Positions 1 through 64,000 of a stretch of DNA of 64,000 bases are shown piece after piece. The stretch comes from Thermomicrobiales bacterium. GTDB lineage: Bacteria > Chloroflexota > Chloroflexia > Thermomicrobiales > CADCWN01. The notes beneath the pieces were generated by a model that had not been told where the DNA came from, made no database searches, and saw only the letters and a program-made list of their open reading frames with translations. How positions within the stretch are numbered: the stretch's first letter is position 1; every line of letters starts with the position of its first letter. The stretch spans positions 140,878-204,877 of the forward strand of contig JAUJMV010000002.1 of NCBI GenBank assembly GCA_030446685.1, read 5' to 3'. Both the position numbers and the translations under genes were made by a program.

Positions 1-324
1 CGCCTCGTGCCCGACCGCCAGCGCGCCGGCCTGGCGCAGGGCCACCGCCAGCCCGCCCATGCCGCAGCCGAGGTCGAGGACGCGGCGCCCGGCCAGCGCG
101 CCGCAGAACTCGGTCAACTGGCGCAGCCGGTCGGCCTGGTGGCACTCCTGCCAGAGGCGGCGGTCGCGCCAGGCGGCGAAGTCGGCCCGCCAGCGCATGT
201 GCGCTGTCCAGCGATCGACCAGCGCGGCCAGCGCCGCCTCGCGCGCGGCGCCGGCCGCCGCCTCTTCCGTGGGGGTGGTTGTGACCACGGTCGCCGCCAC
301 TGTCGCCGATCCCCGTTGCGTCAT
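1..324 (-). CDS. class I SAM-dependent methyltransferase, first 108 codons (gene continues past the window start)
   Basis: Own minus-strand translation from the ATG at 324: MTQRGSATVAAT...GRRVLDLGCGMGGLAVALRQAG. VLDLGCGxG is methyltransferase motif I. Absent from the ORF track because it runs off the edge. Confidence 0.6.
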   Translation of the reverse strand, partial: MTQRGSATVAATVVTTTPTEEAAAGAAREAALAALVDRWTAHMRWRADFAAWRDRRLWQECHQADRLRQLTEFCGALAGRRVLDLGCGMGGLAVALRQAGALAVGHEA

Positions 325-500
325 CGCGTCCCGAGCGTGCCGGGACGCGCGATGGCCCGCTCCATCATCCGTGCCCGGCGGCCAATTGTACCCGATGGGC
401 CGGCATTCTGCCGTGGATGCCGGTGGTGCCGACCTCGGGGCGGCCGACGGGAGGCGCCGGAGTTGGAGCGGCCATGACAGTATTAGGCGACCGGCACAAC

Positions 501-530
501 TTGACAGGCGGTCGGCACAATCTGTATAGT
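501..530 (+). promoter_or_regulatory. sigma70-like promoter candidate, TTGACA-18 nt-TATAGT, target unclear
   Basis: TTGACA at 501-506 and TATAGT at 525-530, in a lower-GC intergenic stretch about 340 nt upstream of the marR-like gene. Confidence 0.3.
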
Positions 531-744
531 CATCTCATGCTCGCGACAATGATGTCGAAAGCCTGACCCAGGGGCAGGTGCTGCGCCGACAACGCTGTCG
601 CGCGCAGCCCCGCCACCTTCCCTCCCCCCACATGAGAAGATCGCTATCCCGCCCCCAGCCTGGGGGCGCCGTCGCGTTGTCGGCCGGAAGGCCGGCGGCG
701 CCTGTACCTGCGTACAGTATTTGCTATTTCGCATTGGATACGCG

Positions 745-773
745 TTGACATCATATGCAAAGAGGAATATATT
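745..773 (+). promoter_or_regulatory. sigma70-like promoter candidate for the MarR/MFS operon, TTGACA-17 nt-TATATT
   Basis: TTGACA at 745-750 and TATATT at 768-773. A short TATCC-t-GGATA inverted repeat lies just downstream. Confidence 0.4.
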
Positions 774-872
774 TATCCTGGATATCACGGATGGTCAGCA
801 GCGACTATCGCGAATGACCGGATTGGGCGGGGAAGGGCATCGTGGCACGATGCGGTGTCGGAGGTGGGGCGG

Positions 873-1373
873 ATGGCGGCGCGGGTGACGGCGCGGGACA
901 CTGAGCTAGAGACGCTGACGCTGGAGGAACTGCTCCCGCGCTGGAACAAGCTCTTCTGGTGGAACGCCGTCCGCCCGGTCTTCCGCAAGATGCTCGACGC
1001 CGATCTGTCGCTGGCCGAGTCGATCGTCCTGCGCAGCCTCCAAAGCCAGGGGCAACTCACCGTCGCCGACGCCGCCGCGGCGCTCTGCGTGACCCACTCG
1101 GCCGCCAGCCGCGCCGTCGACCGGCTGGTGCGCGACGGGCTGATCGCCCGGCAGGAGAACCCCGAGGACCGGCGGCAGAAGCAGTTGACCCTGACCCCGG
1201 CGGGGGCGGCGCTGATCGGGGAGATGGAGGCGGTCACCGTCGACCGGCTGCGGCAGATCATGACGGTGTTGAGCGCCGAGGAGCGGGAGCAATTCCGCGC
1301 CCTGCTGGTCCGACTGATCGTCGCTACGAGCGAGATCGTCGAGCAGGGGGAAGAGGGCAGCGGGTGCGGCTGA
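873..1373 (+). CDS. MarR family transcriptional regulator
   Basis: ORF 855..1373. Winged-helix segment [53 protein letters not shown] at 873 is preceded by GGAGG at 860-864; GTG at 855 is also possible. Confidence 0.8.
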
Positions 1374-1479
1374 AAGAGGCGCGAGGGTGGCGCGCGGCGG
1401 GCCGGTTCGGACAATGGCCGACCCCCGTGGTGGCAGCGGTCATCGCGGGCAGCGGGCACGACGGGAGGCGGTATCGGTA

Positions 1480-3174
1480 ATGGAAGTGATGGAAAAGACG
1501 GAACAGGTGCGGGGCGGGAGTTTCCAGTCCCTGACGCGCAAGCAACTGATCGGCACGATCGTCGGGCTGCAACTGACGCTGCTGCTGGCGGCGCTCGACC
1601 AGACGATCGTCGGCACGGCGATGCCGCGGATCATCGCCCAACTCAACGGCTTCGACCGCTACGCCTGGGTCACCACCGCCTACCTGCTGACCTCGACCGT
1701 GGCGGTGCCGATCTTCGGCAAGCTCTCCGACCTCTACGGCCGCAAGTGGATCTATCTGGCCGGCTCGGTCCTCTTCGTCCTCTCCTCCGTCCTCTGCGGC
1801 GCGGCCGGCGACATCCCCGGCCTGCCTGGCGACGGCATGAACCAGTTGATCGCCTTCCGCGCGCTGCAAGGGCTGGCGGGCGGCATCATCACCGGCATCA
1901 CCTTCACGATCATCGGCGACATCTTCCCGCCGGCCGAGCGCGGCAAGTACCAGGGGCTCTTCGGCGCGGTCTGGGGGCTGGCCTCGGTCTTCGGCCCGAC
2001 CCTCGGCGGCTACATCACCGACTACTACTCCTGGCGCTGGATCTTCTACATCAACCTGCCGGTCGGCGTGGCCGCCATCGCGGTCGTCTACTTCGCCTTC
2101 CCCTACTTCCGGCCGGAGGGCGTCCGCCGGGCGATCGACTGGGCCGGCGTGGCGACGCTGACCGCCTGCCTGGTGCCGCTGCTGCTGGCGCTGACCTGGG
2201 TCACCGACTACGGCTGGACCTCGGCGCGGGTGGCGGGGCTGCTGGCCGTCGCGGCGGTCATGCTGGCGGCGTTCATCGCGGTCGAGGCGCGGGCGGCGGA
2301 GCCGATCATCCCGCTGACGCTCTTCCGCAGCCCGACGATCGCCATCTCCTCGGTGATCCTCTTCATCACCGGCCTCGGCATGTTCGGCGCGATCCTCTTC
2401 ATCCCGCTCTTCATGCAGGGGGTGATCGGCGTCTCGGCCACCCGCTCCGGCTCGCTGCTGACGCCGCTGATGCTGATGCTGGTCGTCGGGAGCATCGCCA
2501 GCGGCCAGATCGTCGCGCGGCTCGGGCGCTACAAGATCCTGTCGATCCTCGGGCTGGCGGTGATGACCTTCGGCGCCTTCCTGCTGACGCGGATGGGCGT
2601 GGACACGTCGCAGGGCGCGGTCGTGCGCAACATGATGATCTTCGGCATCGGGCTGGGGCTGGTGATGCCGCTCTACACGCTGATCGTGCAGAACGCGACG
2701 CCGCAGAGCCAGATCGGCGTGGCGACCGCCTCGACGCAGTTCTTCCGCTCGATCGGCGGCACCGTCGGCGCGGCGATCTTCGGCTCGATCATGCTCGCCC
2801 GCTACCGGGGGGCGTTCGACGCGGCGGTGCCGGCCGGCACGCCGGCGGAGGTGCTGGTCCCCTTCCGCAACCCGCTGCAATTGGTCGAGGTGCTGCCGCA
2901 ACTCAACGAGACCTTCGCGCGCCTCCCGAACGGCCCGCAGTTGCTGCAACTGTTGATGGGCAACGTCCGGACCTCACTGTTCGACGCGATCGACGCCGTC
3001 TTCGTCCTCGGCGCGATCCTGCTGGCGGTTGCGTTCCTGATCAACCTCTTCCTGCCGGAACTGCCGTTGCGCAAGTCGTTCGGCGAGGCCACGCCGCCGC
3101 GGGATCGGCCCGCCGCAACCGAGGCGCAGGGCGCGGTCCCGGCGCTCACCACCGGCGGCCAGGGCGACGACTAA
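1480..3174 (+). CDS. MFS transporter, DHA2 (EmrB/QacA-like, 14-TMS type) drug efflux family
   Basis: ORF 1387..3174. [18 protein letters not shown] and SDLYGRKW motifs with many hydrophobic spans. ATG at 1480 follows GGGAGG. Confidence 0.85.
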
Positions 3175-3204
3175 CGCCTCAACGCCGACAAGCTATGCGG
3201 ATGG

Positions 3205-3237
3205 GCGGGGGCGCGACCAACTCGGTCGCGCCCCCGC
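3205..3237. terminator. GC-rich hairpin between convergent genes (bidirectional terminator candidate)
   Basis: GCGGGGGCGCGACC / GGTCGCGCCCCCGC form a 14-bp stem with a 5-nt loop, between the MFS stop (3174) and the vapC stop (3269). Confidence 0.5.
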
Positions 3238-3268
3238 GTCGCTACGCGCTCTTCGGAGTGCCGCCCCG

Positions 3269-3556
3269 CTAGGGTTGCCGTCGGGTAATCCCCGGCACGC
3301 GGTCGAAGCCCGTGTCGTAGGAGTAGAGTTCGGTCGCCCCGCGTTCCCGCATCGCCGCGACGATCATCGCGTCATCGAAGGTCAAGCTCGCCGCTTTATA
3401 GAGCTGCAGCGCCGCGAGCACCGTCACCGGCGCGGCGATGGTGAGTTGCCCGTCGCGCACCGACTGGAAGAAGCGTGCCGCCGCCACCTGTTTGCCGGGG
3501 TCGTCCGCGCTGACCAGGCGGATAATGACGTTGGTGTCGACGAAGGGAACGGTCAC
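3269..3556 (-). CDS. vapC: PIN-domain toxin VapC, abnormally short (95 aa)
   Basis: MTVPFVDTNVIIRL... and C-terminal YSYDTGFDRVPGITRRQP. Paralog of the 136-aa VapC at 47560-47966 but lacks about 40 central residues. 4-nt ATGA overlap with the upstream antitoxin. Confidence 0.7.
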   Translation of the reverse strand: MTVPFVDTNVIIRLVSADDPGKQVAAARFFQSVRDGQLTIAAPVTVLAALQLYKAASLTFDDAMIVAAMRERGATELYSYDTGFDRVPGITRRQP

Positions 3557-3819
3557 CGTTCCTCAGGGTCGGTCAGGCAGCGATCCTCGTGGGCGATGCG
3601 CATCATCTCTTCTTCCGACATCGGGTGGGGGAGTTTCCCGGCGATGCCGGTGAGCGATTCGATGGTGGGGAATCGCGGTCTCCGTAGCTCGACCCGACCA
3701 TCCTCGGCCAATACGAAGATGATCTGATCGCCAGTCGCGAGGTCGAGGCGGCGCCGGACCTCAGCCGGGATAGTGATCTGCCCTTTACTGGTCAAGGTCG
3801 CAGCGACTTCCTTCATCAT
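3553..3819 (-). CDS. vapB: AbrB/MazE/SpoVT-type antitoxin VapB
   Basis: MMKEVAATLTSKGQITIPAEVRRRLDL is a SpoVT/AbrB swapped-hairpin motif. Start taken at the internal ATG (3819) of ORF 3553..3951. Confidence 0.75.
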   Translation of the reverse strand: MMKEVAATLTSKGQITIPAEVRRRLDLATGDQIIFVLAEDGRVELRRPRFPTIESLTGIAGKLPHPMSEEEMMRIAHEDRCLTDPEER

Positions 3820-3902
3820 CTCTCTCTCGCGCGACTCAATGCTCCTTACGACTATACTGCCCCTTACCGTTGCGCGCAACCGCGGTGCGGAACGCAGAAC
3901 GC

Positions 3903-3925
3903 GGCGGGGGCGATGCGCCCCCGCC
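3903..3925. terminator. GC hairpin downstream of the DUF2268-like gene
   Basis: GGCGGGGGCG-atg-CGCCCCCGCC, a 10-bp stem. Confidence 0.35.
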
Positions 3926-4009
3926 GCGCCCGTGTTGCGAAGTTGCTTCACCGATACGGCCGGCAGTTGGGGACGCCGAGGTCATCCCAGCCTCAGGCAT
4001 CCATAAAGG

Positions 4010-4923
4010 TTAGGGGACGAAGAAGGCGGACTGCGCCACGATCTCCTCAACGGGCGTGAAGGTCGCTTCGACGATCGAGCGCCCGGTGTTGCGCAGGTAG
4101 GCCTGGACGACCTGGTAGCCGACGGTGTAGCCGGCGCAGTAGGGCAGCCCGGTCTTCTCGTAGCCGAATGCCTCGGCGGGCTGGTCGCCGAAGAGGTAGC
4201 CGCGCACCTTGTCGAACCCGGTCACGCCCAGCGCCCGCCCGATGACCGCGCGCGAGTGCGCGATCTCCTCGTCGGTCAGGGTCGTCACCCAGGGACCGAG
4301 CAGGTCTGGGCCGCAGAGCGCGGCGGCGAACGACTCGGCCAGCCCTTCCAGCACGATGTACTCGGCGACCGAGATGTCGTGGCGCCAGGGCGCGTGGCTG
4401 AGCCGCACGTTGTGGTGGAACTCGTGCGCGACCGCGGCGGGCAGGCGCGGCAGGTTGTACCTGTTCGGCCAGACGATGATCTGCACGTAGCCGGGAAGCC
4501 GCCGAACCCGGTGTAGCCCCTGCCGAGGCGCATCAGCGCCTCGTCGTCGCGGTTCGCCAGCACCAGGGCGCACTCGACCCGGTCGACGAGGCAGGGGCAT
4601 CCCTCGTCGGCGAACGCGCGCTCCGCCAGCCGTAGCGCCTCGCCCGCCCCTGCCACGCCCCCGCGGCCTCCAGCCGATCGAGCGCGGCGAGGTGGGACGC
4701 GGCGTCCGCCCGCGGGTCGAAGTAGTTCGACGCCTTCGCCGCCCTGAGCGCGGGATCCGCCGGCCCGGCGCCCGCGCCCGGCGGCACCATCGCCGCGAAC
4801 GGTGCCCAGAAACCCCGGAGCGGTTCCATCAGCAACTCGCTGTAGGCGGCCTCGCGGCGCTCCGCCGGTTCGGCTAGGATGGCGCGCTGCGCCGTGAGGC
4901 GTGTCGTGGACGATGATCTCCAT
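4010..4923 (-). pseudogene. DUF2268-like putative Zn-dependent protease, at least 3 frameshifts
   Basis: HEFHH motif in ORF 4010..4600. The N-terminal parts continue in ORFs 4533..4835 and 4285..4923 (MEIIVHDTPH..., LLMEPLRGFWAPFAAM..., AGEALRLAERAFADEGCPCLVDR...). Confidence 0.5.
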
Positions 4924-4939
4924 CGGGGTCGCCTCCTGA

Positions 4940-5364
4940 TTACGGCACCACGTCGATGCCCATGCTCCGTGCCGTGCCGGCGATGATCCGCTCGGCCTGG
5001 TCGAGGTCGCGCGCGTTGAGGTCCGCCAGTTTCCGCCCGGCGATCTGGCGCAGTTGGGCGCGCGTCACCGTGCCGGCCCCCGCCCTGCCGGGCGCGGACG
5101 ATCCCTTCGCGATCCCCGCCGCCTGCCGCAACAGGTCGGCCGCGGGGGGCTCTTCAGCGCGACGTCGAACGAGCGGTCCTCGTAGATCGTCACTAGCGCC
5201 GGCACGACACTGCCGGCCTGCGCCGCCGTGCGCTCGTTGTACTCCTTGACGAAGCTCATGATCGCCACGCCGTGCTGCCCGAGGGCCGGCCCGACCGGGT
5301 AGGCCGGGGTCGCCTTCCCCGCCGGCAATTGCAGCTTGACGATCGCCTTGACCCTTTTCGCCAT
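4940..5364 (-). CDS. rplK: 50S ribosomal protein L11, split by one frameshift at a G6 run (5144-5149)
   Basis: ORF 5065..5364 gives [46 protein letters not shown] 4940..5131 gives ...[41 protein letters not shown]. Confidence 0.85.
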
Positions 5365-5581
5365 CGTTTCCGCCTCAGATTCATCTTTCGCCGCCGCGCC
5401 GCCGTGGTATCGGGGCCGGCGCGGCGCATCACCAGGAGAACGCCTACAACCCGCTCATTTCTGCCGCACCATCGTTTCCTCTTTCCCGCTTGCCAGCGCC
5501 CGGCACGGGGCCAACGTGCAACACTCTACAATCTCCAGTTGCTGGAGTCAAGGGGGTGCGATACTGACCGCGGGAGGGGGC

Positions 5582-6578
5582 ATGGCTGGAGCGCGCTATG
5601 CCATCGGCGAGGTGGCGAAGCTGACGAAGGTGCCGGTCAAGACGATCCGGTATTACGCCGATATCGGGCTGCTGCCGCCGGCGGAGGTGGCCGAGTCGGG
5701 CTACCGGCGCTACAGCGCGGCCGAGATCTGGCAGCTCGAGCTGATCCGCACGCTGCGCGCGACCGGCTTCAGCATCGAGGACATCCGCGGCGTGCTGCGC
5801 GGCGCCGTCCCGGCGACGACGGCGATCGACTGGCAGTTGGACGCGCTGGCGGTGCAGATCCGGCAACTGACGCGGATGCGGGAGATCCTGCAACAGGCCA
5901 GGGCAAGCGCCGATCCGGACGAGGCGCTGGGCCACCTCCGCCGGCTCGGGGCGGCGCTGCGGCTCGACGCCGAGGCGGCGGCAATTCCTCGACCGGCTGG
6001 TGGGGGCGGCGATCCTCGGGCCGGACGCGCCGCCCGCCTGGCGGGACCAGTTGGTGCGGTCCCTGACGGAGCAGTTGCCGGAGGAGCTCTCGGCGGAGCA
6101 GGCGGCGGCCTGGGCCGAGCTGCACGACCTGCTGGACGATCCGGCGTTCATCGCGACGATGCAGGAGCGCGTCTCGCCCTTCTGGGAGTTCGTGCGGACG
6201 AGGAGGTCGACGCCGACCGCTGGCACGAGCGGATGCGCGACATCGGGCGGCGGGCGCTGGCCGCCCTGGACGCTGGCGCGACGCCGGAGAGCCGCCGAGA
6301 CGCAGGCGGTCGCCGCGGATTACGCCGCGCTCTTCGCCGGGGCGCTGGGGCAGCCCTGCACGCCGGAGTTCGTGCGCGGCTTCGCCGAGACCATGTCGCG
6401 GTCGATCGACGACCGCTCGCGCCGCCTGGAGGAATTGGTGGCGCTCCTGCGCTCCGATGAAGTGGCCCTGCGCCAGGTGCAGGCGAACCACCTACTCCTG
6501 GCGGGCTTGCAGTGGTGGGCCGCGCGATTGGAGCCGGATACCCCCGACGCCACTACTGTTGATCCCAGTCGTTCTTGA
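5582..6578 (+). CDS. MerR family transcriptional regulator with a long C-terminal helical domain, about 3 apparent frameshifts
   Basis: MAGARYAIGEVAKLTKVPVKTIRYYADIGLL is a MerR HTH. The reading continues alternately in ORFs 5336..6460 and 6000..6578. Confidence 0.65.
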
Positions 6579-6590
6579 GGGTGTGCCGAA

Positions 6591-6896
6591 TCACCAGTTC
6601 ACGAGCCGCCGCGCGCTCGGCTTCACGAAGCGCGCGCGGTTTTCTCGCGCCTCTTCCTCCTGTAGCGCGTGATTGAACCAAGCCGCACCGTCCCGGTTCT
6701 GGGCGCGCTCTCGCAGATCGGCGAGCGCCTGTTCGTGCGCCTGCTCCCCGCGTGCAACCTGCAGGAGTTGTAACGGCAGGTTGTGCATCAGATCGGCCAA
6801 GCCATATATCGTGTTGTTCTCGGCTCGGTGTGCCTCCATGCGTATCTCAATCAGCGCTCGATAGAGCAGGCGGTAGATCATTTCTTCCGCAGTCAT
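6591..6896 (-). CDS. hypothetical helical protein (101 aa)
   Basis: Intact ORF with protein-like composition and locally lower GC. No motif recognised. Confidence 0.45.
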   Translation of the reverse strand: MTAEEMIYRLLYRALIEIRMEAHRAENNTIYGLADLMHNLPLQLLQVARGEQAHEQALADLRERAQNRDGAAWFNHALQEEEARENRARFVKPSARRLVNW

Positions 6897-6967
6897 GGCT
6901 GCTTGCTCCCGAGAGTTGCCGTCGGCCTGGGACGAGCGGTGCCTTCAATAATCCGGCGGGAATCGGT

Positions 6968-7648
6968 CTACGCGCCAGGGATTCGAGGGGGGCGGTACTG
7001 CCGGTAGAGGCGTTCCATGGTGGTCAGGTCGAGGCCGAGCTTCTGCTCGTTGTAGGGGGTGTGGTTGAGCAGGCGCACGATCGCGCGCGGGCGGGCGCCG
7101 TCGCCGGCCGGCGGCTCGACGTCGACGATGTTGATGCAGGCGGCGTCCTGCTCGAACGCGCCGAAGCTGCCGATGCCGGCGCCGAGCGCGTCGAGGAGGA
7201 TCGCGCGGTTGACGCCGCCGTGCGCGACGATCAGCAGGTGCCGCCAGCCCGGCGCGGCGCAGAGGGCATGAAAGACCGGCACGACGCGGTCGACCAGCGC
7301 GCCGAAGGTCTCGCCGCCGAGGAAGCGCGCCTCGCGGTCGAGCGCGACGCCGAAGGCCCCGGCGAAGACCGCCTCCAACTGGTCCTCCGGGATCGCGCTG
7401 AGCCGCCCGCCCTCGATCTCGCGCAGTTCGGGCCGGACCTCCGGCTCCAGCGCGCGGCCGCCGATCACGATCCGCGCCGTCTCGTGCGTCCGGGGCAGGT
7501 CGCTGACCACCGCGCGGTCGAGGGGATGGGCGCGAGCGCCCGCGCCGCCGCCGCGGCTTGCTCGCGCCCCTCGGCGGTCAGCGGCACCGTCCGCGGCGGG
7601 CGGGGGCGCCCCGCCGCGTCGGAAGTAGCTGACCTCGGCGTGGCGCAT
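6968..7648 (-). CDS. histidine phosphatase (phosphoglycerate-mutase-like) family protein, two compensating frameshifts near the 5' end, start uncertain
   Basis: IYLMRHAEV is an RHG-type motif; LIVAHGGVNRAILL also present. Shifting frame between about 7530 and 7620 recovers PLTAEGREQAAAAARALAPIPLDRAVVSDLPRTHETA. The true start may lie upstream (ATG at 7735). Confidence 0.65.
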   Translation of the reverse strand: MRHAEVSYFRRGGAPPPAADGAADRRGARASRGGGAGARAHPLDRAVVSDLPRTHETARIVIGGRALEPEVRPELREIEGGRLSAIPEDQLEAVFAGAFGVALDREARFLGGETFGALVDRVVPVFHALCAAPGWRHLLIVAHGGVNRAILLDALGAGIGSFGAFEQDAACINIVDVEPPAGDGARPRAIVRLLNHTPYNEQKLGLDLTTMERLYRQYRPPRIPGA

Positions 7649-7672
7649 GAGGTAGATGCGGCGCCGCCGGGG

Positions 7673-7769
7673 GAATGACGAAGTGACGAAGTACGAGCGA
7701 CGAATCGGGAGGCTTGTGCCCGCCCGGCGGCGCAACCCTCTCGTGCGACGTTTGCTCGTCCTTCATTCG
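7673..7769. repeat. heptamer-array inverted repeat (weakest member), GACGAAG-like units
   Basis: gaatgacgaagtgacgaagtacgagcgacgaatcg at 7673-7707 versus tcgtgcgacgtttgctcgtccttcattcg at 7741-7769, between the DUF6285 stop and the phosphatase gene. Confidence 0.4.
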
Positions 7770-8206
7770 GCGCCCGGCGCCCGGCGCTCGTACTTCGCGA
7801 GTTGGCGCGGGTTCGAGACGCGCAGCTTCTCGGCGACGGACCAGCGGGCGTAGTCGAGGACGTCGATGCGCCAGGGGCCGTCGTCGGCCTCGCCGGCGCG
7901 GATCGCCGCGCAGAGGGCGCGCTTGCGGGCGTCGATGTCGGCGCGCAACTCGTCGAGCGTGGCGGGCGGGGCGGCTTCCTCGCGCCCGCTCCCGCGATGC
8001 AGCGCGAGGAGGTGCCGCCACTCCGCGCGCAGGCGCCCCTCCTCGCCCGGCAGCTCGCGCTCCACGACGCCGAGGACGTTGGCGGCGATCAGCGCGCGGA
8101 ACCGCAGGCGCTGGTCGCCCAGGGTCGGCACGATCTCGCGCTGGAGGAACTCGCGCACGGCGGCGAGCAATTCGGTCGCGGTCGGTCGGTCCTGCATGGG
8201 CGTCAC
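7763..8206 (-). CDS. DUF6285-like protein (usual partner of phosphotransferase/acyl-CoA dehydrogenase pairs)
   Basis: Intact 147-aa ORF, MTPMQDRPTATELLAAVREFLQREIVP...; family assignment is from memory. Confidence 0.55.
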   Translation of the reverse strand: MTPMQDRPTATELLAAVREFLQREIVPTLGDQRLRFRALIAANVLGVVERELPGEEGRLRAEWRHLLALHRGSGREEAAPPATLDELRADIDARKRALCAAIRAGEADDGPWRIDVLDYARWSVAEKLRVSNPRQLAKYERRAPGAE

Positions 8207-8295
8207 GGTGCCGGTCGGACGCCACTAGCGTTCATCACTGTCTCCTCCTGAGCCATATGGACCCCGAGAACTCATACTGATCAAGACTATCTGAG

Positions 8296-8620
8296 TCAAC
8301 CACGTTGATACCGGGCGCGACCATGTTCGCTATCATGCACCATCAGGATGACCTGCCCGATCGTGCCACCTGGGGCCGGTGCCAAGTCCAGGGCAAAGGT
8401 GGTCGCCCGCCCCGTCCTCGATAAGATCGAGGAGTTCGAGCAAGTCTTTCCACAGTTCCATCTCGCGGCAAGACTCAAACAGGCGAGGGAACTCCACAAT
8501 TTGCCCGTTGTGGATACGAGGACTCGCGGACATCTTTGGGGAAGGCAATGCCCAACGCCACCTCGGTCGCGCGTAACTCGTCCTCCGTTGCGCCCTGGCC
8601 GCCGAGGTGTGCGGCGTGCA
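8296..8620 (-). pseudogene. SMI1/KNR4 (SUKH-1)-like protein, multiply frameshifted
   Basis: Own translation gives MHAAHLGGQGATEDELRATEVALGIAFPKDVRE, then IHNGQIVEF...LIEDGAGDHLC, then LDLAPAPGGTIGQVILMVHDSE in three frames. Low-GC islet. Confidence 0.35.
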
Positions 8621-8626
8621 TAACCT

Positions 8627-9620
8627 TCAGCCCTGTATGAGATCAAGGAGCGCGCCGAGCGCCGACTGGCCGCTGATGGCGGCGGGCCTGGCCGAGCGCG
8701 CCGAGCGCCCCCATGTTGACCTCCCAGTAGAAGACGCGCGCGGGATCGACCCGGCGGCCGCTGGCGCGCTCGTAGGCGGCGTAGAAGGGCTCGCGCGGGC
8801 CGACGCCGCCGACCGGCAGGTCGTCCTGGCCGAAGCGCCAGGCGCGCACGCAGCACCAGGCGAGGTCGGCGTGCGGGTCGCCGAGGTGCGCGTTCTCCCA
8901 GTCGAGGACGCCGCGCAGCCCCTCCGGCCCGACCATGAAGTTGCCGACCCGGAAGTCGCCGTGGACCAGCACCGGCGCTTCCGGGAGCGGGCCGGTGGGC
9001 GCGCAGCCAGCGCAGGCCGAGTTCGAGCGCGGGGTGCGGCTCGTCGATGGCGCGCAGGTCGAGCTCCATGCGGGCGATCGCCGCCTCCTCGGCGGACTGG
9101 CCGGGCGCGGGGCGGTGGAGGGTTTCGAGGCCGTGGGTGGCCGGATCGACGCGGTGGATCGTGGCGAGGGCGTCGCCCAGTTGCTCCGGCAGGACGGCGC
9201 GCGCCCCGGCCAGCGCGGGGTCCTGCACGATCCGCCGCCCGATCGTCTCGCCGCTGAGCCGCTCCATCAGGAAGGCCGCGCGGCCGTTGCCGCTGAGGTC
9301 GGGCGCGAACCAGTAGGGGCGCGGCACGCGCACGCCCGCGGCATGGACGGCCCGCAGGACGGCGAACTCCTGGTCGCGGCCGATGACCGCGCTGCTGAGC
9401 GCGCCGCCCATGTCGCGGCGCAGCACCAGCGCGTGCCGCCCGGCGAACGGCCCCCGGCGATCTCGGCGTCGAGCGCCCACGCCTCCTGCGAGGCCCCGCC
9501 CGCGAGCGACCTCAGCCCGCTGACGCGGGCGGCGGCGCCGGCCTGCTCGGCGATGAACCGTTCGAGGTCGGCCCCGAGCCGCGCCACCGCCGCGGCGGGA
9601 TCGGTCGTCTGGTCCTGCAT
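8627..9620 (-). CDS. phosphotransferase (APH/choline-kinase fold) of the type linked to acyl-CoA dehydrogenases, at least 3 apparent frameshifts
   Basis: LVHGDFRVGNFMV (Brenner-type motif) and VLDWENAHLGDPHADLAW. The pieces lie in ORFs 9267..9695, 8296..9480 and 8643..8972. Confidence 0.7.
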
Positions 9621-9701
9621 CGTCCGTCCGCTTCTCCTGATTATGCTGGTGTACGGCGCTTTACGGGGATTGGCTGGGCCAAGCACCGGCGGCATACGCC
9701 C

Positions 9702-10155
9702 CTACGCGGAATCGCCTGTGTCGCTCCCTGCCCGCAATGCCGCCGTGTGCTCCTCGTAGTCGCTCGCGCAGCCCTGTGCCCACTCGGCGTATCTGCCGTC
9801 CCGCGCCGCTTCCTCCGGTGCGAGCGACAGGAGCAGCGTGTCCAGCGTCGCGTAGGTGTCGCGCAACTCCGCCAGGGCGGCGTCCCAGTCGAGCCCTCCC
9901 GCGTCGCGACGAGACCGCGTTGAAAGTGTCAATGTCGTAGGTGCGGTCGGGAGTGCCCGGATCGGCGCGGATCAGCGTCAGGCGGGCCACCGCCTCGGCA
10001 TCCCATCCCGCGCGGTGCGCGATCACATCCTTCACCGACCACGTCCCATACTGCCCCTTGAGGGCGCCGACCTCCGGTCCGACCGCGCGGGCCGCCGCCA
10101 GGAACGCCTCATGCGCCCGCCGCAATCGCGCGCGGTGTTCGGCCAGTTCGTCCAT
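9702..10155 (-). CDS. DinB/ClbS-like four-helix-bundle protein, one apparent frameshift near 9920
   Basis: MDELAEHRARLRRAHEAFLAAA...WSVKDVIAHRAGWD, then ...LDWDAALAELRDTYATLDTLLLSL in ORF 9702..9932. Confidence 0.45.
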
Positions 10156-10177
10156 CGTCGGCTCCCGCCCGCGGGGG

Positions 10178-10350
10178 GCCGACGACTGAAGTCGTCGCTG
10201 GGGGCTCGCAAGCTCGCCACGAAACCCGCCTCCGCGGGTTGGAACCGACCAGACGAAGTGCTTGCAGATGAGGCGGGAGCGTTTCGTCATCCAGTCCGCG
10301 GAGGCGGACTTTGTGGCCGCAGGCCCCCAGCGACGACTTCAGTCGTCGGC
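10178..10350. repeat. REP-like compound palindrome (two inverted ~60-65 nt arms)
   Basis: gccgacgactgaagtcgtcgctgggggc...ccacgaaacccgcctccgcgggttgg versus ccagtccgcggaggcggactttgtggccgc...cccccagcgacgacttcagtcgtcggc. Same family as the repeats flanking the Y1 transposase at 41127-41719. Confidence 0.8.
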
Positions 10351-10362
10351 ACCGCTGCTGAA

Positions 10363-11634
10363 TCAGTCTACCATCGTCGAGGCGACGTTCGGGCGCTCGA
10401 TCGGTGTCGTCACCTCGGCCACTTCGGGCGTGGTCGGCGCGATGCCCGCGGCCGGCTTAGCGGCGGCCTCGCGCAGGATGCGCTGGGCGATCACCATCCG
10501 GTGGACCTCGGACGGGCCGTCGTAGATGCGGAAGGGCCGGACGTTGCGGTAGAAGCTCGCCAGCGGCAGTTCGTTGGAGACGCCGTGGGAGCCGGTGATT
10601 TGGAGCGCGCGGTCCACCACGCGATCGACCGCCTCGGAGACGTAGGTCTTCGCCATCGAGGTCTCCTGGCGGGCCTGCCCGCCCCCGTCGATGACCCAGG
10701 CGGCGTGCCAGATCATCAGCCGCGAGGCGTGCAACTCCATCGCCGAGTCGGCGATCATCTGCTGCACCATCTGGTGCTGGCCGAGCGGCTTGCCGAAGCC
10801 CGCGCGCCCGTTGGCGTAGGTCGCGGCGATGTCGAGCGCGCGGGCGGCGACGCCGAGCCAGCGCATGCAGTGCGTCAGCCGCGCCGGGGCGAGCCGGACC
10901 TGGGCGTATTTGAACCCCTCGCCGACCGCGCCGAGGACCGCGTCCTGGCCCACCGCGCAGTCGCGGAACTCGACCTCGCAGTGCCCGCCCGCGAAGCCGG
11001 CGTCGAGCAGGGGATCTGCCGGACGATGCGGAAGCCGGGGTTGTCGGCGTCGACCAGGAACATCGTCGCGCCGCCGCGCCCGTCGATCCGCTCGCCGGTG
11101 ACGGCCATGCAGATCGTGAAGGCGCAGCCGTCGGCCCCGCTGATGTACCACTTGTCGCCGTTGATGACCCAGTCGTCGCCGCGCCGCTCGGCGCGGGTGC
11201 GCAGCATCGAGGGGTCGGAGCCGGCGCCGGGGCGGTTCGGTCATCGAGAAGGAGCTTCGCACCCGGCCCTCGACCAGCGGGCGCAGGTACTGCTCCTGCT
11301 GCGCCGCGGTCCCGACGACCGCCAGCAGGTGCATGTTGCCCTCGTCGGGCGCGGCGCAGTTGAGGGCCAGCGGTCCGATCAGGCTGCGCCCGGCCTCCTC
11401 GAAGACAATGCTCATCTCGCGCATGTTCAGCCCGAGCCCGCCCCATTCTTTCGGGACGTGCGGCGCGTAGATGCCGGCCGACCGCGCCCTCGCCCGCAGC
11501 GCGTCGAGCCGGTCCTGGGGCAGCCCGTCGTGGTCGTCCACGAACGGCTCCTGTGGGATCACCTCGTTCTCCACGAACGCGCGCGCGCGGTCGCGCAACT
11601 CGGCCAATTCCGGCGGCAGCGTGAAGTCGATCAT
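10363..11634 (-). CDS. acyl-CoA dehydrogenase, two apparent frameshifts
   Basis: MIDFTLPPELAELRDRARAFVENEVIP..., DDWVINGDKWYISGA (ORF 10875..11207), and a C-terminal IYDGPSEVHRMVIAQRIL. AAGGAG lies upstream of the ATG at 11634. Confidence 0.8.
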   Translation of the reverse strand: MIDFTLPPELAELRDRARAFVENEVIPQEPFVDDHDGLPQDRLDALRARARSAGIYAPHVPKEWGGLGLNMREMSIVFEEAGRSLIGPLALNCAAPDEGNMHLLAVVGTAAQQEQYLRPLVEGRVRSSFSMTEPPRRRLRPLDAAHPRRAARRRLGHQRRQVVHQRGRRLRLHDLHGRHRRADRRARRRDDVPGRRRQPRLPHRPADPLLDAGFAGGHCEVEFRDCAVGQDAVLGAVGEGFKYAQVRLAPARLTHCMRWLGVAARALDIAATYANGRAGFGKPLGQHQMVQQMIADSAMELHASRLMIWHAAWVIDGGGQARQETSMAKTYVSEAVDRVVDRALQITGSHGVSNELPLASFYRNVRPFRIYDGPSEVHRMVIAQRILREAAAKPAAGIAPTTPEVAEVTTPIERPNVASTMVD

Positions 11635-11647
11635 CCATCGCTCCTTT

Positions 11648-11744
11648 GCGAGTGCTTGCGAGTGCTGAGTGTCTATCGGTTGGCCGTGGGGGTACGGCAT
11701 TCGACAGCGGCCCGGCTCAGCACTCGGCACTCAGCACTCAGCGC
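11648..11744. repeat. heptamer-array hairpin, unit GAGTGCT
   Basis: gcgagtgcttgcgagtgctgagtgtc at 11648-11673 versus gctcagcactcggcactcagcactcagcgc at 11715-11744. It starts 2 nt after the SDR stop and ends about 13 nt before the ACAD start. Confidence 0.8.
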
Positions 11745-11745
11745 T

Positions 11746-12520
11746 TCACCCCAGGCGGCCGGCCATGTGGCCGCCATCGATCGGGAAGGCGACGCCGCTG
11801 ATGAAGGCCGCCTCGTCGGAGGCGAGGTAGAGGGCGGCGTTGGCGACGTCCTCCGGGGTGCCGAGGCGGCCGAGCGGGATGTCGCGGCGCAGGCGCGCGG
11901 CGCCCTCCTCCGGCGTGGCGCGCGACCCGGCGATGAAGGCGTCGACCATCGGCGTCTGGGTCCAGACCGGGCAGAGGGCGTTGGCCCGGATGTTGAAGCG
12001 CGCGCCCTCCAGGGCCAGCGTCTGCGCCAGTTGGATCGCCCCGGCCTTCGACGGCCCGTAGGCGCCGAGCAGCGGCGTGCCCTGCAAGCCGGCGACCGAG
12101 GCGCTGATCAGGATGCTGCCGCCGCCCCCGCCGCAGCGCGCCGAAGGCGTGCTTGGCGCAGAGGAAGGGGCCGGTCAGGTTGACGGCCAGCACCCGCTCC
12201 CAGTCCTCCCTGGCGAGGTTGGCGAGCAGGCCCGGGGCGCCGATGCCGGCGTTGGCGACCATGATGTCGAGCTTGCCCCAGCGTTCCAGCGCCTCGGCCA
12301 CCGCGCCGGCGCAGTCGTCCTCGTCCGTCACGTCGACGCGGCGGAAGGCGGCGCGCTCCCCGCCGATCGCCGCGACCGTCTCGCGCCCGCCGGCCTCGTT
12401 CACGTCGGTCGCCAGCACCGCCGCGCCCTCCGCCGCGAACCGGGCCGCCATCGCCCGCCCCAGCCCCGAGCCCGCCCCGGTGATGACCGCGGCCTTGCCT
12501 TCCAGTCGAGCCATGCTCAC
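11746..12520 (-). CDS. SDR family oxidoreductase (3-oxoacyl-ACP reductase-like), one apparent frameshift near 12110
   Basis: GKAAVITGAGSGLGRA (TGxxxGxG) and YGPSKAGAIQL (YxxxK). Confidence 0.8.
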
Positions 12521-12540
12521 CCCCGGTCCCTATTGATCTA

Positions 12541-12620
12541 CCACAGAGGACACAGAGATCACGGAGAACGAAGGAAAAACGAGAATATCGCGATCTCTGT
12601 GTCCTCTGCGCCCTCTGCGG
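12541..12620. repeat. heptamer-like hairpin, units CAGAGGA/CACAGAG
   Basis: cagaggacacagagatc at 12544-12560 pairs perfectly with gatctctgtgtcctctg at 12592-12608, and a further ccctctg unit follows. Lies between the QOR stop and the SDR start. Confidence 0.75.
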
Positions 12621-12642
12621 TGAACACCGTCCTGCTCGCGCG

Positions 12643-13647
12643 TTACCCGCCGGCCGGCTCGTCGAGGAGGACGACGGCGCCGCGACGGCCGGGCGCCTCG
12701 GCGTGGCGCGCGGCGGCGGCGACCTCGGCCAGCGGGTAGGTGCGGTCCACGGCGGGGGTGAAATCGCCGCTCTCGACGAGGCCGAGGACCGACCCGACCG
12801 CCGCGCGGACCCGCTCCGGCGGCGTCTTGCCCAGCCAGCGGGTGAGCCAGAAGCCGCGCACGGTCAGCTCGCGGAAGAGGAGCAGGCCGGGATCGACCGG
12901 CACCGGCTCCCGCGCGAGGGCGCCGAAGAGGAGCGCCGTCCCGTCGTTCTTCAACGAGGCGATCGCCAGCGCGCCGGTCCGCCCGCCGACCGGGTCGATC
13001 GCCGCGGTCACGCCGCGCCCGCCGGTCAACTCGCGCGCCCGCCCCGGCACGTCCTCGTCGGCGGAGCAGAGGACGTGCGCGGCGCCGAGGGCGCGCAGCT
13101 CGTCCACCTGCTCGCGCCGCCGCACCACGTTGATCAGCCCGAAGCCGCGCGCGCGGGCCAACTCGATCATCGCCCGCCCGAGCTGCGATCCCGCCGCCGT
13201 CTGGAGGAGCGTGTCGCCCGCCCCGAGTTTGAGGACCTCGACCGCCATCACCCAGACGCTGAGGTAGTTGACCCAGAGCGCCCCCGCCTGCGCGTCGCTC
13301 AGCCGCGCCGGGGTCGGCACGACCAGCGCCGCCGGCACGGCGACCCGCTCGGCCCAGGTCCCCTTGCCGGCCGCCGCGCGAGGAGGAGCGTCACGCGGTC
13401 GCCCGCCCCCGGCCCGCTCACCCTCTCCCCGACCGCCTCGACCACGCCGGCCGCGTCGTTGCCCGGCGTCAGCGGCAGGGGCGGCGGCTTGCCGTACAGC
13501 CCGCGGATGTTCATCAGGTCGGACGGGTGGATGGCGCGCGCGGTCAGCCGCACCAGCACCTCGCCCCGCCCCGGCGCGGGGTCGGGCAGTTCCTCGACGC
13601 GCACGACATCGGCCGGCTCGCCGAACTGGTGGACGCGCGGCTTTCAT
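12643..13647 (-). CDS. NADPH:quinone oxidoreductase / zinc-type alcohol dehydrogenase family, about 2 apparent frameshifts
   Basis: VRVEELPDPAPGRGEVLVRLTARAIHPSDL... (ORF 13299..13604) and the C-terminal 320 aa of ORF 12643..14382 (LQTAAGSQLGRAMIELARARG). Confidence 0.75.
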   Translation of the reverse strand: MKAARPPVRRAGRCRARRGTARPRAGAGRGAGAADRARHPPVRPDEHPRAVRQAAAPAADAGQRRGRRGRGGRGEGERAGGGRPRDAPPRAAAGKGTWAERVAVPAALVVPTPARLSDAQAGALWVNYLSVWVMAVEVLKLGAGDTLLQTAAGSQLGRAMIELARARGFGLINVVRRREQVDELRALGAAHVLCSADEDVPGRARELTGGRGVTAAIDPVGGRTGALAIASLKNDGTALLFGALAREPVPVDPGLLLFRELTVRGFWLTRWLGKTPPERVRAAVGSVLGLVESGDFTPAVDRTYPLAEVAAAARHAEAPGRRGAVVLLDEPAGG

Positions 13648-13655
13648 CACTGCTC

Positions 13656-13859
13656 CAGACGCGGGCTGGCGAACGGGAATCGCGCTTGGGTGTTCGTGCC
13701 GCGGGTCCGTTGCTCCGACACCGGGCCGGCCGCTCGCCGTCAGACGCGGGCTCCCCGCTTTCGCGACGTTGGAATCGCGAGGCGCGATGGGTGTGGCGCG
13801 CGCGGTCGCCCGAGAGGGGGGTGCTCCGCGGGTCGACACCGCGACCGGCCGCTGGCCGT
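13656..13859. repeat. degenerate tandem direct repeat (units of about 85 and 119 nt) in non-coding DNA
   Basis: Both units begin cagacgcgggct and share ggaatcgcg, gggtgt, tgctccg, gacacc and ccggccgctNgccgtcag blocks. Confidence 0.5.
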
Positions 13860-14099
13860 CAGGCGTCGTTGGGGCAGCGACCCCGCCGGCCACACATTCG
13901 CGCGGTCGCTTCTTCGACAATCCGCGCGCTTTCGCGATGACTACCGATCGGTGACGGGGGTATCCCGCGCGATCGCGGGGCGCGAGCTGGCGCTGATCGC
14001 CACCCTGCACACCCGGCCCGGCGCGGTGCGCGTGCTGCACGTAACGCGCTCGTCGGCAGCGCGCCGGCCGGCCCTTGCCGCCCTGCGCGCGCAGTTCCG

Positions 14100-14165
14100 C
14101 GCCTGGTGGTCTCCGCTTCGACCGTTGGCCGTTCACCAGGCCGTCGCGCCGCCTTGAGCACCTGG
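14100..14165. repeat. degraded duplicate of the SDR (14606-15384) 3' end plus its adjacent repeat arm
   Basis: ccgttcaccaggccgtcgcgccgcc...gcacctggcc matches 14600-14650 (gcgttcaccaggccgtcgcgccgcc...gcacctggcc). Confidence 0.6.
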
Positions 14166-14396
14166 CCTGACGCCACAATCGGCCGGCGGAACGGTTCGTT
14201 TCGCGCTTTCGCGGCCGGATCGCGCCGGTAATCGCGCGGGCGGCGCGCGACGACCGCTCTGCGCGTGCCGACCGGGATCGGCCACCCGGCCCTTCGAGCG
14301 GACGGTGCCGGCCGGCGCGGGATCCCGCGCGACGGGGCGCGCGACGGTTCGCGGCGGTGACGACCGCCGCGCGCGCGATCACCTGGCGGCAATCGG

Positions 14397-14564
14397 TTAC
14401 CCCATCTTCGCAATGAAGTCGAGAGACGCTCGCGGGCTGCGCGTAGTTGCCCTTCGAGCCTCCGTGACATCGGCGGTGCGATCATGCGGCGATTGCACCA
14501 ACCGGATCACGCGCAGTGCGTATGCCTTCGTCCTCCGTTGCAGATCGCCGTTGCTCGCCGACAT
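14397..14564 (-). pseudogene. four-helix-bundle protein (23S rRNA intervening-sequence protein family) remnant
   Basis: Own translation gives MSASNGDLQRRTKAYALRVIRLVQSPHDRTADV...RASLDFIAKMG*. It matches the remembered family pattern ...ERTKxFALRIIRLVxSLPK...GANYRAAxRARSxADFIxKMGI. Internal deletion or frameshift and a 3' truncation. Confidence 0.55.
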
Positions 14565-14582
14565 CGCGCTTGCACCGCCCCT

Positions 14583-14610
14583 GTTCCGCGTTCGCCGTTC
14601 CGCGTTCACC
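14583..14610. repeat. single heptamer array, unit GAACGCG (as gttccgc on the plus strand)
   Basis: gttccgc gttcgcc gttccgc gttcacc. Overlaps the stop codon of the SDR at 14606 and lies 19 nt from the four-helix-bundle remnant start. Confidence 0.7.
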
Positions 14611-15384
14611 AGGCCGTCGCGCCGCCGTCCACCACCAGCACCTGGCCGGTGACGTAGCTGGCGGCGGCGGAGGCGAGGAAGAGGGCCGCGCCCTTCAGTT
14701 CGCCGGGGCGGCCGAGGCGGCCGAGCGGCACGTCGGTCTGCATCTTCTCCTCGCTGCGGCCGATCACCGCCTCGGTCATGCGGCTGGGGAAGAAGCCGGG
14801 CGCGATCGCGTTGACGCGGATGTTGTGGCCCGCCCACTCGGTGGCGAGCTGGCGGGTGAGGGCGATCACCGCGCCCTTCGAGGCGTGGTAGCCGGCGGCG
14901 CGCAGCACCTGGGGCGGGGCGCCGAAGAGGCCGGCGACCGACGCGGTGTTGACGATCGCGCCGCCGGTTCCCCGCGCGATCATCTGGCGCGCGGCGGCCT
15001 GCGACACCAGGAAGGTGCCGGTGGCGTTGGTGTCGACCACCTGGCGGAAGCGCTCGACCGGCATCTCCTCGGCGGGCGCCCCCAGGAGACGCCGGCGTTG
15101 TTGACGACGACGTCGAGCGCGCCGTGCCGCGCCACGATGCCGTCGATCAGCGCGCCGACCGCCGCCGGGTCGGTCACGTCGCAGACGGCGGCCTCGACCG
15201 CCAACCCGGCCCCGCGCAGCCCCTCCTCCGCCGGGCCGAGCCACTGCTCGCGCCGCGCGGTGATGATGACCGTCGCCCCCGCCTCGCCCAGCCCCTCGGC
15301 GATCTCCAGCCCCAGCCCGCGCGAGCCCCCGGTGACCAGCGCCACCTTCCCGCGTAGGTCGAACAGCTCTCTGACGTGCGGCAT
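14606..15384 (-). CDS. SDR family oxidoreductase (gluconate-5-dehydrogenase-like), one apparent frameshift near 15095
   Basis: GKVALVTGGSRGLGLEIA and YHASKGAVIALTRQLA. Pieces in ORFs 14980..15429 and 14606..15448. Confidence 0.8.
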
Positions 15385-15627
15385 CCTTGTCCTCCTGGGC
15401 GCGGAACGGCGAGCCCCTCCAGGGGGCAAGTGGCGGAACGTGGAACAACCGCTGGACCGCCGCGTTTGGCCCCTATGGTACCTCGCCGCTGCCGCTCCGG
15501 GCGACTACGCTGCCGGGCGCGCGATCGATCCGCGCCCGCTACGGCGCGGATGACGGCAGCGGGCGGCGTAGGTGCGCGGGGCGTTGAACGGCCACCGGCC
15601 CCGCCCGTAACGCCCCGGCGCGATGAT

Positions 15628-16833
15628 TCAGCCGATCGTCGCCACCCGCGCGCCGTCGACGATCTCGACCGGGTAGACGGTCGCCTCCGCCGCCCCGGCG
15701 GTGCGGCGCGGGTACTCGGCGGCGACGGCGGCGGCGAAGCCGGGGAGGGCGTCGCGGCGCAGCAGGGTGATCGTGCTGCCGCCGAAGCCGCCGCCCATCA
15801 GCCGCGAGCCGAGCACTCCCGGCGTCTCGCGGGCGATCATGACCAGCGCGTCGATCTCCGGCACGCTGACCTCGTAGTCGTCGCGCAGGCTGGCGTGCGA
15901 GGCGTAGAGCGCCGCGCCGACCGTCCCCCAGTCGCCCGCCCGCAGGGCCGCCACGGTCCGCTCGACCCGGGCGTCCTCGGTCACGACGTGCCGCGCGCGG
16001 CGGTAGGCGAGGTCGTGGCCGGCGAACGCGCCCGCGGCGCGCGCCTCCTCCAGTTCGGCGGGGGTCACGTCGCGCAGGTTCGCGATCCGCGGGAGGCGCG
16101 GGCGCAGGAGGGCGACCGCCTCGGCGCACTCCTCGCGGCGGCGGTTGTACTCGCCGCCGGCGTGGGCGTGCTTCACGCCGCTGTCGCAGACCGCCAGGGC
16201 GAGGCCGGCGTCGGCCAGCGGCAGCGGCACCGCCTCGGTCGCCAGCGAGCGGCAGTCGAGGAAGAGGGCGTGGTCGCGCCGGCCGAAGACGCTGATGAAC
16301 TGGTCCATGATCCCGACGTTGGCGCCGACGAACTCGCGCTCGGCGCGCTGGCAGAGGAGCGCGAGGTCGCGGTCGGGGAGGTCGAGCCCGTTCGCCGCCA
16401 CGAGCGCGCGGGCGACCGCCACCTCCAGCGCCGCCGACGAGCTGAGCCCCGCGCCGAGCGGCACGGTCCCGTCGAGCGTCAGGTCGAGGCCGCCCAGGCG
16501 GTGGCCGGCGGCCAGCAGTTGCGCCGCGACCCCGGCCGCGTAGTCGTGCCACGCCCCGGCCGGGCGCAACGCGTCGAGATCGAGGTCGGCCAGCCCCTCG
16601 GCGTTGAGCGAGCGCAGGCGCAGGCGGCGGCCGTCGCGCGGGGAGGCGACGAGGGCCAGGTCGCGGTCGATCGCGGCGGGCAGGACGAAGCCGTCGTTGT
16701 AGTCGGTGTGCTCGCCGATCAGGTTGATCCGCCCCGGCGCCCGCGCCGCGAGGGTCGGCGCGGCCCCGAACCCCTCGCGGTGCGCCGCCGTCAACCGCTC
16801 CAGCCGCCCGGCATCGATCCCCGCGCTGCTCAT
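15628..16833 (-). CDS. galK: galactokinase
   Basis: GRINLIGEHTDYNDGFVLPAAID signature and GHMP motif GGGFGGSTI. Intact at 401 aa. Confidence 0.9.
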   Translation of the reverse strand: MSSAGIDAGRLERLTAAHREGFGAAPTLAARAPGRINLIGEHTDYNDGFVLPAAIDRDLALVASPRDGRRLRLRSLNAEGLADLDLDALRPAGAWHDYAAGVAAQLLAAGHRLGGLDLTLDGTVPLGAGLSSSAALEVAVARALVAANGLDLPDRDLALLCQRAEREFVGANVGIMDQFISVFGRRDHALFLDCRSLATEAVPLPLADAGLALAVCDSGVKHAHAGGEYNRRREECAEAVALLRPRLPRIANLRDVTPAELEEARAAGAFAGHDLAYRRARHVVTEDARVERTVAALRAGDWGTVGAALYASHASLRDDYEVSVPEIDALVMIARETPGVLGSRLMGGGFGGSTITLLRRDALPGFAAAVAAEYPRRTAGAAEATVYPVEIVDGARVATIG

Positions 16834-16866
16834 CCCTGCCTCCTCCGGCTTGCGCCCCCGCGCCCC

Positions 16867-18117
16867 TCACCCCTTGGCCCGCGGCCCTCGGCCCTGGCGC
16901 CGCGCCCGCCGCTCCACGGCGTACTCCCGCCCGCGCCAGTGGATCGGCTCGCCGCGGGCGCGGCGCCAGGTCGTCACGACCGCCGCCGAGCCGAGCACGG
17001 CCGCGCCGGCCGGGAAGAGCGCGACCTCCGACGGCGCCTGGCGCAGCTCCCGCCCGACCAGGGCGCGGATCGCCAGCAGCGCCGCCACCTGCCCCGCCGC
17101 CAGCCGCCGGGGGCCGCCGCGCGCGAGGCGCCAAGCCAGCAGCGCGAACGGCCCGACGAAGAAGAGGAGCGTCAGCGCGCCGACCCCGAAGACGTAGGGG
17201 GGCGCGAGCCGGCTCCCCGCCTGCAGGCTGCGGATGAAGCCGCGCCAGGCGTCCCCGAAGCCATCATACATCCGGCAGGCCGTCCAGTCGCCCCCGTCGA
17301 GCAGCAGCAGGTCCGCGCCCGCCCGCTTGCAGGCCCGCCCGAGCGCCATGTCCTCCATCAGTTGGTCGCGCACCGCGGCGTGGCCGCCGACGCGCGCGTA
17401 GAGATCGCGCCGGATCAGCAGGAACTGCCCGTTGGCGAAGGCGAAGAGGCGGAAGCGCGCCCCTTCGAGCAGCGGGATCGGTTGCAGCGCCAGCAGGAGG
17501 AAGAAGAGGTGCGGCACCAGCAGCCGCTCGCCGAGCGTCACCGCCCGCTCGCGCGGCAGGGTCGTCAGCACCGCTGCGCCGCGCCCGAGGGCCGCGCCGA
17601 CCGTCGCGCGCAGCATCGCCGGCGCGTGGGTCGTGTCGGCGTCCACGAAGAGGAGCCAGTCCCCCGTCGCCGCCTCGGCCAGTTGCTGGCAGGCGTGGGC
17701 CTTGCCGCCCCAGCCCGGCGGCGGCTCCGCGCCGCGCAGGGGGCGCAGCCGGGGGTGCCGCGCCGCCAGCGCCGCGACGATCGCCCCGGTCCCGTCGGTC
17801 GAGCGGTCGTCCAGCACCAGCACCTCGAACGCCCCGCCCGGATAGTCCTGGGCGACCAGCGACTCGACGCAGGCGGCGATCTTCGCCGCCTCGTCCCGCG
17901 CCGGGACCAGGATCGACACGCGCGGGGGCGGCGCGGGCAGCGGGTGCCGCTCCCGGCCCCGCCGCCGCAGGAGCAGCAGGTTGAGGCCGCTGATCGCGGC
18001 CATCGCCGCGAGCAGGAGGGTGTTGAAGGACTGGTAGAGGGCGAGCGGGGAGCGATTGCGGATTGCGGATTGCGGGTTGCGGATCGAGGCACGAGCGGTG
18101 CGGCGGGCCGCGCCCAT
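16867..18117 (-). CDS. family 2 glycosyltransferase (carotenoid glycosyltransferase-like), start uncertain
   Basis: SILVPARDEAAKIAACVESL...VLDDRSTDGT...LFVDADT with an N-terminal TM helix. The first plausible ATG (18117) lies in the spacer of the 18054-18184 hairpin. Confidence 0.75.
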   Translation of the reverse strand: MGAARRTARASIRNPQSAIRNRSPLALYQSFNTLLLAAMAAISGLNLLLLRRRGRERHPLPAPPPRVSILVPARDEAAKIAACVESLVAQDYPGGAFEVLVLDDRSTDGTGAIVAALAARHPRLRPLRGAEPPPGWGGKAHACQQLAEAATGDWLLFVDADTTHAPAMLRATVGAALGRGAAVLTTLPRERAVTLGERLLVPHLFFLLLALQPIPLLEGARFRLFAFANGQFLLIRRDLYARVGGHAAVRDQLMEDMALGRACKRAGADLLLLDGGDWTACRMYDGFGDAWRGFIRSLQAGSRLAPPYVFGVGALTLLFFVGPFALLAWRLARGGPRRLAAGQVAALLAIRALVGRELRQAPSEVALFPAGAAVLGSAAVVTTWRRARGEPIHWRGREYAVERRARRQGRGPRAKG

Positions 18118-18184
18118 CGGTTTCTCGGAAGCGTCGTCTTTCCGCCTCTTCCAATCCGCAATCCGCAATCCGCAATCCGCAATC
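18054..18184. repeat. heptamer-array hairpin, unit GATTGCG x5 per arm, 62-nt spacer
   Basis: gattgcg x3 + ggttgcg + gatcgag at 18054-18088 versus ccaatc + cgcaatc x4 at 18151-18184. The right arm ends 2 nt from the crtI stop codon. Confidence 0.9.
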
Positions 18185-18185
18185 C

Positions 18186-19661
18186 TCATTTGAGGAGGTC
18201 CTCCAGCACCAGCTCCGCGGTGATCTCGCCGGAGAGGAGGACCAGCGGGATGCCGCCGCCCGGCTGGGCGCTGCCGCCGGCGAAGTAGAGGCCGCGGACC
18301 TCCTCCGAGCGGTTCGGCGGGTGGAAGAAGGTGCTCTGCGACCACTTGCCGGAGAGGCCGAAGATCGAGCCGAGGTTGTTGTGGTGGCGCTCGGCGAAGT
18401 CGAGCGGCGTCCAGCGTTCCTCGACCACGATGCGCTCCGCGAGGTCGGCCAGGCCGAGGTCCCGCACCCTGGCGATCAGCAGATCGCGGTAGGCGTCCCC
18501 CTCGCGCGCCCAGTCGAAGGCGGGCGTGATGTGGGGGACCGGGGCGAGGACGTAGAGGGCGGACGAGCCGGGCGGGGCGAGCGCGGGGTCGGTGCGCGCG
18601 AAGTCGCCGATGTAGATCGTCGGGTCGGCGGGCGGGCGCTTCTCCCCGAAGATGCGCGCCATCTCGCCGGCGTAGTCGGCCGGGAAGAAGACGTTGTGGT
18701 GCTCCAGGCCCGGATAGACGCGGTCGACGCCGAGGTAGAGGATGAAGGCCGACGACGACGGCTCGTAGCGCGCCAGCCGCGCGTCGGTGTAGCGGCGGCG
18801 CCAGCGCGGGTGGACGAGGTCGCGGTAGGTGTGGACGAGGTCGGCGTTGGAGACGACCGCGTCGGCGGGGATGAACTCGTCGTCGGCCAGGATCACGCCG
18901 CGCGCCCCGTCGCGCCCGACCGCGATCTCCTTCACCGGCGCGCTGTAGCGGATGGCGACGCCGCGCCGCACGGCCAGCGCCGCCAGTTCCTCGGCGATCG
19001 CGTGCAGGCCGCGCCCGCCGCGCGCGAACCAGACGCCGTAGACGAACTCCAGGTAGGGGATCGCGGCGTAGGCGGCCGGGACCTGGGTGGGGGGGGTGCC
19101 GACGTAGATCGACTTGAAGGTCATGATGTGGCGCAGGTGGGGGTCGCGGAAGTAACGGCGCATCCGCCCGTCGAGCGAGCGGATCACGTCGAGCGTTAGG
19201 CCGGCGCGGGCGACGCGCGGGGTGAACATCTGGCGCGGGCCGTTGAACGAGCGGCGGAAGAAGTAGGCCATCAACTCGTCATAGATGCGCTCCGAGCGGG
19301 CCAGGAAGGCGAGGAAGCCGGCCACGTCGCGCGGCTCGAGCGCGGCGATCTGGGCGACGTTCCGGCGCAGGTCGGTGCCGAGCCGCAGCTCGACCCCATC
19401 TCGGAAGGCGAAGCGGAAGGCCGGCTCGCACGGCACCAGCTCGAGGTGGTCCGCCAGGCACTCGCCCGACTCGCGGAAGAGGTCTTCCAGCAGGTGGGGC
19501 AGGGTGAAGATGGTCGGCCCGGTGTCGAAGCGGAAGCCGCCGCGTTCGAGCGTGCCGAGCTTGCCGCCCGGCCGCGCGCCGCCCTCGACGATCGTCACCG
19601 CGCAGCCGGCGTTCGCCAGCCGGATCGCGGCGGAGAGCCCGCCGAGCCCGGCGCCGATCAC
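18186..19661 (-). CDS. crtI: phytoene desaturase family FAD oxidoreductase; annotated GTG start leaves a very short N-terminus
   Basis: (V)IGAGLGGLSAAIRLA dinucleotide fold; C-terminal YFAGGSAQPGGGIPLV. In-frame upstream codons read RTVVV, so the true start is unclear. Confidence 0.85.
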   Translation of the reverse strand: MIGAGLGGLSAAIRLANAGCAVTIVEGGARPGGKLGTLERGGFRFDTGPTIFTLPHLLEDLFRESGECLADHLELVPCEPAFRFAFRDGVELRLGTDLRRNVAQIAALEPRDVAGFLAFLARSERIYDELMAYFFRRSFNGPRQMFTPRVARAGLTLDVIRSLDGRMRRYFRDPHLRHIMTFKSIYVGTPPTQVPAAYAAIPYLEFVYGVWFARGGRGLHAIAEELAALAVRRGVAIRYSAPVKEIAVGRDGARGVILADDEFIPADAVVSNADLVHTYRDLVHPRWRRRYTDARLARYEPSSSAFILYLGVDRVYPGLEHHNVFFPADYAGEMARIFGEKRPPADPTIYIGDFARTDPALAPPGSSALYVLAPVPHITPAFDWAREGDAYRDLLIARVRDLGLADLAERIVVEERWTPLDFAERHHNNLGSIFGLSGKWSQSTFFHPPNRSEEVRGLYFAGGSAQPGGGIPLVLLSGEITAELVLEDLLK

Positions 19662-19694
19662 GACGACGGTGCGGCCCTGTCGAGCGCGCCGGGT

Positions 19695-19892
19695 GAACGC
19701 GGAACGCGGAACGCGGAACGCGGAATAACGTTGGCGGAATCAGGAGCAGACATCGGGGGAATGGTCATGCTCTTCCATCACTACTCGGCCTCGCAGCTTG
19801 TCCGCATAATGTGTCGCCAGGGAACTCTTGCGCTTATCCCCAAGTGTTCCCCAGCCCTTCGTTCCGCGTTCCGCGTTCCGCGTTCCGCGTTC
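19695..19892. repeat. heptamer-array hairpin, unit GAACGCG x4-5 per arm, 128-nt spacer
   Basis: gaacgcg x4 + gaataac at 19695-19729 versus cttcgttc + cgcgttc x4 at 19858-19892. The left arm is 34 nt upstream of the crtI start and the right arm lies inside the 3' end of the UbiA-like ORF. Confidence 0.9.
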
Positions 19893-20806
19893 ATCGTCGC
19901 CCACGCCAGCGCCGCCGCAGTCAGCGCGGTCAGCGCGACCATCAGCGCGCCGGCGACCGGCCAGGGGATCACCGGGCGCTGCTGCCAGATCAGCGTCAGG
20001 GTGATCGCCGCGCCGGCGGCGATGTTGAGCGAGAAGAAGGCGCGGTAGAGGCGGTGCGCCAGGTCGAACGAGCGCCCGCCGAGCAGGAAAGCGGCGACCA
20101 GCCCGGCATAGACGATGAAGAGGAGCGCCAGGGCCGGGACGGCGCGCAGGGTCGCCGCGCCGGCCAGGTAGAGCGCCAGTGCCAGGAGGGCGGTCGGAGT
20201 CGCGCCGAGGGCGACGGCGACGGTGCGGATGCCGGCAGCGCGGTCGGCGGGAAGGTCCTGGATCGCGGTGAAGGCGTGCGAGGCGATCGCCCAGAGCGCG
20301 AACGCCCCGACCGCCGCCCAGGGCGTCGGGGCGACCCCGTGCGCCAGCGCCGAGACCAGCAGCGAGCCGGCGTAGAGGACGTTCGCCAGGGAGTCGAGAC
20401 CCGGCCGCCCCTTCAGGCGCGGCGGCGCGCTGTAGGCGAGGCTCAGCGCGAGCAGGCCGGCGAAGGCGAGGGCCGCGGCGGGCGAGCGCAGCGCGAGGAG
20501 GAGCGGGAGCGCCGGCAGGTTCCAAGCGAGCATCAGCCAGGTGAGCCGGCGGAAGTTGCCGGGGTGGACCAGCAGCGCCCCCTCCGCCGAGTCCTTGCGC
20601 GCGTTGCGCAGGTCCGATTCGTAGTCGAAGATGTCGTTGACGCCGTGCAGCAGCAGGTTGTAGGGGAAGGTGAAGTAGGCGATCAGCAGCACGGTCGGCA
20701 GGTCGAGGCGCCGCCCGGAGAGCAGCCAGCCCCAGGCGACCGGCACCGCCGTGTTGAACCAGAAGAGCGGGCGCGAGATCGTGACCAGCGCGCGAAACGA
20801 GAGCAT
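19781..20806 (-). CDS. UbiA-family prenyltransferase (lycopene-elongase/hydratase-like), C-terminus reads through a repeat arm
   Basis: NDIFDYESD (NDxxDxxxD) with multiple TM helices. The last ~35 codons (...MNAERGTRNAERR...) are repeat-derived, so the real C-terminus is doubtful. Confidence 0.75.
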   Translation of the reverse strand: MLSFRALVTISRPLFWFNTAVPVAWGWLLSGRRLDLPTVLLIAYFTFPYNLLLHGVNDIFDYESDLRNARKDSAEGALLVHPGNFRRLTWLMLAWNLPALPLLLALRSPAAALAFAGLLALSLAYSAPPRLKGRPGLDSLANVLYAGSLLVSALAHGVAPTPWAAVGAFALWAIASHAFTAIQDLPADRAAGIRTVAVALGATPTALLALALYLAGAATLRAVPALALLFIVYAGLVAAFLLGGRSFDLAHRLYRAFFSLNIAAGAAITLTLIWQQRPVIPWPVAGALMVALTALTAAALAWATMNAERGTRNAERRAGEHLGISARVPWRHIMRTSCEAE

Positions 20807-21033
20807 GCCCCGCCTTTACCCCGAATACCGCCGGTCACCGGCCGGCCACGACCCCGCCGCCCCCGCTGGCGGGCGGCGACGGCTCCGGCAATTGTACCAG
20901 TTACGCGGGTGGTGACGGCCCCGCTCCGCAACTTCGGGGGTGAGGGCTGGGGGGCGCCGCCATTCGCGCCGTCTGCGCCCGGTGGCGGGGAGGGTATGGA
21001 CGATCTGCTGGCCGTTGAGCAACGGCACGATCG

Positions 21034-21144
21034 CCCCCGTCATCCTGAGCGTAGCGAAGGATCGGTGTCTCTGGCACCGGAGGGTGCCATCCGCCACGCG
21101 CGTGCCGCGGAGACGATCCTTCGCTGCGCTCAGGATGACGGGGG
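21034..21144. repeat. 111-bp compound palindrome (gtcatcctgagcg.agcgaaggatc type)
   Basis: cccccgtcatcctgagcgtagcgaaggatcg at 21034-21064 versus cgatccttcgctgcgctcaggatgacggggg at 21114-21144. The inner hairpin is ggcacc-ggag-ggtgcc at 21073-21088. Confidence 0.8.
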
Positions 21145-21216
21145 AGGGGGTGCCTCGCCCTCCGCGCAAACTGCTGCTGAACCTGTTTCGCCGGGATGGC
21201 GGAGGGGCGGCCCTCG

Positions 21217-22125
21217 TCACCCCGCGACGCGCAGGTAGTGCGCCCAGTAGCCTTGCCAGGGGCCGTACCGCTCCGCGATGCGCCTGGCTTCGGCTGCGGT
21301 CAGCGACTTGCCGTCGCCGTAGACCCTGGACACCGCCGCGAGGAGTTCCCGCTCGCTCGCCGGCACGATCCGCTCCATCCGGCCCAGGCCGCGCAGCAGG
21401 ACGAACGTCGCCGACCAGGGGCCGATGCCGTCGATCCGGCGCAGCCACGCCTCGACCTCGCCGTAGGGGGCGGTCCGCAGCCAGTCCTCGTCCGCGCGGG
21501 CGAAGGCGGCGCCGGCCGAGGCCAGGTACGCCGCCTTGCGCCCGTTGCCGAGCAGCGCCGCGAGGCAGTCCGGGCTGGCGGCGGCGAGCGCGGCCGCCTC
21601 GGGGAAGGTCCGCCGGACCGCGCCCGCGACGGTCAGCGCCCCGCCGAAGCGCGCGGTCAGCGCGTCCTTCAGCCGCCGCGCAACCGCCGGCGGCGTGCGC
21701 TGGGCGAGGATCGCCCAGCAGGCGTTCTCGAACGGCGTGGGGAACTTGACCTGGTGGTAACCGTAGAGCCGCCGGACGAGCGGCGCGAAGGGCGGCTCGG
21801 CCGCGGCGCGGGCGTAGAAGGGGCGCAGGTCGTCGGTGAGGCTGAGGTAGAAGGCAATCCGGTCGCGGGCGGCGCCCTCCACCGCCGGCCCGAGCGGTTC
21901 CGCCGCGTGGAGGGTGTAGGCCAGGCGCGGCGCCTCGACCGTGCCGGCCGCCTCTACCCGGAAGACGACCGTCCGGCCCGCCACGCCGACCGCCTTGGTC
22001 AAGGCCATCCCCTCCAGCGCCTGCTCGCACCGCGTGGGCGCGAACAGGCCGAGGAAGCGGAGGGACAGGGCGAAGTCGAACGGCGGGGCCGCGGCGAGTT
22101 CGCCCGTCGCGGTGTGCAGTTCCAT
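21217..22125 (-). CDS. DNA-3-methyladenine glycosylase II (AlkA-like, HhH-GPD)
   Basis: NACWAILAQRTPPAVARRL and IDGIGPWSATFVLLRGLG. Intact at 302 aa. Confidence 0.8.
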   Translation of the reverse strand: MELHTATGELAAAPPFDFALSLRFLGLFAPTRCEQALEGMALTKAVGVAGRTVVFRVEAAGTVEAPRLAYTLHAAEPLGPAVEGAARDRIAFYLSLTDDLRPFYARAAAEPPFAPLVRRLYGYHQVKFPTPFENACWAILAQRTPPAVARRLKDALTARFGGALTVAGAVRRTFPEAAALAAASPDCLAALLGNGRKAAYLASAGAAFARADEDWLRTAPYGEVEAWLRRIDGIGPWSATFVLLRGLGRMERIVPASERELLAAVSRVYGDGKSLTAAEARRIAERYGPWQGYWAHYLRVAG

Positions 22126-22134
22126 CGCGCGCCC

Positions 22135-22505
22135 CTACCGATCCGCCAGGCGGTAGACGTTCAGCAGGTGGCCCTCGGGGTCCCGCGCCAGGAAGGTGCG
22201 GCCGAACGGGCGGTCCACCGGCTTCGACAGGATGTCTACGCCCCGCGCCGTCCAATCCCGCCAGACGGCGTCGGCGTCGTCGACCTCCAGCCCCAGCTCG
22301 CAGCCGCCCGGCGCGCCGGCCAGTCCCGGCGGCGCGGTCGCAGCGTCCTGCACGGCGATCCGCGCCGCCGGCCGGGCGCAGCGCGATGCGGCGCGGCCCG
22401 GAGAGTTCCGGCGACCTCCGGCAGGCCGAGTGTCTCGGTGTAGAAGGCCCGCGCCCGGTCCAGATCGCGGACATACAGACTGACGATGCCCAACGCGTAG
22501 TGCAT
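22135..22505 (-). CDS. VOC/glyoxalase family protein, about 2 apparent frameshifts
   Basis: MHYALGIVSLYVRDLDRARAFYTETLGL (ORF 22236..22541) and ELGLEVDDADAVWRDWTARGVDILSKPVDRPFGRTFLARDPEGHLLNVY (ORF 22135..22353). Confidence 0.65.
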
Positions 22506-22540
22506 GCCGACCTCCCGCTCAAGAACGCTGGCACCCGCCA

Positions 22541-22960
22541 CCGGATACCCATGGTTCCACTGTACAGGGCGCCGGCCTATGAGCGGTCGGCTGCCCTGCT
22601 GCTATACTTACTCGATCGGGCAGCGGCCCCGCGCGGGGGACGCGGTCGTCACGGCGGACCGTGGCGGATCTGGTCGCCCCTTGGCTGGCAGACGGTGACG
22701 ATGCCCAACTTCGACCACATCCGCCGGTGCGGCCGGCGGTCGCGAGCGGCGTCACGCCGGATACCCGTGGTTCCGTGCGACGCGACGAACAGGGCGCCGG
22801 TGACGCCCTATGTCAATAGCGTGCCGGCGCGGGGTCGATCGGGCAGCGATTGCCGCGGGCGGGCGGGGGACGCGGTCGTCACGGCGGACCGTGGCGGGAT
22901 CCGGGCGCGACTTCGACCACATCCGCCGGTGCGGCCGGCGGTACATGAGCGGCGCCGGCA
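22541..22960. repeat. about 216-bp tandem direct repeat, ~2.1 copies, in the divergent VOC/glcF intergenic region
   Basis: ccggataccc(a/g)tggttcc, gatcgggcagcg...gggggacgcggtcgtcacggcggaccgtggcgg and cttcgaccacatccgccggtgcggccggcggt each occur twice, 216 nt apart. A third partial unit covers the glcF ATG. Confidence 0.8.
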
Positions 22961-24341
22961 CGGCGGAAGCAAGGGGTGGCAGCGTGGCGACGCGGACGAT
23001 CGACCTGGTCAATCTCGTGCCGGCGCGGGGCCTCGCCGGGCGCGACGCGCCGAGCGACGAGATCATCAACGCCTGCGTGCGCTGCGGCTTCTGCCTCAAC
23101 TCCTGCCCGACCTTCCTCGAGACCGGCATCGAGACGTCCTCGCCGCGCGGGCGGATCTACCTGATGAAGGCGGTCGCGGAGGGGCGCCTGGCGCCCGATA
23201 GCCCCGGCTTCGCGGGGCAGATGTACGAGTGCCTCGGCTGCCTGGCCTGCGAGGCGGTCTGCCCGTCGGGCGTGCAGTACGGCAAGATCCTCGAGCCGGC
23301 GCGGGACCAGGTCGAGCGGCGGATCCGGCGCCCGCTGGGGCAGCGCCTGGTCCGGGCGGCCAGTTTCAAGGTCCTCTTCGCCGACATGCGCCTCTTCCGC
23401 CTCCAGTCCGGCCTCTTCCGGGCCTACCAGCGCAGCGGCGCGCAGTGGCTCGCCCGCCGGAGCGGCGCGCTGCGGGCGCTCGGGCTCGACCGGGCCGAGG
23501 GCTTCCTGCCGCGCATGTCCGGCCGCTTCTTCGTCCCGAGGGGCAGGTCTACCCGGCGGCGGGGGCGCGGCGGGCGCGGGTGGCGCTCTTCGCCGGCTGC
23601 GTCATGAGCACCGCCTTCGCGCGGGTGGACCGGGCGACCGCGCGGGTGCTGGCGCGCAACGGCTGCGAGGTCGTCGTGCCGCCGGCGCAGGGGTGCTGCG
23701 GCGCGCTCAACCTGCACGGCGGCGACATGGAGTCGGCGCGGGCGTTGATGCGGCGCAACATCGCGGCATTCGAGGGGCTGGAGGTCGACGCGATCATCAT
23801 CAACGCGGCCGGCTGCGGCACCTCCCTGAAGGGCTACGGCCACCTCCTCCACGACGATCCCGAATGGGCCGATCGTGCCGCCGCCTTCGCCGCGAAGGTC
23901 AAGGACATCAGCGAGTTCCTGGGCGGCCTCGGCCTCGTCGGGGAGTTGGGGCGGATCGCGGCGCGCGTCACCTACCAGGACGCCTGCCACCTGGCGCACG
24001 GGCAGCGGATCACGAAGCAGCCGCGCGAGTTGCTGCGGGCGATCCCCGGCCTCGAACTGGTGGAGATGGCCGAGTCGAGCCTCTGCTGCGGCAGCGCGGG
24101 CGTCTACAACCTCACGCGGCCGGAGATGTCCGCGCGGCTGATGGCGCGCAAGGTCGGCCACGCGCTGGAGGCCCGGCCGGAGATCGTCGTCTCGGCCAAC
24201 CCCGGCTGCATGATCCAGCTCGCCACGGGGCTCCAGCAGGCCGGCGCGCGAGGGGTGAAGGTGAAGCACGTCGTCGAATTGCTCGACGAGTCCTACCGCC
24301 GCACCGAGGGGCCGGGCGTGCGCCGCCGCGTCCGCGCCTGA
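22945..24341 (+). CDS. glcF: glycolate oxidase iron-sulfur subunit GlcF-like (2x4Fe-4S + CCG domains), one apparent frameshift near 23535
   Basis: CVRCGFCLNSCPTF, CLGCLACEAVCPSGV, and CCG-type motifs LFAGCVM and CCGSAG. Pieces in ORFs 22810..23607 and 23229..24341. Confidence 0.8.
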
Positions 24342-24358
24342 TCCCCGCGTTCCCGGTT

Positions 24359-24787
24359 TCAGAGTGCGGCGGTGAAGATCCAGGGACCGGGATAGGCTTT
24401 GTCCACGGCCAGGCGCGGCGAGCCGTCATCCTTCATTGAATGCACCGCGCCGACTTCGATCTGGAGCTTCTCAGCCGACGGATCGGGGTGCGGGTTGCAG
24501 TTGTAGGCCATGCGCCATTCATGCCCTGTCGCGCTCGGGATGCCGTTGCCGCCGCCGATCCAGGGGCGGTAGCGCCCGCCGCGATTGTCGCTGACCGCGA
24601 GCGACAGCATGGTGATAGCGGGACACTCGGTGGGGTGGTGGGCGCGGAAGTTGACCTTGAAGCCGTCTTCGTACACTTCGACGGCGATGCAGGTGAGCGA
24701 CCATCCGCCGTGCGTCTGCGCCTGACCCACGGGAATGATTCGCTCCAACACCTCGAGTTCCGGTGGTCGCGGCCGCCCTGTCATCAC
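24359..24787 (-). CDS. uncharacterised protein, paralog 1 of the PadR-operon domain
   Basis: Shares LERIIPVGQ.QTHGGW..TCIA.E.Y.DGF...F, V.D.RG..YRPW.GGGNG, DP.A..L..E and GPW.FT.AL blocks with the next two genes. Confidence 0.7.
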   Translation of the reverse strand: MMTGRPRPPELEVLERIIPVGQAQTHGGWSLTCIAVEVYEDGFKVNFRAHHPTECPAITMLSLAVSDNRGGRYRPWIGGGNGIPSATGHEWRMAYNCNPHPDPSAEKLQIEVGAVHSMKDDGSPRLAVDKAYPGPWIFTAAL

Positions 24788-24825
24788 CGCACCTCCCTCT
24801 GCGCTGACCGCGCACCCCGCGCCGT

Positions 24826-25284
24826 TTATGCGTTGGTCCCGCCGGCAAGCGCGATCGTGAAGCGCCAGGGGCCGGTGAATCGTTTGCCGACGAATAGCCG
24901 GTCGCGCTCGTCGCGCGTCTCGTCGTACTCCACTATTTGGACCTCGGCAATCTCCACCTTCAATTCACGGGCGGTAGGGTCGAGTTGCGGCGTGCAATTG
25001 GCGGACAGGCGCCAGTCGTAGGCCTGGCCAAACCCCGACCCATTGCCACCGCTGCCCCAGGGTCGGTACTGCGTGTCGCGATCGTCGCGGACGGTCAGGG
25101 CCAACCGCGGATTTCCCGTCGGGGTATGCGCACCGTAGACGCGGAATCCGATCCTGAACCCATCATCGTACAGTTCTATGGCGATGCAGGTGATGGTCCA
25201 GCCCTCGCGCGTCTCGGTCTGCCCGACCGGGATGACCCGCTCGAGCGTGCTGAGGTCCGGCGGTCGTGGCTGCGCTGGAACCAT
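24826..25284 (-). CDS. uncharacterised protein, paralog 2 of the PadR-operon domain
   Basis: MVPAQPRPPDLSTLERVIPVGQTETREGWTITCIAIELYDDGFRIGFRV.... ATG at 25284 is preceded by GAGGAGGG. Confidence 0.7.
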   Translation of the reverse strand: MVPAQPRPPDLSTLERVIPVGQTETREGWTITCIAIELYDDGFRIGFRVYGAHTPTGNPRLALTVRDDRDTQYRPWGSGGNGSGFGQAYDWRLSANCTPQLDPTARELKVEIAEVQIVEYDETRDERDRLFVGKRFTGPWRFTIALAGGTNA

Positions 25285-25310
25285 CCGGCCCTCCTCGAAA
25301 GTGCCCACGA

Positions 25311-26057
25311 TTACCCTGCCACCTCCGTGGCGAGCGCGATGGTGAATGCCCACCGACCGGAGCCGTCCTGAGCCGGGATCGGCTCGCCCGGCATGGAACC
25401 CTGTCCCTGCAGTTGTAACCGGACCTCGAATCGAAGTTCGCGAGCGAGCGGATCGAGTGGGGGAGTCAGGACGTAGGGGAGCCGCATGCGGTACTTGCCG
25501 GGCATGCCGCCGCCGTAGCCGCCGTACCCGCGGGCCTGATAGCGTCCCCCCCGATCGTCGCTGACGTGCAGCACGAGCCGGGGATCGGGGAGTTTCCCGA
25601 AATCGCCATCCCGGGTCGCCGCCAGCGCGGGATCGTCCTGGTGGACGTTGAAGTTGGCGACAACGGCTCCCTCCCAGCGTTCCAGCGAGACGAACGTCAC
25701 CGTCCAGGCGGCATGGGTCTGCGTCTGGTTCACCGGGATAACCCGGGCTAACTCACGCAGCACCGGAAAGGATCTGGGCATCGCCACCTCCTGTCCCGGG
25801 GAACCAAGCAGCCACTCGCGGATGGCGGCGATGCGCTCCCTGGTCGCGGTGAACAGCAGATCACCGAGGGTGTGCCGCCACACGCGCAGCAGTCCGGACG
25901 CGCCGCGACGTTCGTAAGCATCGCGGCAGCAGTCGCGGAACAACTGCGCCATCGCCGGCGCGTAGGCCCGCCGGAACGACGCGGGATAGGTTCGGAGCAG
26001 CGCCCGGTAAAGCCGGTCGGACAGCCGCAACAGCCACCTGAGCGATGACGCGGCCAT
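25311..26057 (-). CDS. two-part protein: PadR-partner-type N-terminal helical region plus paralog 3 of the operon domain
   Basis: N-terminus LLRLSDRLYRALLRTYPASFRRAYAPAMAQLFRD. C-terminus LARVIPVNQTQTHAAWTVTFVSLE...HVSDDRGGRYQARGYGGYGG...GRWAFTIAL. TGATG start/stop overlap with padR. Confidence 0.7.
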   Translation of the reverse strand: MAASSLRWLLRLSDRLYRALLRTYPASFRRAYAPAMAQLFRDCCRDAYERRGASGLLRVWRHTLGDLLFTATRERIAAIREWLLGSPGQEVAMPRSFPVLRELARVIPVNQTQTHAAWTVTFVSLERWEGAVVANFNVHQDDPALAATRDGDFGKLPDPRLVLHVSDDRGGRYQARGYGGYGGGMPGKYRMRLPYVLTPPLDPLARELRFEVRLQLQGQGSMPGEPIPAQDGSGRWAFTIALATEVAG

Positions 26058-26458
26058 CAGCCATCTCCCCCTGGCGTCCCGGCCTCGGGGCCGGGCAGCA
26101 GCCGCCTCTCGCGCGCCGCGCCGACCAGCCGATCCAGCCGCCGGGCCTCGTCCGCGGCCACCCGCTCACCCAGGGCGGTCAACCGGTAGTAACGGCGACG
26201 CTCATCGTCGAGGGTGGGGTCGGGGCGTTCGCCGGACTCGGCGATCAGCCCCGCCCCCAGCAGCCGCTTGATCGTGCCGTAGAGCGTGCCCGGCCCCAGC
26301 CGCAGGGCGCCGACGGTGAGGGCTTCGACCTCCTGCATGATGGCATAGCCATGCCGCTCGCCGCCGGCCAACGCGAGCAGGATGTGGAAGGCCGCCGGGG
26401 TTAACGCGGGTGGCGCCCCCCGCGGCGTGCCTTGCGGCCCGCGCCTTGCCTGTCTCAC
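26057..26458 (-). CDS. PadR family transcriptional regulator
   Basis: FHILLALAGGERHGYAIMQEVEALTVGALRLGPGTLYGTIKRLLGAGLI. Confidence 0.85.
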   Translation of the reverse strand: MRQARRGPQGTPRGAPPALTPAAFHILLALAGGERHGYAIMQEVEALTVGALRLGPGTLYGTIKRLLGAGLIAESGERPDPTLDDERRRYYRLTALGERVAADEARRLDRLVGAARERRLLPGPEAGTPGGDG

Positions 26459-26467
26459 CGCTCACCC

Positions 26468-26503
26468 TATCTATCACTATCCGATATATCAAGTGTTGAT
26501 AGG
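26468..26503. promoter_or_regulatory. AT-rich palindromic region upstream of padR (operator candidate)
   Basis: CTATCA (26471-26476) / TGATAG (26497-26502) flank the palindrome GATATATC (26483-26490). Confidence 0.25.
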
Positions 26504-26656
26504 TTACACCCCCTCAAACCTGCTGTCAACGGCCTGGAGGCATGTTCGCTGGCGAAAAGGCCGGCGGGATGGCGAGCGCGAGGGACCGGGGCAAGCCGCC
26601 CGTAGCCGACGCTGGCGTTCCCGGCTCTGATTTGTCGCTTGCACCGTGGGCGGGGC

Positions 26657-27262
26657 TCAGAGGGTCGTGTCGGGCGCGCCGGCGAAGAGATCGGCCACGG
26701 CGACCCGCAGCGGCAATGTGGGGGAGGCGAGCTGCGCGTCCGCGGTTACCAGCCGGACCTGGGCGTAGTCGCCGAGCGCCGCGTCGGGCTGCCAGCAGAC
26801 CAGCACGTCGCGGGTCGCCGGCCGCACGATCCAGTACTCCGGCACGCCGGCGCGCGCGTAGACCCCGCGCTTGATGTCGGTGTCCTGCTCGGGGTTCGAG
26901 GGCGAGAGGATTTCGGCGATCAGGTCGGGGACGCCGTAGATCCGCCGGTCGTGGATGATCGAGGCGCGATCCTGCCGCACCAGCAGGAAGTCCGGCTGCA
27001 CCGGATCGCAGCCGGGCATCAGCACGCCGATCGGGGCGATGAAGGCATAGGCCAAGCCGGCGTCCTCAGCAGGGTGGCCGATGTAGCGCAGGAACCGCGA
27101 GATGATCCACTGGTGGAAGTTGCTCGGCGAGGTTGTCATGTAGAGCACTCCGTCGATGACCTCGTAGCGGTTGCCATCGTCGGGGAGTTCCCGTTCCCAG
27201 CGCGCGTAGTTCCAGCCCCTGTCGAGCGAGCGGAGGACCAGGGTCGGTGTCGCGGTCGTCAT
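26657..27262 (-). CDS. Uma2 family (DUF820) endonuclease
   Basis: YEVIDGVLYMTTSPSNFHQ...PDLIAEILSPSN...KRGVYARAGVPEYWIV. Confidence 0.8.
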   Translation of the reverse strand: MTTATPTLVLRSLDRGWNYARWERELPDDGNRYEVIDGVLYMTTSPSNFHQWIISRFLRYIGHPAEDAGLAYAFIAPIGVLMPGCDPVQPDFLLVRQDRASIIHDRRIYGVPDLIAEILSPSNPEQDTDIKRGVYARAGVPEYWIVRPATRDVLVCWQPDAALGDYAQVRLVTADAQLASPTLPLRVAVADLFAGAPDTTL

Positions 27263-27387
27263 CGGCGGCCTCCTGCGCTGAAGCGGGCAACCGGGGGCGG
27301 CGAGCGGTCGTCGCCGTGCGGGCAGTATAGCACCGCGACGCCGAGGCGGACGGCGCCGCGTTCTGGGCGATGCCGGCTGTCGGACAG

Positions 27388-28481
27388 CTACCCTCGCGGG
27401 TGGCAGCCGCACTGACCGACGAGGCATTCGGCGGCGATGGTGGTGTCGCCGTCGAAGAGGATCAGGTGGCTGGGGCGCAGTTCGGGGCGGACGCGCGCGC
27501 CGAGCGGGTGGAGGTCGGTCGAGGGGCGCTCGCTGCGGAGGGTCTGCCCGCAGGCGAGGCGCAGCGTGTAGGTCAGCGTGCCGCCGCGGAATTCGCGGTC
27601 GATCACCGTGGCGCAGCCGCCGGGGTCGGGCGTCAGCGCGATGTCCTCCGGCCGCAGGAGCAGCTCGGCACGAGCGCAGGCGGGGAGGCCGGGGTTCGGC
27701 AGGTCGCCCGCCTCGGTCCGGAGCCGCCCGGTGGTGATCGCGGCCGGCAGGAAGTCGGCGCTGCCGAGGAAGCCGGCGACGAAGCGGGTGCGCGGCGCGT
27801 GGTAGAGGCCGGTCGGCGTGTCGACCTGCTCCAGCCGCCCGCCGTTCAGCACCGCCACGCGGTCGGCCATGGCGAACGCCTCGGCCTGGTCGTGGGTGAC
27901 GAGGATGGCGGCGGCGCCCTGGCCGCGCAGGATGTCGCGCACCTCCTGGCGGACGTGCGCGCGCCCGGCGGCGTCGAGGCTGTTGAACGGCTCGTCCAGG
28001 AGGACGGCGGCGGGGCGGGGGGCGAGCGCGCGGGCCAGCGCGATCCGCTGCTGCTGCCCGCCGGAGAGCTGGTGCGGGTAGCGCCCGCCGAGGCCGGCCA
28101 GCCCGATCACGGCGAGGAGCTCGTCCACCCGCGCCGCCCGCTCGCGACCTGAGAGCCCGCGCAGGCCGAACGCGATGTTCCGGGCGACGGTCAGGTGCGG
28201 GAAGAGGGCGTAGTCCTGGAAGACCATGCCGAGGCGCCGGCGCTCGGGCGGCGCCCAGGCGCCGGCCCCCGCCACCCGCCGCCCACCGACGAAGACCTCG
28301 CCGGCGTCGGGCCGCTCGAAGCCGGCCAGCAGGCGCAGGGTCGTGGTCTTGCCGCAGCCGCTCGGCCCGAGGACCGCCAGGATCTCGCCGGGGTGCAGCG
28401 CCAGGGAGAGCCCGCGACGGCGGGGCGACCCGCGCCGGGGTAGGTCTTGGCGACGCCGACCAGTTCGACCACGGGGGGCAT
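27388..28481 (-). CDS. ABC transporter ATP-binding protein (FbpC/PotA-like), one apparent frameshift near 28420
   Basis: LGPSGCGKTT is recovered after shifting frame. LSGGQQQRIALARAL and LLDEPFNSLD are also present. Confidence 0.8.
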
Positions 28482-28801
28482 GGCGGGCTCGATGTGGCGG
28501 GTGGCGCGCGCGTCGTGCTCGGTGACGGCGATCGTCACCGGCTCCAGTGCCGGGCTCTCCGTCCGCTTCCGGCCTCTCAGCGCGAGCATCCGTCCCCCTT
28601 CCATCCTTCCGCGTTGCCCTCGTCTATAGATTACCCTGTCTGAGGTTGAATGGGAAGTGTTCGTATATGCTTATCCCGCCGTCTGCCGTTCCCGCGCGCG
28701 TCGGCGGCGAATACGCCCGACCTTCGCCGCTATCCTCCAGCGATACAGTGTTCGTGTACGTGAAATCTGTACAGCTTCCGCCAGCGATCGCGAGGGATGT
28801 A

Positions 28802-29092
28802 ATGTCGGGGACCACGGTCAGCTACACCGAGGCGCGCGAACGCCTCGCCGAATTATGGGACCGGGTTGTCGCGGATCGGGAGCCGATCCGCCTCACCCGG
28901 CGCGGCGCCGCCCCGGTGGTGCTGATCGCCGCCGCCGAGTACGAGGGCTTGCTGGAGACCGCCCACCTGCTGCGCTCGCCAGCGAACGCCGCACGGCTCC
29001 TGGCGGCGCTGGAGCGCGCGCGGGCCGGGACCGGCGCCCCACAATCGCTCGACAGCCTGCGCGCCGACGTGGAACGTGCCGACGAAGGGTAG
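28802..29092 (+). CDS. Phd/YefM family antitoxin, no cognate toxin seen
   Basis: MSGTTVSYTEARERLAELWDRVVADREPIRLTRRGAAPVVLIAAAEYEGLLETAHLL. Confidence 0.75.
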   Translation: MSGTTVSYTEARERLAELWDRVVADREPIRLTRRGAAPVVLIAAAEYEGLLETAHLLRSPANAARLLAALERARAGTGAPQSLDSLRADVERADEG

Positions 29093-29196
29093 GTCGCGGG
29101 GCCGGCCGCCCGCAGCCCTCGCGGCGTGTCCTCCGTGCCGAGACAAAGCGCCGCGCTGGAGAAAGTGTGGGTGAGCCGTGACCCTGGCGACGACCG

Positions 29197-30921
29197 TCAC
29201 CCCGCCCCCTCGCCCCGCGCGTCCGGCGCGACGCCCGGCTGCCGCACCAGCAGCAGGATCAGCCAGGGCAGGCCGACCAGCACGACCAGCAGCAGCGCGA
29301 TCGCCGCGGCGCGCGGGTCGGGGCCGACGTCCAGCGTGTAGGTCCAGATGCGCACCGGCAGCGTGTCGAAGCCGGGCGGGCGCAGGATGATCGTCGCGGC
29401 GAGCTCGCGCAGCGCCAGCACGAACGACAGCAGCCAGGTCCCGGCGATCCCCGACCAGGCCAGCGGCCCGACGACCCGGAACGCCGCGGCGACCGGGCCG
29501 TGCCCGAGGGCGCGGACCGCCTCCTCCATCTGGGGCGGCACCTGCGCCAGCGCGGCGCGCACCCCCTGCAAGGTCGGCGCGGCGAAGAGGACGAGGTAGG
29601 CGAGGGGCAGCAGCAGCGGCGTGCCGTAGAGCGGCGGGAAGAAGTCGAGCGCGAGCGGGACGAGGCTGAGGCCGAGGACAGTCCCCGGCACCGCGTAGCC
29701 GGTCTGGAGGAGCGCGCCCGCCAACCGCCCGCCGCGCCCGCGCCAGCCCTGCCAGCCGATGATCCCCGCGAGGATCAGCGCCAGGGTCGAGCCGGCGAAG
29801 GCCACGCGCAGGCTGTTCCAGAGGAAAGGCCACTGCTCGAGCAGGAAGGCGCCGATCGCGTGCGGCGGGCCGATCTTGAGCGCCTGGAAGAGCAGCAGGC
29901 CGAGCGGCAGGGCGAGGGTCAGGCCGGTGACGAGGGTCAGGTAGGCCAGCGCGACCCAGCGCCAGCGCCCGAGCGGCGTGACGGCCCCCGCGACGGCCCT
30001 GGTGCGCGCGCTCGACCCGGCGTAGCGCGCCCCGCCGAGCGCGCGCCCCTGGAGGACCAGCACGCCGAGGACGATCGCGACCAGCACCAGCGAGAGCCCC
30101 GCCGCCGCCGCGAGGCTGGAGCCGGCCAGCAGGTAGGTGTAGACGACGGTGGTGAAGGTGCGCGCCCGCAGGAGCGAGACGACGCCGAAGTCGACCCAGG
30201 CGTAGACGAAGACGAGCAGCCCGCCCGCCAGGAGCGCCGGGCGCAGCAGCGGCAGCGTCACCCGCCGGAAGACCTGCGCGGGCGCGTGGCCCAGGCCGCG
30301 CGCCGCGTCCTCCAGCGCCGGGTCGATCCGGGTCAGCGCGCCGTAGACGTTCAGGAAGACGTAGGGGGCGGTGAAGAGGCCGAGGACGAAGGCGGCGCCC
30401 CACGGCCCGAAGATCGGGGCGGCGAAGGGGACCTGTGTCGCCGGCCTCCCGAGCAGACCGGCGAGCGCCTGGTGCAGCAGCCCGCCCTTGCTCAGCAGCA
30501 TGATGTAGACGAGCGCGCCGACGTAGGGCGGGATCGCCAGCGGCAGCGGCCCCAGCCAGCGGAAGATCCGCCGGCCCGGCACGTCGGTCCGCGCGACGAG
30601 CCAGGCCCACGGCGCCCCAACCGCGACCGCCCAGAGGGTGGTGGCGGTCGCCAGCAGCGCCATCCGCGCGATTAGCGGCCCGATCTGCGCCCGCTGCAAC
30701 CCCCGCCACAGCTCGGTGGCGCTCGCCTCGCCCGCCAGGGCGATCAGGTAGAGCAGCGGCAGCACCACCGGCGCGGCCAGCAGGAGCGTCGGGAGGGCGA
30801 GGAGCGTGGAGCGTAGGGCGTGGAGCGTAGGGCGCGGGGCGTGGATGGAGCGCGGCGCTCCCCGTGGCCCGGCTTCCCGAACCTTCGCCGGGGATTCCGT
30901 GTCCGCCGCCCGCGTCTCCAT
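29197..30921 (-). CDS. ABC transporter permease, two-domain 12-TMS type (FbpB/ThiP-like), start uncertain
   Basis: Intact long hydrophobic ORF 29197..30948. The ATG at 30921 lies between the arms of the 30801-30951 hairpin. Confidence 0.8.
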   Translation of the reverse strand: METRAADTESPAKVREAGPRGAPRSIHAPRPTLHALRSTLLALPTLLLAAPVVLPLLYLIALAGEASATELWRGLQRAQIGPLIARMALLATATTLWAVAVGAPWAWLVARTDVPGRRIFRWLGPLPLAIPPYVGALVYIMLLSKGGLLHQALAGLLGRPATQVPFAAPIFGPWGAAFVLGLFTAPYVFLNVYGALTRIDPALEDAARGLGHAPAQVFRRVTLPLLRPALLAGGLLVFVYAWVDFGVVSLLRARTFTTVVYTYLLAGSSLAAAAGLSLVLVAIVLGVLVLQGRALGGARYAGSSARTRAVAGAVTPLGRWRWVALAYLTLVTGLTLALPLGLLLFQALKIGPPHAIGAFLLEQWPFLWNSLRVAFAGSTLALILAGIIGWQGWRGRGGRLAGALLQTGYAVPGTVLGLSLVPLALDFFPPLYGTPLLLPLAYLVLFAAPTLQGVRAALAQVPPQMEEAVRALGHGPVAAAFRVVGPLAWSGIAGTWLLSFVLALRELAATIILRPPGFDTLPVRIWTYTLDVGPDPRAAAIALLLVVLVGLPWLILLLVRQPGVAPDARGEGAG

Positions 30922-30951
30922 CGTCGCTCTACGCTCTACGCTCCACACCCT
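30801..30951. repeat. heptamer-array hairpin, unit GGAGCGT
   Basis: ggagcgt ggagcgt agggcgt ggagcgt agggcgc ggggcgt at 30801-30842 versus acgctct acgctcc acaccct at 30931-30951. The right arm overlaps the stop codon of the binding-protein gene. Confidence 0.8.
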
Positions 30952-32211
30952 ACTGCCCGCCCCCGAGGATCGGGGTGAACAGGTCGACCACGCGCTTCTC
31001 GATGTCGGCCAGCTTCGCGTAGTCGGTCGTCGGGCGCTTGATCTCGTCGATCGGCTTCACGCCGGGGGCCGCCGCCTCGCCGAGGCCGACGCCCGGCGTC
31101 AGCGGGAACTCGTTCTCCTGCGTCGTCAGCGGGAGCTGGCCCTCCTGGCTGAGCGCGAAGTCGACGAACGCCCGCGCCTGGGCCTGGTTCTTCGCGCCCT
31201 TGAGGATGCTGACCGCCAGCGGCACGACCAGCGTGCCGCCCTCGTTCGGCCCCTGGTCGGGGTAGATCAGCCCGACCGGCTGGCCCTCGCGCTTCGCCGG
31301 CACGTAGTAGTAGTGGTTGACCAGCCCGTAAGTGACCTCGCCGCGGCTGACCGCGTTGGCGACCTCGGTGTGGTTCGCCAGCACCTTCAGCCCGTTCGCC
31401 TTGAGATCATTGATGTACTTGACGGTGAAGTCCTCGCCCCGCTCCTGGATCATCGAGGCGAGCCAGAGCTTGACGCTGCCCTCGCGGATCGAGGCCATCG
31501 CGACCTTGCCCCGGTACTTCGGGTCGGTCAGTTCGTAGACCGACTTCGGCAGTTCCTCCGGCTTGGCGAGGTTGGTGTTGTACATGATGTTGCGCGAGCG
31601 CCCGATCGTGCCGGTCCAGGCGCCGTCCGCCGCCTTGAACTCGGCCGGGATCTTCGCCGCGTTCGGCGAGACGTACGGCTCGAGCAGCCCCTTCTGGCGC
31701 AACGCCTCGGCGCTGGCGGCGTCGGTGGTGAAGAGGACGTCGCCGAGGGTGTTGCCGCGCTCGCGCTCGATCAACTGCGCCAGTTCGCCGGCGCCGCCGC
31801 TCTTCAGGGTGACCTTCACGCCGGTCTGCCGCTCGAACGCCTCGACCAGCGGCTTCATCAGCTCTTCCTTACGGGCCGAGTAGATCACCAGGTTGCCGCC
31901 GACGCGGCCGACCGGGCTGGCGGCCGCGGCCGGGGCGCCGGCGGGCGCGGCCGCGCGGGTCGCGGTGCTGGTCGCCCTGGCGGTGGCGGTGCCGGTGGCG
32001 CGGGGGCGGTGGCCGCGGCGCCCGTCGCGGCGGTCGTCGCGGCGGTGGTGCGCGCGCCGGTCGTCGTGGCGCCGGTCACGCCGGCCCCGGTCGTGGGGGT
32101 CGGATTCGCGCCGGTGCCGGCGCCGGGCGTCGCGGCCGGGGCGCCGCCGCACGCGGCGACGATCAGCGCGATCAGCAGCAGGGACAGCGGCATCAGCAGC
32201 TTTCTGTACAT
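30950..32211 (-). CDS. ABC transporter substrate-binding lipoprotein (Fe3+/FbpA-like), frameshift in the low-complexity linker near 32000
   Basis: MYRKLLMPLSLLLIALIVAACGG is a lipobox, followed by a T/A/G/P-rich linker and then NLVIYSARKEELMKPLVEAFERQTGVKV.... Confidence 0.8.
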
Positions 32212-32343
32212 CAACTCCCGTCTCCGTCTCTCCACAACTCCCTCACCCCCTCGCGGCCACGCCTACCCGGTCGCCGTTGCGCCGGCTCCGGAACCGGCGG
32301 CGTTGGCACCTCGGCGTGACTTAGAAGGAATGAACGCCCAACG

Positions 32344-32391
32344 TTAGGACGTGCTAATCCGAACGATACCAACGCTCTTCCATCCTGTCAA
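32344..32391 (-). promoter_or_regulatory. promoter candidate (TTGACA-17-TATCGT on the minus strand) with an adjacent 14-bp imperfect palindrome
   Basis: Minus-strand TTGACA at 32386-32391 and TATCGT at 32363-32368. Palindrome TTAGGAC.GTGCTAA at 32344-32357, downstream of the -10. Confidence 0.3.
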
Positions 32392-32584
32392 ACGCCATCG
32401 CCCCTTGCGCGAGGTCGGGGGCGCCGCGCGTGCGCGACGCGGGGCGCGATTCGCGGGGGGAGTGGGGGCGGTCGCGGGGCGGGCGAGGCGCCGCGCTCGC
32501 GGGGGCAACTGCTATAGTTGACCGCGCGCATGAGGGAGAGCCGGGCGCGGTTCTCGCCGCGCGAGCGTTGTGGGGGATAGGGGG

Positions 32585-34357
32585 ATGACGACGGACCAGG
32601 TCGCGCCGGGGCGGGTGAGCACCACCGCCGGTGGGGCATTCGCGGCTCGACCGTGGTTGAGCCAGTATGCCGCCGGCGTCCCGCCGACGCTCGACTACCC
32701 CGATCTGACGCTGCCGGGCCTCTTCGCCGAGGCGGTGCGGCGGCACGGGGACCGCCCCGCGCTAACCTACTTCGGCAGCACGCTGACCTACCGCGACCTC
32801 GACCGGCTGACCGCGCGCTTCGCCAACCGCCTGCGCGCGCTCGGGCTGCGCCGGGGCGACCGCGTGCTGGTGATCCTGCCGAACCTGCCGCAGTTCCCGA
32901 TCGCGCACTTCGGCACGCTACGGGCGGGCGGCGTGGTCGCGGCGATCTCGCCCCTGCTGGTGGAGCGCGAGATCGAGCAACTGGCGCGCGACGCGGGGGT
33001 TAGGATCGTCGTCGTCCTCGACAGCTTCTACGAGAAGGTCGCCGGGCTGCACGCGCGGGGCGTCGTGGAGCGGGTGATCGTCGCCGCGCCGGACGAGTAC
33101 CTGGCCTGGCCCAAACGCCTGCTCTACCCGCTGAAGCGGGAGGGGGCGCGGCCGGACGTGCCGGACCGCCCGGCGCGGGGCCTCTACCGCTTCCGCCGTC
33201 TGCTCGCCGGCGCGGACGACCGCGCGCCCGCCGTCGCGCTCGCGCCCGACGCGGTCGCCACCTTCCAGTACACGGGCGGGACGACCGGCCTGCCGAAGGC
33301 GGCGATGCTGACCCACCGCAACCTGATCGCCAACACGCTGCAGACCCGCGCCTGGGTGCCGGATCTGCGCCCCGGCGCGGAGGTGATCCTGTCGGTGATG
33401 CCCTTCTTCCACGCCTACGGCGCGACCCTCTGCCTGCACCTGGCGACCCTGATGGGCGCGCAACAGGTGATCCTGCCCCGCTTCGCCACCGCCGAGGTGC
33501 TGGCGGCGATCGCCAAGCACCGGCCGACCGTCTTCCCCGGCGTGCCGATGATGTACGTGGCGATCGCCGCCGCGGCGCGCGACAACCCCGCCGTGGCGCG
33601 CGGCCTGACCTCGATCCGCCACTGCATCAGCGGGGCGGCGCCGCTGCCGGTCGAGGTGCGGCAGGAGTTCGAGCGGCTGACCGAGGCACACCTGGTCGAG
33701 GGCTACGGCCTCAGCGAGGCGTCGCCGGTGACGCACTGCAACCCGCTCGACGGGCGCGCCCGCGCCGGGGCGATCGGCCTGCCCTTCCCCGACACGGAGG
33801 TGCGGCTGGTCGATCCGCTGACCGGCGCGGACGCGCCGGCGGGCGGGATCGGGGAACTGGCGGTGCGCGGGCCGCAGGTGATGGCGGGCTACTGGCGGCG
33901 CCCCGAGGAGACCGCCGAAACCCTACGCGACGGCTGGCTCTACACCGGCGACATCGGCGGGATGGACGCGGACGGCTTCTTCGCGATCGTCGACCGCAAG
34001 AAGGACGTGATCATCACCGGCGGCGAGAACATTTACCCGCGCGAGATCGAGGAGGTGCTCTACAGCCACCCGCGGGTCCACGAGGCGGTCGTCCTCGGGG
34101 TGGCGCACGAGGTCGCGGGCCAGGTGGTCAAGGCCTTCATCGTGCCGCGCCCCGGCGAGACGCTGACCCGCCGCGAGGTGCTGATCTACTGCGGCGAGCG
34201 GCTGGCGAAGTACAAGGTGCCGCGCCAGATCGAGTTCCGCGACAGCCTGCCGAAGACGCTGACCGGCAAGGTCCTGCGCCGCGCCTTGCAGGAGGAGGAG
34301 CGGGGCGGGGGCGCGGCAGGGGCGGGGCACGCCGCGCGCAACGGAGCGGCGGAGTGA
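32585..34357 (+). CDS. fadD: long-chain-fatty-acid--CoA ligase
   Basis: TFQYTGGTTGLPKAAMLTH is an AMP-binding motif; YTGDIGGMDADGFFAIVDRKKD also present. Intact. Confidence 0.85.
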   Translation: MTTDQVAPGRVSTTAGGAFAARPWLSQYAAGVPPTLDYPDLTLPGLFAEAVRRHGDRPALTYFGSTLTYRDLDRLTARFANRLRALGLRRGDRVLVILPNLPQFPIAHFGTLRAGGVVAAISPLLVEREIEQLARDAGVRIVVVLDSFYEKVAGLHARGVVERVIVAAPDEYLAWPKRLLYPLKREGARPDVPDRPARGLYRFRRLLAGADDRAPAVALAPDAVATFQYTGGTTGLPKAAMLTHRNLIANTLQTRAWVPDLRPGAEVILSVMPFFHAYGATLCLHLATLMGAQQVILPRFATAEVLAAIAKHRPTVFPGVPMMYVAIAAAARDNPAVARGLTSIRHCISGAAPLPVEVRQEFERLTEAHLVEGYGLSEASPVTHCNPLDGRARAGAIGLPFPDTEVRLVDPLTGADAPAGGIGELAVRGPQVMAGYWRRPEETAETLRDGWLYTGDIGGMDADGFFAIVDRKKDVIITGGENIYPREIEEVLYSHPRVHEAVVLGVAHEVAGQVVKAFIVPRPGETLTRREVLIYCGERLAKYKVPRQIEFRDSLPKTLTGKVLRRALQEEERGGGAAGAGHAARNGAAE

Positions 34358-35167
34358 GACGGAGGGCGGCGGGGGGGCGGACGGTAGGTGATGGGGGCTG
34401 GGGAGGGGGCCGATGGGTTGAAACCCATCGCTCGACGCGGCCGGTGCGAAGCGCCCGGCCCGCCTGTCACCTCTGAGATGGGGATGGAGCTTGGCACGCG
34501 GCGGAAGTCGCCTCTCGGGCCGGGCCTGGCCTGCGGCGAGCGACTGGCGAAGTTGCCGCGCCGCGAGTTCCGCGACAGCCTGCCGGCTGACCGGCAAGGT
34601 CCTGCGCCGCACCTTGACGGGCGGGGGCGCCAGAGGCACGGCGCGCACCGCGCACTGTGCGTGCGGAAGGGATCATCCGGCGAGAACATTTACCCGCGCG
34701 AGATCGAGGAGGTGCTCTACAGCCACCCGCGGGTCCACGAGGCGGTCGTCCTCGGGGTGGCGCACGAGGTCGCGGGCCAGGTGGTCAAGGCCTTCATCGT
34801 GCCGCGCCCGGGCGAGACGCTGACCCGCCGCGAGGTGCTGATCTACTGCGGCGAGCGGCTGGCGAAGTACAAGGTGCCGCGCCAGATCGAGTTCCGCGAC
34901 AGCCTGCCGAAGACGCTGACCGGCAAGGTCCTGCGCCGCGCCTTGCAGGAGGAGGAGCGGGGCAGGGCGCGGCAGGGGCGGGGCACGCCGCGCTCAACGG
35001 AGCGGCAGGGAGAGACGGAGGGCGGGGGGGCGGACGGTAGGTGAGGAGGGGGCCGATGGGTTGAAACCCATCGCTCGCGGGCCTGCGGCCACGAAGCCCG
35101 CCTACGCGGGCTGAGATGGGGATGGATGGCCCAGCACGCGGCAGTCGCCTCTCGGGCCGGGCCTGGC
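34009..35167. repeat. tandem duplication of the fadD 3' end plus a REP-like element (copy A 34009-34530, degraded mini-copy 34531-34669, copy B 34670-35167)
   Basis: GENIYPREIEEVLYSHPRVHEA...LRRALQEEERG is encoded twice at near-identical nucleotide sequence. REP-like hairpins gatgggtt-gaa-acccatc lie at 34412-34429 and 35055-35072. Confidence 0.85.
34670..35044 (+). pseudogene. orphan copy of the last ~110 codons of fadD
   Basis: C-terminal half of ORF 34388..35044 is identical in protein to the end of the fadD ORF. It has no N-terminal domains. Confidence 0.8.
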
Positions 35168-35235
35168 ACCGGGCATGCGGAAGTGTGGAGGTGGTCGGGA
35201 CGAGAGGCGGCGGCAGTATAGTGCCGGATAGGGGG

Positions 35236-36216
35236 ATGTCAATGGGCGACAACGCAGGGCAGGAAGTCGGCGCGCGGCGGGGTGCGGTGCAAGTGGTGGC
35301 CGCCGATCTGGCCTGCCTGGCGCAGCCGATCGTCAACGTCTACTTCGTCGGGCCGCCAGGGGCGGGTGATCGCGGCTGGGTGCTGGTCGACGCTGGGCTG
35401 CCCGGCTCGGACGGGCAGATCACGCGCGTGGCGGAGGAGCGCTTCGGCCTGGCGGCGCGACCGGCGGCGATCGTGCTGACGCACGGGCATTTCGACCACG
35501 TCGGCGCGCTGCCGGAACTGGCCGAGCAGTGGGACGCGCCCGTCTACGCGCAAGAACTGGAACTGCCCTACCTGACCGGCCGCTCCGCCTATGCCCCGCC
35601 CGACCCGACGGTCGGCGGCGGCGCGATGGCCCGGCTGTCGCCGCTCTACCCGCGCGGCCCGATCGATCTCGGGGCGCGGGCGCGGGCGCTGCCGGCCGAC
35701 GGGCGCGTGCCGGAATTGCCCGGCTGGCGCGCGATGCACACCCCCGGACACTCGCCCGGGCACGTCTCGCTCTTCCGCGAGGCCGATCGGGTGCTGATCG
35801 CCGGCGACGCGTTCGTGACGACGAAGCAGGAATCGGCGATCGCGGCGCTCGCCAAGCCGCAGGCCGTCCACGGCCCGCCGGCCTACTTCACCCACGACTG
35901 GGGCGCGGCGCGGCGCTCGGTCGAGGCGCTGGCCGCGCTGCGCCCGGAGGTCGCGGCCACCGGCCACGGCTGGCCGATGCGCGGCGAGCGGCTGCAACAG
36001 GAGTTGCAGACCCTGGCGCGCGACTTCGCCCACCTCGCCGTGCCGGCCCACGGGCGCTACGTGGACCAGCCGGCGGTGATGGACGAGCGCGGAGTGGTCA
36101 GCGTGCCGCCGCCCGTCCCCGACCCGCTGCCGGCGGTGCTCGCCGGCGTCGGGGCTGTCGCCGCGGCGGCCGGCGCCGCCCTGGTCGCGCTCCGCCGCCG
36201 CAACAGCGGCGGGTAG
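35236..36216 (+). CDS. MBL-fold metallo-hydrolase with a C-terminal membrane anchor
   Basis: THGHFDHVGALPEL and HTPGHSPGH. The C-terminal LPAVLAGVGAVAAAAGAALVAL stretch is hydrophobic. Confidence 0.8.
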   Translation: MSMGDNAGQEVGARRGAVQVVAADLACLAQPIVNVYFVGPPGAGDRGWVLVDAGLPGSDGQITRVAEERFGLAARPAAIVLTHGHFDHVGALPELAEQWDAPVYAQELELPYLTGRSAYAPPDPTVGGGAMARLSPLYPRGPIDLGARARALPADGRVPELPGWRAMHTPGHSPGHVSLFREADRVLIAGDAFVTTKQESAIAALAKPQAVHGPPAYFTHDWGAARRSVEALAALRPEVAATGHGWPMRGERLQQELQTLARDFAHLAVPAHGRYVDQPAVMDERGVVSVPPPVPDPLPAVLAGVGAVAAAAGAALVALRRRNSGG

Positions 36217-36425
36217 CGGGCGGCCCCCCTCGGATAGGAGGGGCCTGGCGGCTTCAGCCGCCACTGCTCCCCCCTACCTGCCCCCCTCGCCTGGTGGCGC
36301 TCCGCCGTTCCGCCCCCGGCTAACCCGCGCGCGGCCGTGGTATAGTGTGCCGGATACGCGACCAGCCCAATCGCTGCCGTTGCCCGCCGCGGTCGTGACC
36401 GCGGGGGTCGCTCAGGAGGAGCGGA

Positions 36426-36887
36426 TTGGCCGAAACACAGGACCGGACGATCGGCGCCGCCGCGGCCATCGCCGCCTTCGGCGAGCGGGTCGTCGCCAAC
36501 GTCGAGCGCGTGATCGTCGGCAAGCGGGCGGTGATCGAGCAGTGCCTGGTGGCGCTCCTCTGCGAGGGGCACATCCTGCTCGAGGACGTGCCGGGGGTGG
36601 GCAAGACGACGCTGGCGCGGGCGCTGGCGCGCTCGCTCGGCGGCGAGTTCCGCCGCATCCAGTTCACGCCCGACCTGCTCCCCTCCGACATCAGCGGCAT
36701 CACCTACTTCAACCAGCGCCAGGGCGAGTTCGCGTTCCGCCCCGGCCCGATCTTCGCCTCGGTCGTCCTGGCCGACGAGATCAACCGCGCCACCCCGCGC
36801 ACCCAGAGCGCCCTGCTGGAGGCGATGGAGGAGCGCCAGTTGCTGGAGGCGATCGTCGCCGATGTGCCGGTGCCAGTCGAGGAGTGA
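36426..36887 (+). pseudogene. MoxR-type AAA+ ATPase, N-terminal half only (153 aa)
   Basis: Walker [14 protein letters not shown] and Walker [13 protein letters not shown]. The ORF stops just after LLEAMEERQ. No continuation in any frame before the next gene. Confidence 0.7.
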
Positions 36888-36889
36888 CG

Positions 36890-36976
36890 CCGGGTGGACC
36901 GGTAGTCCGGGTAGAGGATGAAGGCTCGCGATAAGGTGGGGGATTGCTCGCGTCCACTACCCGCCTACCCGACTGG
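36890..36976. repeat. weak heptamer/octamer inverted array, CGGGTAG-like units
   Basis: cgggtggaccggtagtccgggtagagg versus ccactacccgcctacccgactgg, between the MoxR stop and the DUF58 start. Confidence 0.4.
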
Positions 36977-36983
36977 AACGGCC

Positions 36984-38252
36984 ATGTTCTTCAACAGATT
37001 CTGGCTCGCCGCCATCGCCGCGCTGCTGGTGTTCGGGATGGTCGCCGGGCAGCCGGCGCTGGCGCTGGTCGCCCTGCTGGTGCTGCTGACCGTCGGCGGG
37101 GCGCGGCTGTGGAGCCGCTACGCCCTGCGCGCGGTCGCCTACGAGCGGCGCCTGGGCGCGACGCGCCTCTTCCGCGGCGAGACGCTGGTCGTGGAGTTCG
37201 AGCTGGTCAACTGGAAGCTCCTGCCGTTGGCCTGGATCAGGATCGAGGAGGAGGTGCCGGACCGGGTGCAACCGGTCGGCCGGCGTCCCACGCTGGGCGA
37301 TGCGGCCGGCGCCATCACCCTGCCGCACCTGACCTCGCTGCGCCCCTACGAGCGCGTAACCTGGCGGGCGGCGCTGCACTGCCCCGAGCGCGGCGCCTTT
37401 GCGGTCGGCCCGACCCGGCTGACCTCGGGCGACCCCTTCGGCTTCCGCACGCGCGGCGGGTATGCCGCGCACCGGGACCCCTTCATCGTCTACCCGCGCG
37501 TCGTGCCGCTGCCGGATCTCGGCATCCCGCCGCGCCAGCTCTTCGGCGAGAGGCGCGTGCCGCGCGCCCTGCTGGCCGACCCGCTGCGCCCGGTCGGCAT
37601 CCGCGACTACCGCCCGGAGGACTCGCTGCGCCACGTCCACTGGAAGGCGACCGCGCGGACCCAGCAGCTCCAGGTGCGCGTCTTCGAGCCGGCGACGGTG
37701 ACCCAGCTCGCGATCTTCCTCGACCTCGACGCGGGCGGGCAGCCCTGGCGGGGGCTGGAGCCGGCGGCGTTCGAGGCGGCGATCGAGGTGGCGGCCTCGC
37801 TGGCGGCGCACGCCGCTGGGGAAGGCTACGCGTTCGGCCTCTACTCCAACCGCTTCATGACCGGCGCGCAGGGGCCGCTACGCGTGCCGCCCGGCCGGGG
37901 GGCGGCGCAACTGGGCCGCGCGCTGGAGAGCCTGGCGCGGCTCTCCCCCTTCGCCACGGTCGACTTCCCCCGCCACCTGCGCCAGGAGACGCGCGACCTC
38001 CCGCGGGGCGGCACGATTGTCGTCGTCACCGCCACGCTGCCGCCGGCGCTGGCGGTGGCGCTGGAGGCGCTGCGCGCGGCGGGGCATCGCCTCGTCCTCG
38101 TCGCCACCGCGCCGGTCGTGCCGCCGCCGGTGCGCGGGCTGATCGTCCACCAGCTCGCGCCCCCCTCGGGTGGCCCGCCGGGGGCGGGCGAGGCGCCGCC
38201 GGATCGGCTGGCGGTCGCGGACGACGCGCGCCCGGTGGGGGGGCGGCGATGA
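36984..38252 (+). CDS. DUF58 domain protein (vWA-like), copy 1
   Basis: MFFNRFWLAAIAALLVFG... and VGIRDYRPEDSLRHVHWKATART. Confidence 0.8.
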   Translation: MFFNRFWLAAIAALLVFGMVAGQPALALVALLVLLTVGGARLWSRYALRAVAYERRLGATRLFRGETLVVEFELVNWKLLPLAWIRIEEEVPDRVQPVGRRPTLGDAAGAITLPHLTSLRPYERVTWRAALHCPERGAFAVGPTRLTSGDPFGFRTRGGYAAHRDPFIVYPRVVPLPDLGIPPRQLFGERRVPRALLADPLRPVGIRDYRPEDSLRHVHWKATARTQQLQVRVFEPATVTQLAIFLDLDAGGQPWRGLEPAAFEAAIEVAASLAAHAAGEGYAFGLYSNRFMTGAQGPLRVPPGRGAAQLGRALESLARLSPFATVDFPRHLRQETRDLPRGGTIVVVTATLPPALAVALEALRAAGHRLVLVATAPVVPPPVRGLIVHQLAPPSGGPPGAGEAPPDRLAVADDARPVGGRR

Positions 38253-39817
38253 GCGGTGGTCGGCAGTCGGCGGTCGTGGCGGCGGCTTCGCGCGGGCGGC
38301 TCGCGCGCCTCGTCGGGGGGCGGGACTGGAGCCGGGGGGCGCTGTCCGCCCTGCTGCTCGGCGCGGAGACCGCCGCGCTCTACCTCGTCACCGCGGCCGC
38401 GTTCAACCTGGCCGGGGCCGGGGGCGGGGGCGTGGCGCCACCGCTCCTCCTGGGCCTGCTGGCGCTCGGCGCGCTCGCGCAGCGGGGGCTCGGCGGCGAC
38501 CGGCTGCGCGGCCCCCGCTACGGGCTCGCGGCGGGTGGGGCCCTGACCGTGCTGCTGCTCGGCGCGCTGCGCGTCGTCGCCTTCCCGCACTACCCGCCGG
38601 GGGACGGCGGCTGGCTGCGGCAGGCGTTCCGCGGCGCGATCCTGCTGCCGACGACGGCCGTGCGCCCGGTCTGGGGGGTGGCGCTGCTGGTGGCCTACGC
38701 CTGGTGGCGCGGGCGCACCCGCGAGGCGCCGGGCCCGGGGACGGCCGAGCGGATGCTGCATGCCGGCGTGGTCGTCGTCATCGCCGCCCTCGTCGTCGCG
38801 ATGAGCGTCCCGCCCTTCCGGGCGGCGGTGGGGCCGGAACGGGGGGGCGCCGCCCCCGCCGCGCCGCCGCCCGCGCTCTACGCGGCGACGGTCGCCTTCC
38901 TCGGGTGCGCGCTGGCGGCGTTGGCCCTGGCGCGGCTGCGGCAGGAGCGGGCGCAGGGGGCGCTGACCCTCAACCGCCGCTGGCTGGCGACCTTCCTGGG
39001 GCCGGTCGCCGCGCTGCTGGTGGTGGGGGTGCTGCTGTCCGGCCTGGCGACCGGGCAGTTGCTGGAGGTCCTCTCCTGGCTGCTGACGCCGCTCTTCCTG
39101 GCGATCGAACTCCTGCGCCTCGCGCTGCTGGGCCTGCTGGCCGGCTTCGCCTGGCTCTGGACCACGATCCAGGGGTGGTTCGACGCCGGGCCGGGGACGG
39201 TGAGCGGGCTGCTGCCGACGCCGGCGGCGACCGCGGAGGTCCCGCGCGCGATGCCGACCCCGGAGGCCGATGCCGCCGCGCCGCCCGCCGCCCTCCCCGA
39301 CCTGTCGCGCTACCTGGGCGCGGGGGCGCTGCTGGCGGCGGTCGCGGTGATTCTGCTCCAGCTCCTCCGGCGCGGCGGGGCGCCGGTGGTGGACCCGGAG
39401 GGGGAGAGGCGCGAGTCGGTCTTCCGCTGGCGCCTGCTCGGGGCGGCGCTGGCGCGGCCCTTTCGGCGCCCCCGGCGACGGGGCCGCGCCGACCCGCTGG
39501 CGGGGCTGCGCGGCGACCCGCGCTGGCGGCACACGCTCGCCATTCGCGAGACTTACCGCCGGCTGCTGCGGCGCGGGGCGGCGGCGGAGGCGCCGCGCGC
39601 CCCCGCCCAGACGCCGGACGAGTACGCGCCCACCCTGGCCCGGCGCTTCGACGCGGCGGGCGACGCCGTCGCCGCGATCACCGCGCGCTACGACGCCGCG
39701 CGGTATAGTGACCGGCCGGCGACCGCCGAGGACGCCGCCGCCGTCCGCGCCGCCTGGGAGGGGTTCGACCGCGCCCGCCGCCCGACCGAACGCCGCCGAC
39801 ACCCTACTGACGACTGA
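38249..39817 (+). CDS. polytopic membrane protein with a C-terminal DUF4129-like domain, copy 1
   Basis: ATGA overlap with DUF58. Multiple TM helices. C-terminus WRHTLAIRETYRRLLRR...QTPDEYAP...ARYDAARYSDRPATAEDAAAVRAAWEGF. No transglutaminase Cys motif seen. Confidence 0.7.
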   Translation: MSGGRQSAVVAAASRGRLARLVGGRDWSRGALSALLLGAETAALYLVTAAAFNLAGAGGGGVAPPLLLGLLALGALAQRGLGGDRLRGPRYGLAAGGALTVLLLGALRVVAFPHYPPGDGGWLRQAFRGAILLPTTAVRPVWGVALLVAYAWWRGRTREAPGPGTAERMLHAGVVVVIAALVVAMSVPPFRAAVGPERGGAAPAAPPPALYAATVAFLGCALAALALARLRQERAQGALTLNRRWLATFLGPVAALLVVGVLLSGLATGQLLEVLSWLLTPLFLAIELLRLALLGLLAGFAWLWTTIQGWFDAGPGTVSGLLPTPAATAEVPRAMPTPEADAAAPPAALPDLSRYLGAGALLAAVAVILLQLLRRGGAPVVDPEGERRESVFRWRLLGAALARPFRRPRRRGRADPLAGLRGDPRWRHTLAIRETYRRLLRRGAAAEAPRAPAQTPDEYAPTLARRFDAAGDAVAAITARYDAARYSDRPATAEDAAAVRAAWEGFDRARRPTERRRHPTDD

Positions 39818-39827
39818 CGACTGGACA
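39807..39827. repeat. single heptamer array, unit CTGACGA
   Basis: ctgacga ctgacga ctggaca, immediately upstream of the DUF58 copy 2 start. Positionally homologous to the right arm at 36954-36976. Confidence 0.5.
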
Positions 39828-39831
39828 GGCG

Positions 39832-41122
39832 ATGTTCTTCAACGGCCTCTGGATCTACGGCTCGCTGCTGCTGCTGATCGTCGGGATGGCCGCGCGCCAG
39901 CCCGCGCTGAACCGTCCTCGCCACGTTGGTGCTGCTGACGGCGGGGATCTCCTGGCTCTGGAACCGCTACGCGCTGCGCGCCGTCACCTACCGCCGGCGG
40001 CTGAGCGCGACGCGCCTCTTCCGGGGTGAGGCGCTGGAACTTGAATTGGAGCTGGTCAACAAGAAGCTGCTGCCCCTCGCCTGGATCGAGGCGGCCGACG
40101 ACCTGCCGGAGCGCGTCGTCGCGCTCGACCGGCCGGTCGCGCCGGGCGGATCGCCGGGGCGGATCGTCCTGCCCTACCTGACCTCGCTGCGCCCCTACGA
40201 GCGCGTCACCTGGCGGACGACGCTGCGCTGCCCGCACCGCGGCCACTTCGCGATCGGCCCGGCCCGGCTGGCGTCGGGCGACATCTTCGGCTTCTACCGG
40301 AGCGAGGCGCGGGTCGAGGGGCACGACGCGATCCTGGTCTACCCGCGCGTCGTGCCGCTGCTCGACCTCGGGATCCCGCCGCGCCAGGCCTTCGGCGAGA
40401 CGCGGGCGCCCCGCGCGCTGCTGGTCGACCCGCTGCGCCCGGTCGGCATCCGCGACTACCGCCCGGAGGACTCGCAGCGCGACATCCACTGGAAGGCGAC
40501 CGCGCGGACCCAGCAGCTCCAGGTGCGCGTCTTCGAGCCGACGACCGTGACCCAGCTCGCCATCTTCCTCGACCTCGACTCGGATGAGCAGTTCTGGCGG
40601 GCGATCGAGACCGACCGCCTCGAGGCGGCGATCTCCGTCGCGGCCTCGCTGGCCGCGTTCGCCGTCGAGCAGCGCCACGCGGTCGGGGTCTACTCCAACC
40701 GCTTCGTCGGCGGGGCCGGGCGGCCGCTGCGGGTCGCGCCGGGCGGCGGGCCGGCCCAACTGACGAAGGTCCTCGAGAGCCTCGCCAAGCTCTCGCCCTT
40801 CGGCGCGGTCGAGTTCGCCCGGCACCTGCGCCAGGAGACGCGCAACTTCCCCTGGGGCAGCACGATCGTCGTCATCACCGCGACCATGCCGCCCGCGCTC
40901 GCCGCCACCCTGGAGACGCTGCGCGCCGAGGGGCAGCGGGTCGTCCTGGTCGCGGTCGACGCGATTGTCGCGCCGCCGGTCCGCGGCCTGACCGTGCATC
41001 GCCTGCCGGAGGCGCTGATCGCCACCCTCGGCGCGGGGAACGAGGTGCGCGTGTCGAACTCCTGGTGGCGGCTGCCGGAGGAGGCGGCGGAGGAGGTGAC
41101 GGCGGGGGGCGGTGGGGGGTGA
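39832..41122 (+). CDS. DUF58 domain protein, copy 2, one apparent frameshift near 39912
   Basis: MFFNGLWIYGSLLLLIVGMAARQPAL (ORF 39832..40029) joins LVLLTAGISWLWNRYALRAV... (ORF 39926..41122). VGIRDYRPEDSQRDIHWKATART is present. Confidence 0.8.
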
Positions 41123-41126
41123 GGTA

Positions 41127-41719
41127 GGGGGGCTGGCGACTGAAGTCGCGCCTATCGGCGACTGCGGTCGCCACGAAGCACCCTGCGGGGCATGAATCCG
41201 CCTCCGCGGACTGAGAACGTTATGGTGGGAGGGGAAGTGCGGCGGAATCAGTTGGCAGTGTACATCCATCTCGTGTGGGGCACCTGGGACCGGCTGCCGT
41301 TGTTGACAGAGGCTATCGAGGCGCAGGTCCACCGCGCCATCGGCGCGAAGGCGACGGACCTGGGCGCCGCGATGGTCGCGATCGGTGGCATGCCGGATCA
41401 CGTCCACCTACTCGTTCGGCTGCCAACTACCCTGTCCATCGCCGAACTGGTCCAGGGTGCGAAGGGTGCCTCGGCCCACCTCGTCACGCACCAGCTTGCC
41501 CCCGGCGAGTTCTTCAAGTGGCAGGGAGCCTACGGCGCGTTCTCCGTCAGCCCGCGCCACCGTGTCCTGGTTAGCGACTACATTGCTCGCCAGTGCGAGC
41601 ACCACGCTGCTAATTCCACAATCGTCCGCTGGGAGGAGCGTATCTTCCACCTGCCCCAGTCCGCGGAGGCGGACTTCGTGGCCGCAAGCCGATAGGCGCG
41701 ACTTTAGTCGCCAGCCCCC
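41127..41719. mobile_element. IS200-like Y1 transposase (REP-associated type) flanked by inverted REP-like repeats
   Basis: Left 41127-41215 (ggggggctggcgactgaagtcgcgcctatcgg...ccgcctccgcggactgag) is the reverse complement of right 41654-41719 (ccccagtccgcggaggcgg...ccgataggcgcgactttagtcgccagccccc). Confidence 0.8.
41222..41695 (+). CDS. IS200/IS605-family Y1 (HUH) transposase-like protein
   Basis: YIHLVWGTWDRLPLL, HUH motif PDHVHLLV, WQGAYGAFSVS (catalytic Tyr region) and YIARQCEHH. The last ~15 codons run into the right REP. Confidence 0.8.
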   Translation: MVGGEVRRNQLAVYIHLVWGTWDRLPLLTEAIEAQVHRAIGAKATDLGAAMVAIGGMPDHVHLLVRLPTTLSIAELVQGAKGASAHLVTHQLAPGEFFKWQGAYGAFSVSPRHRVLVSDYIARQCEHHAANSTIVRWEERIFHLPQSAEADFVAASR

Positions 41720-41724
41720 TATCC

Positions 41725-43242
41725 ATGGGTAAGCAGATGACCATCACCACCCCACCGCCCCCACCCCCGCCCACCACCGCGCAACAGGCGCGGCCCGCGC
41801 GCCACGCGCCGCGCGGCGACTGGAGCTACGAGCTGCTGCTGGCGCTGCTGATCGCGGCGGAGACCTGCGTCCTCTACCTGGCGACCGAGGCGCTCTTCAG
41901 CACGGGGCGGGGCGCCGACGGCGGCGTGGCGCCGCCGATTCTCTTCGCGCTCCTCTTCCTCGGGACGAACATCCAGCGGGCGATGGAGGCGTACCACCTG
42001 TGGAGCCCCGGCTACGAGATCGTCGCGGCGGTCGCGCTGGCGGCGATCTTCCTCGCGGCGGTGCGCCTGATCGCCTTCCCGCACTACGGGCTGACCGACC
42101 CCGGCTGGCTGCGGGAGGCGGCGCGCGGCTTCATCCTGCGCCCGACCGGGGCGACCCGCCCGGTCTGGGGGGTGACCCTGATCGTCGCCTACGCCTGGTG
42201 GCGCGGGCGCACCCGCGACGAGCCGTGGATCGAGGCGACCTACCGCACGCTGCGCGTCGGCACGGTCGCCTGCGCCGTCTTCCTGTCCCTGGCGATCGTG
42301 ATCATCCCGCTCGGGGGCCGGCCGCTGCCGGGCGCGCTCTACGGGGCGACGGTGGCCTTCCTCGGCTGCACGCTGGCGGCGATCGCGCTGGCGCGGCTGC
42401 GGATCGAGCAGGCGCGCGGCACACTGACGCTGACGCCGCGCTGGCTGACGACCTTCTTCGGCCCGATCGTCGCCCTGCTGCTGGTCGGCGGGGTCCTGGC
42501 CGGGGCGTTCACCCGCCGCTTCCTCGACACGGTCCTTTGGCTGCTGGGGCCGCTCTTCGCCGTCGCCCAGTTCATCCTCCTGATCCTCGTCTACATCGCC
42601 ACCGGGATCGCCTGGGTCGTCTTCACGGCCGCCACCTGGCTCGCCTCCCTCTTCCCGCGCGGGGCGGCCACGCCGACGTCGCCACCGACCGCGGCCCTGG
42701 CGACGCCGTCGCCGCGCGCGCTCGAAGGCGCGCGCGCCGTCGAGACGCCCGACTCCCTGCGCTACCTGATCGTCCTGGCGATCCTGGCCCTGCTCGGCTG
42801 GGTCCTGACCCGCTACCTCTACCGGCGTCGGCGGCGCCGCGCCCTCCCGGCGGGCGAGTCGCGCGAGTCGATCTTCAGTTGGGACCTGCTCGGCGAGGGG
42901 CTGGCCGGGATGCTGCGGCGGGCGGGCGGCCGCTTCCGCCGCCCGCCCGACCCGCTGGCGGGGCTGCGCGGCGACCCGCGCTGGCGGCACACGCTCGCCA
43001 TTCGCGAGACCTACCGGCGGCTGCTGCGGCGCGGCGCGGCGGCGGAGGCGCCGCGCGCCCCCGCGCAGACCCCGGACGAGTACGCGCCGGCGGTCTCCGA
43101 ACGCGTCGCCGGACCCGGCGGCGCCCCGGCCGTGGGCGCCCTCACCGCGCGCTACGACGACGCGCGCTACAGCGACCGGCCGGCGACCGCCGAGGATGCC
43201 GCCGCCGCGCGCGCCGCCTGGGAGGCGCTCGGGAAGGACTGA
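41725..43242 (+). CDS. polytopic membrane protein with a C-terminal DUF4129-like domain, copy 2
   Basis: Paralog of 38249-39817. The same WRHTLAIRETYRRLLRRGAAAEAPRAPAQTPDEYAP block is present at near-identical nucleotide sequence. Confidence 0.7.
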   Translation: MGKQMTITTPPPPPPPTTAQQARPARHAPRGDWSYELLLALLIAAETCVLYLATEALFSTGRGADGGVAPPILFALLFLGTNIQRAMEAYHLWSPGYEIVAAVALAAIFLAAVRLIAFPHYGLTDPGWLREAARGFILRPTGATRPVWGVTLIVAYAWWRGRTRDEPWIEATYRTLRVGTVACAVFLSLAIVIIPLGGRPLPGALYGATVAFLGCTLAAIALARLRIEQARGTLTLTPRWLTTFFGPIVALLLVGGVLAGAFTRRFLDTVLWLLGPLFAVAQFILLILVYIATGIAWVVFTAATWLASLFPRGAATPTSPPTAALATPSPRALEGARAVETPDSLRYLIVLAILALLGWVLTRYLYRRRRRRALPAGESRESIFSWDLLGEGLAGMLRRAGGRFRRPPDPLAGLRGDPRWRHTLAIRETYRRLLRRGAAAEAPRAPAQTPDEYAPAVSERVAGPGGAPAVGALTARYDDARYSDRPATAEDAAAARAAWEALGKD

Positions 43243-43275
43243 GTAACCGGGGGGTGAGGGCTGGGGGGCGGCGGC

Positions 43276-43680
43276 TCAGGCGGGGCCGATCAGGGAGCGG
43301 ACGGCGGCGAGGAGTTCGTCGATGTCGAAGGGCTTGGCCAGGAGGCAGTCGCCCCCGTAGCGCGCGGGGTCCGCCTCGACGCGTTCCAGGGAACTCTTGT
43401 TCGTGGAGAGCACGACGACCGGGATCTTGTGCGTGCGGGCCTCGCCTTGGAGGCGTTCGAGCAACTCCCAGCCGGCCTGCTCGCCGTAAGCCAGGTCGAT
43501 CAGCAGGATCGAGGGCCGCAGGGCGACGATCTGCTCGAAGGTCTGCGGGACGAAGTTGGTGGTGGTGACGTTGTAGTCGTGACTCTGGAAGAGCATGCGG
43601 AAGATGTCCAGCAGATCGGGCGAGCCGTTGACGGCGAAGATGTGCCGACGCTCCATCCGCGACTGTTCGGTGTCGGTCAT
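43276..43680 (-). CDS. single-domain CheY-like receiver, atypical acidic pocket
   Basis: ILLIDL (Asp), VVLST and LAKPF are present, but the N-terminal DD pair is replaced by NG in IFAVNGSPD. Confidence 0.7.
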   Translation of the reverse strand: MTDTEQSRMERRHIFAVNGSPDLLDIFRMLFQSHDYNVTTTNFVPQTFEQIVALRPSILLIDLAYGEQAGWELLERLQGEARTHKIPVVVLSTNKSSLERVEADPARYGGDCLLAKPFDIDELLAAVRSLIGPA

Positions 43681-43862
43681 GCTTCCCTCTCCCTCCTTGT
43701 GGGCGGCGGGGGCATCGCGCGATCGGGGAATGCACGGAGTGTGGCGCCGACGCGCCCGGCGGCTGACGTCTCGCGCGCTTCCGCCGGGTGCAGTGCCCGG
43801 CACTGTACCCGACGACCACCGTGAGGGCAAGTAGCCAGTGGCGGCGCCGGCTCAGCGCGAAG

Positions 43863-43900
43863 CTCCCTGCCTGCCGGATCGCGACCCGGCAGGCAGGGAG
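43863..43900. terminator. perfect 15-bp hairpin downstream of the M16 peptidase gene
   Basis: ctccctgcctgccgg-atcgcgac-ccggcaggcagggag. No U-tract. Confidence 0.4.
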
Positions 43901-44076
43901 CAGAGGCTTCGGTGGCGATGGCTGCGGTAGGGGGCCTGCCCCTACCACAACCAACCGATTGCCCGTTCCGGCGCCAGACGAGATCCCGGCCGATCGTTGT
44001 TGCCCCGAGCGCCGCGGGCCGGGGCGTAACGCGGCGGGGCCGCTGTCGCGTGCAAGCCGCGGTCCTCGCCTCGCGG

Positions 44077-45354
44077 CTACGCCGCGACCTCCTCCAGCAG
44101 CTTGAGGAAGCGCGCCTCGTCGTCGTAGGGGCCGACGACCGCGAGGCTGTAGCGACTGGGCGTGAAGAGGTCGCGCGCCAGGGTCTGCACGTCCTCGATC
44201 GTGACCGCGTCGATCTTCGCGACGACCTCCTCGGGCGTCGGGACCTCCCCGTAGAGGATCTCGTTCGAGGCGAGCCAGGAGGCGACGCTCTGGCTATCCT
44301 CCAGGCCCATCAGCATCCGGCCCTTGCGGAACTCCTTCGAGCGCGCCAGCTCCTCCGCCGGGACCGGCGCGTCGCGCAGCTTGTGCAGCTCCGCGACGAC
44401 CGCGCGGATCGTCTCCTCGGCCTTCCCGGGATCGACCCCGGCGTAGACGACGCCGCTGCCGACGTCGGCGAGCTGGCTGAAGTAGGAGCCGACCGAGTAG
44501 GCCAGGCCGCGGCGCTCGCGGATCTCGATGAAGAGGCGCGAGCTCATCCCGGAGCCGAGGATCACGTCGAGGGCGCGCTGGGCGTAGCGGCGCTCGTCGT
44601 GGTAGGAGACCCCCGGCATCGCCAGCATCAGGTTGGCCTGCTTGTCGTCGCGATGGACCAGGCCGGCGCGCGGGGCGGTCTGGCGCATCCGGGCCTGCTC
44701 GACCGGCTTCGTCTCGCCGTGCGCCAGGTCGCCGAAGAGCGCCTCGGCGCGGGCGACGACCTCGGCGTGCCCCACATTGCCCGCCACGCCGATCACCAGG
44801 TTGGCCGGGTTGTAGTGCCGGCCGAAGTACTCCAGCATCGCCTCGCGGCTGATGCCGCCGACCGTCTCCTCGGTCCCGGCGATCGGCCGCCCGACCGCCT
44901 GCTCCTCCCAGACCACGCGGTTGAGCAGCTCGCCGACGACGTCGGTCGGGTCGTCCTCGCTGGCGCGGATCTCCTCGATGATCACGCCGCGCTCCTTCTC
45001 CATCTCGGCCGCGTCGAAGAGGGAGTTGCGCAGCATGTCGCCGAGGACGTCGAAGGCGAGCGCGAAGTGGGTGGACGGGACCTTGGCCCAGTAGCCGGTC
45101 TGCTCGCGGCTGGTGTAGGCGTTGAGGATGCCGCCGACCCCCTCGATCTGCTCGGCGATCTGCTCGGGGTTGGGGCGGGTCGGCGTCCCCTTGAAGAGCA
45201 TGTGCTCGATGAAGTGGGAGATGCCGGCCTGGGGGTCGGGCTCGTAGCGCGAGCCGATGTTGTAGGTGAAGATGAGGCTGACCGAGCGGACGTGGGGCAT
45301 GCTGTAGCTCAGCACGCGGACGCCGTTCGGCAGGACGGTTTTCTCGCCGTACAA
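44077..45354 (-). CDS. M16 family zinc peptidase (insulinase/pitrilysin-like)
   Basis: HFIEHMLFKGT is the inverted zincin motif HxxEH. Intact at 425 aa. Confidence 0.85.
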   Translation of the reverse strand: MYGEKTVLPNGVRVLSYSMPHVRSVSLIFTYNIGSRYEPDPQAGISHFIEHMLFKGTPTRPNPEQIAEQIEGVGGILNAYTSREQTGYWAKVPSTHFALAFDVLGDMLRNSLFDAAEMEKERGVIIEEIRASEDDPTDVVGELLNRVVWEEQAVGRPIAGTEETVGGISREAMLEYFGRHYNPANLVIGVAGNVGHAEVVARAEALFGDLAHGETKPVEQARMRQTAPRAGLVHRDDKQANLMLAMPGVSYHDERRYAQRALDVILGSGMSSRLFIEIRERRGLAYSVGSYFSQLADVGSGVVYAGVDPGKAEETIRAVVAELHKLRDAPVPAEELARSKEFRKGRMLMGLEDSQSVASWLASNEILYGEVPTPEEVVAKIDAVTIEDVQTLARDLFTPSRYSLAVVGPYDDEARFLKLLEEVAA

Positions 45355-45370
45355 CGGATGCTCCTTTGTG

Positions 45371-45399
45371 GTCGGTCGTCGTCGGTCGTCAGTCGTCGG
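45371..45399. repeat. single heptamer array, units TCGTCGG/TCGTCAG
   Basis: gtcggtcgtcgtcggtcgtcagtcgtcgg, between the peptidase start and the cinA-like stop. Complementary to the array at 39807-39827. Confidence 0.5.
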
Positions 45400-45455
45400 C
45401 GGGCAGCCGATCGCGGGCGATGCTCATGCGCCGCGGGCCGCAGCCCATCAGGGAA

Positions 45456-45941
45456 TTATACCCGACCTTCGAGGCGCGCGACCGCCAGGCGCAGCGCCTC
45501 CCGCGTGGCGGCGGCGATCACCGCCGCCCGGTCGCCGTCGAAGGTGTGGCGCGCGCAGATCGTGCCGGCCCCATCCGCGAGCGCGATGAAGACCAGGCCG
45601 ACCGGCTTGCCCGGTTCCGCGCCCCCCGGCCCGGCGATGCCGGTCGTCGCCAGCGCCAGATCCGCCCCCAGCGCCCGCCGCGCCCCCTCCGCCATCGCCC
45701 GCGCGCACGCCTCGCTGATCGCCCCGGCCCCGTCCAGCAGGTCGCCCGGCACGCCGAGCAGCGCCCGCTTCGCGCCGAGGCTGTAGGCCACCACCCCGCC
45801 GGGGAAGTAGTCCGAACTCCCCGCGACCGCCGTCAGCGCCGCCGCCAGCGCCCCGCCGGTGCAGGACTCCGCCGTGGCGACGGTCAGCCCCCGCGCGCGG
45901 AGCAGGCCGCCGAGAGCCTGTGAGAGGAGTGGCGTTGACAT
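45456..45941 (-). CDS. CinA C-terminal domain / nicotinamide-nucleotide amidase (PncC-like)
   Basis: [36 protein letters not shown]...[11 protein letters not shown]. Confidence 0.8.
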
Positions 45942-46074
45942 AGCGGTCTCCAATCTGGTGCGGCGCCAGCCGATGGTCTTGGCGCATCCTACGGCCCTCT
46001 CGGCGTTGACGCAAAGGCGCGGTATCCTGACGCTGGTAACACCCAGAGGCGCCGCGCTCGACGGTGTCCGCCGG

Positions 46075-46103
46075 TTGACTTGTACGGTAGTATACCGTAC
46101 AAT
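46075..46103 (+). promoter_or_regulatory. TacAT promoter candidate, TTGACT-17-TACAAT, with an embedded 8-bp inverted repeat (operator candidate)
   Basis: TTGACT at 46075-46080 and TACAAT at 46098-46103. GTACGGTA (46082-46089) / TACCGTAC (46093-46100). The RBS GAGGGAGGG precedes the ATG at 46140. Confidence 0.6.
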
Positions 46104-46139
46104 TAGGGCGGTGCCGCGAGCAGCGAGGGAGGGAACGGG

Positions 46140-46436
46140 ATGTCGTCGTCGACCGGGGGCCGCAAGCGCGAGCGGGTTGAGGCGCGCATCAGCGTGGAAC
46201 AGAAGGAACTGATCGAGCGGGCCGCGCGGTTGCGCGGGTGCAGCGTCAGCGACTATCTCGTGCGCAGCGCGCAGGATGCGGCGGAACGCGATATCCGCAA
46301 CCACGAGATCATCACGCTGTCCGCGCGGGACAGCCGCATCTTCGTTGAAGCGCTGCTCGACCCGCAGCCGGCCAATGAGGCGCTCCAGGCCGCCGCGCGG
46401 GATTATCGGGAGCGTTGGGGCGCCGCCGATGCGTGA
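46140..46436 (+). CDS. DUF1778 (TacA-type, RHH) antitoxin
   Basis: [41 protein letters not shown]. Confidence 0.8.
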
Positions 46437-46953
46437 TCCCCGCTTCGCGCTCGAGCCGCTCGGGAAACAGCATCACCGGGCGGCTTTTTCATGCGGTGTC
46501 GCCGCGCTCGATCGCTACCTCCAGGAACAGGCGGGGCAGGAGATGCGCCGCCATGTCGCCGTCGTCTATGTCCTCGTCGAGCTGAGCACCGCCGCGATTG
46601 CCGGGTTCTACACGCTCAGCGCCACCGGCATCGATGTCGGCGCGTTGCCGGAGGATTTCACCCGGCGCCTGCCCCGCTACCCGCGCCTCCCGGCGGCGCT
46701 GATCGGGCGCTTGGCGGTGGATCGGGGGTTCCGCGGGCAGGGGATCGGGAAGGGGCTGCTGCTCGACGCGCTGGCCCGCAGCTATCATCTGAGCCGGCGG
46801 ATCGGCGCGCTGGCGGTGGTCGTTGATGCGAAGGATGACGCGGCCCGCCGATTCTACGAGCACTTCGGGTTCCGGCGGCTGGCGGACGACGCGAACCGGC
46901 TCTTCCTGGAGATGGCGACCGTCGCCGGCCTCGACCTCCCCGAGCCAAGTTAG
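46429..46953 (+). CDS. GNAT-family acetyltransferase toxin (TacT-type)
   Basis: [23 protein letters not shown] and [18 protein letters not shown]. 8-nt overlap with the antitoxin gene. Confidence 0.8.
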
Positions 46954-47025
46954 GCGGCGCGGCGCCAGGGATCGCAATGGTTCCGGCGGGCGTAACGCTC
47001 CGCTAATCCCCCTCTCGGCGCGCGA

Positions 47026-47171
47026 CACCACCCCGCCGGGGAAGTAGTCCGAACTCCCCGGCGACCGCCGTCAGCGCCGCCGCCAGCGCCCCGCCGGTGC
47101 AGGACTCCGCCGTGGGAATCGTCAACCCCCGCGCGGAGTAGGCTGCCGAGGGTTTGGGATAGAGCGGGCAT
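47026..47171 (-). pseudogene. orphan 5' fragment (about 48 codons) of a cinA-C/pncC-like gene
   Basis: [46 protein letters not shown] with a 1-nt indel. Positions 47026-47115 repeat 45789-45877 almost exactly. Confidence 0.75.
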
Positions 47172-47248
47172 AGGGAAAACTCCGACAGCGTAGTTCTCGT
47201 TGTCCTGGTGCAATAACGACAGTCTCGGCAAGTACGAATGGTAAGGAC

Positions 47249-47268
47249 TATACTAAACACGTAGTATA
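47249..47268. promoter_or_regulatory. inverted repeat upstream of vapB (operator candidate)
   Basis: TATACTA-aacacg-TAGTATA in a low-GC stretch 30-45 nt upstream of the start at 47296. Confidence 0.35.
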
Positions 47269-47295
47269 ACCGCCAATAGAGTAAGGAGAAAGTGA

Positions 47296-47559
47296 GTGAG
47301 GAGGCTCTCGTCAACGGTCACGAGCAAGGGTCAAGTGACGATTCCGGTTGAGATTCGGCGATTGCTCAGGCTTGTGCCCTCGGATAAGGTCACTTTCGTG
47401 GTCGAAGGCGATCAGATACGACTTACGCGAGGGGAAAGCGTTGTCGCCCGCACGGCCGGAATGATTACAGTGGACGGGCCGCCGGCGAGCGCGGAGCGGT
47501 TGCGGGAACTGGCCGAGCAGGCGATCGCTGATGACGTTGTCGAGCGGATGAACCGCTAG
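47296..47559 (+). CDS. vapB: AbrB/SpoVT-type antitoxin VapB
   Basis: STVTSKGQVTIPVEIRRLLRL. Confidence 0.8.
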   Translation: MRRLSSTVTSKGQVTIPVEIRRLLRLVPSDKVTFVVEGDQIRLTRGESVVARTAGMITVDGPPASAERLRELAEQAIADDVVERMNR

Positions 47560-47966
47560 ATGGCCGAACCGTTTCTCGACAGCAACGTCTTCTTGCGGCA
47601 CTTGTTGCAGGATCACGACGAGTTCTCGCCACGCGCGACGGCCTATCTCGATCGAATCGAGCGGGTGAGTTGCGTGCAAGGACCGCGGATACCGTTGTCT
47701 TCGAGATCGTGTTCACGCTCCAGCGATCCTATCGGCAGTCAAAGACGACGGTTCGCGACGCCGTATTGCCCTTGCTCGCCCTGCCGGGTATTGTCCTGCC
47801 GGGCAAGCGCCGCTTTGTGGACGTGTTCGATCTCTACGTCGACCGAAACATTTCCTTTGCCGATGCTTACCATGCGGTGCTGATGCGGTCGCTTGGCCTG
47901 GACGAGATCGTTACCTTCGACCGCGAACTGGATCGGGTCCCAGGGATCAAGCGAACGGAGCCATGA
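47560..47966 (+). CDS. vapC: PIN-domain toxin VapC, one apparent frameshift at a GGG run (47663-47665)
   Basis: MAEPFLDSNVFLRHLL... (ORF 47560..47883) joins ...RARTADTVVFEIVFTLQRSY...FADAYHAVLMRSLGLDEIVTFDRELDRVPGIKRTEP (ORF 47670..47966). Confidence 0.75.
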
Positions 47967-47999
47967 GCGCCTGACGAAGGGGGCGGTACTGACCCCCGT

Positions 48000-49616
48000 T
48001 CAGGAGCCTGCTCGCGGAGGCCCCGCCGCGACCTCGCCGGGGACAACCTCCCAGATTCCCGCCGTTTCTTGAGCGGTGAGACTCTGCCAGTCCCGCCCGG
48101 CGGCGCGCAGGCGGTCCTCGGCGGCCTTGAAGCGCGCGGCGAGGGCGGCGAGGGTTGTGTTGAGCGCGGTCTCGGGGTCGAGGCCGGCCTTGTCGGCCAG
48201 GCCGGCGAGCGCGAGGAGGGCCGCGCCGAGGGCCGGGCCGAGTTCCTGGTCGGTCGCGCCGGCGCGCAGGGCGGCGCGGGCGCGGTCGAGGTCGGCGGCG
48301 AAGGCGGCGGCGGGGCGGCGCTCCGGCAAGAGGCGGTCGACGCGGTGCAGGATCAGCGCGGCACGGGCGAGGGCGGGGAGGGCGCGCGGCACGCCGTCGA
48401 GCGCGGAGGGCGTGGGCTTGTCGGCGCGCTCCCCCTTGGCGCGGCGCTCGGCCTCCTTGATCTGGTCCCAGTTGCGCAGCACCGCCCCGGCGTCGGCCGC
48501 GACCACGTCGCCGAAGACGTGCGGGTGGCGGCGCACCAGCTTCGCGGCGATCGCCTCGTAGACGTCCTCCAGGGTGAACTCGCCCGCCTCCTCGGCCATC
48601 TGCGACTGGAGGTAGACCTGGAGGAGCACGTCGCCCAACTCCTCGCGGAAGGCGTCCATGTCGCCCGCGTCGAGCGCGTCGAGCGCCTCGTAGGTCTCCT
48701 CCAGGAAGTTGGCGCGGATGCTCTGGTGGGTCTGCTCGCGGTCCCAGGGGCAGCCGTCCGGCGCGCGCAGGCGGGCGGTGATCGCCTGGAGCCCCTGCGC
48801 CACGCGGGTCGCCTCTTCCGGCGGCAGCGCGGGGACGAAGAGGCTGGTGAGGTGGTCGGGCGCCCCGGCCTCGGCCCGGTCGAGCGCGTGCAGCGGGACG
48901 GCGCGCGCCTCCTCCACCCCGGCGACGCCGGCCGCGCGCAGGACGGTCACCGGGTGCGCGTCGGGGTAGAGGCGCATCAGGGCCAGCTTGACCGCCGAGG
49001 CGATCCGCGCGTTGTAAACCTGCCCCACCAGCGCCGGGCGCAGCGGCGAGAGGGGCCAGCGCCCGCCGCTGAACGGCTCGGCCTCCAGCACCGCCGCCAG
49101 TTCGAGCCCGTCCACCAGTTGCAACCCTTCCCCGAGCGGGTCGAGCGGCAGCGCCGCGGCCGCCACGTCCACGAAGCTGAGGCCGGGGACGATCCGCAGG
49201 CCCACGCCCCGCGCGGGTGCGGCCTCGCGCAGCCGGGCGACGGTGCTCTCGCCGATCAGCGGGTGCCCCGGCACGGCGTAGACGATCGGGCCGTCCGCGG
49301 CGGCCGCCGCGCCCAGGAGTTCGTCGACGATGGCCGCGTAGAGCGCCTCGAAGTCGCCCGCCCGCTCGTAGAGCGCGTCGAAGCTCGCCCAGCCCGCGAC
49401 CGCGAACGACCCATCTGCTTGCGCCGCCAGCGCCTCGACCGTCGGGTGGACGCGCGTGCGGAGGTGGACCGGGCGCCCGCTCGCCAGCCAGCCGGCCGCG
49501 TCCCGCGTCAGCAGGCCGGGATCGCCGGGGCCGAGGCCGACGACGATGATGCTGTGGGCGGTGGGCGGTGGGCCATGGGCGGCAGGCGATTCGGTCGCGG
49601 TGTCTGGCTGGCTCAT
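48000..49616 (-). CDS. tetrapyrrole-methylase-like / MazG nucleotide pyrophosphohydrolase fusion (YabN-like)
   Basis: IIVVGLGPGDPGLLT at the N-terminus. MazG repeats CPWDREQTHQSIRANFLEETYEALDAL and REELGDVLLQV. Start at the internal ATG 49616 of ORF 48000..50030. Confidence 0.8.
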   Translation of the reverse strand: MSQPDTATESPAAHGPPPTAHSIIVVGLGPGDPGLLTRDAAGWLASGRPVHLRTRVHPTVEALAAQADGSFAVAGWASFDALYERAGDFEALYAAIVDELLGAAAAADGPIVYAVPGHPLIGESTVARLREAAPARGVGLRIVPGLSFVDVAAAALPLDPLGEGLQLVDGLELAAVLEAEPFSGGRWPLSPLRPALVGQVYNARIASAVKLALMRLYPDAHPVTVLRAAGVAGVEEARAVPLHALDRAEAGAPDHLTSLFVPALPPEEATRVAQGLQAITARLRAPDGCPWDREQTHQSIRANFLEETYEALDALDAGDMDAFREELGDVLLQVYLQSQMAEEAGEFTLEDVYEAIAAKLVRRHPHVFGDVVAADAGAVLRNWDQIKEAERRAKGERADKPTPSALDGVPRALPALARAALILHRVDRLLPERRPAAAFAADLDRARAALRAGATDQELGPALGAALLALAGLADKAGLDPETALNTTLAALAARFKAAEDRLRAAGRDWQSLTAQETAGIWEVVPGEVAAGPPRAGS

Positions 49617-49692
49617 CGTTGACCGGCACTCCCGAGTTCGGCCTTCGGCCCTCTGTCTTTCGCCCGCCGCCCACGGCCCACGGCCCGCGCCG

Positions 49693-50889
49693 TCATTGCG
49701 CCGGCGCGGCCGGCAGGCCCAGGTCCGGGCTGATCGTGATCGGGTACTTGTCGCGCAGGCCCTCGACCCACCCCTGGCGCAGCAGGCCGAGTTCCTGCTC
49801 GTTCGGGGCGCGGCGCTCGACCCTGGCGACCCGGAAGAAGCGGTAGAAGGTCTCGCCGCGGTTGCCCTGCACCGACTGGATTTCACTGTACGCGCCCTCC
49901 TGGAGCGACGGGAAGAGGGTGCGCAACTCCGGCGAGATGGCCTCCGCCGGGACGGTGCCGGCGGTGACCACCTGCTCGTTCCTGAAAGCCTCCAGCGCGT
50001 ACTGCTGGACGATCTCGCTGAACGGCACACCGCCCTGGGCCCTGTCGAGCGCCTCCTGCGCCCGCTCCCGCCGGTCGGTGATCACCTGCTGCAGGGTGAC
50101 GGCGGTGATCTGGTCGGGGGCGTAGAGCGGGCGCAGGCGCTCGGCCAGCAACTGGTCGCGCACGCGGTCGCGATAGGCCCCGCCGCTGATGACCCCGTTG
50201 CTGCTGAGGTCGCGCTCGAAGCTGTCGTCCGCGCTGGAGTTCGCGCCGGCCAGTTGCTCGGCGACCGCCCGCAGCGTCGGCGCGAGGTCGCCCGGCGGCA
50301 CGGTCACGCCCCTGGCGGCCAGCGCCGCGGCCAGCGCGGCCGCGCGGTCCCGCACCAGGCCGTCCGGCACGTCGCGCGTGACGACCTGGCCGCGCCCCTC
50401 GAGCGCCGCCTGCAGCCGCTCGATCTCGGCGCGGACGAGCGCGCGCAGATCGTTGTCCGGCAGCCCGCCCCCGCCGCGCGCGTTGACGATCGGGCGGAGC
50501 TGCTGGGTCGCGCCCGCCGCCAACTGGTCGAGGCCCTGCTGCCGCTGCTGGGCGAAGCCCTGGGCGAACTGCGCCCGCTCCGCCTCCATCCGCGCCCGGA
50601 TCTCCGCGTCGGAGATGGTAATACCGCGCCCGCGCGCTTCGAGCTGGATCAGCCGGTTGTCGATCATCCGCTGCAGCCACTCGGCCTTCACGTCGCGGCG
50701 GGCAGTCTCGCCGGCGCTGTCCCAGCGCGCCGGCCCGATCTGCTCGCGCAGCTTGGCGATCTCGGCGTTGAACTCGCCGACCGTGATCCGCTCGCTCCCC
50801 ACCGTCGCCGCGGTGTCGGTCGTATAACTACACGCGCCGAGCGCGAGAGCGATGAGCAGGAGGAACGCGGAGGCGAATCGAGTAGGCAA
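49693..50889 (-). CDS. SurA-N/PpiC-like periplasmic chaperone lipoprotein, TTG start inferred
   Basis: (L->M)PTRFASAFLLLIALALGACS lipobox after the AAGGGAGA RBS. ITVGEFNAEIAKL... resembles a SurA N-terminal region. The functional call is weak. Confidence 0.5.
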   Translation of the reverse strand: MPTRFASAFLLLIALALGACSYTTDTAATVGSERITVGEFNAEIAKLREQIGPARWDSAGETARRDVKAEWLQRMIDNRLIQLEARGRGITISDAEIRARMEAERAQFAQGFAQQRQQGLDQLAAGATQQLRPIVNARGGGGLPDNDLRALVRAEIERLQAALEGRGQVVTRDVPDGLVRDRAAALAAALAARGVTVPPGDLAPTLRAVAEQLAGANSSADDSFERDLSSNGVISGGAYRDRVRDQLLAERLRPLYAPDQITAVTLQQVITDRRERAQEALDRAQGGVPFSEIVQQYALEAFRNEQVVTAGTVPAEAISPELRTLFPSLQEGAYSEIQSVQGNRGETFYRFFRVARVERRAPNEQELGLLRQGWVEGLRDKYPITISPDLGLPAAPAQ

Positions 50890-50902
50890 GACATTCTCCC
50901 TT

Positions 50903-51028
50903 GTCGAAGGTCCGAAGGTCGAAGGTCGAAGGTCAGTGACCTGTGCAATACGATGCGTCTTCGGTAGACAATGAGGCGCGGGCAGCGACCCTGACTTTCG
51001 ACCTTCGACCTTCAGACCTTCGACCCTC
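50903..51028. repeat. heptamer-array hairpin, unit GAAGGTC, 52-nt spacer
   Basis: gtcgaag gtccgaag gtcgaag gtcgaag gtcagtg at 50903-50940 versus gactttc gaccttc gaccttc agaccttc gaccctc at 50993-51028. Lies 5 nt after the lepA stop and about 14 nt before the next start. Confidence 0.9.
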
Positions 51029-51032
51029 CTCG

Positions 51033-52883
<1,851 letters not shown>

Positions 52884-53136
52884 CGGCTCCCGTTCATTTC
52901 CTGTTGGTGTCGCATCGACGTCGCGCGCGACGGGCAGTCATCCGCGGGTGGTGCTGGAACGCAAGACCGCGATGGCGCGAATACGGCTGGTGAGCGGGAA
53001 GATCGTTGTCCGGTCGGCATCGCGCGCAGTCGCGTCAAGTATAGCATGAGGATAGATGCCGCGCGCTTTTCCGCCGGCCGGTCGTGCGGCATTGCTCAGG
53101 AATGACAGGCTCGCCGCCATGTCGAAGGCGGCCGTG

Positions 53137-53949
53137 TCACGTCCCGGCCAGGACGTACCGCGCCAGCCCCTCGGCGACGCCGGCCTCGCTGACGGGCGGG
53201 AGGACGGCGGCGGCGGCCTGGCGCACCGCGGGCACGGCGTTGCCGATCGCCAGGCCGAGGCCGGACCAGGCGAGCATCGGCAGGTCGTTCTCCTGGTCGC
53301 CGATCGCCAGCACTTCCTCGCGCGCGATGCCGAGCCGCCCCGCCAGCGCCGCCAGCGCGGCCCCTTTGTCGACCCCCGGCGCGGTCAGCTCGCCGAAGTG
53401 CTCGTGCGAGCGGACGACCGCCAGGCGTCCGGCGAAGCGCGCCCCCAGCGCCGCCAGCTCGCGCGCGACGACCGCGGGCGCGGCGACGAAGAGGAGCTTG
53501 GTCGGCGGGGTCGCGGCGGCCAGCGCGGCCAGATCGGGCGCGACGACGATCTCGCCCCCCTCCGGGTGGAACCGCAGGTAGAAGTCCAGCTCGGGGCGGC
53601 GCCCGGCGATGCAGAGCCGCTCGCCGACGCAGGCGACGACGAAGATGTTCGCCGCCAGGAGGGCCGCGACCGCCTCCGCCGCCGGCGGCCCCGGCATCGG
53701 CTGGTGGTGGGAGATCTCGCCGGTGAGCGGGTGCCGCACGAGCGCCCCCTGGTAGCAGATCAGCGGGTCGCGGATCGCGAGCGCGCGGGCGAAGGGCAGC
53801 GCCGCCTCGAAGGAGCGGCCGGTGGCGAGCGTGACGTGGACGCCGCGCGCCTGCGCGGCGGCGACCGCCCGCCGCACCGCGTCCGGCACGACCAGGTCGG
53901 CGCCGATCACCGTCCCGTCGAGGTCGAGCGCCACCAGCCGGTAGGCCAC
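53137..53949 (-). CDS. Cof-type HAD-IIB family hydrolase
   Basis: LVALDLDGTV is the DxD motif; IGDQENDLPML also present. Confidence 0.8.
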   Translation of the reverse strand: MAYRLVALDLDGTVIGADLVVPDAVRRAVAAAQARGVHVTLATGRSFEAALPFARALAIRDPLICYQGALVRHPLTGEISHHQPMPGPPAAEAVAALLAANIFVVACVGERLCIAGRRPELDFYLRFHPEGGEIVVAPDLAALAAATPPTKLLFVAAPAVVARELAALGARFAGRLAVVRSHEHFGELTAPGVDKGAALAALAGRLGIAREEVLAIGDQENDLPMLAWSGLGLAIGNAVPAVRQAAAAVLPPVSEAGVAEGLARYVLAGT

Positions 53950-53950
53950 C

Positions 53951-55002
53951 CTACGCGCCGTAGCTGGTGGCCGGAGCGGGGCGGGTTCGCGCCAGCACCG
54001 GTCGCCGCGCCCCCGCCGGCGCCGCGGCGGGGGCGAGCGCGCGGGCGAAGAAGCGATCGAGCCGCCGCAGGTACTCGTCGGTGGCGAGGACGAAGGCGGA
54101 GGCGTGGCCGAGCTCCGGCAGGACCCAGAGTTCCTTCGGCTGGCCGGCGGCCTCGTAGAGGGCGCGCGCGTTGTCGAGCGGGATCAGCCGGTCGTCCGCC
54201 CCGTGGATCAGCAGCAGCGGGCGGGGGGCGATCGCGGCGACCGCGTCGATCGGGCGGTTCAGGCCGATGCTGGCGCGGGTGAGCAGTTCGCCGAACCGGA
54301 CGATCAGCGGCGCGAAGGGGAAGGCCGGCAGGCGGTGGAACTGGCGCAACCCGGCGGCGGCATCCCGCAGCGTGGCGAACGAGCTGTCGGCGCAGACGGC
54401 GGCGATGTCGGGCTGCTCGGCGGCGGCCAGGATCGTCGCGGCGGCGCCCATCGAGATGCCCGCAACCCCGATCCGCCGGCCGTCCAGTTCGGGGCGGGCG
54501 CGCAGCCAGGCGACCGCCGCGCCGATGTCGCCCGCCTCGCGGTAGCCGATCGTCGAGCGCACGCCCTCGCTGGCGCCGTGCGCGCGGAAGTCGAAGAGCA
54601 GGACCGCGTGGCCGCGCCCGCGCAGCCCTCGGCCAGGTCGAGCAACTCGTGGCGGTTCATCGCGAAGCCGTGGCAGATGATGATCGCGTCGCGCGGGTCC
54701 GGCGGGCAGAGGTACCAGCCATGCAGCGTCAGGCCATCGTCGGTGCGGAAGGTGATGCTCTCGACCGTCTCGTCGATCTCGCGCGCGGCCACCACGCGCA
54801 GCCGACGCGGGCGCGTGATCGTGTGCGCCAGCGCGGCTGAGCCGGCCACGGCCAGCAGCGTCGCCCCCAGGGTGAGCGCGCCGGCGCCGACGAGGGCGCG
54901 CTGTGCCCACCCCTCGTGCGTCAGGAGTTCGAGGCCGCGCGTGGCGGCAAAAGGAATATCCGCCGCCACCTGCGTGGCGACCTTCTTCGCGACGATCAGC
55001 AT
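53951..55002 (-). CDS. alpha/beta hydrolase with an N-terminal membrane anchor, one apparent frameshift near 54620
   Basis: Nucleophile elbow GISMGAA, IIICHGFAMNRHE and LLIHGADD. Pieces in ORFs 54304..55002 and 53951..55099. Confidence 0.7.
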
Positions 55003-55319
55003 TGTGTCGTGTCTCTCCCGTCAGCCGCCCCGCGTCCGGGGCGGTACCCACCGACCCCCTAGTATAGCCGATGCCATCAAGGCGCTCGAATAGCGACATT
55101 TGTTAGCTATTCGTCCAGAGGCGGGGAACAGGGGCGGCGGTCCGGCCGCCGGTGGCTGACCGGGTGGCCCCGCGCCCGGCGCCTGTTCAGCTTCGCGGTC
55201 ATACTTGTGGAGTCCCCGCGCCATTACCCCTCCTGGCCGCGGCGCATCGGCGCGACGGAGAGCCCGAATGCCGCGTCACTGGCATGGATCCTGCCAGATT
55301 GGACGGCGAGGAGGTGGCC

Positions 55320-55529
55320 ATGAGTGAGTCGAGCAATCGCGATGACCGGGACCGCGACGAGGTGACGATCACCAGCGCCGTCAACGACCACGGGCGACCA
55401 CTGGCCGAGCCGGTGCAGCATCACGCGGCGCCGGGGGACGACGACTGGCGGGAGGATGAGGAGGCGGAAACCGACACGCCGGAGAACACCGGCAGCAAGG
55501 TCGGGCCGGGTCGGGAGCCGGACGCGTAG
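55320..55529 (+). CDS. small acidic hypothetical protein (69 aa)
   Basis: GAGGAGG RBS 6 nt upstream of the ATG. Followed at 55564 by a canonical hairpin plus T-rich terminator. Confidence 0.4.
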   Translation: MSESSNRDDRDRDEVTITSAVNDHGRPLAEPVQHHAAPGDDDWREDEEAETDTPENTGSKVGPGREPDA

Positions 55530-55563
55530 CGCCCTGGGAGCGACGGCACACCGGCGCAAGGTA

Positions 55564-55592
55564 AAGATGGCGGGGGTAATCCCCGCCATCTT
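55564..55592 (+). terminator. rho-independent terminator
   Basis: aagatggcgggg-gtaat-ccccgccatctt is a 12-bp stem, followed by ctgcgattattcggttgttgttt. Confidence 0.7.
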
Positions 55593-55858
55593 CTGCGATT
55601 ATTCGGTTGTTGTTTGGATGTGGGCAGTGAGGGAAAAGAAGACACACGCTGCCGGCAATCGAGGTATTGCCATGCCCACAGGCCAAGTATGACACGTCCT
55701 CGAGGAAACGTCCAGTACCGCCCGTGACCGGGCGCACGAACGGCCGCGGGGCGGGCGTAACGCGCGCGCCGCCACCGGCTCACCGCCCCGTCCGGTGCGG
55801 ACGCCGGGCGGGACAAACCGCGCCGCTGGAGGCGGCCGATAGGTAGGGAGGGTTGAGC

Positions 55859-56275
55859 ATGGACAAAATCACCTTCGGCACGGCGATCACCTGCATCGAC
55901 GGCCGCGTGCAGCAGCCGATCCGCAACTGGATTATCGACCGCTACGGCGTGGACTACGTCGACATCATCTCCGAGCCCGGCCCGGACAAGCTGCTGGCCG
56001 AGGGCTGGCCGAGCGATGTGGCGCCGGTCAGGCACAAGGTCACCTTCTCGGTGAAGAACCACCACGCCCGCATTGTCGCCGTCTCCGGCCACCACGACTG
56101 CGCCGGCAACCCCGCCACCGCCGAGGAGCACTGGGCGCAGATTCGCCGGAGCGTGGACCTGATCCGATCCTGGGACCTGCCGGCCGAGGTCATCGGCCTC
56201 TGGGTCAACGAGCACTGGGCGGTCGAGGTGGTCGAAGGCGCGGCGCGGGACGCGTCCCGGCCCGCCCGCCCCTGA
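55859..56275 (+). CDS. small protein with beta-carbonic-anhydrase-like Zn-ligand motifs
   Basis: CIDGR (CxDxR) and ARIVAVSGHHDCAG (HxxC). Only ~138 aa. GGGAGGG RBS. Confidence 0.5.
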   Translation: MDKITFGTAITCIDGRVQQPIRNWIIDRYGVDYVDIISEPGPDKLLAEGWPSDVAPVRHKVTFSVKNHHARIVAVSGHHDCAGNPATAEEHWAQIRRSVDLIRSWDLPAEVIGLWVNEHWAVEVVEGAARDASRPARP

Positions 56276-56729
56276 GCCCGCCCGCCTGTGCGGCGCGTCG
56301 GCGCGGCCGATCCGCGCCGCCAGCGATCCGCGAGCATACACCCGCCGTCGGGAGGTTCGGGGGCGAGCGGTTCGGGCGGGGATGCATTGGAGGGGTGCGG
56401 ACCGATTGGCTCACCATCGCGCGAATCGAGGGACGGCTGCGCCAACTGTCATCTATGATGCGGGGGCGGAAATGCGCGGGGCGGATGGTAACCATCCGCC
56501 CCGCGTGCCGTATCGCCCGCGGCGCGGCTCTGCCTCGCGGCGCGATTGCCATCGCTGGCACCGGAATTGCATCGCCCTCGCCGTGCCGGACCGCCAGGGA
56601 GCCAGGGTGCGGAAGCCGATCGGGTTGTGCCATGTCCTCCACCAAAGCCCGCGCCGATCGCGGTACGCCCGCCGCCGGCACCCCCACCCGTGCGATGCCG
56701 CGTTCCGCATTCGGCAGGGAGGTTTGACG

Positions 56730-57677
56730 ATGACGCGCCAGGTCTGGACGTTCAGCTCGCCGCTCGAGGACCCGCGCTTCGCGTGGCTGGACAAGCTGGC
56801 CGAGCCGCTGCAACAGGCCGCGCACGACGCCTTCGCGGGCGATGCCGGCAAGACGGTCAAGAACTGGCTGAATGGCGTGCCGATCCGCCACCGGGTCCAC
56901 CCGGCGCTGATCATCTGGCCGCTCGGGGCCTGGACGACGGCGGCGCTGCTCGATCTGCTCGATGGCGTCTCCCCCGGTGGGAACAGCAACGGCTACCGGA
57001 AGGGGGCCGACGCGGCGGTCGCGTTCGGGATCATCGGCGCGCTGCCGACCGCCGCCGCCGGGGTGGCCGACTGGGTCGACACCTACGCGCACGAGCGGCG
57101 GGTCGGGATGGCGCACGCCCTGCTCAACGTCGCCGCGCTGGGCCTCTACGGGGCGTCGTTCGGCCTGCGCCTGGCCGGGCAGCGCGGGATGGCGCGGGCG
57201 CTGGCGGGGCTGGGCTTCGGCGGCATCATGATGAGCGGCGTCCTCGGCGGCGAGCTCGTCTACAACCTCGGCGTCAATGTCCCGCACCAGACCACGCCGG
57301 AGCCGCCGGACGAGTTCGTCGACGTCCTCGCCGGCGCCGATCTGCCCGAGGGCAAGCCGGTCGTCGTCGACGTCGAGAAGGCCCCAATCCTGCTGCTGCG
57401 GCGCGGGGAGGAGATCTTCGCGGTCGAGAACTGGTGCCAGCACGCCGGCGGCCCCCTCTCCGAGGGCGAGATCGAGGGCGACGAGGTCGTCTGTCCCTGG
57501 CACGGATCGCGCTTCTGCCTCGCCGACGGCCGGCCGCTCAATGGCCCGGCGTCGGCGCCGTTGCGCACCTTCGAGGTGCGCGAGCAGGGCGGGCGGATCG
57601 CGCTGCGCCCGAGCTATGAGGGCCGCGCGCACCCGTCGGTCTCGGAGCAGTCGGAGTCGGTCGCCGCCGGCGGATAG
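56730..57677 (+). CDS. DUF2231-like membrane domain fused to a Rieske [2Fe-2S] domain
   Basis: CQHAGGPL...CPWHGSRF (CxH...CxxH), N-terminal TM helices, GGGAGG RBS. Confidence 0.8.
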   Translation: MTRQVWTFSSPLEDPRFAWLDKLAEPLQQAAHDAFAGDAGKTVKNWLNGVPIRHRVHPALIIWPLGAWTTAALLDLLDGVSPGGNSNGYRKGADAAVAFGIIGALPTAAAGVADWVDTYAHERRVGMAHALLNVAALGLYGASFGLRLAGQRGMARALAGLGFGGIMMSGVLGGELVYNLGVNVPHQTTPEPPDEFVDVLAGADLPEGKPVVVDVEKAPILLLRRGEEIFAVENWCQHAGGPLSEGEIEGDEVVCPWHGSRFCLADGRPLNGPASAPLRTFEVREQGGRIALRPSYEGRAHPSVSEQSESVAAGG

Positions 57678-57938
57678 CGCCGTACGTGCGTGACCGGGGC
57701 GGGGGCAGGGACGAGGACGCGGGGCGACAAGCTCCACGCCCTCGTCCCTATCTGTGCGGAGGGAGCGCCCTCGCCGGACAGTCCTGGCGTCCGCTGTGTA
57801 TAATGTTCCCATCGCGCCGCGTGGCCGTGACCGCTGGTGTCTACTCGCCACCGCCGCGATCTGTCGAGCACGGGCCGGGGGCCGGCAGCCGCCGATACGG
57901 CGACGCCGCCACGCGGGATGCAGGAAAGGATCGCCGCC

Positions 57939-58886
57939 ATGCACGTCGCCCACCTCCCCTACGCCTACTTCGAGGGCCGGATCGTGCCGCTCGAGGAGGC
58001 CAAGGTCAGCGTCGCCACCCACGCGCTGCAGTACGGCACCGGGGTCTTCGGCGGCATCCGCGGCTACCTCGACCAGGACGGCAGCACGATCAACATCTTC
58101 CGCCTGCGCGACCACTTCACGCGCTTCGCGCAGTCGGCCGGGCTGATCAAGATCGGCCTGCCGCTCGACCTCGACGGCCTCTGCGACCTGGCGGTCGAGC
58201 TGACGCGCAAGAACCGCCCCACCGGCAACGTCTACTTCCGCCCCTTCGCCTACAAGGCGGGGCTCGACCTCGGCCCGACCCTGACCGGCGTGGACGACGG
58301 CTTCACCGTCTACATGCTGCCGCTCGGCGACTACTACGCCGCGCCGAACGGCCTCTCGGTGATGGTGTCGTCCTGGCAGCGGATCAGCGACAACGCGATC
58401 CCGGCGCGCGGCAAGGTCTCCGGGGCCTACATCAACTCCTCGATCACCAAGGATGAGGCGCAGGGCTACGGCTTCGACGAGGCGATCCTGCTCAACACGC
58501 GCGGCAAGGTCAGCGAGGGGAGCGCCTGCAACCTGATGCTGGTCCGCAACGGCCGGCTGATCACCCCGCCGGTCACCGCCGACATCCTCGAGGGGATCAC
58601 CCGGCGCTCGGTGCTCCAACTGGCGGACGACCTGGGCATCCCGGTCGAGGAGCGCGAGGTGGACCGCACCGAGCTGTACGTCGCCGACGAGCTCTTCTTC
58701 TGCGGCACCGGCGTCCAGGTGACCTGGATCGGCCAGGTCGACAAGCGCCCGGTCGGCGACGGACGCCCCGGCCCGATCACCACGCAGTTGCAGGGTCGCT
58801 TCTTCGACATCGTGCAAGGCCGGGCGCCGGAGTACGCCGACTGGCTGACGCGCGTGGCGATCCCGGCGGCGGTCGCGGCGGACTAG
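57939..58886 (+). CDS. ilvE: branched-chain amino acid aminotransferase (fold type IV)
   Basis: ALQYGTGVFGGIRGY, RGKVSGAYINSSITKDEA and EGSACNLMLV. Confidence 0.85.
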   Translation: MHVAHLPYAYFEGRIVPLEEAKVSVATHALQYGTGVFGGIRGYLDQDGSTINIFRLRDHFTRFAQSAGLIKIGLPLDLDGLCDLAVELTRKNRPTGNVYFRPFAYKAGLDLGPTLTGVDDGFTVYMLPLGDYYAAPNGLSVMVSSWQRISDNAIPARGKVSGAYINSSITKDEAQGYGFDEAILLNTRGKVSEGSACNLMLVRNGRLITPPVTADILEGITRRSVLQLADDLGIPVEEREVDRTELYVADELFFCGTGVQVTWIGQVDKRPVGDGRPGPITTQLQGRFFDIVQGRAPEYADWLTRVAIPAAVAAD

Positions 58887-58888
58887 GC

Positions 58889-58995
58889 GGGGTCGAAGGT
58901 TGAAGGTTCGGGGTTGAAGGTTACCGTCGGTACGCGGGACTCCTCCTTCACCCAGACCCGGCAACTTTCAACCTTGAACCTTCAACCTTCAACCC
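58889..58995. repeat. heptamer-array hairpin, unit GAAGGTT, 34-nt spacer
   Basis: ggtcgaa ggttgaa ggttcgg ggttgaa ggttacc versus ggcaact ttcaacc ttgaacc ttcaacc ttcaacc. Starts 3 nt after the ilvE stop and ends 17 nt before the next start. Confidence 0.9.
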
Positions 58996-59011
58996 GGCGG
59001 GCGGAGCAAGG

Positions 59012-59455
59012 ATGCTGGACGAGACGATTCGCGAGCAGGAGGCGCTGCGGCCGGCGGGCGAGCGGCGGGGACGCAAGGAGGGCCGGTCGGTGACGGTGAT
59101 CGCGTTGTTGCTGGCGGGCATCAGCCTGTCGGTGGTCGGCGAGTTGCTGCTGAAGCACGGGATGAACCGCTTCGGCGTCCTCGACCTCAGCCCCGCCACG
59201 CTGATTCCCACGCTGTTCCGGGTCTTCACGCAGCCGGCGGTCTTCTTCGGTTTCGTCCTGATCTTCAGCGCCTCGATCTTCTGGCTGGCGGTCCTCTCGC
59301 GCGCCAACCTGTCGTTCGCCTACCCGATGCTGGCGTTGGGCTACGTCGTCACCGCGCTCCTCTCGCGCGTCGTCTTCAACGAGGTGATCAGCCCGACCCG
59401 CTGGGCGGGCATCCTCGTGATCTGCCTCGGTGTGGTCCTCGTCGCGCGGCAGTAA
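59012..59455 (+). CDS. small DMT-superfamily (EamA/ArnE-like) membrane protein
   Basis: Four hydrophobic spans, e.g. VIALLLAGISLSVVGELLLKHGM. Confidence 0.6.
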   Translation: MLDETIREQEALRPAGERRGRKEGRSVTVIALLLAGISLSVVGELLLKHGMNRFGVLDLSPATLIPTLFRVFTQPAVFFGFVLIFSASIFWLAVLSRANLSFAYPMLALGYVVTALLSRVVFNEVISPTRWAGILVICLGVVLVARQ

Positions 59456-59471
59456 CTCCCGGAGGTGCGTG

Positions 59472-60020
59472 ATGGCACTGGCGAAGCCGGCCGGCGGCTG
59501 GACCTACGACGACCTCTTCAAGCTACCAGACGGCAAGCACTACGAGATCATCGACGGGGAGCTGTACGAGATGCCGCCGCCTAACTGGGAACATGGACAG
59601 GTGATCATGAACCTTATCAGGCTGCTGCTCCCCGTAGTGGAACGGATCGGCGGTTACCTGCATACCGCGCCCCAGGGCGTGTTCATGCCCGGCGCCGATC
59701 CGGTCGAGCCCGACCTCTTCCTGCTGCTGCCGGAGCAGCAGCACCTGATCAGCCGTCGGGGCGTTGAGGGCGCGCCGGCGCTGGTGGTCGAGGTGCTGAG
59801 CCCGAGCAACCCCAGGCACGACCAGATCACCAAGCGCGCCCTATACGCCCGCGGCGGGGTGGCGGAGTACTGGATCGTCAGCCCGGAGGCGGCGACGGTC
59901 GAGATCCTGGTGCTGGAGGGGGGCGCCTACCGGACCCATCTGCGGGCTGGCGGCGACGAGCCGGTGACCTCCCCGCTCCTGCCGGATCTCACGTTCCCGG
60001 CGTCGGCGGCCTTCCGCTAG
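59472..60020 (+). CDS. Uma2 family (DUF820) endonuclease
   Basis: YEIIDGELYEMPPPNWEHGQ...PALVVEVLSPSN...KRALYARGGVAEYWIV. Confidence 0.8.
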   Translation: MALAKPAGGWTYDDLFKLPDGKHYEIIDGELYEMPPPNWEHGQVIMNLIRLLLPVVERIGGYLHTAPQGVFMPGADPVEPDLFLLLPEQQHLISRRGVEGAPALVVEVLSPSNPRHDQITKRALYARGGVAEYWIVSPEAATVEILVLEGGAYRTHLRAGGDEPVTSPLLPDLTFPASAAFR

Positions 60021-60222
60021 ACCGGGCGCGCGATCAGGTCCGCCTGGTATCCGGGCTATCCCCGCCGGCACCGGCGGTGATCACTGGTGGCGCCTTCGAC
60101 ATCCCCCCTCCATCGCAGCGCGCCCCAGCCGGCGATGCGCGCGACGGCGACGGCCGACAGGAGGCGGACCATGCCCCCGACCAGCGCGACCGCCCGCAGC
60201 GCCCCGGCGCGACGGCCTGACC

Positions 60223-61256
60223 TTGCGCCTCCAGCTCCCCAAAAGCACCTTCCTCGCCGGGGAGGGCGGGCAGGCCGAGATCACGCTGCGCAACGACAGC
60301 GACGAGCCGGTGGCCCTGGCGGGGAGCATGCGCTTCGGCTGGGGCGGCGTGCTGCTGCTGGACGAGCGGGGGCAGCGGCCCATCTCCTGGCCCTGGGCGT
60401 CGTCGGGGCGGGGCGGCCCGCCGCGCCAGACGACCGTCGCCCCCGGCCAGGAAGTCCGCGCGGCGGGCCGCTTCCAGACCCCGCCGGCGGAACAGGCCCC
60501 GGGGCACGCCTACACCCTCCGGGCGCCGGTCAGCTTCATCCACCCCGCACCGCGGGACGGCGCGTATACCGACTGGTCGCACCTGGCCGCGACGCTCCCG
60601 CTGCGGGTGACGCGGCCCGTTCCCGCGCAACGGCTCCAAGCCCGGTTGGAGGCGGATCGAACCGGTTGGCGGTTGCAAGTGACCGACGCCGCGGGCCGGA
60701 CGCCACCCGGCCTGCTGTGGGGCGCGGTGGAGATCGAGGCGTACAGATTGAGCAGCGGCGGGCCGCTGCCCGAGAGCAGCGACGGACGCTGGTCCGAGCC
60801 CTGGGTCGACTACGCGATTGCCGCGCAGAGCCCCATTACCATCCGCGTTTGGGCGGCAGCGCCCGGCTTCGTCATCGCCGTCGCGACGCAGACCGTCCCG
60901 GCGCCGCCGCTGCGGCGCGAGCGTTCCTCCGAAGGCCGACGCAGCGGCCATCACCGGGCCTGCGGCCCTTGGCGGGGTCCATCCGCCGCGCGCCCCAACC
61001 ATGACCAGATCGAGTGCGCGGCGCGGCTGGTGGCCGGGCGGAGCGTGACGGAGAGGCGCGGGGGCTTTGGGATGCGCCGGGTGTCCTGGCGGAGGCCGCC
61101 GCCGATCTCGGTGTGGACCCGGCGAGTGGCCCGGATGCCGGGCAGGCCGTCTGGGTGGTGGAACTCGACAGCCGCAGCGCTGTTGGCGCCGTAGTGGTGC
61201 TGGACGGGGAGACCGGCGAACCGCTCCTGGTGCTGGAGCGGCAACCGGCGCCCTGA
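60223..61256 (+). CDS. hypothetical beta-rich protein with a possible PepSY-like C-terminus; start unknown, at least 2 apparent frameshifts near 60900-61020
   Basis: LQLPKSTFLAGEGGQAEITLRNDSDEPVALAGS... in ORF 60223..61194. C-terminus AVWVVELDSRSAVGAVVVLDGETGEPLLVLE in ORF 61014..61256. Confidence 0.35.
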
Positions 61257-61260
61257 CGGG

Positions 61261-62061
61261 GTGACCATGCTGCCTTTGCCGGACGAACTCCTCGCGCACA
61301 CCGGTCCAATTCGCTCCGTCGAGCAACCGGCGCAGGGCCTGAGCTTCGAGGTCCATTTCCTCGAGGCCGAGCGCGGGCGTTTCGTGCTGAAGATCGGCGC
61401 GACCCCGGACAAGATCACCGAACTCGCCGACGAGGCGCGCGTCCTGCGGCGGCTGCGCGACAAGGTTCCCTTCGTCGCGCAGCCGCTCGGGCAGGCGGTC
61501 GCCGGTGGGCGCGGGCTGTTCCTCTTCACCCACGTCGAGGGGGAGACCCTGCTCGACGCGCTGGGGCGCGAGGACACCGCCGGGCGCCACCGGCTGATCG
61601 CGCGGGCCGCCGAGACGCTGCGCGCGGTCCACGGCTGGACGCCGGACCTGCCCCGGCCCGCCGACTGGCTCGGCGACGCGCTGGACCGGGCCGCGCGCAA
61701 CGTGGCGACCGGCGCGGTCCCCGATCCGATCCCCGCCCGCTACGACTTCGCCGGCGCCGACCCGCGCGCGCTGTTGGATGAACTGCTGGCCGGGCGCGCG
61801 GCGGTCGCCCCCGATATTGTCTTCGGGCACGGCGACCCCTGCCTGCCGAACCTGCTCGCGCGCGACGGGGCCGTCAGCGGGCTGGTCGATTGGTCGCGCG
61901 GCGGCTACGCCGACCGGCGCTACGATCTTGTGACGGCGCTCTGGAGCATCGGCCACAACCTGGGGGGCGCCTGCTACGGGCAGACCTTTCTCCGCGCCTA
62001 CGGCTATGACGGGCCGCGCGAGGGCCTGCGGTACTTCCAGAAGCTGTACGTGCTGCTCTGA
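61261..62061 (+). CDS. aminoglycoside phosphotransferase (APH(3')-like) family protein
   Basis: IVFGHGDPCLPNLL and LVDWSRGGYADRRYDL. Intact. The start may be the ATG at 61267. Confidence 0.8.
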   Translation: MTMLPLPDELLAHTGPIRSVEQPAQGLSFEVHFLEAERGRFVLKIGATPDKITELADEARVLRRLRDKVPFVAQPLGQAVAGGRGLFLFTHVEGETLLDALGREDTAGRHRLIARAAETLRAVHGWTPDLPRPADWLGDALDRAARNVATGAVPDPIPARYDFAGADPRALLDELLAGRAAVAPDIVFGHGDPCLPNLLARDGAVSGLVDWSRGGYADRRYDLVTALWSIGHNLGGACYGQTFLRAYGYDGPREGLRYFQKLYVLL

Positions 62062-62216
62062 TCGTCCGCAACGCATGCCGCGATAGGTCTCGGTTGGCGC
62101 ACAGCGGGGTTGTGCGCGCGGCAATAGGTGTCGCGCACGCCCATTCCTTGCCCTTTTCCTCGTTGTGCAATGTGACGAAATCGCTGTTCGGACCCCACAA
62201 AGTGTACCCGAGACAC

Positions 62217-62245
62217 TTGACAGCCCCTCCCACGCTCCCTATACT
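62217..62245 (+). promoter_or_regulatory. sigma70-like promoter candidate, TTGACA-17-TATACT
   Basis: TTGACA at 62217-62222 and TATACT at 62240-62245, upstream of the GntR gene. Confidence 0.5.
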
Positions 62246-62251
62246 CATGCT

Positions 62252-62265
62252 GAATGTTGACATTC
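62252..62265. promoter_or_regulatory. GAATGT-tg-ACATTC palindrome (GntR-type operator candidate)
   Basis: Perfect 6-bp arms containing the GT...AC core typical of GntR-family operators, 7 nt downstream of the -10. Confidence 0.4.
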
Positions 62266-62298
62266 GGCATTGTGGTGGGAGCGGGGCGAAGGGGACCG

Positions 62299-63030
62299 AT
62301 GGCGACGCGGGAAGGGCTACAGCCGATGCTCTATACGCCCTTGCGGGATGAGGTCCTGGCGAGGTTGCGCCAGGCGCTGATCGGCGGCACCTTCACCGCC
62401 GGCGAGCGCATCCGCGAGGTCGAGCTGGCCGCGCGGCTCGGCGTCAGCCGCGGGACGCTGCGCGAGGCGCTGCGCCACCTGGAGCAGGAGGGCCTGATCG
62501 TCACCAACCCGCACCGCGGCACCTTCGTCGTCAACCCGAGCGACGAGGAGGTCGCGGAGATCTACGGCCTGCGGATCGCCCTCGAAGCGTACGCCGTCGA
62601 GCAGGCGGCCGGGCTGATGGTGCCCGAGGACATCGACGCGCTGCAAGCGGTCGTGGACGACCTCGCCGCGCTCGCCGCCACGGGACACGTCCGGTTCGCG
62701 CCGCGGCTGGGGCTTGACTTGCAGTTCCACGAGTTGATCTGCGAGGCCGCCGGCAACGCGCGCCTGCTGCGCACCTGGACCGAGTTGTGCGCCCCCCTCC
62801 GCGTCCTGCTGGCGACCTTCTCCGAACCGTTCCTCAGGTCGGAAGAGATCATCGATCAGCACCAGTACGTCGTGGACGCGCTGCGGCGCGGCGATCCGGT
62901 CGCCGCCCGCGACGAACTGACCCGGCACCTCACGCGCAGCAAGGAGCGGATGATCGCCACCATTCGAGCCAAACGAGAGCACGATGAGGCTCTCGGCTCC
63001 GGTGGCCCGCTGCTGATTCCCCGAGCGTAA
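62299..63030 (+). CDS. GntR family regulator with an FCD-type C-terminal domain
   Basis: EVELAARLGVSRGTLREALRHLEQEGLI. Confidence 0.85.
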   Translation: MATREGLQPMLYTPLRDEVLARLRQALIGGTFTAGERIREVELAARLGVSRGTLREALRHLEQEGLIVTNPHRGTFVVNPSDEEVAEIYGLRIALEAYAVEQAAGLMVPEDIDALQAVVDDLAALAATGHVRFAPRLGLDLQFHELICEAAGNARLLRTWTELCAPLRVLLATFSEPFLRSEEIIDQHQYVVDALRRGDPVAARDELTRHLTRSKERMIATIRAKREHDEALGSGGPLLIPRA

Positions 63031-63384
63031 CCCCAGCGCGGACAGCCACAGGACGGGAGCCGACCCATCAACGCTCGATGGGTCCCCCCCTGGCCGTCCG
63101 CCGCCCTCGCAGCGAGGCCGCGCGAGCCGCGGTCCGCACCCCCCGCCTCTGTCGGCAGCGTCGCCGCCCAGGAGCAATCGGTAACGCCGCCGATCCGGCA
63201 TCCGCCAACGCGCGCATGGTCGCGCGCGGCGACGTCAACCGGGCAACGAGGCCGATGAGACCGGACGCGCGGCGCCACCCCAACGGCCCCCCACACATGG
63301 GGACCCGGCGAACCTCTGTGTTCGCGGGACGGCCACCGGCGCCGCGGGTTCGCGGGCACTACTGCGGAGGAAAGGGAACCAGCC

Positions 63385-64000
63385 ATGTCCACGACCGAGC
63401 AGGGCCGGCGCGACCGGTGGGACCGGGTGGGTGAAGACCGGGGGCTCTACCGCACGGCCTACGAGCACGACGCCTGCGGCGTCGGCTTCGTCGCCGACAT
63501 CACGGGGCGTGCCGGGACGCGCGCCCTGGAGGGCGCCCTCCGCGCCCTCGACAACCTCGTCCACCGCGGCGCGGTCGGCGCCGACGCGCGGACCAGCGAC
63601 GGGGCCGGCGTCCTGACGCAGATCCCGACCCGCTTCTTCGGGGCGGTGCTGCCGGCCCTGGCCGGGCGCCCGGCGCCGGCGCTCGGGGAGATCGGTGTTG
63701 GGCAGTTCTTCCTGCCGGCGGACGCGGGGGCCGCGGCGCGCTGCCGGGCGATCGTCGAGGCGGCGGTCGCGCGGCAGGGGCTGCCCCTGCTCGGCTGGCG
63801 GGTCGTGCCGACCCGGCCGGAGGTGCTGGGCGACGAGGCGCGCGCGGCGCTGCCGCGGATCGAGCAGATCGTCGCCGGCCGGCCCGCGGGGGTGGCGCCC
63901 GACGAGTTCGAGCGGCGGCTGCTGCTGGCGCGGCGCGAGGCCGAGCGGGGCGCCGCGGCAGAGGACCTGGCGTGCTACGCCGTCTCCTTCTCGGCGCGGA
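63385..64000 (+). CDS. gltB: glutamate synthase large subunit, N-terminal ~205 codons (continues past the window end)
   Basis: Own translation gives MSTTEQGRRDRWDRVGEDRGLYRTAYEHDACGVGFVADITGRAGTRALEGALRALDNLVHRGAVGAD. This is the Ntn amidotransferase Cys-1 region. GGAGGAAAGGG RBS. Confidence 0.8.
   Translation, partial: MSTTEQGRRDRWDRVGEDRGLYRTAYEHDACGVGFVADITGRAGTRALEGALRALDNLVHRGAVGADARTSDGAGVLTQIPTRFFGAVLPALAGRPAPALGEIGVGQFFLPADAGAAARCRAIVEAAVARQGLPLLGWRVVPTRPEVLGDEARAALPRIEQIVAGRPAGVAPDEFERRLLLARREAERGAAAEDLACYAVSFSAR

Follow-up and report, generated by a model that had tools for sequence, protein, structure and literature searches.

The loci described here are long stem-loops within the operons of a high-GC Chloroflexota bacterium, with stems of 20-38 bp, loops of 25-136 nt and arms made of short tandem repeats, for the most part of 7 nt. 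This description is well supported, and so is the conclusion that every hairpin is inherited vertically as a local element and is no copy of a dispersed family. The hairpins are a locally evolving variant of the heptamer repeats known from bacteria, neither a mobile element nor an artefact, since the stem is retained at the same gene junctions in relatives while the sequence of the unit is wholly replaced. As to their origin and role, we give about an even chance to the proposal that they are stems built by slippage and copied from arm to arm, which would be kept as intercistronic punctuation of the mRNA.

In the window, that is, the whole 64-kb stretch of DNA analysed, a period scan detected 13 runs of period 7, where 100 dinucleotide shuffles averaged 0.56 and never exceeded 4. 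Of the other periods, multiples of 3 aside, none was enriched. A comparison set of unrelated LepA loci contained 12 period-7 runs in 1.39 Mb. An earlier, sequence-only reading of this DNA had listed such arrays at coordinates that Tandem Repeats Finder reproduced; its observation is real but overstated, and is partly confirmed. At least ten loci of one architecture had been claimed, and seven of the ten fold as RNA far beyond their shuffles, whereas A (7673, z -0.12) and G (36890, z -0.69) do not surpass theirs and the array at 14583 (X) is single-armed, with no inverted partner within 1.5 kb. A clear eighth inverted pair (H) and a single array (Y) had been overlooked (Table 1).

Table 1. Hairpin arms and single arrays, in window coordinates.
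Locus	Element and context	Position	Strand	Remark
A	weak period-8 array	7673..7769	-	Tandem Repeats Finder and fold; not accepted as member
B	5' arm, TGAGTGC x3.9	11716..11744	-	1-3 nt past TGA stop (11746-11748) of short-chain dehydrogenase gene
B	3' arm	11646..11672	-	then AAGGAG and ATG (11632-11634) of acyl-CoA dehydrogenase gene
C	20-27 bp hairpin, period 8-9	12541..12620	-	zinc-type alcohol dehydrogenase / short-chain dehydrogenase junction
X	lone GAACGCG-type array	14583..14610	-	over TGA stop (14606-14608)
D	5' arm, GGATTGC x4.7	18152..18188	-	abuts crtI stop TGA (18186-18188)
D	3' arm, GCAATCC-type	18054..18084	-	within N-terminal coding region of GT2 glycosyltransferase
E	5' arm, GAACGCG x4.7	19860..19893	-	within 3' end of UbiA frame as assembled
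E	3' arm, CGCGTTC-type	19694..19725	-	between loop ATG and crtI body
F	5' arm, GTAGAGC / GTGGAGC units	30904..30953	-	over TAG stop (30950-30952) of solute-binding-protein gene
F	3' arm	30794..30850	-	within N-terminal coding region of ABC permease
G	weak array	36890..36976	+	folds like shuffles; not accepted as member
Y	single array, ACTGACG x2.6	39806..39823	+	contains upstream stop codon (39815-39817)
H	5' arm, GGGCCGT / GGGCGGC units	49660..49692	-	6 nt past stop of SurA-like gene (49693-49695)
H	3' arm	49551..49589	-	encodes residues ~12-21 of methylase/MazG protein
I	5' arm, GGTCGAA x4	50991..51028	-	second unit an irregular 8-mer
I	3' arm	50903..50936	-	directly then Shine-Dalgarno AAGGGAG and TTG start (50887-50889) of SurA-like gene
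J	5' arm, GGTTGAA-type units	58887..58926	+	right after TAG stop (58884-58886) of class IV aminotransferase gene
J	3' arm	58959..58998	+	then GGAG and ATG at 59012 of EamA-like gene

The RNA folds of the eight pairs gave z scores against shuffles of -3.4 for B (11648), -6.5 for C (12541), -8.3 for D (18054), -8.8 for E (19695), -5.5 for F (30801), -5.4 for H (49551-49692) and -6.9 for both I (50903) and J (58889). The arms are complementary over 31 nt at D (18054/18154, 97%), 32 nt at E (19694/19862, 100%), 34 nt at I (50903/50991, 94%), 40 nt at J (58887/58959, 85%) and 38 nt at F (30813/30916, 82%). C, which had been counted among the heptamer hairpins, is a good hairpin, but its period is 8-9 by Tandem Repeats Finder. 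The suggestion that the arms could pair in several registers applies only to the perfect arrays of D and E; F, H, I and J are locked in one best register because their irregular units recur in mirror image in the opposite arm, which indicates that the two arms are copies of each other. The units differ from locus to locus for the most part, as had been read, although the arrays at 14583 and 19695 are both GAACGCG and those at 50903, 58889 and 7673 are near-identical. A comparison between the loci of the window found nothing shared among the loops beyond 7-8-mers and no arms in common, and Rfam returned no match for the hairpins. The loops having no common sequence, these are not REP or MITE copies, nor CRISPR repeats, in agreement with the sequence-only reading. 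In addition, short-read contigs from other samples are identical to the 50903 3' arm, irregular 8-mer included (L083), and to the 18152 5' arm (L088), so the arrays are not products of assembly.

All pairs lie between co-oriented genes, though most junctions of the window are co-oriented anyway, and a conserved extended -10 box, CTGGTACAAT, upstream of ubiA-crtI-GT2 supports their placement inside operons. In six of the eight pairs (B, D, F, H, I and J) no more than 0-10 nt separate the upstream stop codon from the stem; at I the stem begins ~10 nt after the lepA stop (51033-51035), and at D the crtI stop heptamer TGAGGAT is a "unit zero" of the TGCGGAT array. The exceptions to this anchoring are C (~24 nt) and E, where the UbiA frame as assembled runs through the 5' arm. 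The far arm, said to end 10-35 nt before the downstream start, does so at B, C, I and J only; D, F and H have the start codon inside an arm or in the space separating the two, and their 3' arm forms coding sequence. In fact, the GT2 ATG (18115-18117) is in the loop of D and the conserved PLALYQ motif comes after the 3' arm; the methylase/MazG ATG (49615-49617) falls likewise in the loop of H, and relative L081 conserves the N-terminal M-x-x-P-D-x-A-T. Altogether, four loci have a 3' arm read as an N-terminal protein tail. The peptides of the arms, which had been taken for spurious, are thus in part real, as the 3' arms of D and H each stand between a loop start codon and protein sequence conserved in relatives; for F the coding assignment comes from the reading frame of the window itself. 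The downstream start codon may be past the stem, in the loop or paired inside the stem, which counts against the punctuation reading. With positions so different, occlusion of the start codon is ruled out as a common denominator. The 5' arm holds more G than C in 10 of 10 window loci, with genes on either DNA strand. Locus F occupies the junction of a solute-binding-protein gene and a permease gene, a classic site for a differential-expression hairpin.

The turnover of units, which the sequence-only reading had proposed to check, was confirmed at two junctions. Between lepA and the surA-like gene, a long stem stands at the same place in three genomes, built of GTCGAAG in the window, GTCGAAC in L081 and GTCGCAG in L082, and all three retain the odd 8-mer as second unit. 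Over its 18 outer pairs, pairing is complete in all three genomes (100% of cells), with 4 pairs altered on both sides and 5 one-sided changes, all of them still G.U on the sense strand. No more than 3 out of 500 shuffles equalled this conservation of pairing. Between crtI and GT2, a long stem is found in the same position in about ten related genomes. This stem, or its 5' array (window, L084, L087, L089/L100/L106, L091, L092/L098/L099, L101/L102 and L097) begins at the crtI stop or at most ~40 nt from it, and in the complete junctions (the sequences of L087 and L102 stop within theirs) 10-50 nt separate the end of the 3' arm from the conserved YQ codons in the PLALYQ motif. The units there are TGCGGAT, TGCGGAA (TGCGGRA), TGACGAA, GTACGAA, G-rich, 8-9-mers of AGTGGGC type, or aperiodic; in L097 periodicity is lost and the stem retained. 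The period is therefore not constant, contrary to what had been proposed, being 7, 8-9 or absent at one and the same junction. At both junctions the unit changes are concerted, compensatory substitutions. In more distant relatives, at 48-51% CrtI identity, crtI and GT2 overlap by 4 or 26 nt, so the hairpin is a derived insertion, and L092, L098 and L099 differ by the gain of one 5'-arm unit, which shows slippage to be ongoing. Period-7 arrays with locus-specific units also occur in the distant Chloroflexota L093 and L095 (58-63% GC), some as inverted pairs with the polarity seen in the window, such that these arrays are typical of the lineage.

Array density differs widely among close relatives, from none in 16.5 kb of L097 and none in 21 kb of L101 to the 13 of the window, and this too speaks against punctuation.

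From the anatomy of the loci and the comparison of relatives, we infer how the hairpins may arise and persist. Replication slippage would amplify a local heptamer, often one holding the upstream stop codon, and the arms would stay mirror copies through selection for pairing and/or arm-to-arm copying, either by template switching within the hairpin or by gene conversion. A substitution in one unit would spread along its array and be matched in the opposite arm, such that helix and position persist while unit sequence, copy number and even period drift. In the polycistronic mRNA, a stable helix would then stand directly 3' of the stop codon of the upstream cistron and might punctuate the operon by blocking 3'-to-5' exonucleases, by offering RNase III a double-stranded substrate and/or by restraining termination and transcription. 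If so, the expression levels of neighbouring cistrons would be uncoupled.

The most serious competitor, which we regard as possible but clearly less probable, is that the hairpins are a non-adaptive by-product, without function of their own, of a strong heptamer slippage bias of the lineage and of palindrome-correcting template switching, and survive only where tolerated, between genes and in N- or C-terminal tails that the protein can do without. Many unrelated bacteria carry an excess of heptanucleotide simple-sequence repeats, which has been put down to slippage of the polymerase (Mrazek 2007, summarised in PMC4679880), and an acidobacterial locus (L057) and an Oscillospiraceae locus (L060) provide sporadic cases of inverted heptamer arrays. 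Several stems are perfect across ~30 bp, a length of flawless pairing that an RNA function does not require and that fits homogenisation at the DNA level. Mismatches of G.U and A.C type are nearly balanced (15:8 in the window set, 16:14 in the crtI-GT2 orthologues), so a strong signature of selection on the sense RNA is missing outside the lepA junction. The arrays also intrude into coding tails and break the crtI frame at E as assembled, and hairpins come and go at the ubiA-crtI junction, where most relatives have no hairpin and a 50-55 aa mini-ORF instead; the perfect stems, the balanced mismatches and this missing ubiA-crtI hairpin also weigh against punctuation. On the other hand, the crtI-GT2 stem has outlived its heptamers, the one-sided changes at lepA are of G.U type only, and arm polarity strictly tracks the direction of transcription. 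Moreover, bacterial DNA does not normally maintain long perfect palindromes stably, and neutral stems should thus be lost often.

A function at the DNA level, by cruciform extrusion, a protein reading tandem half-sites or sites of recombination or inversion, seems improbable. Paired sites of tandem 7-9-nt repeats on opposite strands were read as binding sites of global regulators in Geobacter metallireducens (PMC2700814), the mismatch statistics are symmetric between strands, and the contig of a near-identical strain (L088) departs from the window exactly at the array of E. However, units vary across nearly all loci and from one orthologue to the next, which leaves no shared recognition sequence for a protein; the spacers, at 25-136 bp, are short for a site-specific inversion, no gene beside the loci was noted to encode a recombinase, and neither transcription-linked polarity nor anchoring to stop codons is expected of a purely DNA-level element. 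Slightly less probable still is a contingency (phase-variation) switch, in which one 7-nt unit gained or lost in an arm within the 5' coding region toggles the downstream frame, much as hmw expression is controlled by heptamer repeats in Haemophilus influenzae (PMC12721329, PMC8262952). Copy number does vary among close strains at crtI-GT2, and at E, as assembled, the crtI body is shifted by one unit from the frame of the ATG in the loop, such that one more unit or two fewer restore MSAPDSANVIPRSAF...RTVVVIGAGLGG. Nevertheless, an arm lies within coding sequence in only four of the eight pairs, a frame switch has no need of an inverted partner, the genes are housekeeping or biosynthetic rather than surface antigens, and other apparent frameshifts of the window are unrelated to arrays, so that of E may reflect an indel of the assembly or mark a pseudogene. 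Finally, copies or footprints of a mobile stem-loop (REP/BIME or MITE-like), which the sequence-only reading had entertained, or an assembly artefact are effectively refuted, even if the elements are extragenic and palindromic and several short-read contigs (L082, L083, L088) stop inside arrays, by the unshared loops and arms, the lack of target-site duplications or common termini among the loci seen, the orthologous positions kept across genomes and the base-for-base match of independent assemblies.

The punctuation that we propose has a known counterpart in role, as the REP/BIME hairpins between malE and malF of E. coli uncouple the expression of neighbouring cistrons; they differ from the window loci, which share no loop sequence. 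Closest in form to the hairpins and arrays of the window are the inverted GGGAATC heptamer pairs of Xanthomonas and the heptanucleotide long simple-sequence repeats (LSSRs).

The window has a G+C content of 72.4%, and a scan of its periods found 13 period-7 runs, against 0.56 on average and at most 4 in 100 dinucleotide-preserving shuffles. Periods 4, 5, 8, 10 and 11 stayed at the background level of the shuffles, and the triplet multiples 6, 9 and 12 rose mildly above it, as is expected of coding DNA. LepA-centred loci of other phyla, 1.39 Mb in total (80 loci from a scan of genome contigs, which serve as a negative control only), contained only 12 such runs. The arrays listed by a sequence-only reading were recovered by Tandem Repeats Finder, and direct comparison of the arms bore out their inverted pairing. 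With at least three tandem 7-nt copies, in excess over chance and over the other non-triplet periods, they correspond to heptanucleotide LSSRs, and, as in the Xanthomonas type, arrays of the same unit lie on opposite strands, close together and in intergenic DNA. About 10 different units occur in 64 kb, so the arrays do not follow a single genome-wide consensus of the GGGAATC kind with G-quadruplex potential.

Seven of the listed loci folded better than their shuffles; the two that the sequence-only reading had itself marked as weak (loci A and G) did not, and were discarded as hairpin members. The period of 7 assigned to locus C had to be corrected to 8-9, and the array at locus X is present, alone and without a nearby partner. 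That reading had overlooked a complete pair, locus H, and a single array, locus Y; a search for inverted partners in the vicinity of X and Y found none. Fold energies were about equal for the sense and antisense strands. Two arrays were reproduced exactly in short-read contigs from other samples (L083 and L088), so the arrays are not assembly artefacts; several short-read contigs break off within an array, a usual effect of repeats. Around locus X (~14130-14620), a stretch of ~460 nt with a truncated 55-aa ORF that has no Pfam match is bracketed by two direct copies of an 18-nt sequence, GCGACGGCCTGGTGAACG, which holds the C-terminus and stop of a short-chain dehydrogenase gene; this stretch looks like an insertion or partial duplication beside the single array.

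Tandem-repeat loci of the window. Arrays are those reported by Tandem Repeats Finder; fold z is for the RNA of the transcribed strand against 200 shuffles; flanking genes were identified by Pfam; the position of the 5' arm was taken from a three-frame reading in transcript sense.
Locus	Position	Arrays	Fold z	Upstream gene	Downstream gene	5' arm relative to upstream stop
A	7673		-0.12			
B	11648		-3.4	Short-chain dehydrogenase	Acyl-CoA dehydrogenase	1-3 nt after
C	12541		-6.5	Zn-type alcohol dehydrogenase	Short-chain dehydrogenase	~24 nt after
X	14583	Single array				
D	18054	18054-18084, GATTGCG x4.4; 18152-18185, x4.9, 100% match	-8.3	CrtI-type desaturase	GT2 glycosyltransferase	0 nt; stop heptamer TGAGGAT serves in effect as unit zero of the TGCGGAT array
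E	19695	19695-19725 and 19860-19892, 100% match	-8.8	UbiA prenyltransferase	CrtI	UbiA frame as assembled runs through the arm
F	30801		-5.5	Solute-binding protein	ABC permease	Overlaps TAG stop
G	36890		-0.69			
Y	39806-39823	Single array				
H	49551-49589 / 49660-49692		-5.4	SurA-like protein	Methylase/MazG	6 nt after
I	50903	50903-50934 and 50993-51025	-6.9	LepA	SurA-like protein	7-10 nt after
J	58889	58962-58994	-6.9	Class IV aminotransferase	EamA-like protein	0-3 nt after

The genes on both sides of every locus are ordinary ones. The GC3-based gene finder covered ~72% of the window, partly owing to apparent frameshifts, and the loci were annotated by hand. The frameshifted or truncated genes are a short-chain dehydrogenase gene split over two frames (11738-12520), a MoxR AAA_3 gene that stops after 91 of 131 profile positions (36426-36887), a DUF58 gene with its N-terminus out of frame (39839-39950) and crtI with its start out of frame (19661-19760); they are either pseudogenes or assembly indel errors.

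The position of the 3' arm is less regular than that of the 5' arm. At loci B, C, I and J it ends just 5' of a Shine-Dalgarno sequence and start codon, and at locus I it is followed directly by AAGGGAG-N6-TTG. At loci D and H the loop contains the start codon, such that the 3' arm encodes an N-terminal tail. The GT2 frame at locus D is open from the loop start codon through the arm to the conserved PLALYQ motif in all five relatives tested, with no alternative start between the two in any of them, and at locus H the N-terminus M-x-x-P-D-x-A-T is conserved in the related contig L081. At locus F an ATG falls within the inner stem, and the 3' arm is coding by the window's own frame only. The peptides in the arms, which had been considered spurious, are thus in part real tails, supported by relatives at D and H and by the window frame alone at F. 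Since the start codons take different positions relative to the stem, occlusion of the start codon was ruled out as a common denominator of the loci.

Upstream of ubiA, at 20891-20900 on the minus strand, there is an extended -10-like box, CTGGTACAAT. The box is conserved in three relatives (L098, L101 and L106) and takes the form CTGCTACAAT in L097 (five genomes in all), which places loci D and E inside one operon; it is likely the promoter of a carotenoid-type ubiA-crtI-GT2 operon. Upstream of this putative promoter, after the stop of a gene at 21217-22125 (minus strand), there is a non-periodic hairpin (21024-21154) with 41-nt arms and an MFE of ~-107 kcal/mol that contains GTCATCCTGAGCG(N)AGCGAAGGATC. 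Near-identical GTCATCCTGAGCG(N)AGCGAAGGATC motifs occur in unrelated controls, an Oscillospiraceae MAG (L060) and a Dehalococcoidia MAG (L026), and the hairpin looks like a palindromic element that is found across phyla. Another very long, non-periodic intercistronic stem, at 10175-10353, consists of two nested hairpins, the outer with 31-nt arms (97% complementary) and the inner with 28-nt arms, and has an MFE of ~-131 kcal/mol; it starts ~10 nt after the stop of an acyl-CoA dehydrogenase gene (10363).

The two arms of each periodic hairpin are mirror copies, irregularities included, which argues against independent slippage in each arm and calls for copying between arms or for strong selection that keeps the helix continuous. 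In several stems the pairing is perfect over ~30 bp. It had been proposed that the arms could pair in several registers; this holds only for the perfect arrays D and E, which can slip, whereas F, H, I and J are fixed in one register that is clearly the best (for example, 32/34 matches vs 19/27 in neighbouring registers). Loop length and loop sequence are not conserved, so the conserved part is the helix. The arms also have a fixed polarity: in transcript sense the 5' arm has more G than C in 10 out of 10 window loci, with genes on either DNA strand. The same polarity was found in the repeat-armed orthologues and in the unpaired arrays (14583 in the window and 3751-3806 in L084), the sole exception being the aperiodic stem of L097. 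Such consistency ties the element to the direction of transcription. One could speculate that polarity arises from seeding by the stop-codon heptamer (a T followed by purines), or else from avoidance of a C-rich arm that would be exposed before its partner is made. Mismatches in the stems are nearly all transitions, and the ratio of G.U to A.C was 15:8 in the window set and 16:14 in the orthologues of locus D. This rough balance gives no decisive general signature of selection on the sense RNA; the lepA junction does show one.

At the junction of lepA and the surA-like gene (locus I), a repeat-armed hairpin occupies the same place in three other genomes, whose SurA-like proteins are 97%, 69% and 66% identical to that of the window. 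The window and L083 have the unit GTCGAAG, L081 has GTCGAAC and L082 has GTCGCAG, and the complementary arm has changed to match. An irregular 8-mer second unit is kept in all of them (GTCTGAAG, GTCTGAAC, GTCTGCAG). We counted 18 outer pairs in the window, L081 and L082, and 54 of 54 cells of the outer stem are standard pairs (100% in the 3 genomes). Four pairs changed on both sides, these being the same unit positions in two successive units, and five changes were one-sided, all of them giving G.U in the sense strand and none A.C. These pairing values were reached by only 3 of 500 shuffles, and all slid controls fell to 26-43% paired. The loops measure 54, 34 and 14 nt. A first metagenome scan with the SurA-like alignment returned degenerate-pattern matches only, and no relatives. 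The unit GTCGAAG is found as well at an unrelated junction of L084 (3751-3806), where, after a SpoU methylase gene, AAGTACG x5 and GTCGAAG x4 (transcript sense) stand back to back as purine-rich arrays without an inverted partner.

The crtI-GT2 junction (locus D) could be followed through more relatives, whose CrtI proteins are 81-86% identical to that of the window. All of them carry a stem or its 5' array, which starts at or within ~40 nt of the crtI stop, and in every complete junction the 3' arm stops 10-50 nt short of the conserved YQ codons in the PLALYQ motif of GT2. The arm unit is TGCGGAT in the window, TGCGGRA in L087 (a contig that ends inside the junction), TGACGAA in L084, GTACGAA in L089, L100 and L106, a G-rich, GGCGGGG-like unit in L091 and 8-9-mers of the AGTGGGC type in L092, L098, L099, L101 and L102 (the last ending inside the junction), and L097 has an aperiodic 28-bp stem. 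The heptamer units can be linked to one another by steps of one to three bases, which indicates that the arrays are homologous and evolve in concert rather than being independent inventions. As expected of slippage, one unit has been gained in the 5' arm among the close strains L092, L098 and L099, and L089 and L106 differ in their unit variants. The stem is thus kept despite complete turnover of the arm sequence, and here, as at the lepA junction, pairs are conserved by compensatory change in the manner of a structured cis-regulatory element. In distant relatives (48-51% CrtI identity) crtI and GT2 overlap by 4 or 26 nt, so the hairpin is an insertion into a formerly tight junction. The lepA series (GTCGAAG, GTCGAAC, GTCGCAG) and the crtI-GT2 series (TGCGGAT, TGCGGAA, TGACGAA, GTACGAA, 8-9-mers, aperiodic) could be used as natural experiments in concerted, compensatory evolution.

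At the junction of the surA-like and methylase/MazG genes (locus H), the stop of L082 is followed immediately by GAGGGCG x3.3, at which point the contig ends, and L081 has a weak stem only. Between ubiA and crtI (locus E), most relatives have a 50-55 aa membrane mini-ORF and no hairpin. The conserved single-pass mini-protein was located at 9811-9975 in L084, 4668-4820 in L089, 2783-2944 in L091 and 560-727 in L092; in the window it is missing, and hairpin E takes its position. L084 carries a single GAACGCA at the corresponding UbiA C-terminus, which is a plausible seed. L088 (1-280), compared with window positions 19710-19960, encodes a 100% identical CrtI and diverges completely exactly at the locus E array, where it carries an ATG of its own and no more than two degenerate heptamers (ATCCGCG CTCCGCG); the array thus falls at either a rearrangement breakpoint or a contig chimera.

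The lineage is Chloroflexota, as an 82%-identical CrtI is annotated as 'Chloroflexota bacterium' and the best LepA matches listed are Chloroflexi (best match 68% identical among the matches listed, from Chloroflexi and Firmicutes). LepA proved too conserved to bring out close relatives, none of which was among the matches listed, and a query for a LepA identical to that of the window returned no record. More distant relatives also carry locus-specific period-7 arrays, 6 in 21 kb of L093 (58% GC) and 4 in 16 kb of L095, and these include a composite inverted pair after tatC; some close relatives (L097, L101) have few or none. Inverted heptamer pairs were detected in two unrelated controls, a Terracidiphilus contig (L057) and the Oscillospiraceae MAG (L060), so that the architecture is not confined to Chloroflexota. 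In L057 the pair is TGTCAGG / CCTGAAA (5374-5451), and in L060 TTAGGAR stands directly after lepA and appears again as an inverted pair 3 kb away (11804-11850, 14582-14723).

The hairpins do not behave as copies of a dispersed element. An all-against-all comparison of the loops of ten window loci and two orthologues found only chance 7-8-mers in common, and the arms differ between loci. An Rfam scan of the whole window gave no match above the gathering threshold, and a tRNA/tmRNA scan of the window found nothing. REP/BIME elements, as multi-copy conserved palindromes tagged by GTAG/CGTC, were rejected since there is no common loop sequence and the arms differ, and MITEs, with a common core, terminal inverted repeats and target-site duplications, were rejected since there is no core and the elements are orthologous, not newly inserted. 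CRISPR arrays have direct repeats of 24-48 nt and unique spacers of about the same length, and the units here are 7 nt, contiguous and in inverted pairs. Intrinsic terminators are short GC-rich hairpins that have a small loop and a U-tract, and the loops here measure 25-136 nt with no T-run after any 3' arm. For invertible promoters the spacers are too short and there is no common site, and as G-quadruplex elements only locus H would qualify, with its regularly spaced G3 tracts.

It is well supported that these elements are local, vertically inherited stem-loops with repeat-built arms, that they evolve by slippage combined with concerted, compensatory change, and that within operons their anchor point is the 3' end of the upstream cistron. 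We infer that the helix is kept because of some role in the mRNA. As the most regular feature of the hairpins is their position right after the upstream stop codon, we favour a role in operon punctuation centred on the upstream cistron. In such a role, the stem might block 3' exonucleases, be cut by RNase III, act as a partial terminator or modulate termination, and punctuation by stems would be analogous to that by REP/BIME hairpins. A stem of at least 20 bp within an operon, the prerequisite for an RNase III site or an exonuclease barrier, is present, the cleavage role being a predicted one. The REP hairpin between malE and malF is a stabiliser and underlies differential expression, and locus F lies at the kind of junction for which that paradigm was established.

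The main rival is a non-adaptive process, in which a bias towards heptamer slippage and template switching that corrects palindromes would generate hairpins that survive only where they are tolerated. It would account for the perfect stems, the balanced mismatches, the intrusion of arrays into coding tails and the patchy distribution, but it is less good on a stem kept at one junction in ~10 genomes despite changes of unit and period, on the G.U-only changes at the lepA junction and on the strict polarity. Phase variation is suggested only by locus E, where the ATG in the loop is not in the crtI frame, which one more unit or two fewer would restore; however, the other apparent frameshifts in the window are unrelated to arrays, and E may be an assembly indel or a pseudogene. 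Binding of a protein at the DNA level is unlikely, given that no sequence is common to the loci.

We consider it possible, if rather doubtful, that the hairpins are 'self-renewing' intercistronic RNA structures, in which a cycle of heptamer slippage and copying between arms at the DNA level would continually regenerate a perfect, stop-anchored stem without sequence conservation, and in which the purine- or G-rich arm comes first as a co-transcriptional constraint, for example such that a C-rich, Rho-loading-like arm would never be exposed ahead of its partner. In that case, operon punctuation in Chloroflexota would be built by a mutational mechanism, and structure would be conserved with zero sequence conservation over short evolutionary distances. 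If the hairpins are functional, they offer a tractable case of operon punctuation in bacteria without classical REP families, and of a mutational bias (heptamer slippage and palindrome correction) recruited to build or repair RNA or DNA structure. If they are not, they would still be striking self-propagating palindromic simple-sequence repeats with a strand-polarity rule that needs explanation. In either case, the arrays break short-read contigs, yield false 'peptides' as well as real hypervariable N- and C-terminal tails, and can shift reading frames, all of which is relevant to the annotation of metagenome-assembled Chloroflexota genomes.

Intercistronic RNase III sites are a feature of the early mRNA of phage T7. 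In Haemophilus hmw, a heptamer repeat occurs with a 5'UTR targeted by RNase III (PMC12721329). The hairpins described here share with both the stems of at least 20 bp between cistrons or beside a heptamer repeat; processing sets expression in T7 and hmw, whereas the present stems are known from their sequence and, unlike the T7 sites with their conserved internal loops, have periodic arms. With REP/BIME they share stable hairpins between co-transcribed genes, for example after a solute-binding-protein gene, and we propose REP/BIME as the functional analogue, which may act as an exonuclease barrier or, near a stop codon, stall ribosomes. However, REP sequences are a conserved multi-copy family of 20-40 bp imperfect palindromes with tiny loops, mobilised by RAYT transposases (PMC3733652), and the present hairpins have periodic arms, large loops and no common sequence.

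Among heptamer systems, a close one is that of Xanthomonas, with 70-75 convergent inverted pairs of GGGAATC per genome (Rehm et al. 2015, PMC4692102), in which the single or paired type is preserved between related species and copy number varies (PMC4692102). There, too, tandem heptamers are intergenic and often form two close arrays on opposite strands that could adopt stem-loops or cruciforms, but they consist of one G-tract-rich, G-quadruplex-forming unit, whereas here units are locus-specific and G3 tracts occur only at locus H; stop-codon anchoring, fixed arm polarity and compensatory unit turnover at orthologous junctions are not described for Xanthomonas. In many prokaryotes no other long repeats are as over-represented as those with heptanucleotide units, with polymerase slippage blamed (Mrazek 2007, as summarised in PMC4679880), and, like the present arrays, such LSSRs have period 7 as the over-represented non-triplet period, lie mainly in non-coding DNA, are presumed to arise by slippage and are diverse in their units (PMC4679880; Huang and Mrazek 2014, PMC4060949). 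The surveys describe direct arrays, without a systematic same-unit inverted partner or helix conservation. In Geobacter metallireducens, 3-5 tandem copies of 7-9 nt likewise come as opposite-strand pairs with varying spacing (Aklujkar et al. 2009, PMC2700814), but they belong to a few multi-copy classes with one consensus each, read as regulator binding sites, and here nearly every locus has its own unit. The TAACTGA direct heptamers of marine Beggiatoaceae are intergenic and placed with nucleotide precision relative to translation signals (MacGregor 2015, PMC4679880). As there, a stop codon within the unit (here TGAGTGC, GTAGAGC, GGTTGAA and GAATGAC) provides stops in three frames, although the Beggiatoaceae have one unit genome-wide, in direct orientation (one inverted case is reported) and just upstream of start codons. 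In the literature, including searches aimed at Chloroflexi, we found no description of locus-specific units, stop-codon anchoring and fixed arm polarity, nor of a stem kept at orthologous junctions with complete unit turnover. These heptamer systems use one or a few units genome-wide, from which the present hairpins differ by their locus-specific units; they are ordinary in their building blocks and unusual in their evolutionary behaviour.

Follow-up and report, generated by a model that had tools for sequence, protein, structure and literature searches.

A probable fossil of a hairpin cassette carrying a four-helix-bundle gene at an operon junction of a Thermomicrobiales bacterium

The spacer between SDR and QOR

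Two genes, SDR (SDR2) and the quinone-oxidoreductase-like QOR, are separated by 0.95 kb of non-coding DNA in the window, the stretch of 64,000 nucleotides of Thermomicrobiales DNA analysed here. What is this spacer, and how did it arise? The ORFs within 3 kb on either side of the locus are SDR, QOR and galK. The GC content of the window is 72%, therefore coding frames can be recognised by third-position GC. In the GC3 frame plot QOR (12643–13647, minus strand) and SDR (14606–15384, minus strand) had values of 0.95–1.0. The plot was flat over positions 13650–14600: no phase dominated, and no coding signal appeared between the QOR start at 13647 and the SDR stop at 14606, in agreement with the initial annotation, which had seen no convincing frame on either strand.

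We propose, with a probability of roughly 0.8, that the spacer is the fossil of a hairpin cassette similar to the intervening sequences (IVS) of 23S rRNA, in which a four-helix-bundle (4HB) gene of the PF05635/TIGR02436 family lies inside inverted arrays of 7-nt units. Such a wreck accounts for a gap that is otherwise puzzling in the genome annotation.

The SDR-proximal part of the spacer contains a short ORF (14397–14564, minus strand), previously interpreted as a decayed 4HB gene of the 23S-IVS family. Its 55-aa product had no match in Pfam or NCBIfam even at E 10. The check originally proposed, comparison of the remnant with the PF05635 and TIGR02436 models, thus gave no match, whereas a homology search and a custom HMM did; the remnant falls below the curated cutoffs because it is too short and damaged. 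For the homology search the longer window ORF 14397–14837, limited to residues 88–146, was used as query against 5.8 billion sequences. All 75 homologs of the remnant were PF05635 proteins, the best being P0001 (E 8e-11), and an HMM built from the 75 matches had a sole match in the six frames of the window, the remnant itself (E 2e-10). P0001, the intact ortholog from the same site, clears the cutoffs of both families (PF05635, 62.6 bits vs 33.8; TIGR02436, 86.3 bits vs 24), and its closest solved structure is 2RLD (E 1.2e-18). No protein more than 80% identical to P0001 was present among the 5.8 billion sequences, and no near-identical copy was found elsewhere.

By these homologies ORF 14397–14564 is a true remnant of a PF05635/TIGR02436 4HB gene, and the family assigned to it initially stands. 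Codons 1–25 are identical to those of P0001. Relative to the intact gene the remnant has lost one Leu codon by a 3-nt deletion and a net ~33 nt over codons 36–60, and it terminates after ...FIAKMG. The internal damage described earlier is therefore present as deletions; the 3′ truncation described with it is not, the 3′ third of the gene persisting at 14193–14396.

The intact cassette in soil relatives and its decayed copies in the window

P0001 is encoded on L001, a 950-nt soil-metagenome contig (run X2). From the SDR 3′ end through the arm into the 5′ part of the 4HB gene, L001 and the window agree at 236 of 236 bases. The order in L001 is SDR 3′ end, arm, intact 120-codon 4HB gene and, 4 nt after its stop codon, the inverted arm GTTCCGCGTTCCGCGTTCGCCGTTCCGCGT. 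The arms pair as a perfect 23-bp stem, and an irregular unit, GAACGGC, is mirrored in both of them. In the RNA of the intact cassette the 23-bp stem closes around the whole ORF (fold z = −4.09). The initial annotation had taken the adjacency of gene and arm to be meaningful and had advised comparing the same intergenic region in relatives; L001 justifies both, carrying at the same junction an intact, hairpin-armed 4HB gene between inverted GAACGCG-type arms.

In four soil runs from two studies there are contigs that agree fully, or almost so, with the window on the SDR side of 14465; beyond this point they depart from its spacer and continue with the 4HB gene. The run X2 version is L001 itself. 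The relatives' contigs stop inside the arms, and the sequence past the right arm is known from a 30-letter loose end. The QOR-proximal loose end of run X2 reads ...CATCACTTCTCCAAACGCGGA. In the run X2 contig the QOR start codon is followed by CACTTCTCCAA and then by ACGCGGA..., which places arm-like sequence 11 nt from the QOR ATG. The QOR N-terminus of this relative, MKAVRVHQFGEP, is intact, and the relatives' QOR, 11 nt after the arm, has its own Shine–Dalgarno-like GGAG. In the intact state, as reconstructed from the relatives, the left arm starts within the SDR stop codon, the 4HB ORF fills the loop and an arm-like end lies near the QOR start; with the arm beginning in the stop codon and ending 11 nt before QOR, the cassette thus fills the gap from stop codon to ribosome-binding site.

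Copies in the window were defined by collinear same-strand blastn matches between the intact cassette and positions 13600–14700. The spacer consists of two full-length decayed copies of the cassette (A and B) and one partial copy (C), arranged in tandem, with a duplicated piece of the SDR 3′ end. From SDR to QOR the features are the following.

14606–15384, minus strand: SDR (SDR2), upstream gene; frameshift at 15078 (C5 run here, C6 in relatives)
14583–14610, minus strand: left arm of copy A; identical to L001 510–535
14565–14582, minus strand: short leader from the left arm to the 4HB start codon; identical to L001 536–553
14397–14564, minus strand: 5′ part of the 4HB gene of copy A (remnant ORF, 55 codons)
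14193–14396, minus strand: diverged, non-coding 3′ part of the 4HB gene of copy A; 125 of 157 aligned bases identical, many gaps
14186–14192, minus strand: solitary gcggaac, final unit of the right (partner) arm of copy A; aligns to L001 921–927
14067–14190, minus strand: copy B, SDR 3′-end fragment (~60 nt), decayed left arm and first 4HB codons
13746–14066, minus strand: copy B, decayed 4HB body; z = 4.8, 0/300 shuffles
13657–13745, minus strand: partial copy C, decayed right arm and 4HB 3′-end remnant, next to the QOR ATG
13645–13656, minus strand: QOR start codon (13645–13647) and 9-nt linker up to the decayed arm
12643–13647, minus strand: QOR, quinone-oxidoreductase-like downstream gene; frameshift at codon 4, another near 13330

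The arm at 14583–14610 reads GTTCCGC GTTCGCC GTTCCGC GTTCACC on the plus strand and (T)GAACGCG GAACGGC GAACGCG GAAC on the minus strand. The overlap of this GAACGCG-type arm with the SDR stop, noticed from the start, is exact: of the TGA at 14606–14608 (TCA on the plus strand), the GA is supplied by the first unit of the arm. Positions 14465–14564 match the relatives without exception apart from the 3-nt deletion. The 3′ part of copy A has a GC content of 0.78 vs 0.59 in the intact gene. Within it, 14199–14235 is a recognisable remnant of the 4HB 3′ end (78% over 41 nt), adjoining the gcggaac at 14186–14192. This lone unit had been pointed out as lying where a partner arm would be expected, and it proved to be the last unit of that arm.

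The SDR-proximal part of copy B (14067–14190) aligns at 69.6% over 135 nt (blastn, E 1.5e-10) and contains a 42-nt direct repeat at 83% (D1), which substantiates the degraded second SDR 3′ end with arm reported before. Further into copy B, 13892–13940 is 77.6% identical to L001 738–783, and a decayed right-arm unit lies near 13742–13760. Matches of 13988–14039 to foreign metagenome contigs were judged to be chance similarities of GC-rich sequence. The decayed right arm of copy C occupies 13657–13686 (ACGCGGGCTGGCGAACGGGAATCGCG on the plus strand), and the copy belongs to the 85/119-nt degenerate direct repeats (D4, I5). The degenerate tandem repeats described at this end of the spacer are real, extend over 13657–13865 and represent duplicated right-arm and 4HB 3′-end material.

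Semi-global alignments compared with dinucleotide shuffles gave z = 10.8 (0/300), 4.8 (0/300) and 3.8 (1/300), the last two values belonging to the 4HB body of copy B and the 3′ part of copy A. The GC content of the decayed parts is 0.74–0.78, which is the level of the host and fits long residence without selection. The right arms in the window are cut down to 1–4 decayed units, and the left arm is intact; arm pairing amounts to 17 nt at 82% across 913 nt, and the RNA of the wreck folds with z = −1.13. Agreement with the relatives is now confined to the SDR-proximal left arm and first third of the gene. The element is dead here: a tandem duplication took in ~60 nt of the SDR 3′ end as well, and the copies then drifted to the high GC of the host, losing their right arms and reading frames.

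Armed genes, gene-less hairpins and the break at position 14465

Ten independent loci of the nearest 4HB relatives, 58–86% identical to each other, were sampled. Period-7 inverted arms surrounded the gene in all ten, with alignment scores of 29–66. Among 400 random 360-nt control segments the mean score was 17.5 and the maximum 32, and none of these segments matched the eight strongest loci. The prediction that intact family genes are flanked by heptamer arrays thus held for each of the ten loci sampled. The arm units vary between loci (GAACGCG, GAGCGAC, GAATGCG/GAGTGCG, GATTGCG, GAATTCG), nearly all arms of the subfamily being GAnnGCG variants. Several loci resemble the site in the window in that the TGA ending the upstream gene is fused to the first unit, and many database proteins of the subfamily have N- or C-terminal extensions that are translated arrays (e.g. 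MRNAECGMR, GNAERGTR). The GC content of the 4HB gene is below that of its flanks in 10 of the 10 loci (L001, L002, L164–L181), e.g. 0.59 vs 0.74. Members of the subfamily that are 65–80% identical occur in Chloroflexota, Acidobacteriota and others, which suggests that it has spread horizontally while under strong purifying selection.

Some loci have arrangements of their own. In L183, a 72%-identical member, the arms at 280–830 are of GAACGCG type but reversed relative to the gene (CGCGTTC/GAACGCG), and the arm with a 16-nt motif, acatccgacttcggca, is directly repeated twice downstream. In a Chloroflexi-type contig (L174–L176, 1–330 and 1201–1560) two armed 4HB cassettes lie on either side of one short-chain dehydrogenase gene. 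L173 and L181 contain orthologous cassettes with 86% identical proteins, the same neighbours and a common left arm, GAGTGCG. Their right-arm units differ (CGCACTC vs CGCAATC), therefore arms can change their unit on one side.

The window contains further heptamer hairpins, with a different unit at nearly every locus.

Other hairpins (n = 6, spacers of 39–134 nt): 18054/18152, 19695/19860, 30797/30925, 49554/49669, 50903/50993 and 58891/58962

These had been suggested to be carriers emptied of their gene, an interpretation not supported by our results: the six spacers contained no trace of a 4HB gene at the protein or DNA level (best match 19661–19777, E 3.4, not significant). A clean empty hairpin did not arise by decay at the SDR–QOR locus either, where a wreck of 425–530 nt is left per copy and the right arms decayed too. 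Both results accord with a different explanation, to which we assign somewhat less than an even chance. It holds that heptamer hairpins are autonomous intercistronic elements (acting in RNA processing or stability, or terminator-like), that 4HB genes settled in their loops later and that the gene-less hairpins of the window never held a gene. Gene-less inverted heptamer arrays are also common in Xanthomonas (PMC4692102), and the short spacer of the hairpin at 19.7 kb has been kept, with small deletions, in the run X2 relative. The same explanation has difficulty with the arms being present on every sampled gene of the 4HB subfamily (10/10) and with the irregular arm units of L001 and L167, which are mirrored in both arms and argue for joint movement or joint evolution of gene and arms. 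Moreover, no hairpin was seen both filled and empty at one site. The cassette reading, for its part, is weakened by the fact that an empty SDR–QOR junction was not found in the scans of the genome collection (with SDR) and of metagenomes (with QOR), the nearest genome having no QOR.

The hairpin at 19695–19892 is built of the GAACGCG unit found in the cassette arm and has a 134-nt spacer of 56% GC. In another soil relative 219 letters are replaced by 237 unrelated ones. The soil runs are very rich in GAACGCG arrays (depth >600). Within 19726–19892 a UbiA-like ORF (19781–20806, minus strand) runs through the right arm and stops inside the spacer, and a possible crtI start codon lies in the spacer, its frame passing through the left arm. 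This hairpin was considered as a second instance of the TGA-in-arm junction and rejected, the TGA there being out of frame.

Weaker hairpins with partial heptamer arrays are present at the other two junctions of the operon (11648–11744 and 12541–12620; junctions QOR/SDR1 and SDR1/next gene). The best SDR match in the genome-collection scan, 79% identical, was in a Thermomicrobiales MAG (L004, 4698–6335), where just 21 nt separate SDR2 from the SDR1 ortholog downstream of it, with neither QOR nor hairpin between them. The 21-nt gap opens with TGAATTGCGGAG, which resembles a single heptamer unit. As both QOR and hairpin are missing from L004, they appear to be additions in the lineage of the window. 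L004 was rejected as an empty-site control, since it contains no QOR and no cassette. The sole good QOR ortholog in the metagenome scan (64%) sits in another gene context.

Upstream of 14465 not a single substitution separates the window from run X3 over 652 nt. In the zone 14400–14464 it differs from the relatives by deletions only (65 of 65 aligned bases identical), and past this zone ~80% of aligned bases are identical, with many gaps. The abrupt drop at 14465, from 100% identity to ~70–80%, most probably goes back to recombination between an intact copy and an older, decayed one, or to a deletion between the two. The junction, including the deletion-only zone, could also be a consensus artefact instead of natural decay.

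In its full form the artefact explanation states that one intact cassette is really present, and that a strain mixture and the hairpin repeat led to a chimeric or poorly polished consensus, from which both the apparent decay of copy A and the frameshifts of the neighbouring genes stem. Several details are in line with it. Besides the deletion-only zone, the window is the shorter sequence at length differences in 13.6–15.1 kb when compared with Illumina-type contigs (13637 TA, 13714 CC, 14490 AAT, 15078 C), and the middle of the spacer (13744–14464) was found in no public run. Nevertheless, we consider it improbable. The assembly is not error-prone overall: at 15.6–19.1 kb there are 0 indels over ~3.5 kb of coding sequence relative to contigs of the same strains, therefore the frameshifts do not come from general assembly error. 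The many substitutions in the diverged parts, with a GC shift from 0.59 to 0.78, are not an error pattern, and three collinear copies at unlike stages of decay are hard to obtain by misassembly. In addition, the decayed sequence next to QOR is confirmed by run X1, in which an independent contig covers 13560–13743 with 3 substitutions and 4 gap positions relative to the window, does not have the 119-nt duplication and runs on into 4HB-like sequence.

The frameshifts in SDR2 (15078), SDR1 (~12110) and QOR (13637, ~13330) are seen in the window and in none of the close relatives. Either the operon seems to be decaying in the strain of the window, or the consensus is locally poor.

That the decayed DNA has been domesticated as promoter, leader or attenuator of QOR is very unlikely: the window and the run X1 strain show conservation over the 100 nt nearest to QOR, but the spacer has no Rfam match and no exceptional fold, the intact relatives' QOR already has its own Shine–Dalgarno-like sequence next to the arm, and QOR itself is frameshifted in the window.

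Known systems and a possible mode of action

The closest published parallel of the proposed cassette is the 23S IVS (Coxiella burnetii helix 45, Leptospira; Warrier et al. 2016, PMC4990558). In Coxiella the IVS of 23S rRNA measures 428 nt, contains tandem heptamers and a 28-bp stem, and is excised by RNase III; its S23p ORF is undergoing reductive evolution, one strain having a 176-bp deletion (PMC4990558). The cassette resembles it in the S23p/PF05635 ORF located in the loop of a ~430–450-nt element, in a long stem made by terminal inverted repeats, of 28 bp in Coxiella and 23 bp in L001, in the tandem heptamers of the stem region and in the ORF being prone to decay. The long enclosing stem is present in L001 and has been lost in the window. 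In contrast to 23S IVS, which occupy helix 9, 25 or 45, the cassette lies between two protein-coding genes, SDR and QOR; no rRNA match was found in 13000–15500, and the Rfam search returned nothing relevant. The arms of the cassette consist wholly of heptamer arrays, and the element in the window is a tandemly duplicated wreck. RNase III excision at this site would be assumed by analogy.

Inverted pairs of heptamer tandem repeats (GGGAATC) have been described in intergenic regions of Xanthomonas (Rehm et al. 2015, PMC4692102), and these arrays are transcribed (PMC4692102). Like the arrays considered here, they are convergent, have around four 7-nt units and favour gaps between co-oriented ORFs, within 50 bp of stop codons. 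They differ in having one dominant unit per genome, whereas in the window nearly every locus has another unit, and the Xanthomonas paper names no gene family and discusses G-quadruplex formation (PMC4692102).

Avd, the accessory protein of DGRs, belongs to the same Pfam family (PMC10053308). The 4HB fold family is thus shared, and its members bind nucleic acid and act with structured RNA (PMC10053308). Unlike in DGRs, there is no adjacent reverse transcriptase and no TR/VR-type repeat at the locus, the flanking genes being SDR and QOR. The combination of intergenic hairpin-forming repeats with a candidate cognate protein gene is reminiscent of REP/RAYT (REPIN) systems. The cassette, however, comes without a RAYT-type transposase, its hairpin encloses the protein gene, and its units vary between loci. 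A full-text literature search yielded no description of 4HB genes in heptamer hairpins outside rRNA.

By analogy with ORF-bearing IVS of 23S rRNA, the cassette would be co-transcribed with its neighbours, and its long stem would be cut by RNase III. After such a cut the two cistrons would no longer be coupled, and the 4HB message would be either set free or destroyed. A search of RNA runs returned none containing the locus. The 4HB protein may act on the repeat stem: solved relatives are pentameric, and the DGR cousin Avd binds nucleic acid.

A wider reading, which we offer as speculative and rather doubtful, is that armed 4HB cassettes form a self-maintaining system. They would spread horizontally and settle both in rRNA helices and in operons, in the gaps from stop to start codon; the 4HB protein would recognise the stem of 7-nt repeats, and at one site there would be turnover by duplication, decay and recombination with fresh copies. 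If this were true, the locus would hold three generations of turnover side by side, old GC-ameliorated wrecks lying beside a low-GC copy whose counterpart in sister strains has remained intact.

For more than 25 years it has been unclear where the 23S IVS and their S23p proteins come from and what they do (PMC4990558), nor has it been explained why bacterial genomes contain heptamer tandem repeats in excess (PMC4692102). The SDR–QOR locus joins these two puzzles outside rRNA, with the same gene family inside a heptamer hairpin at an ordinary operon junction. Decay at the locus took the form of GC amelioration, arm loss and tandem duplication. With natural alleles at one site, intact in the soil relatives and dead in the window, the cassette represents a concrete, testable system.
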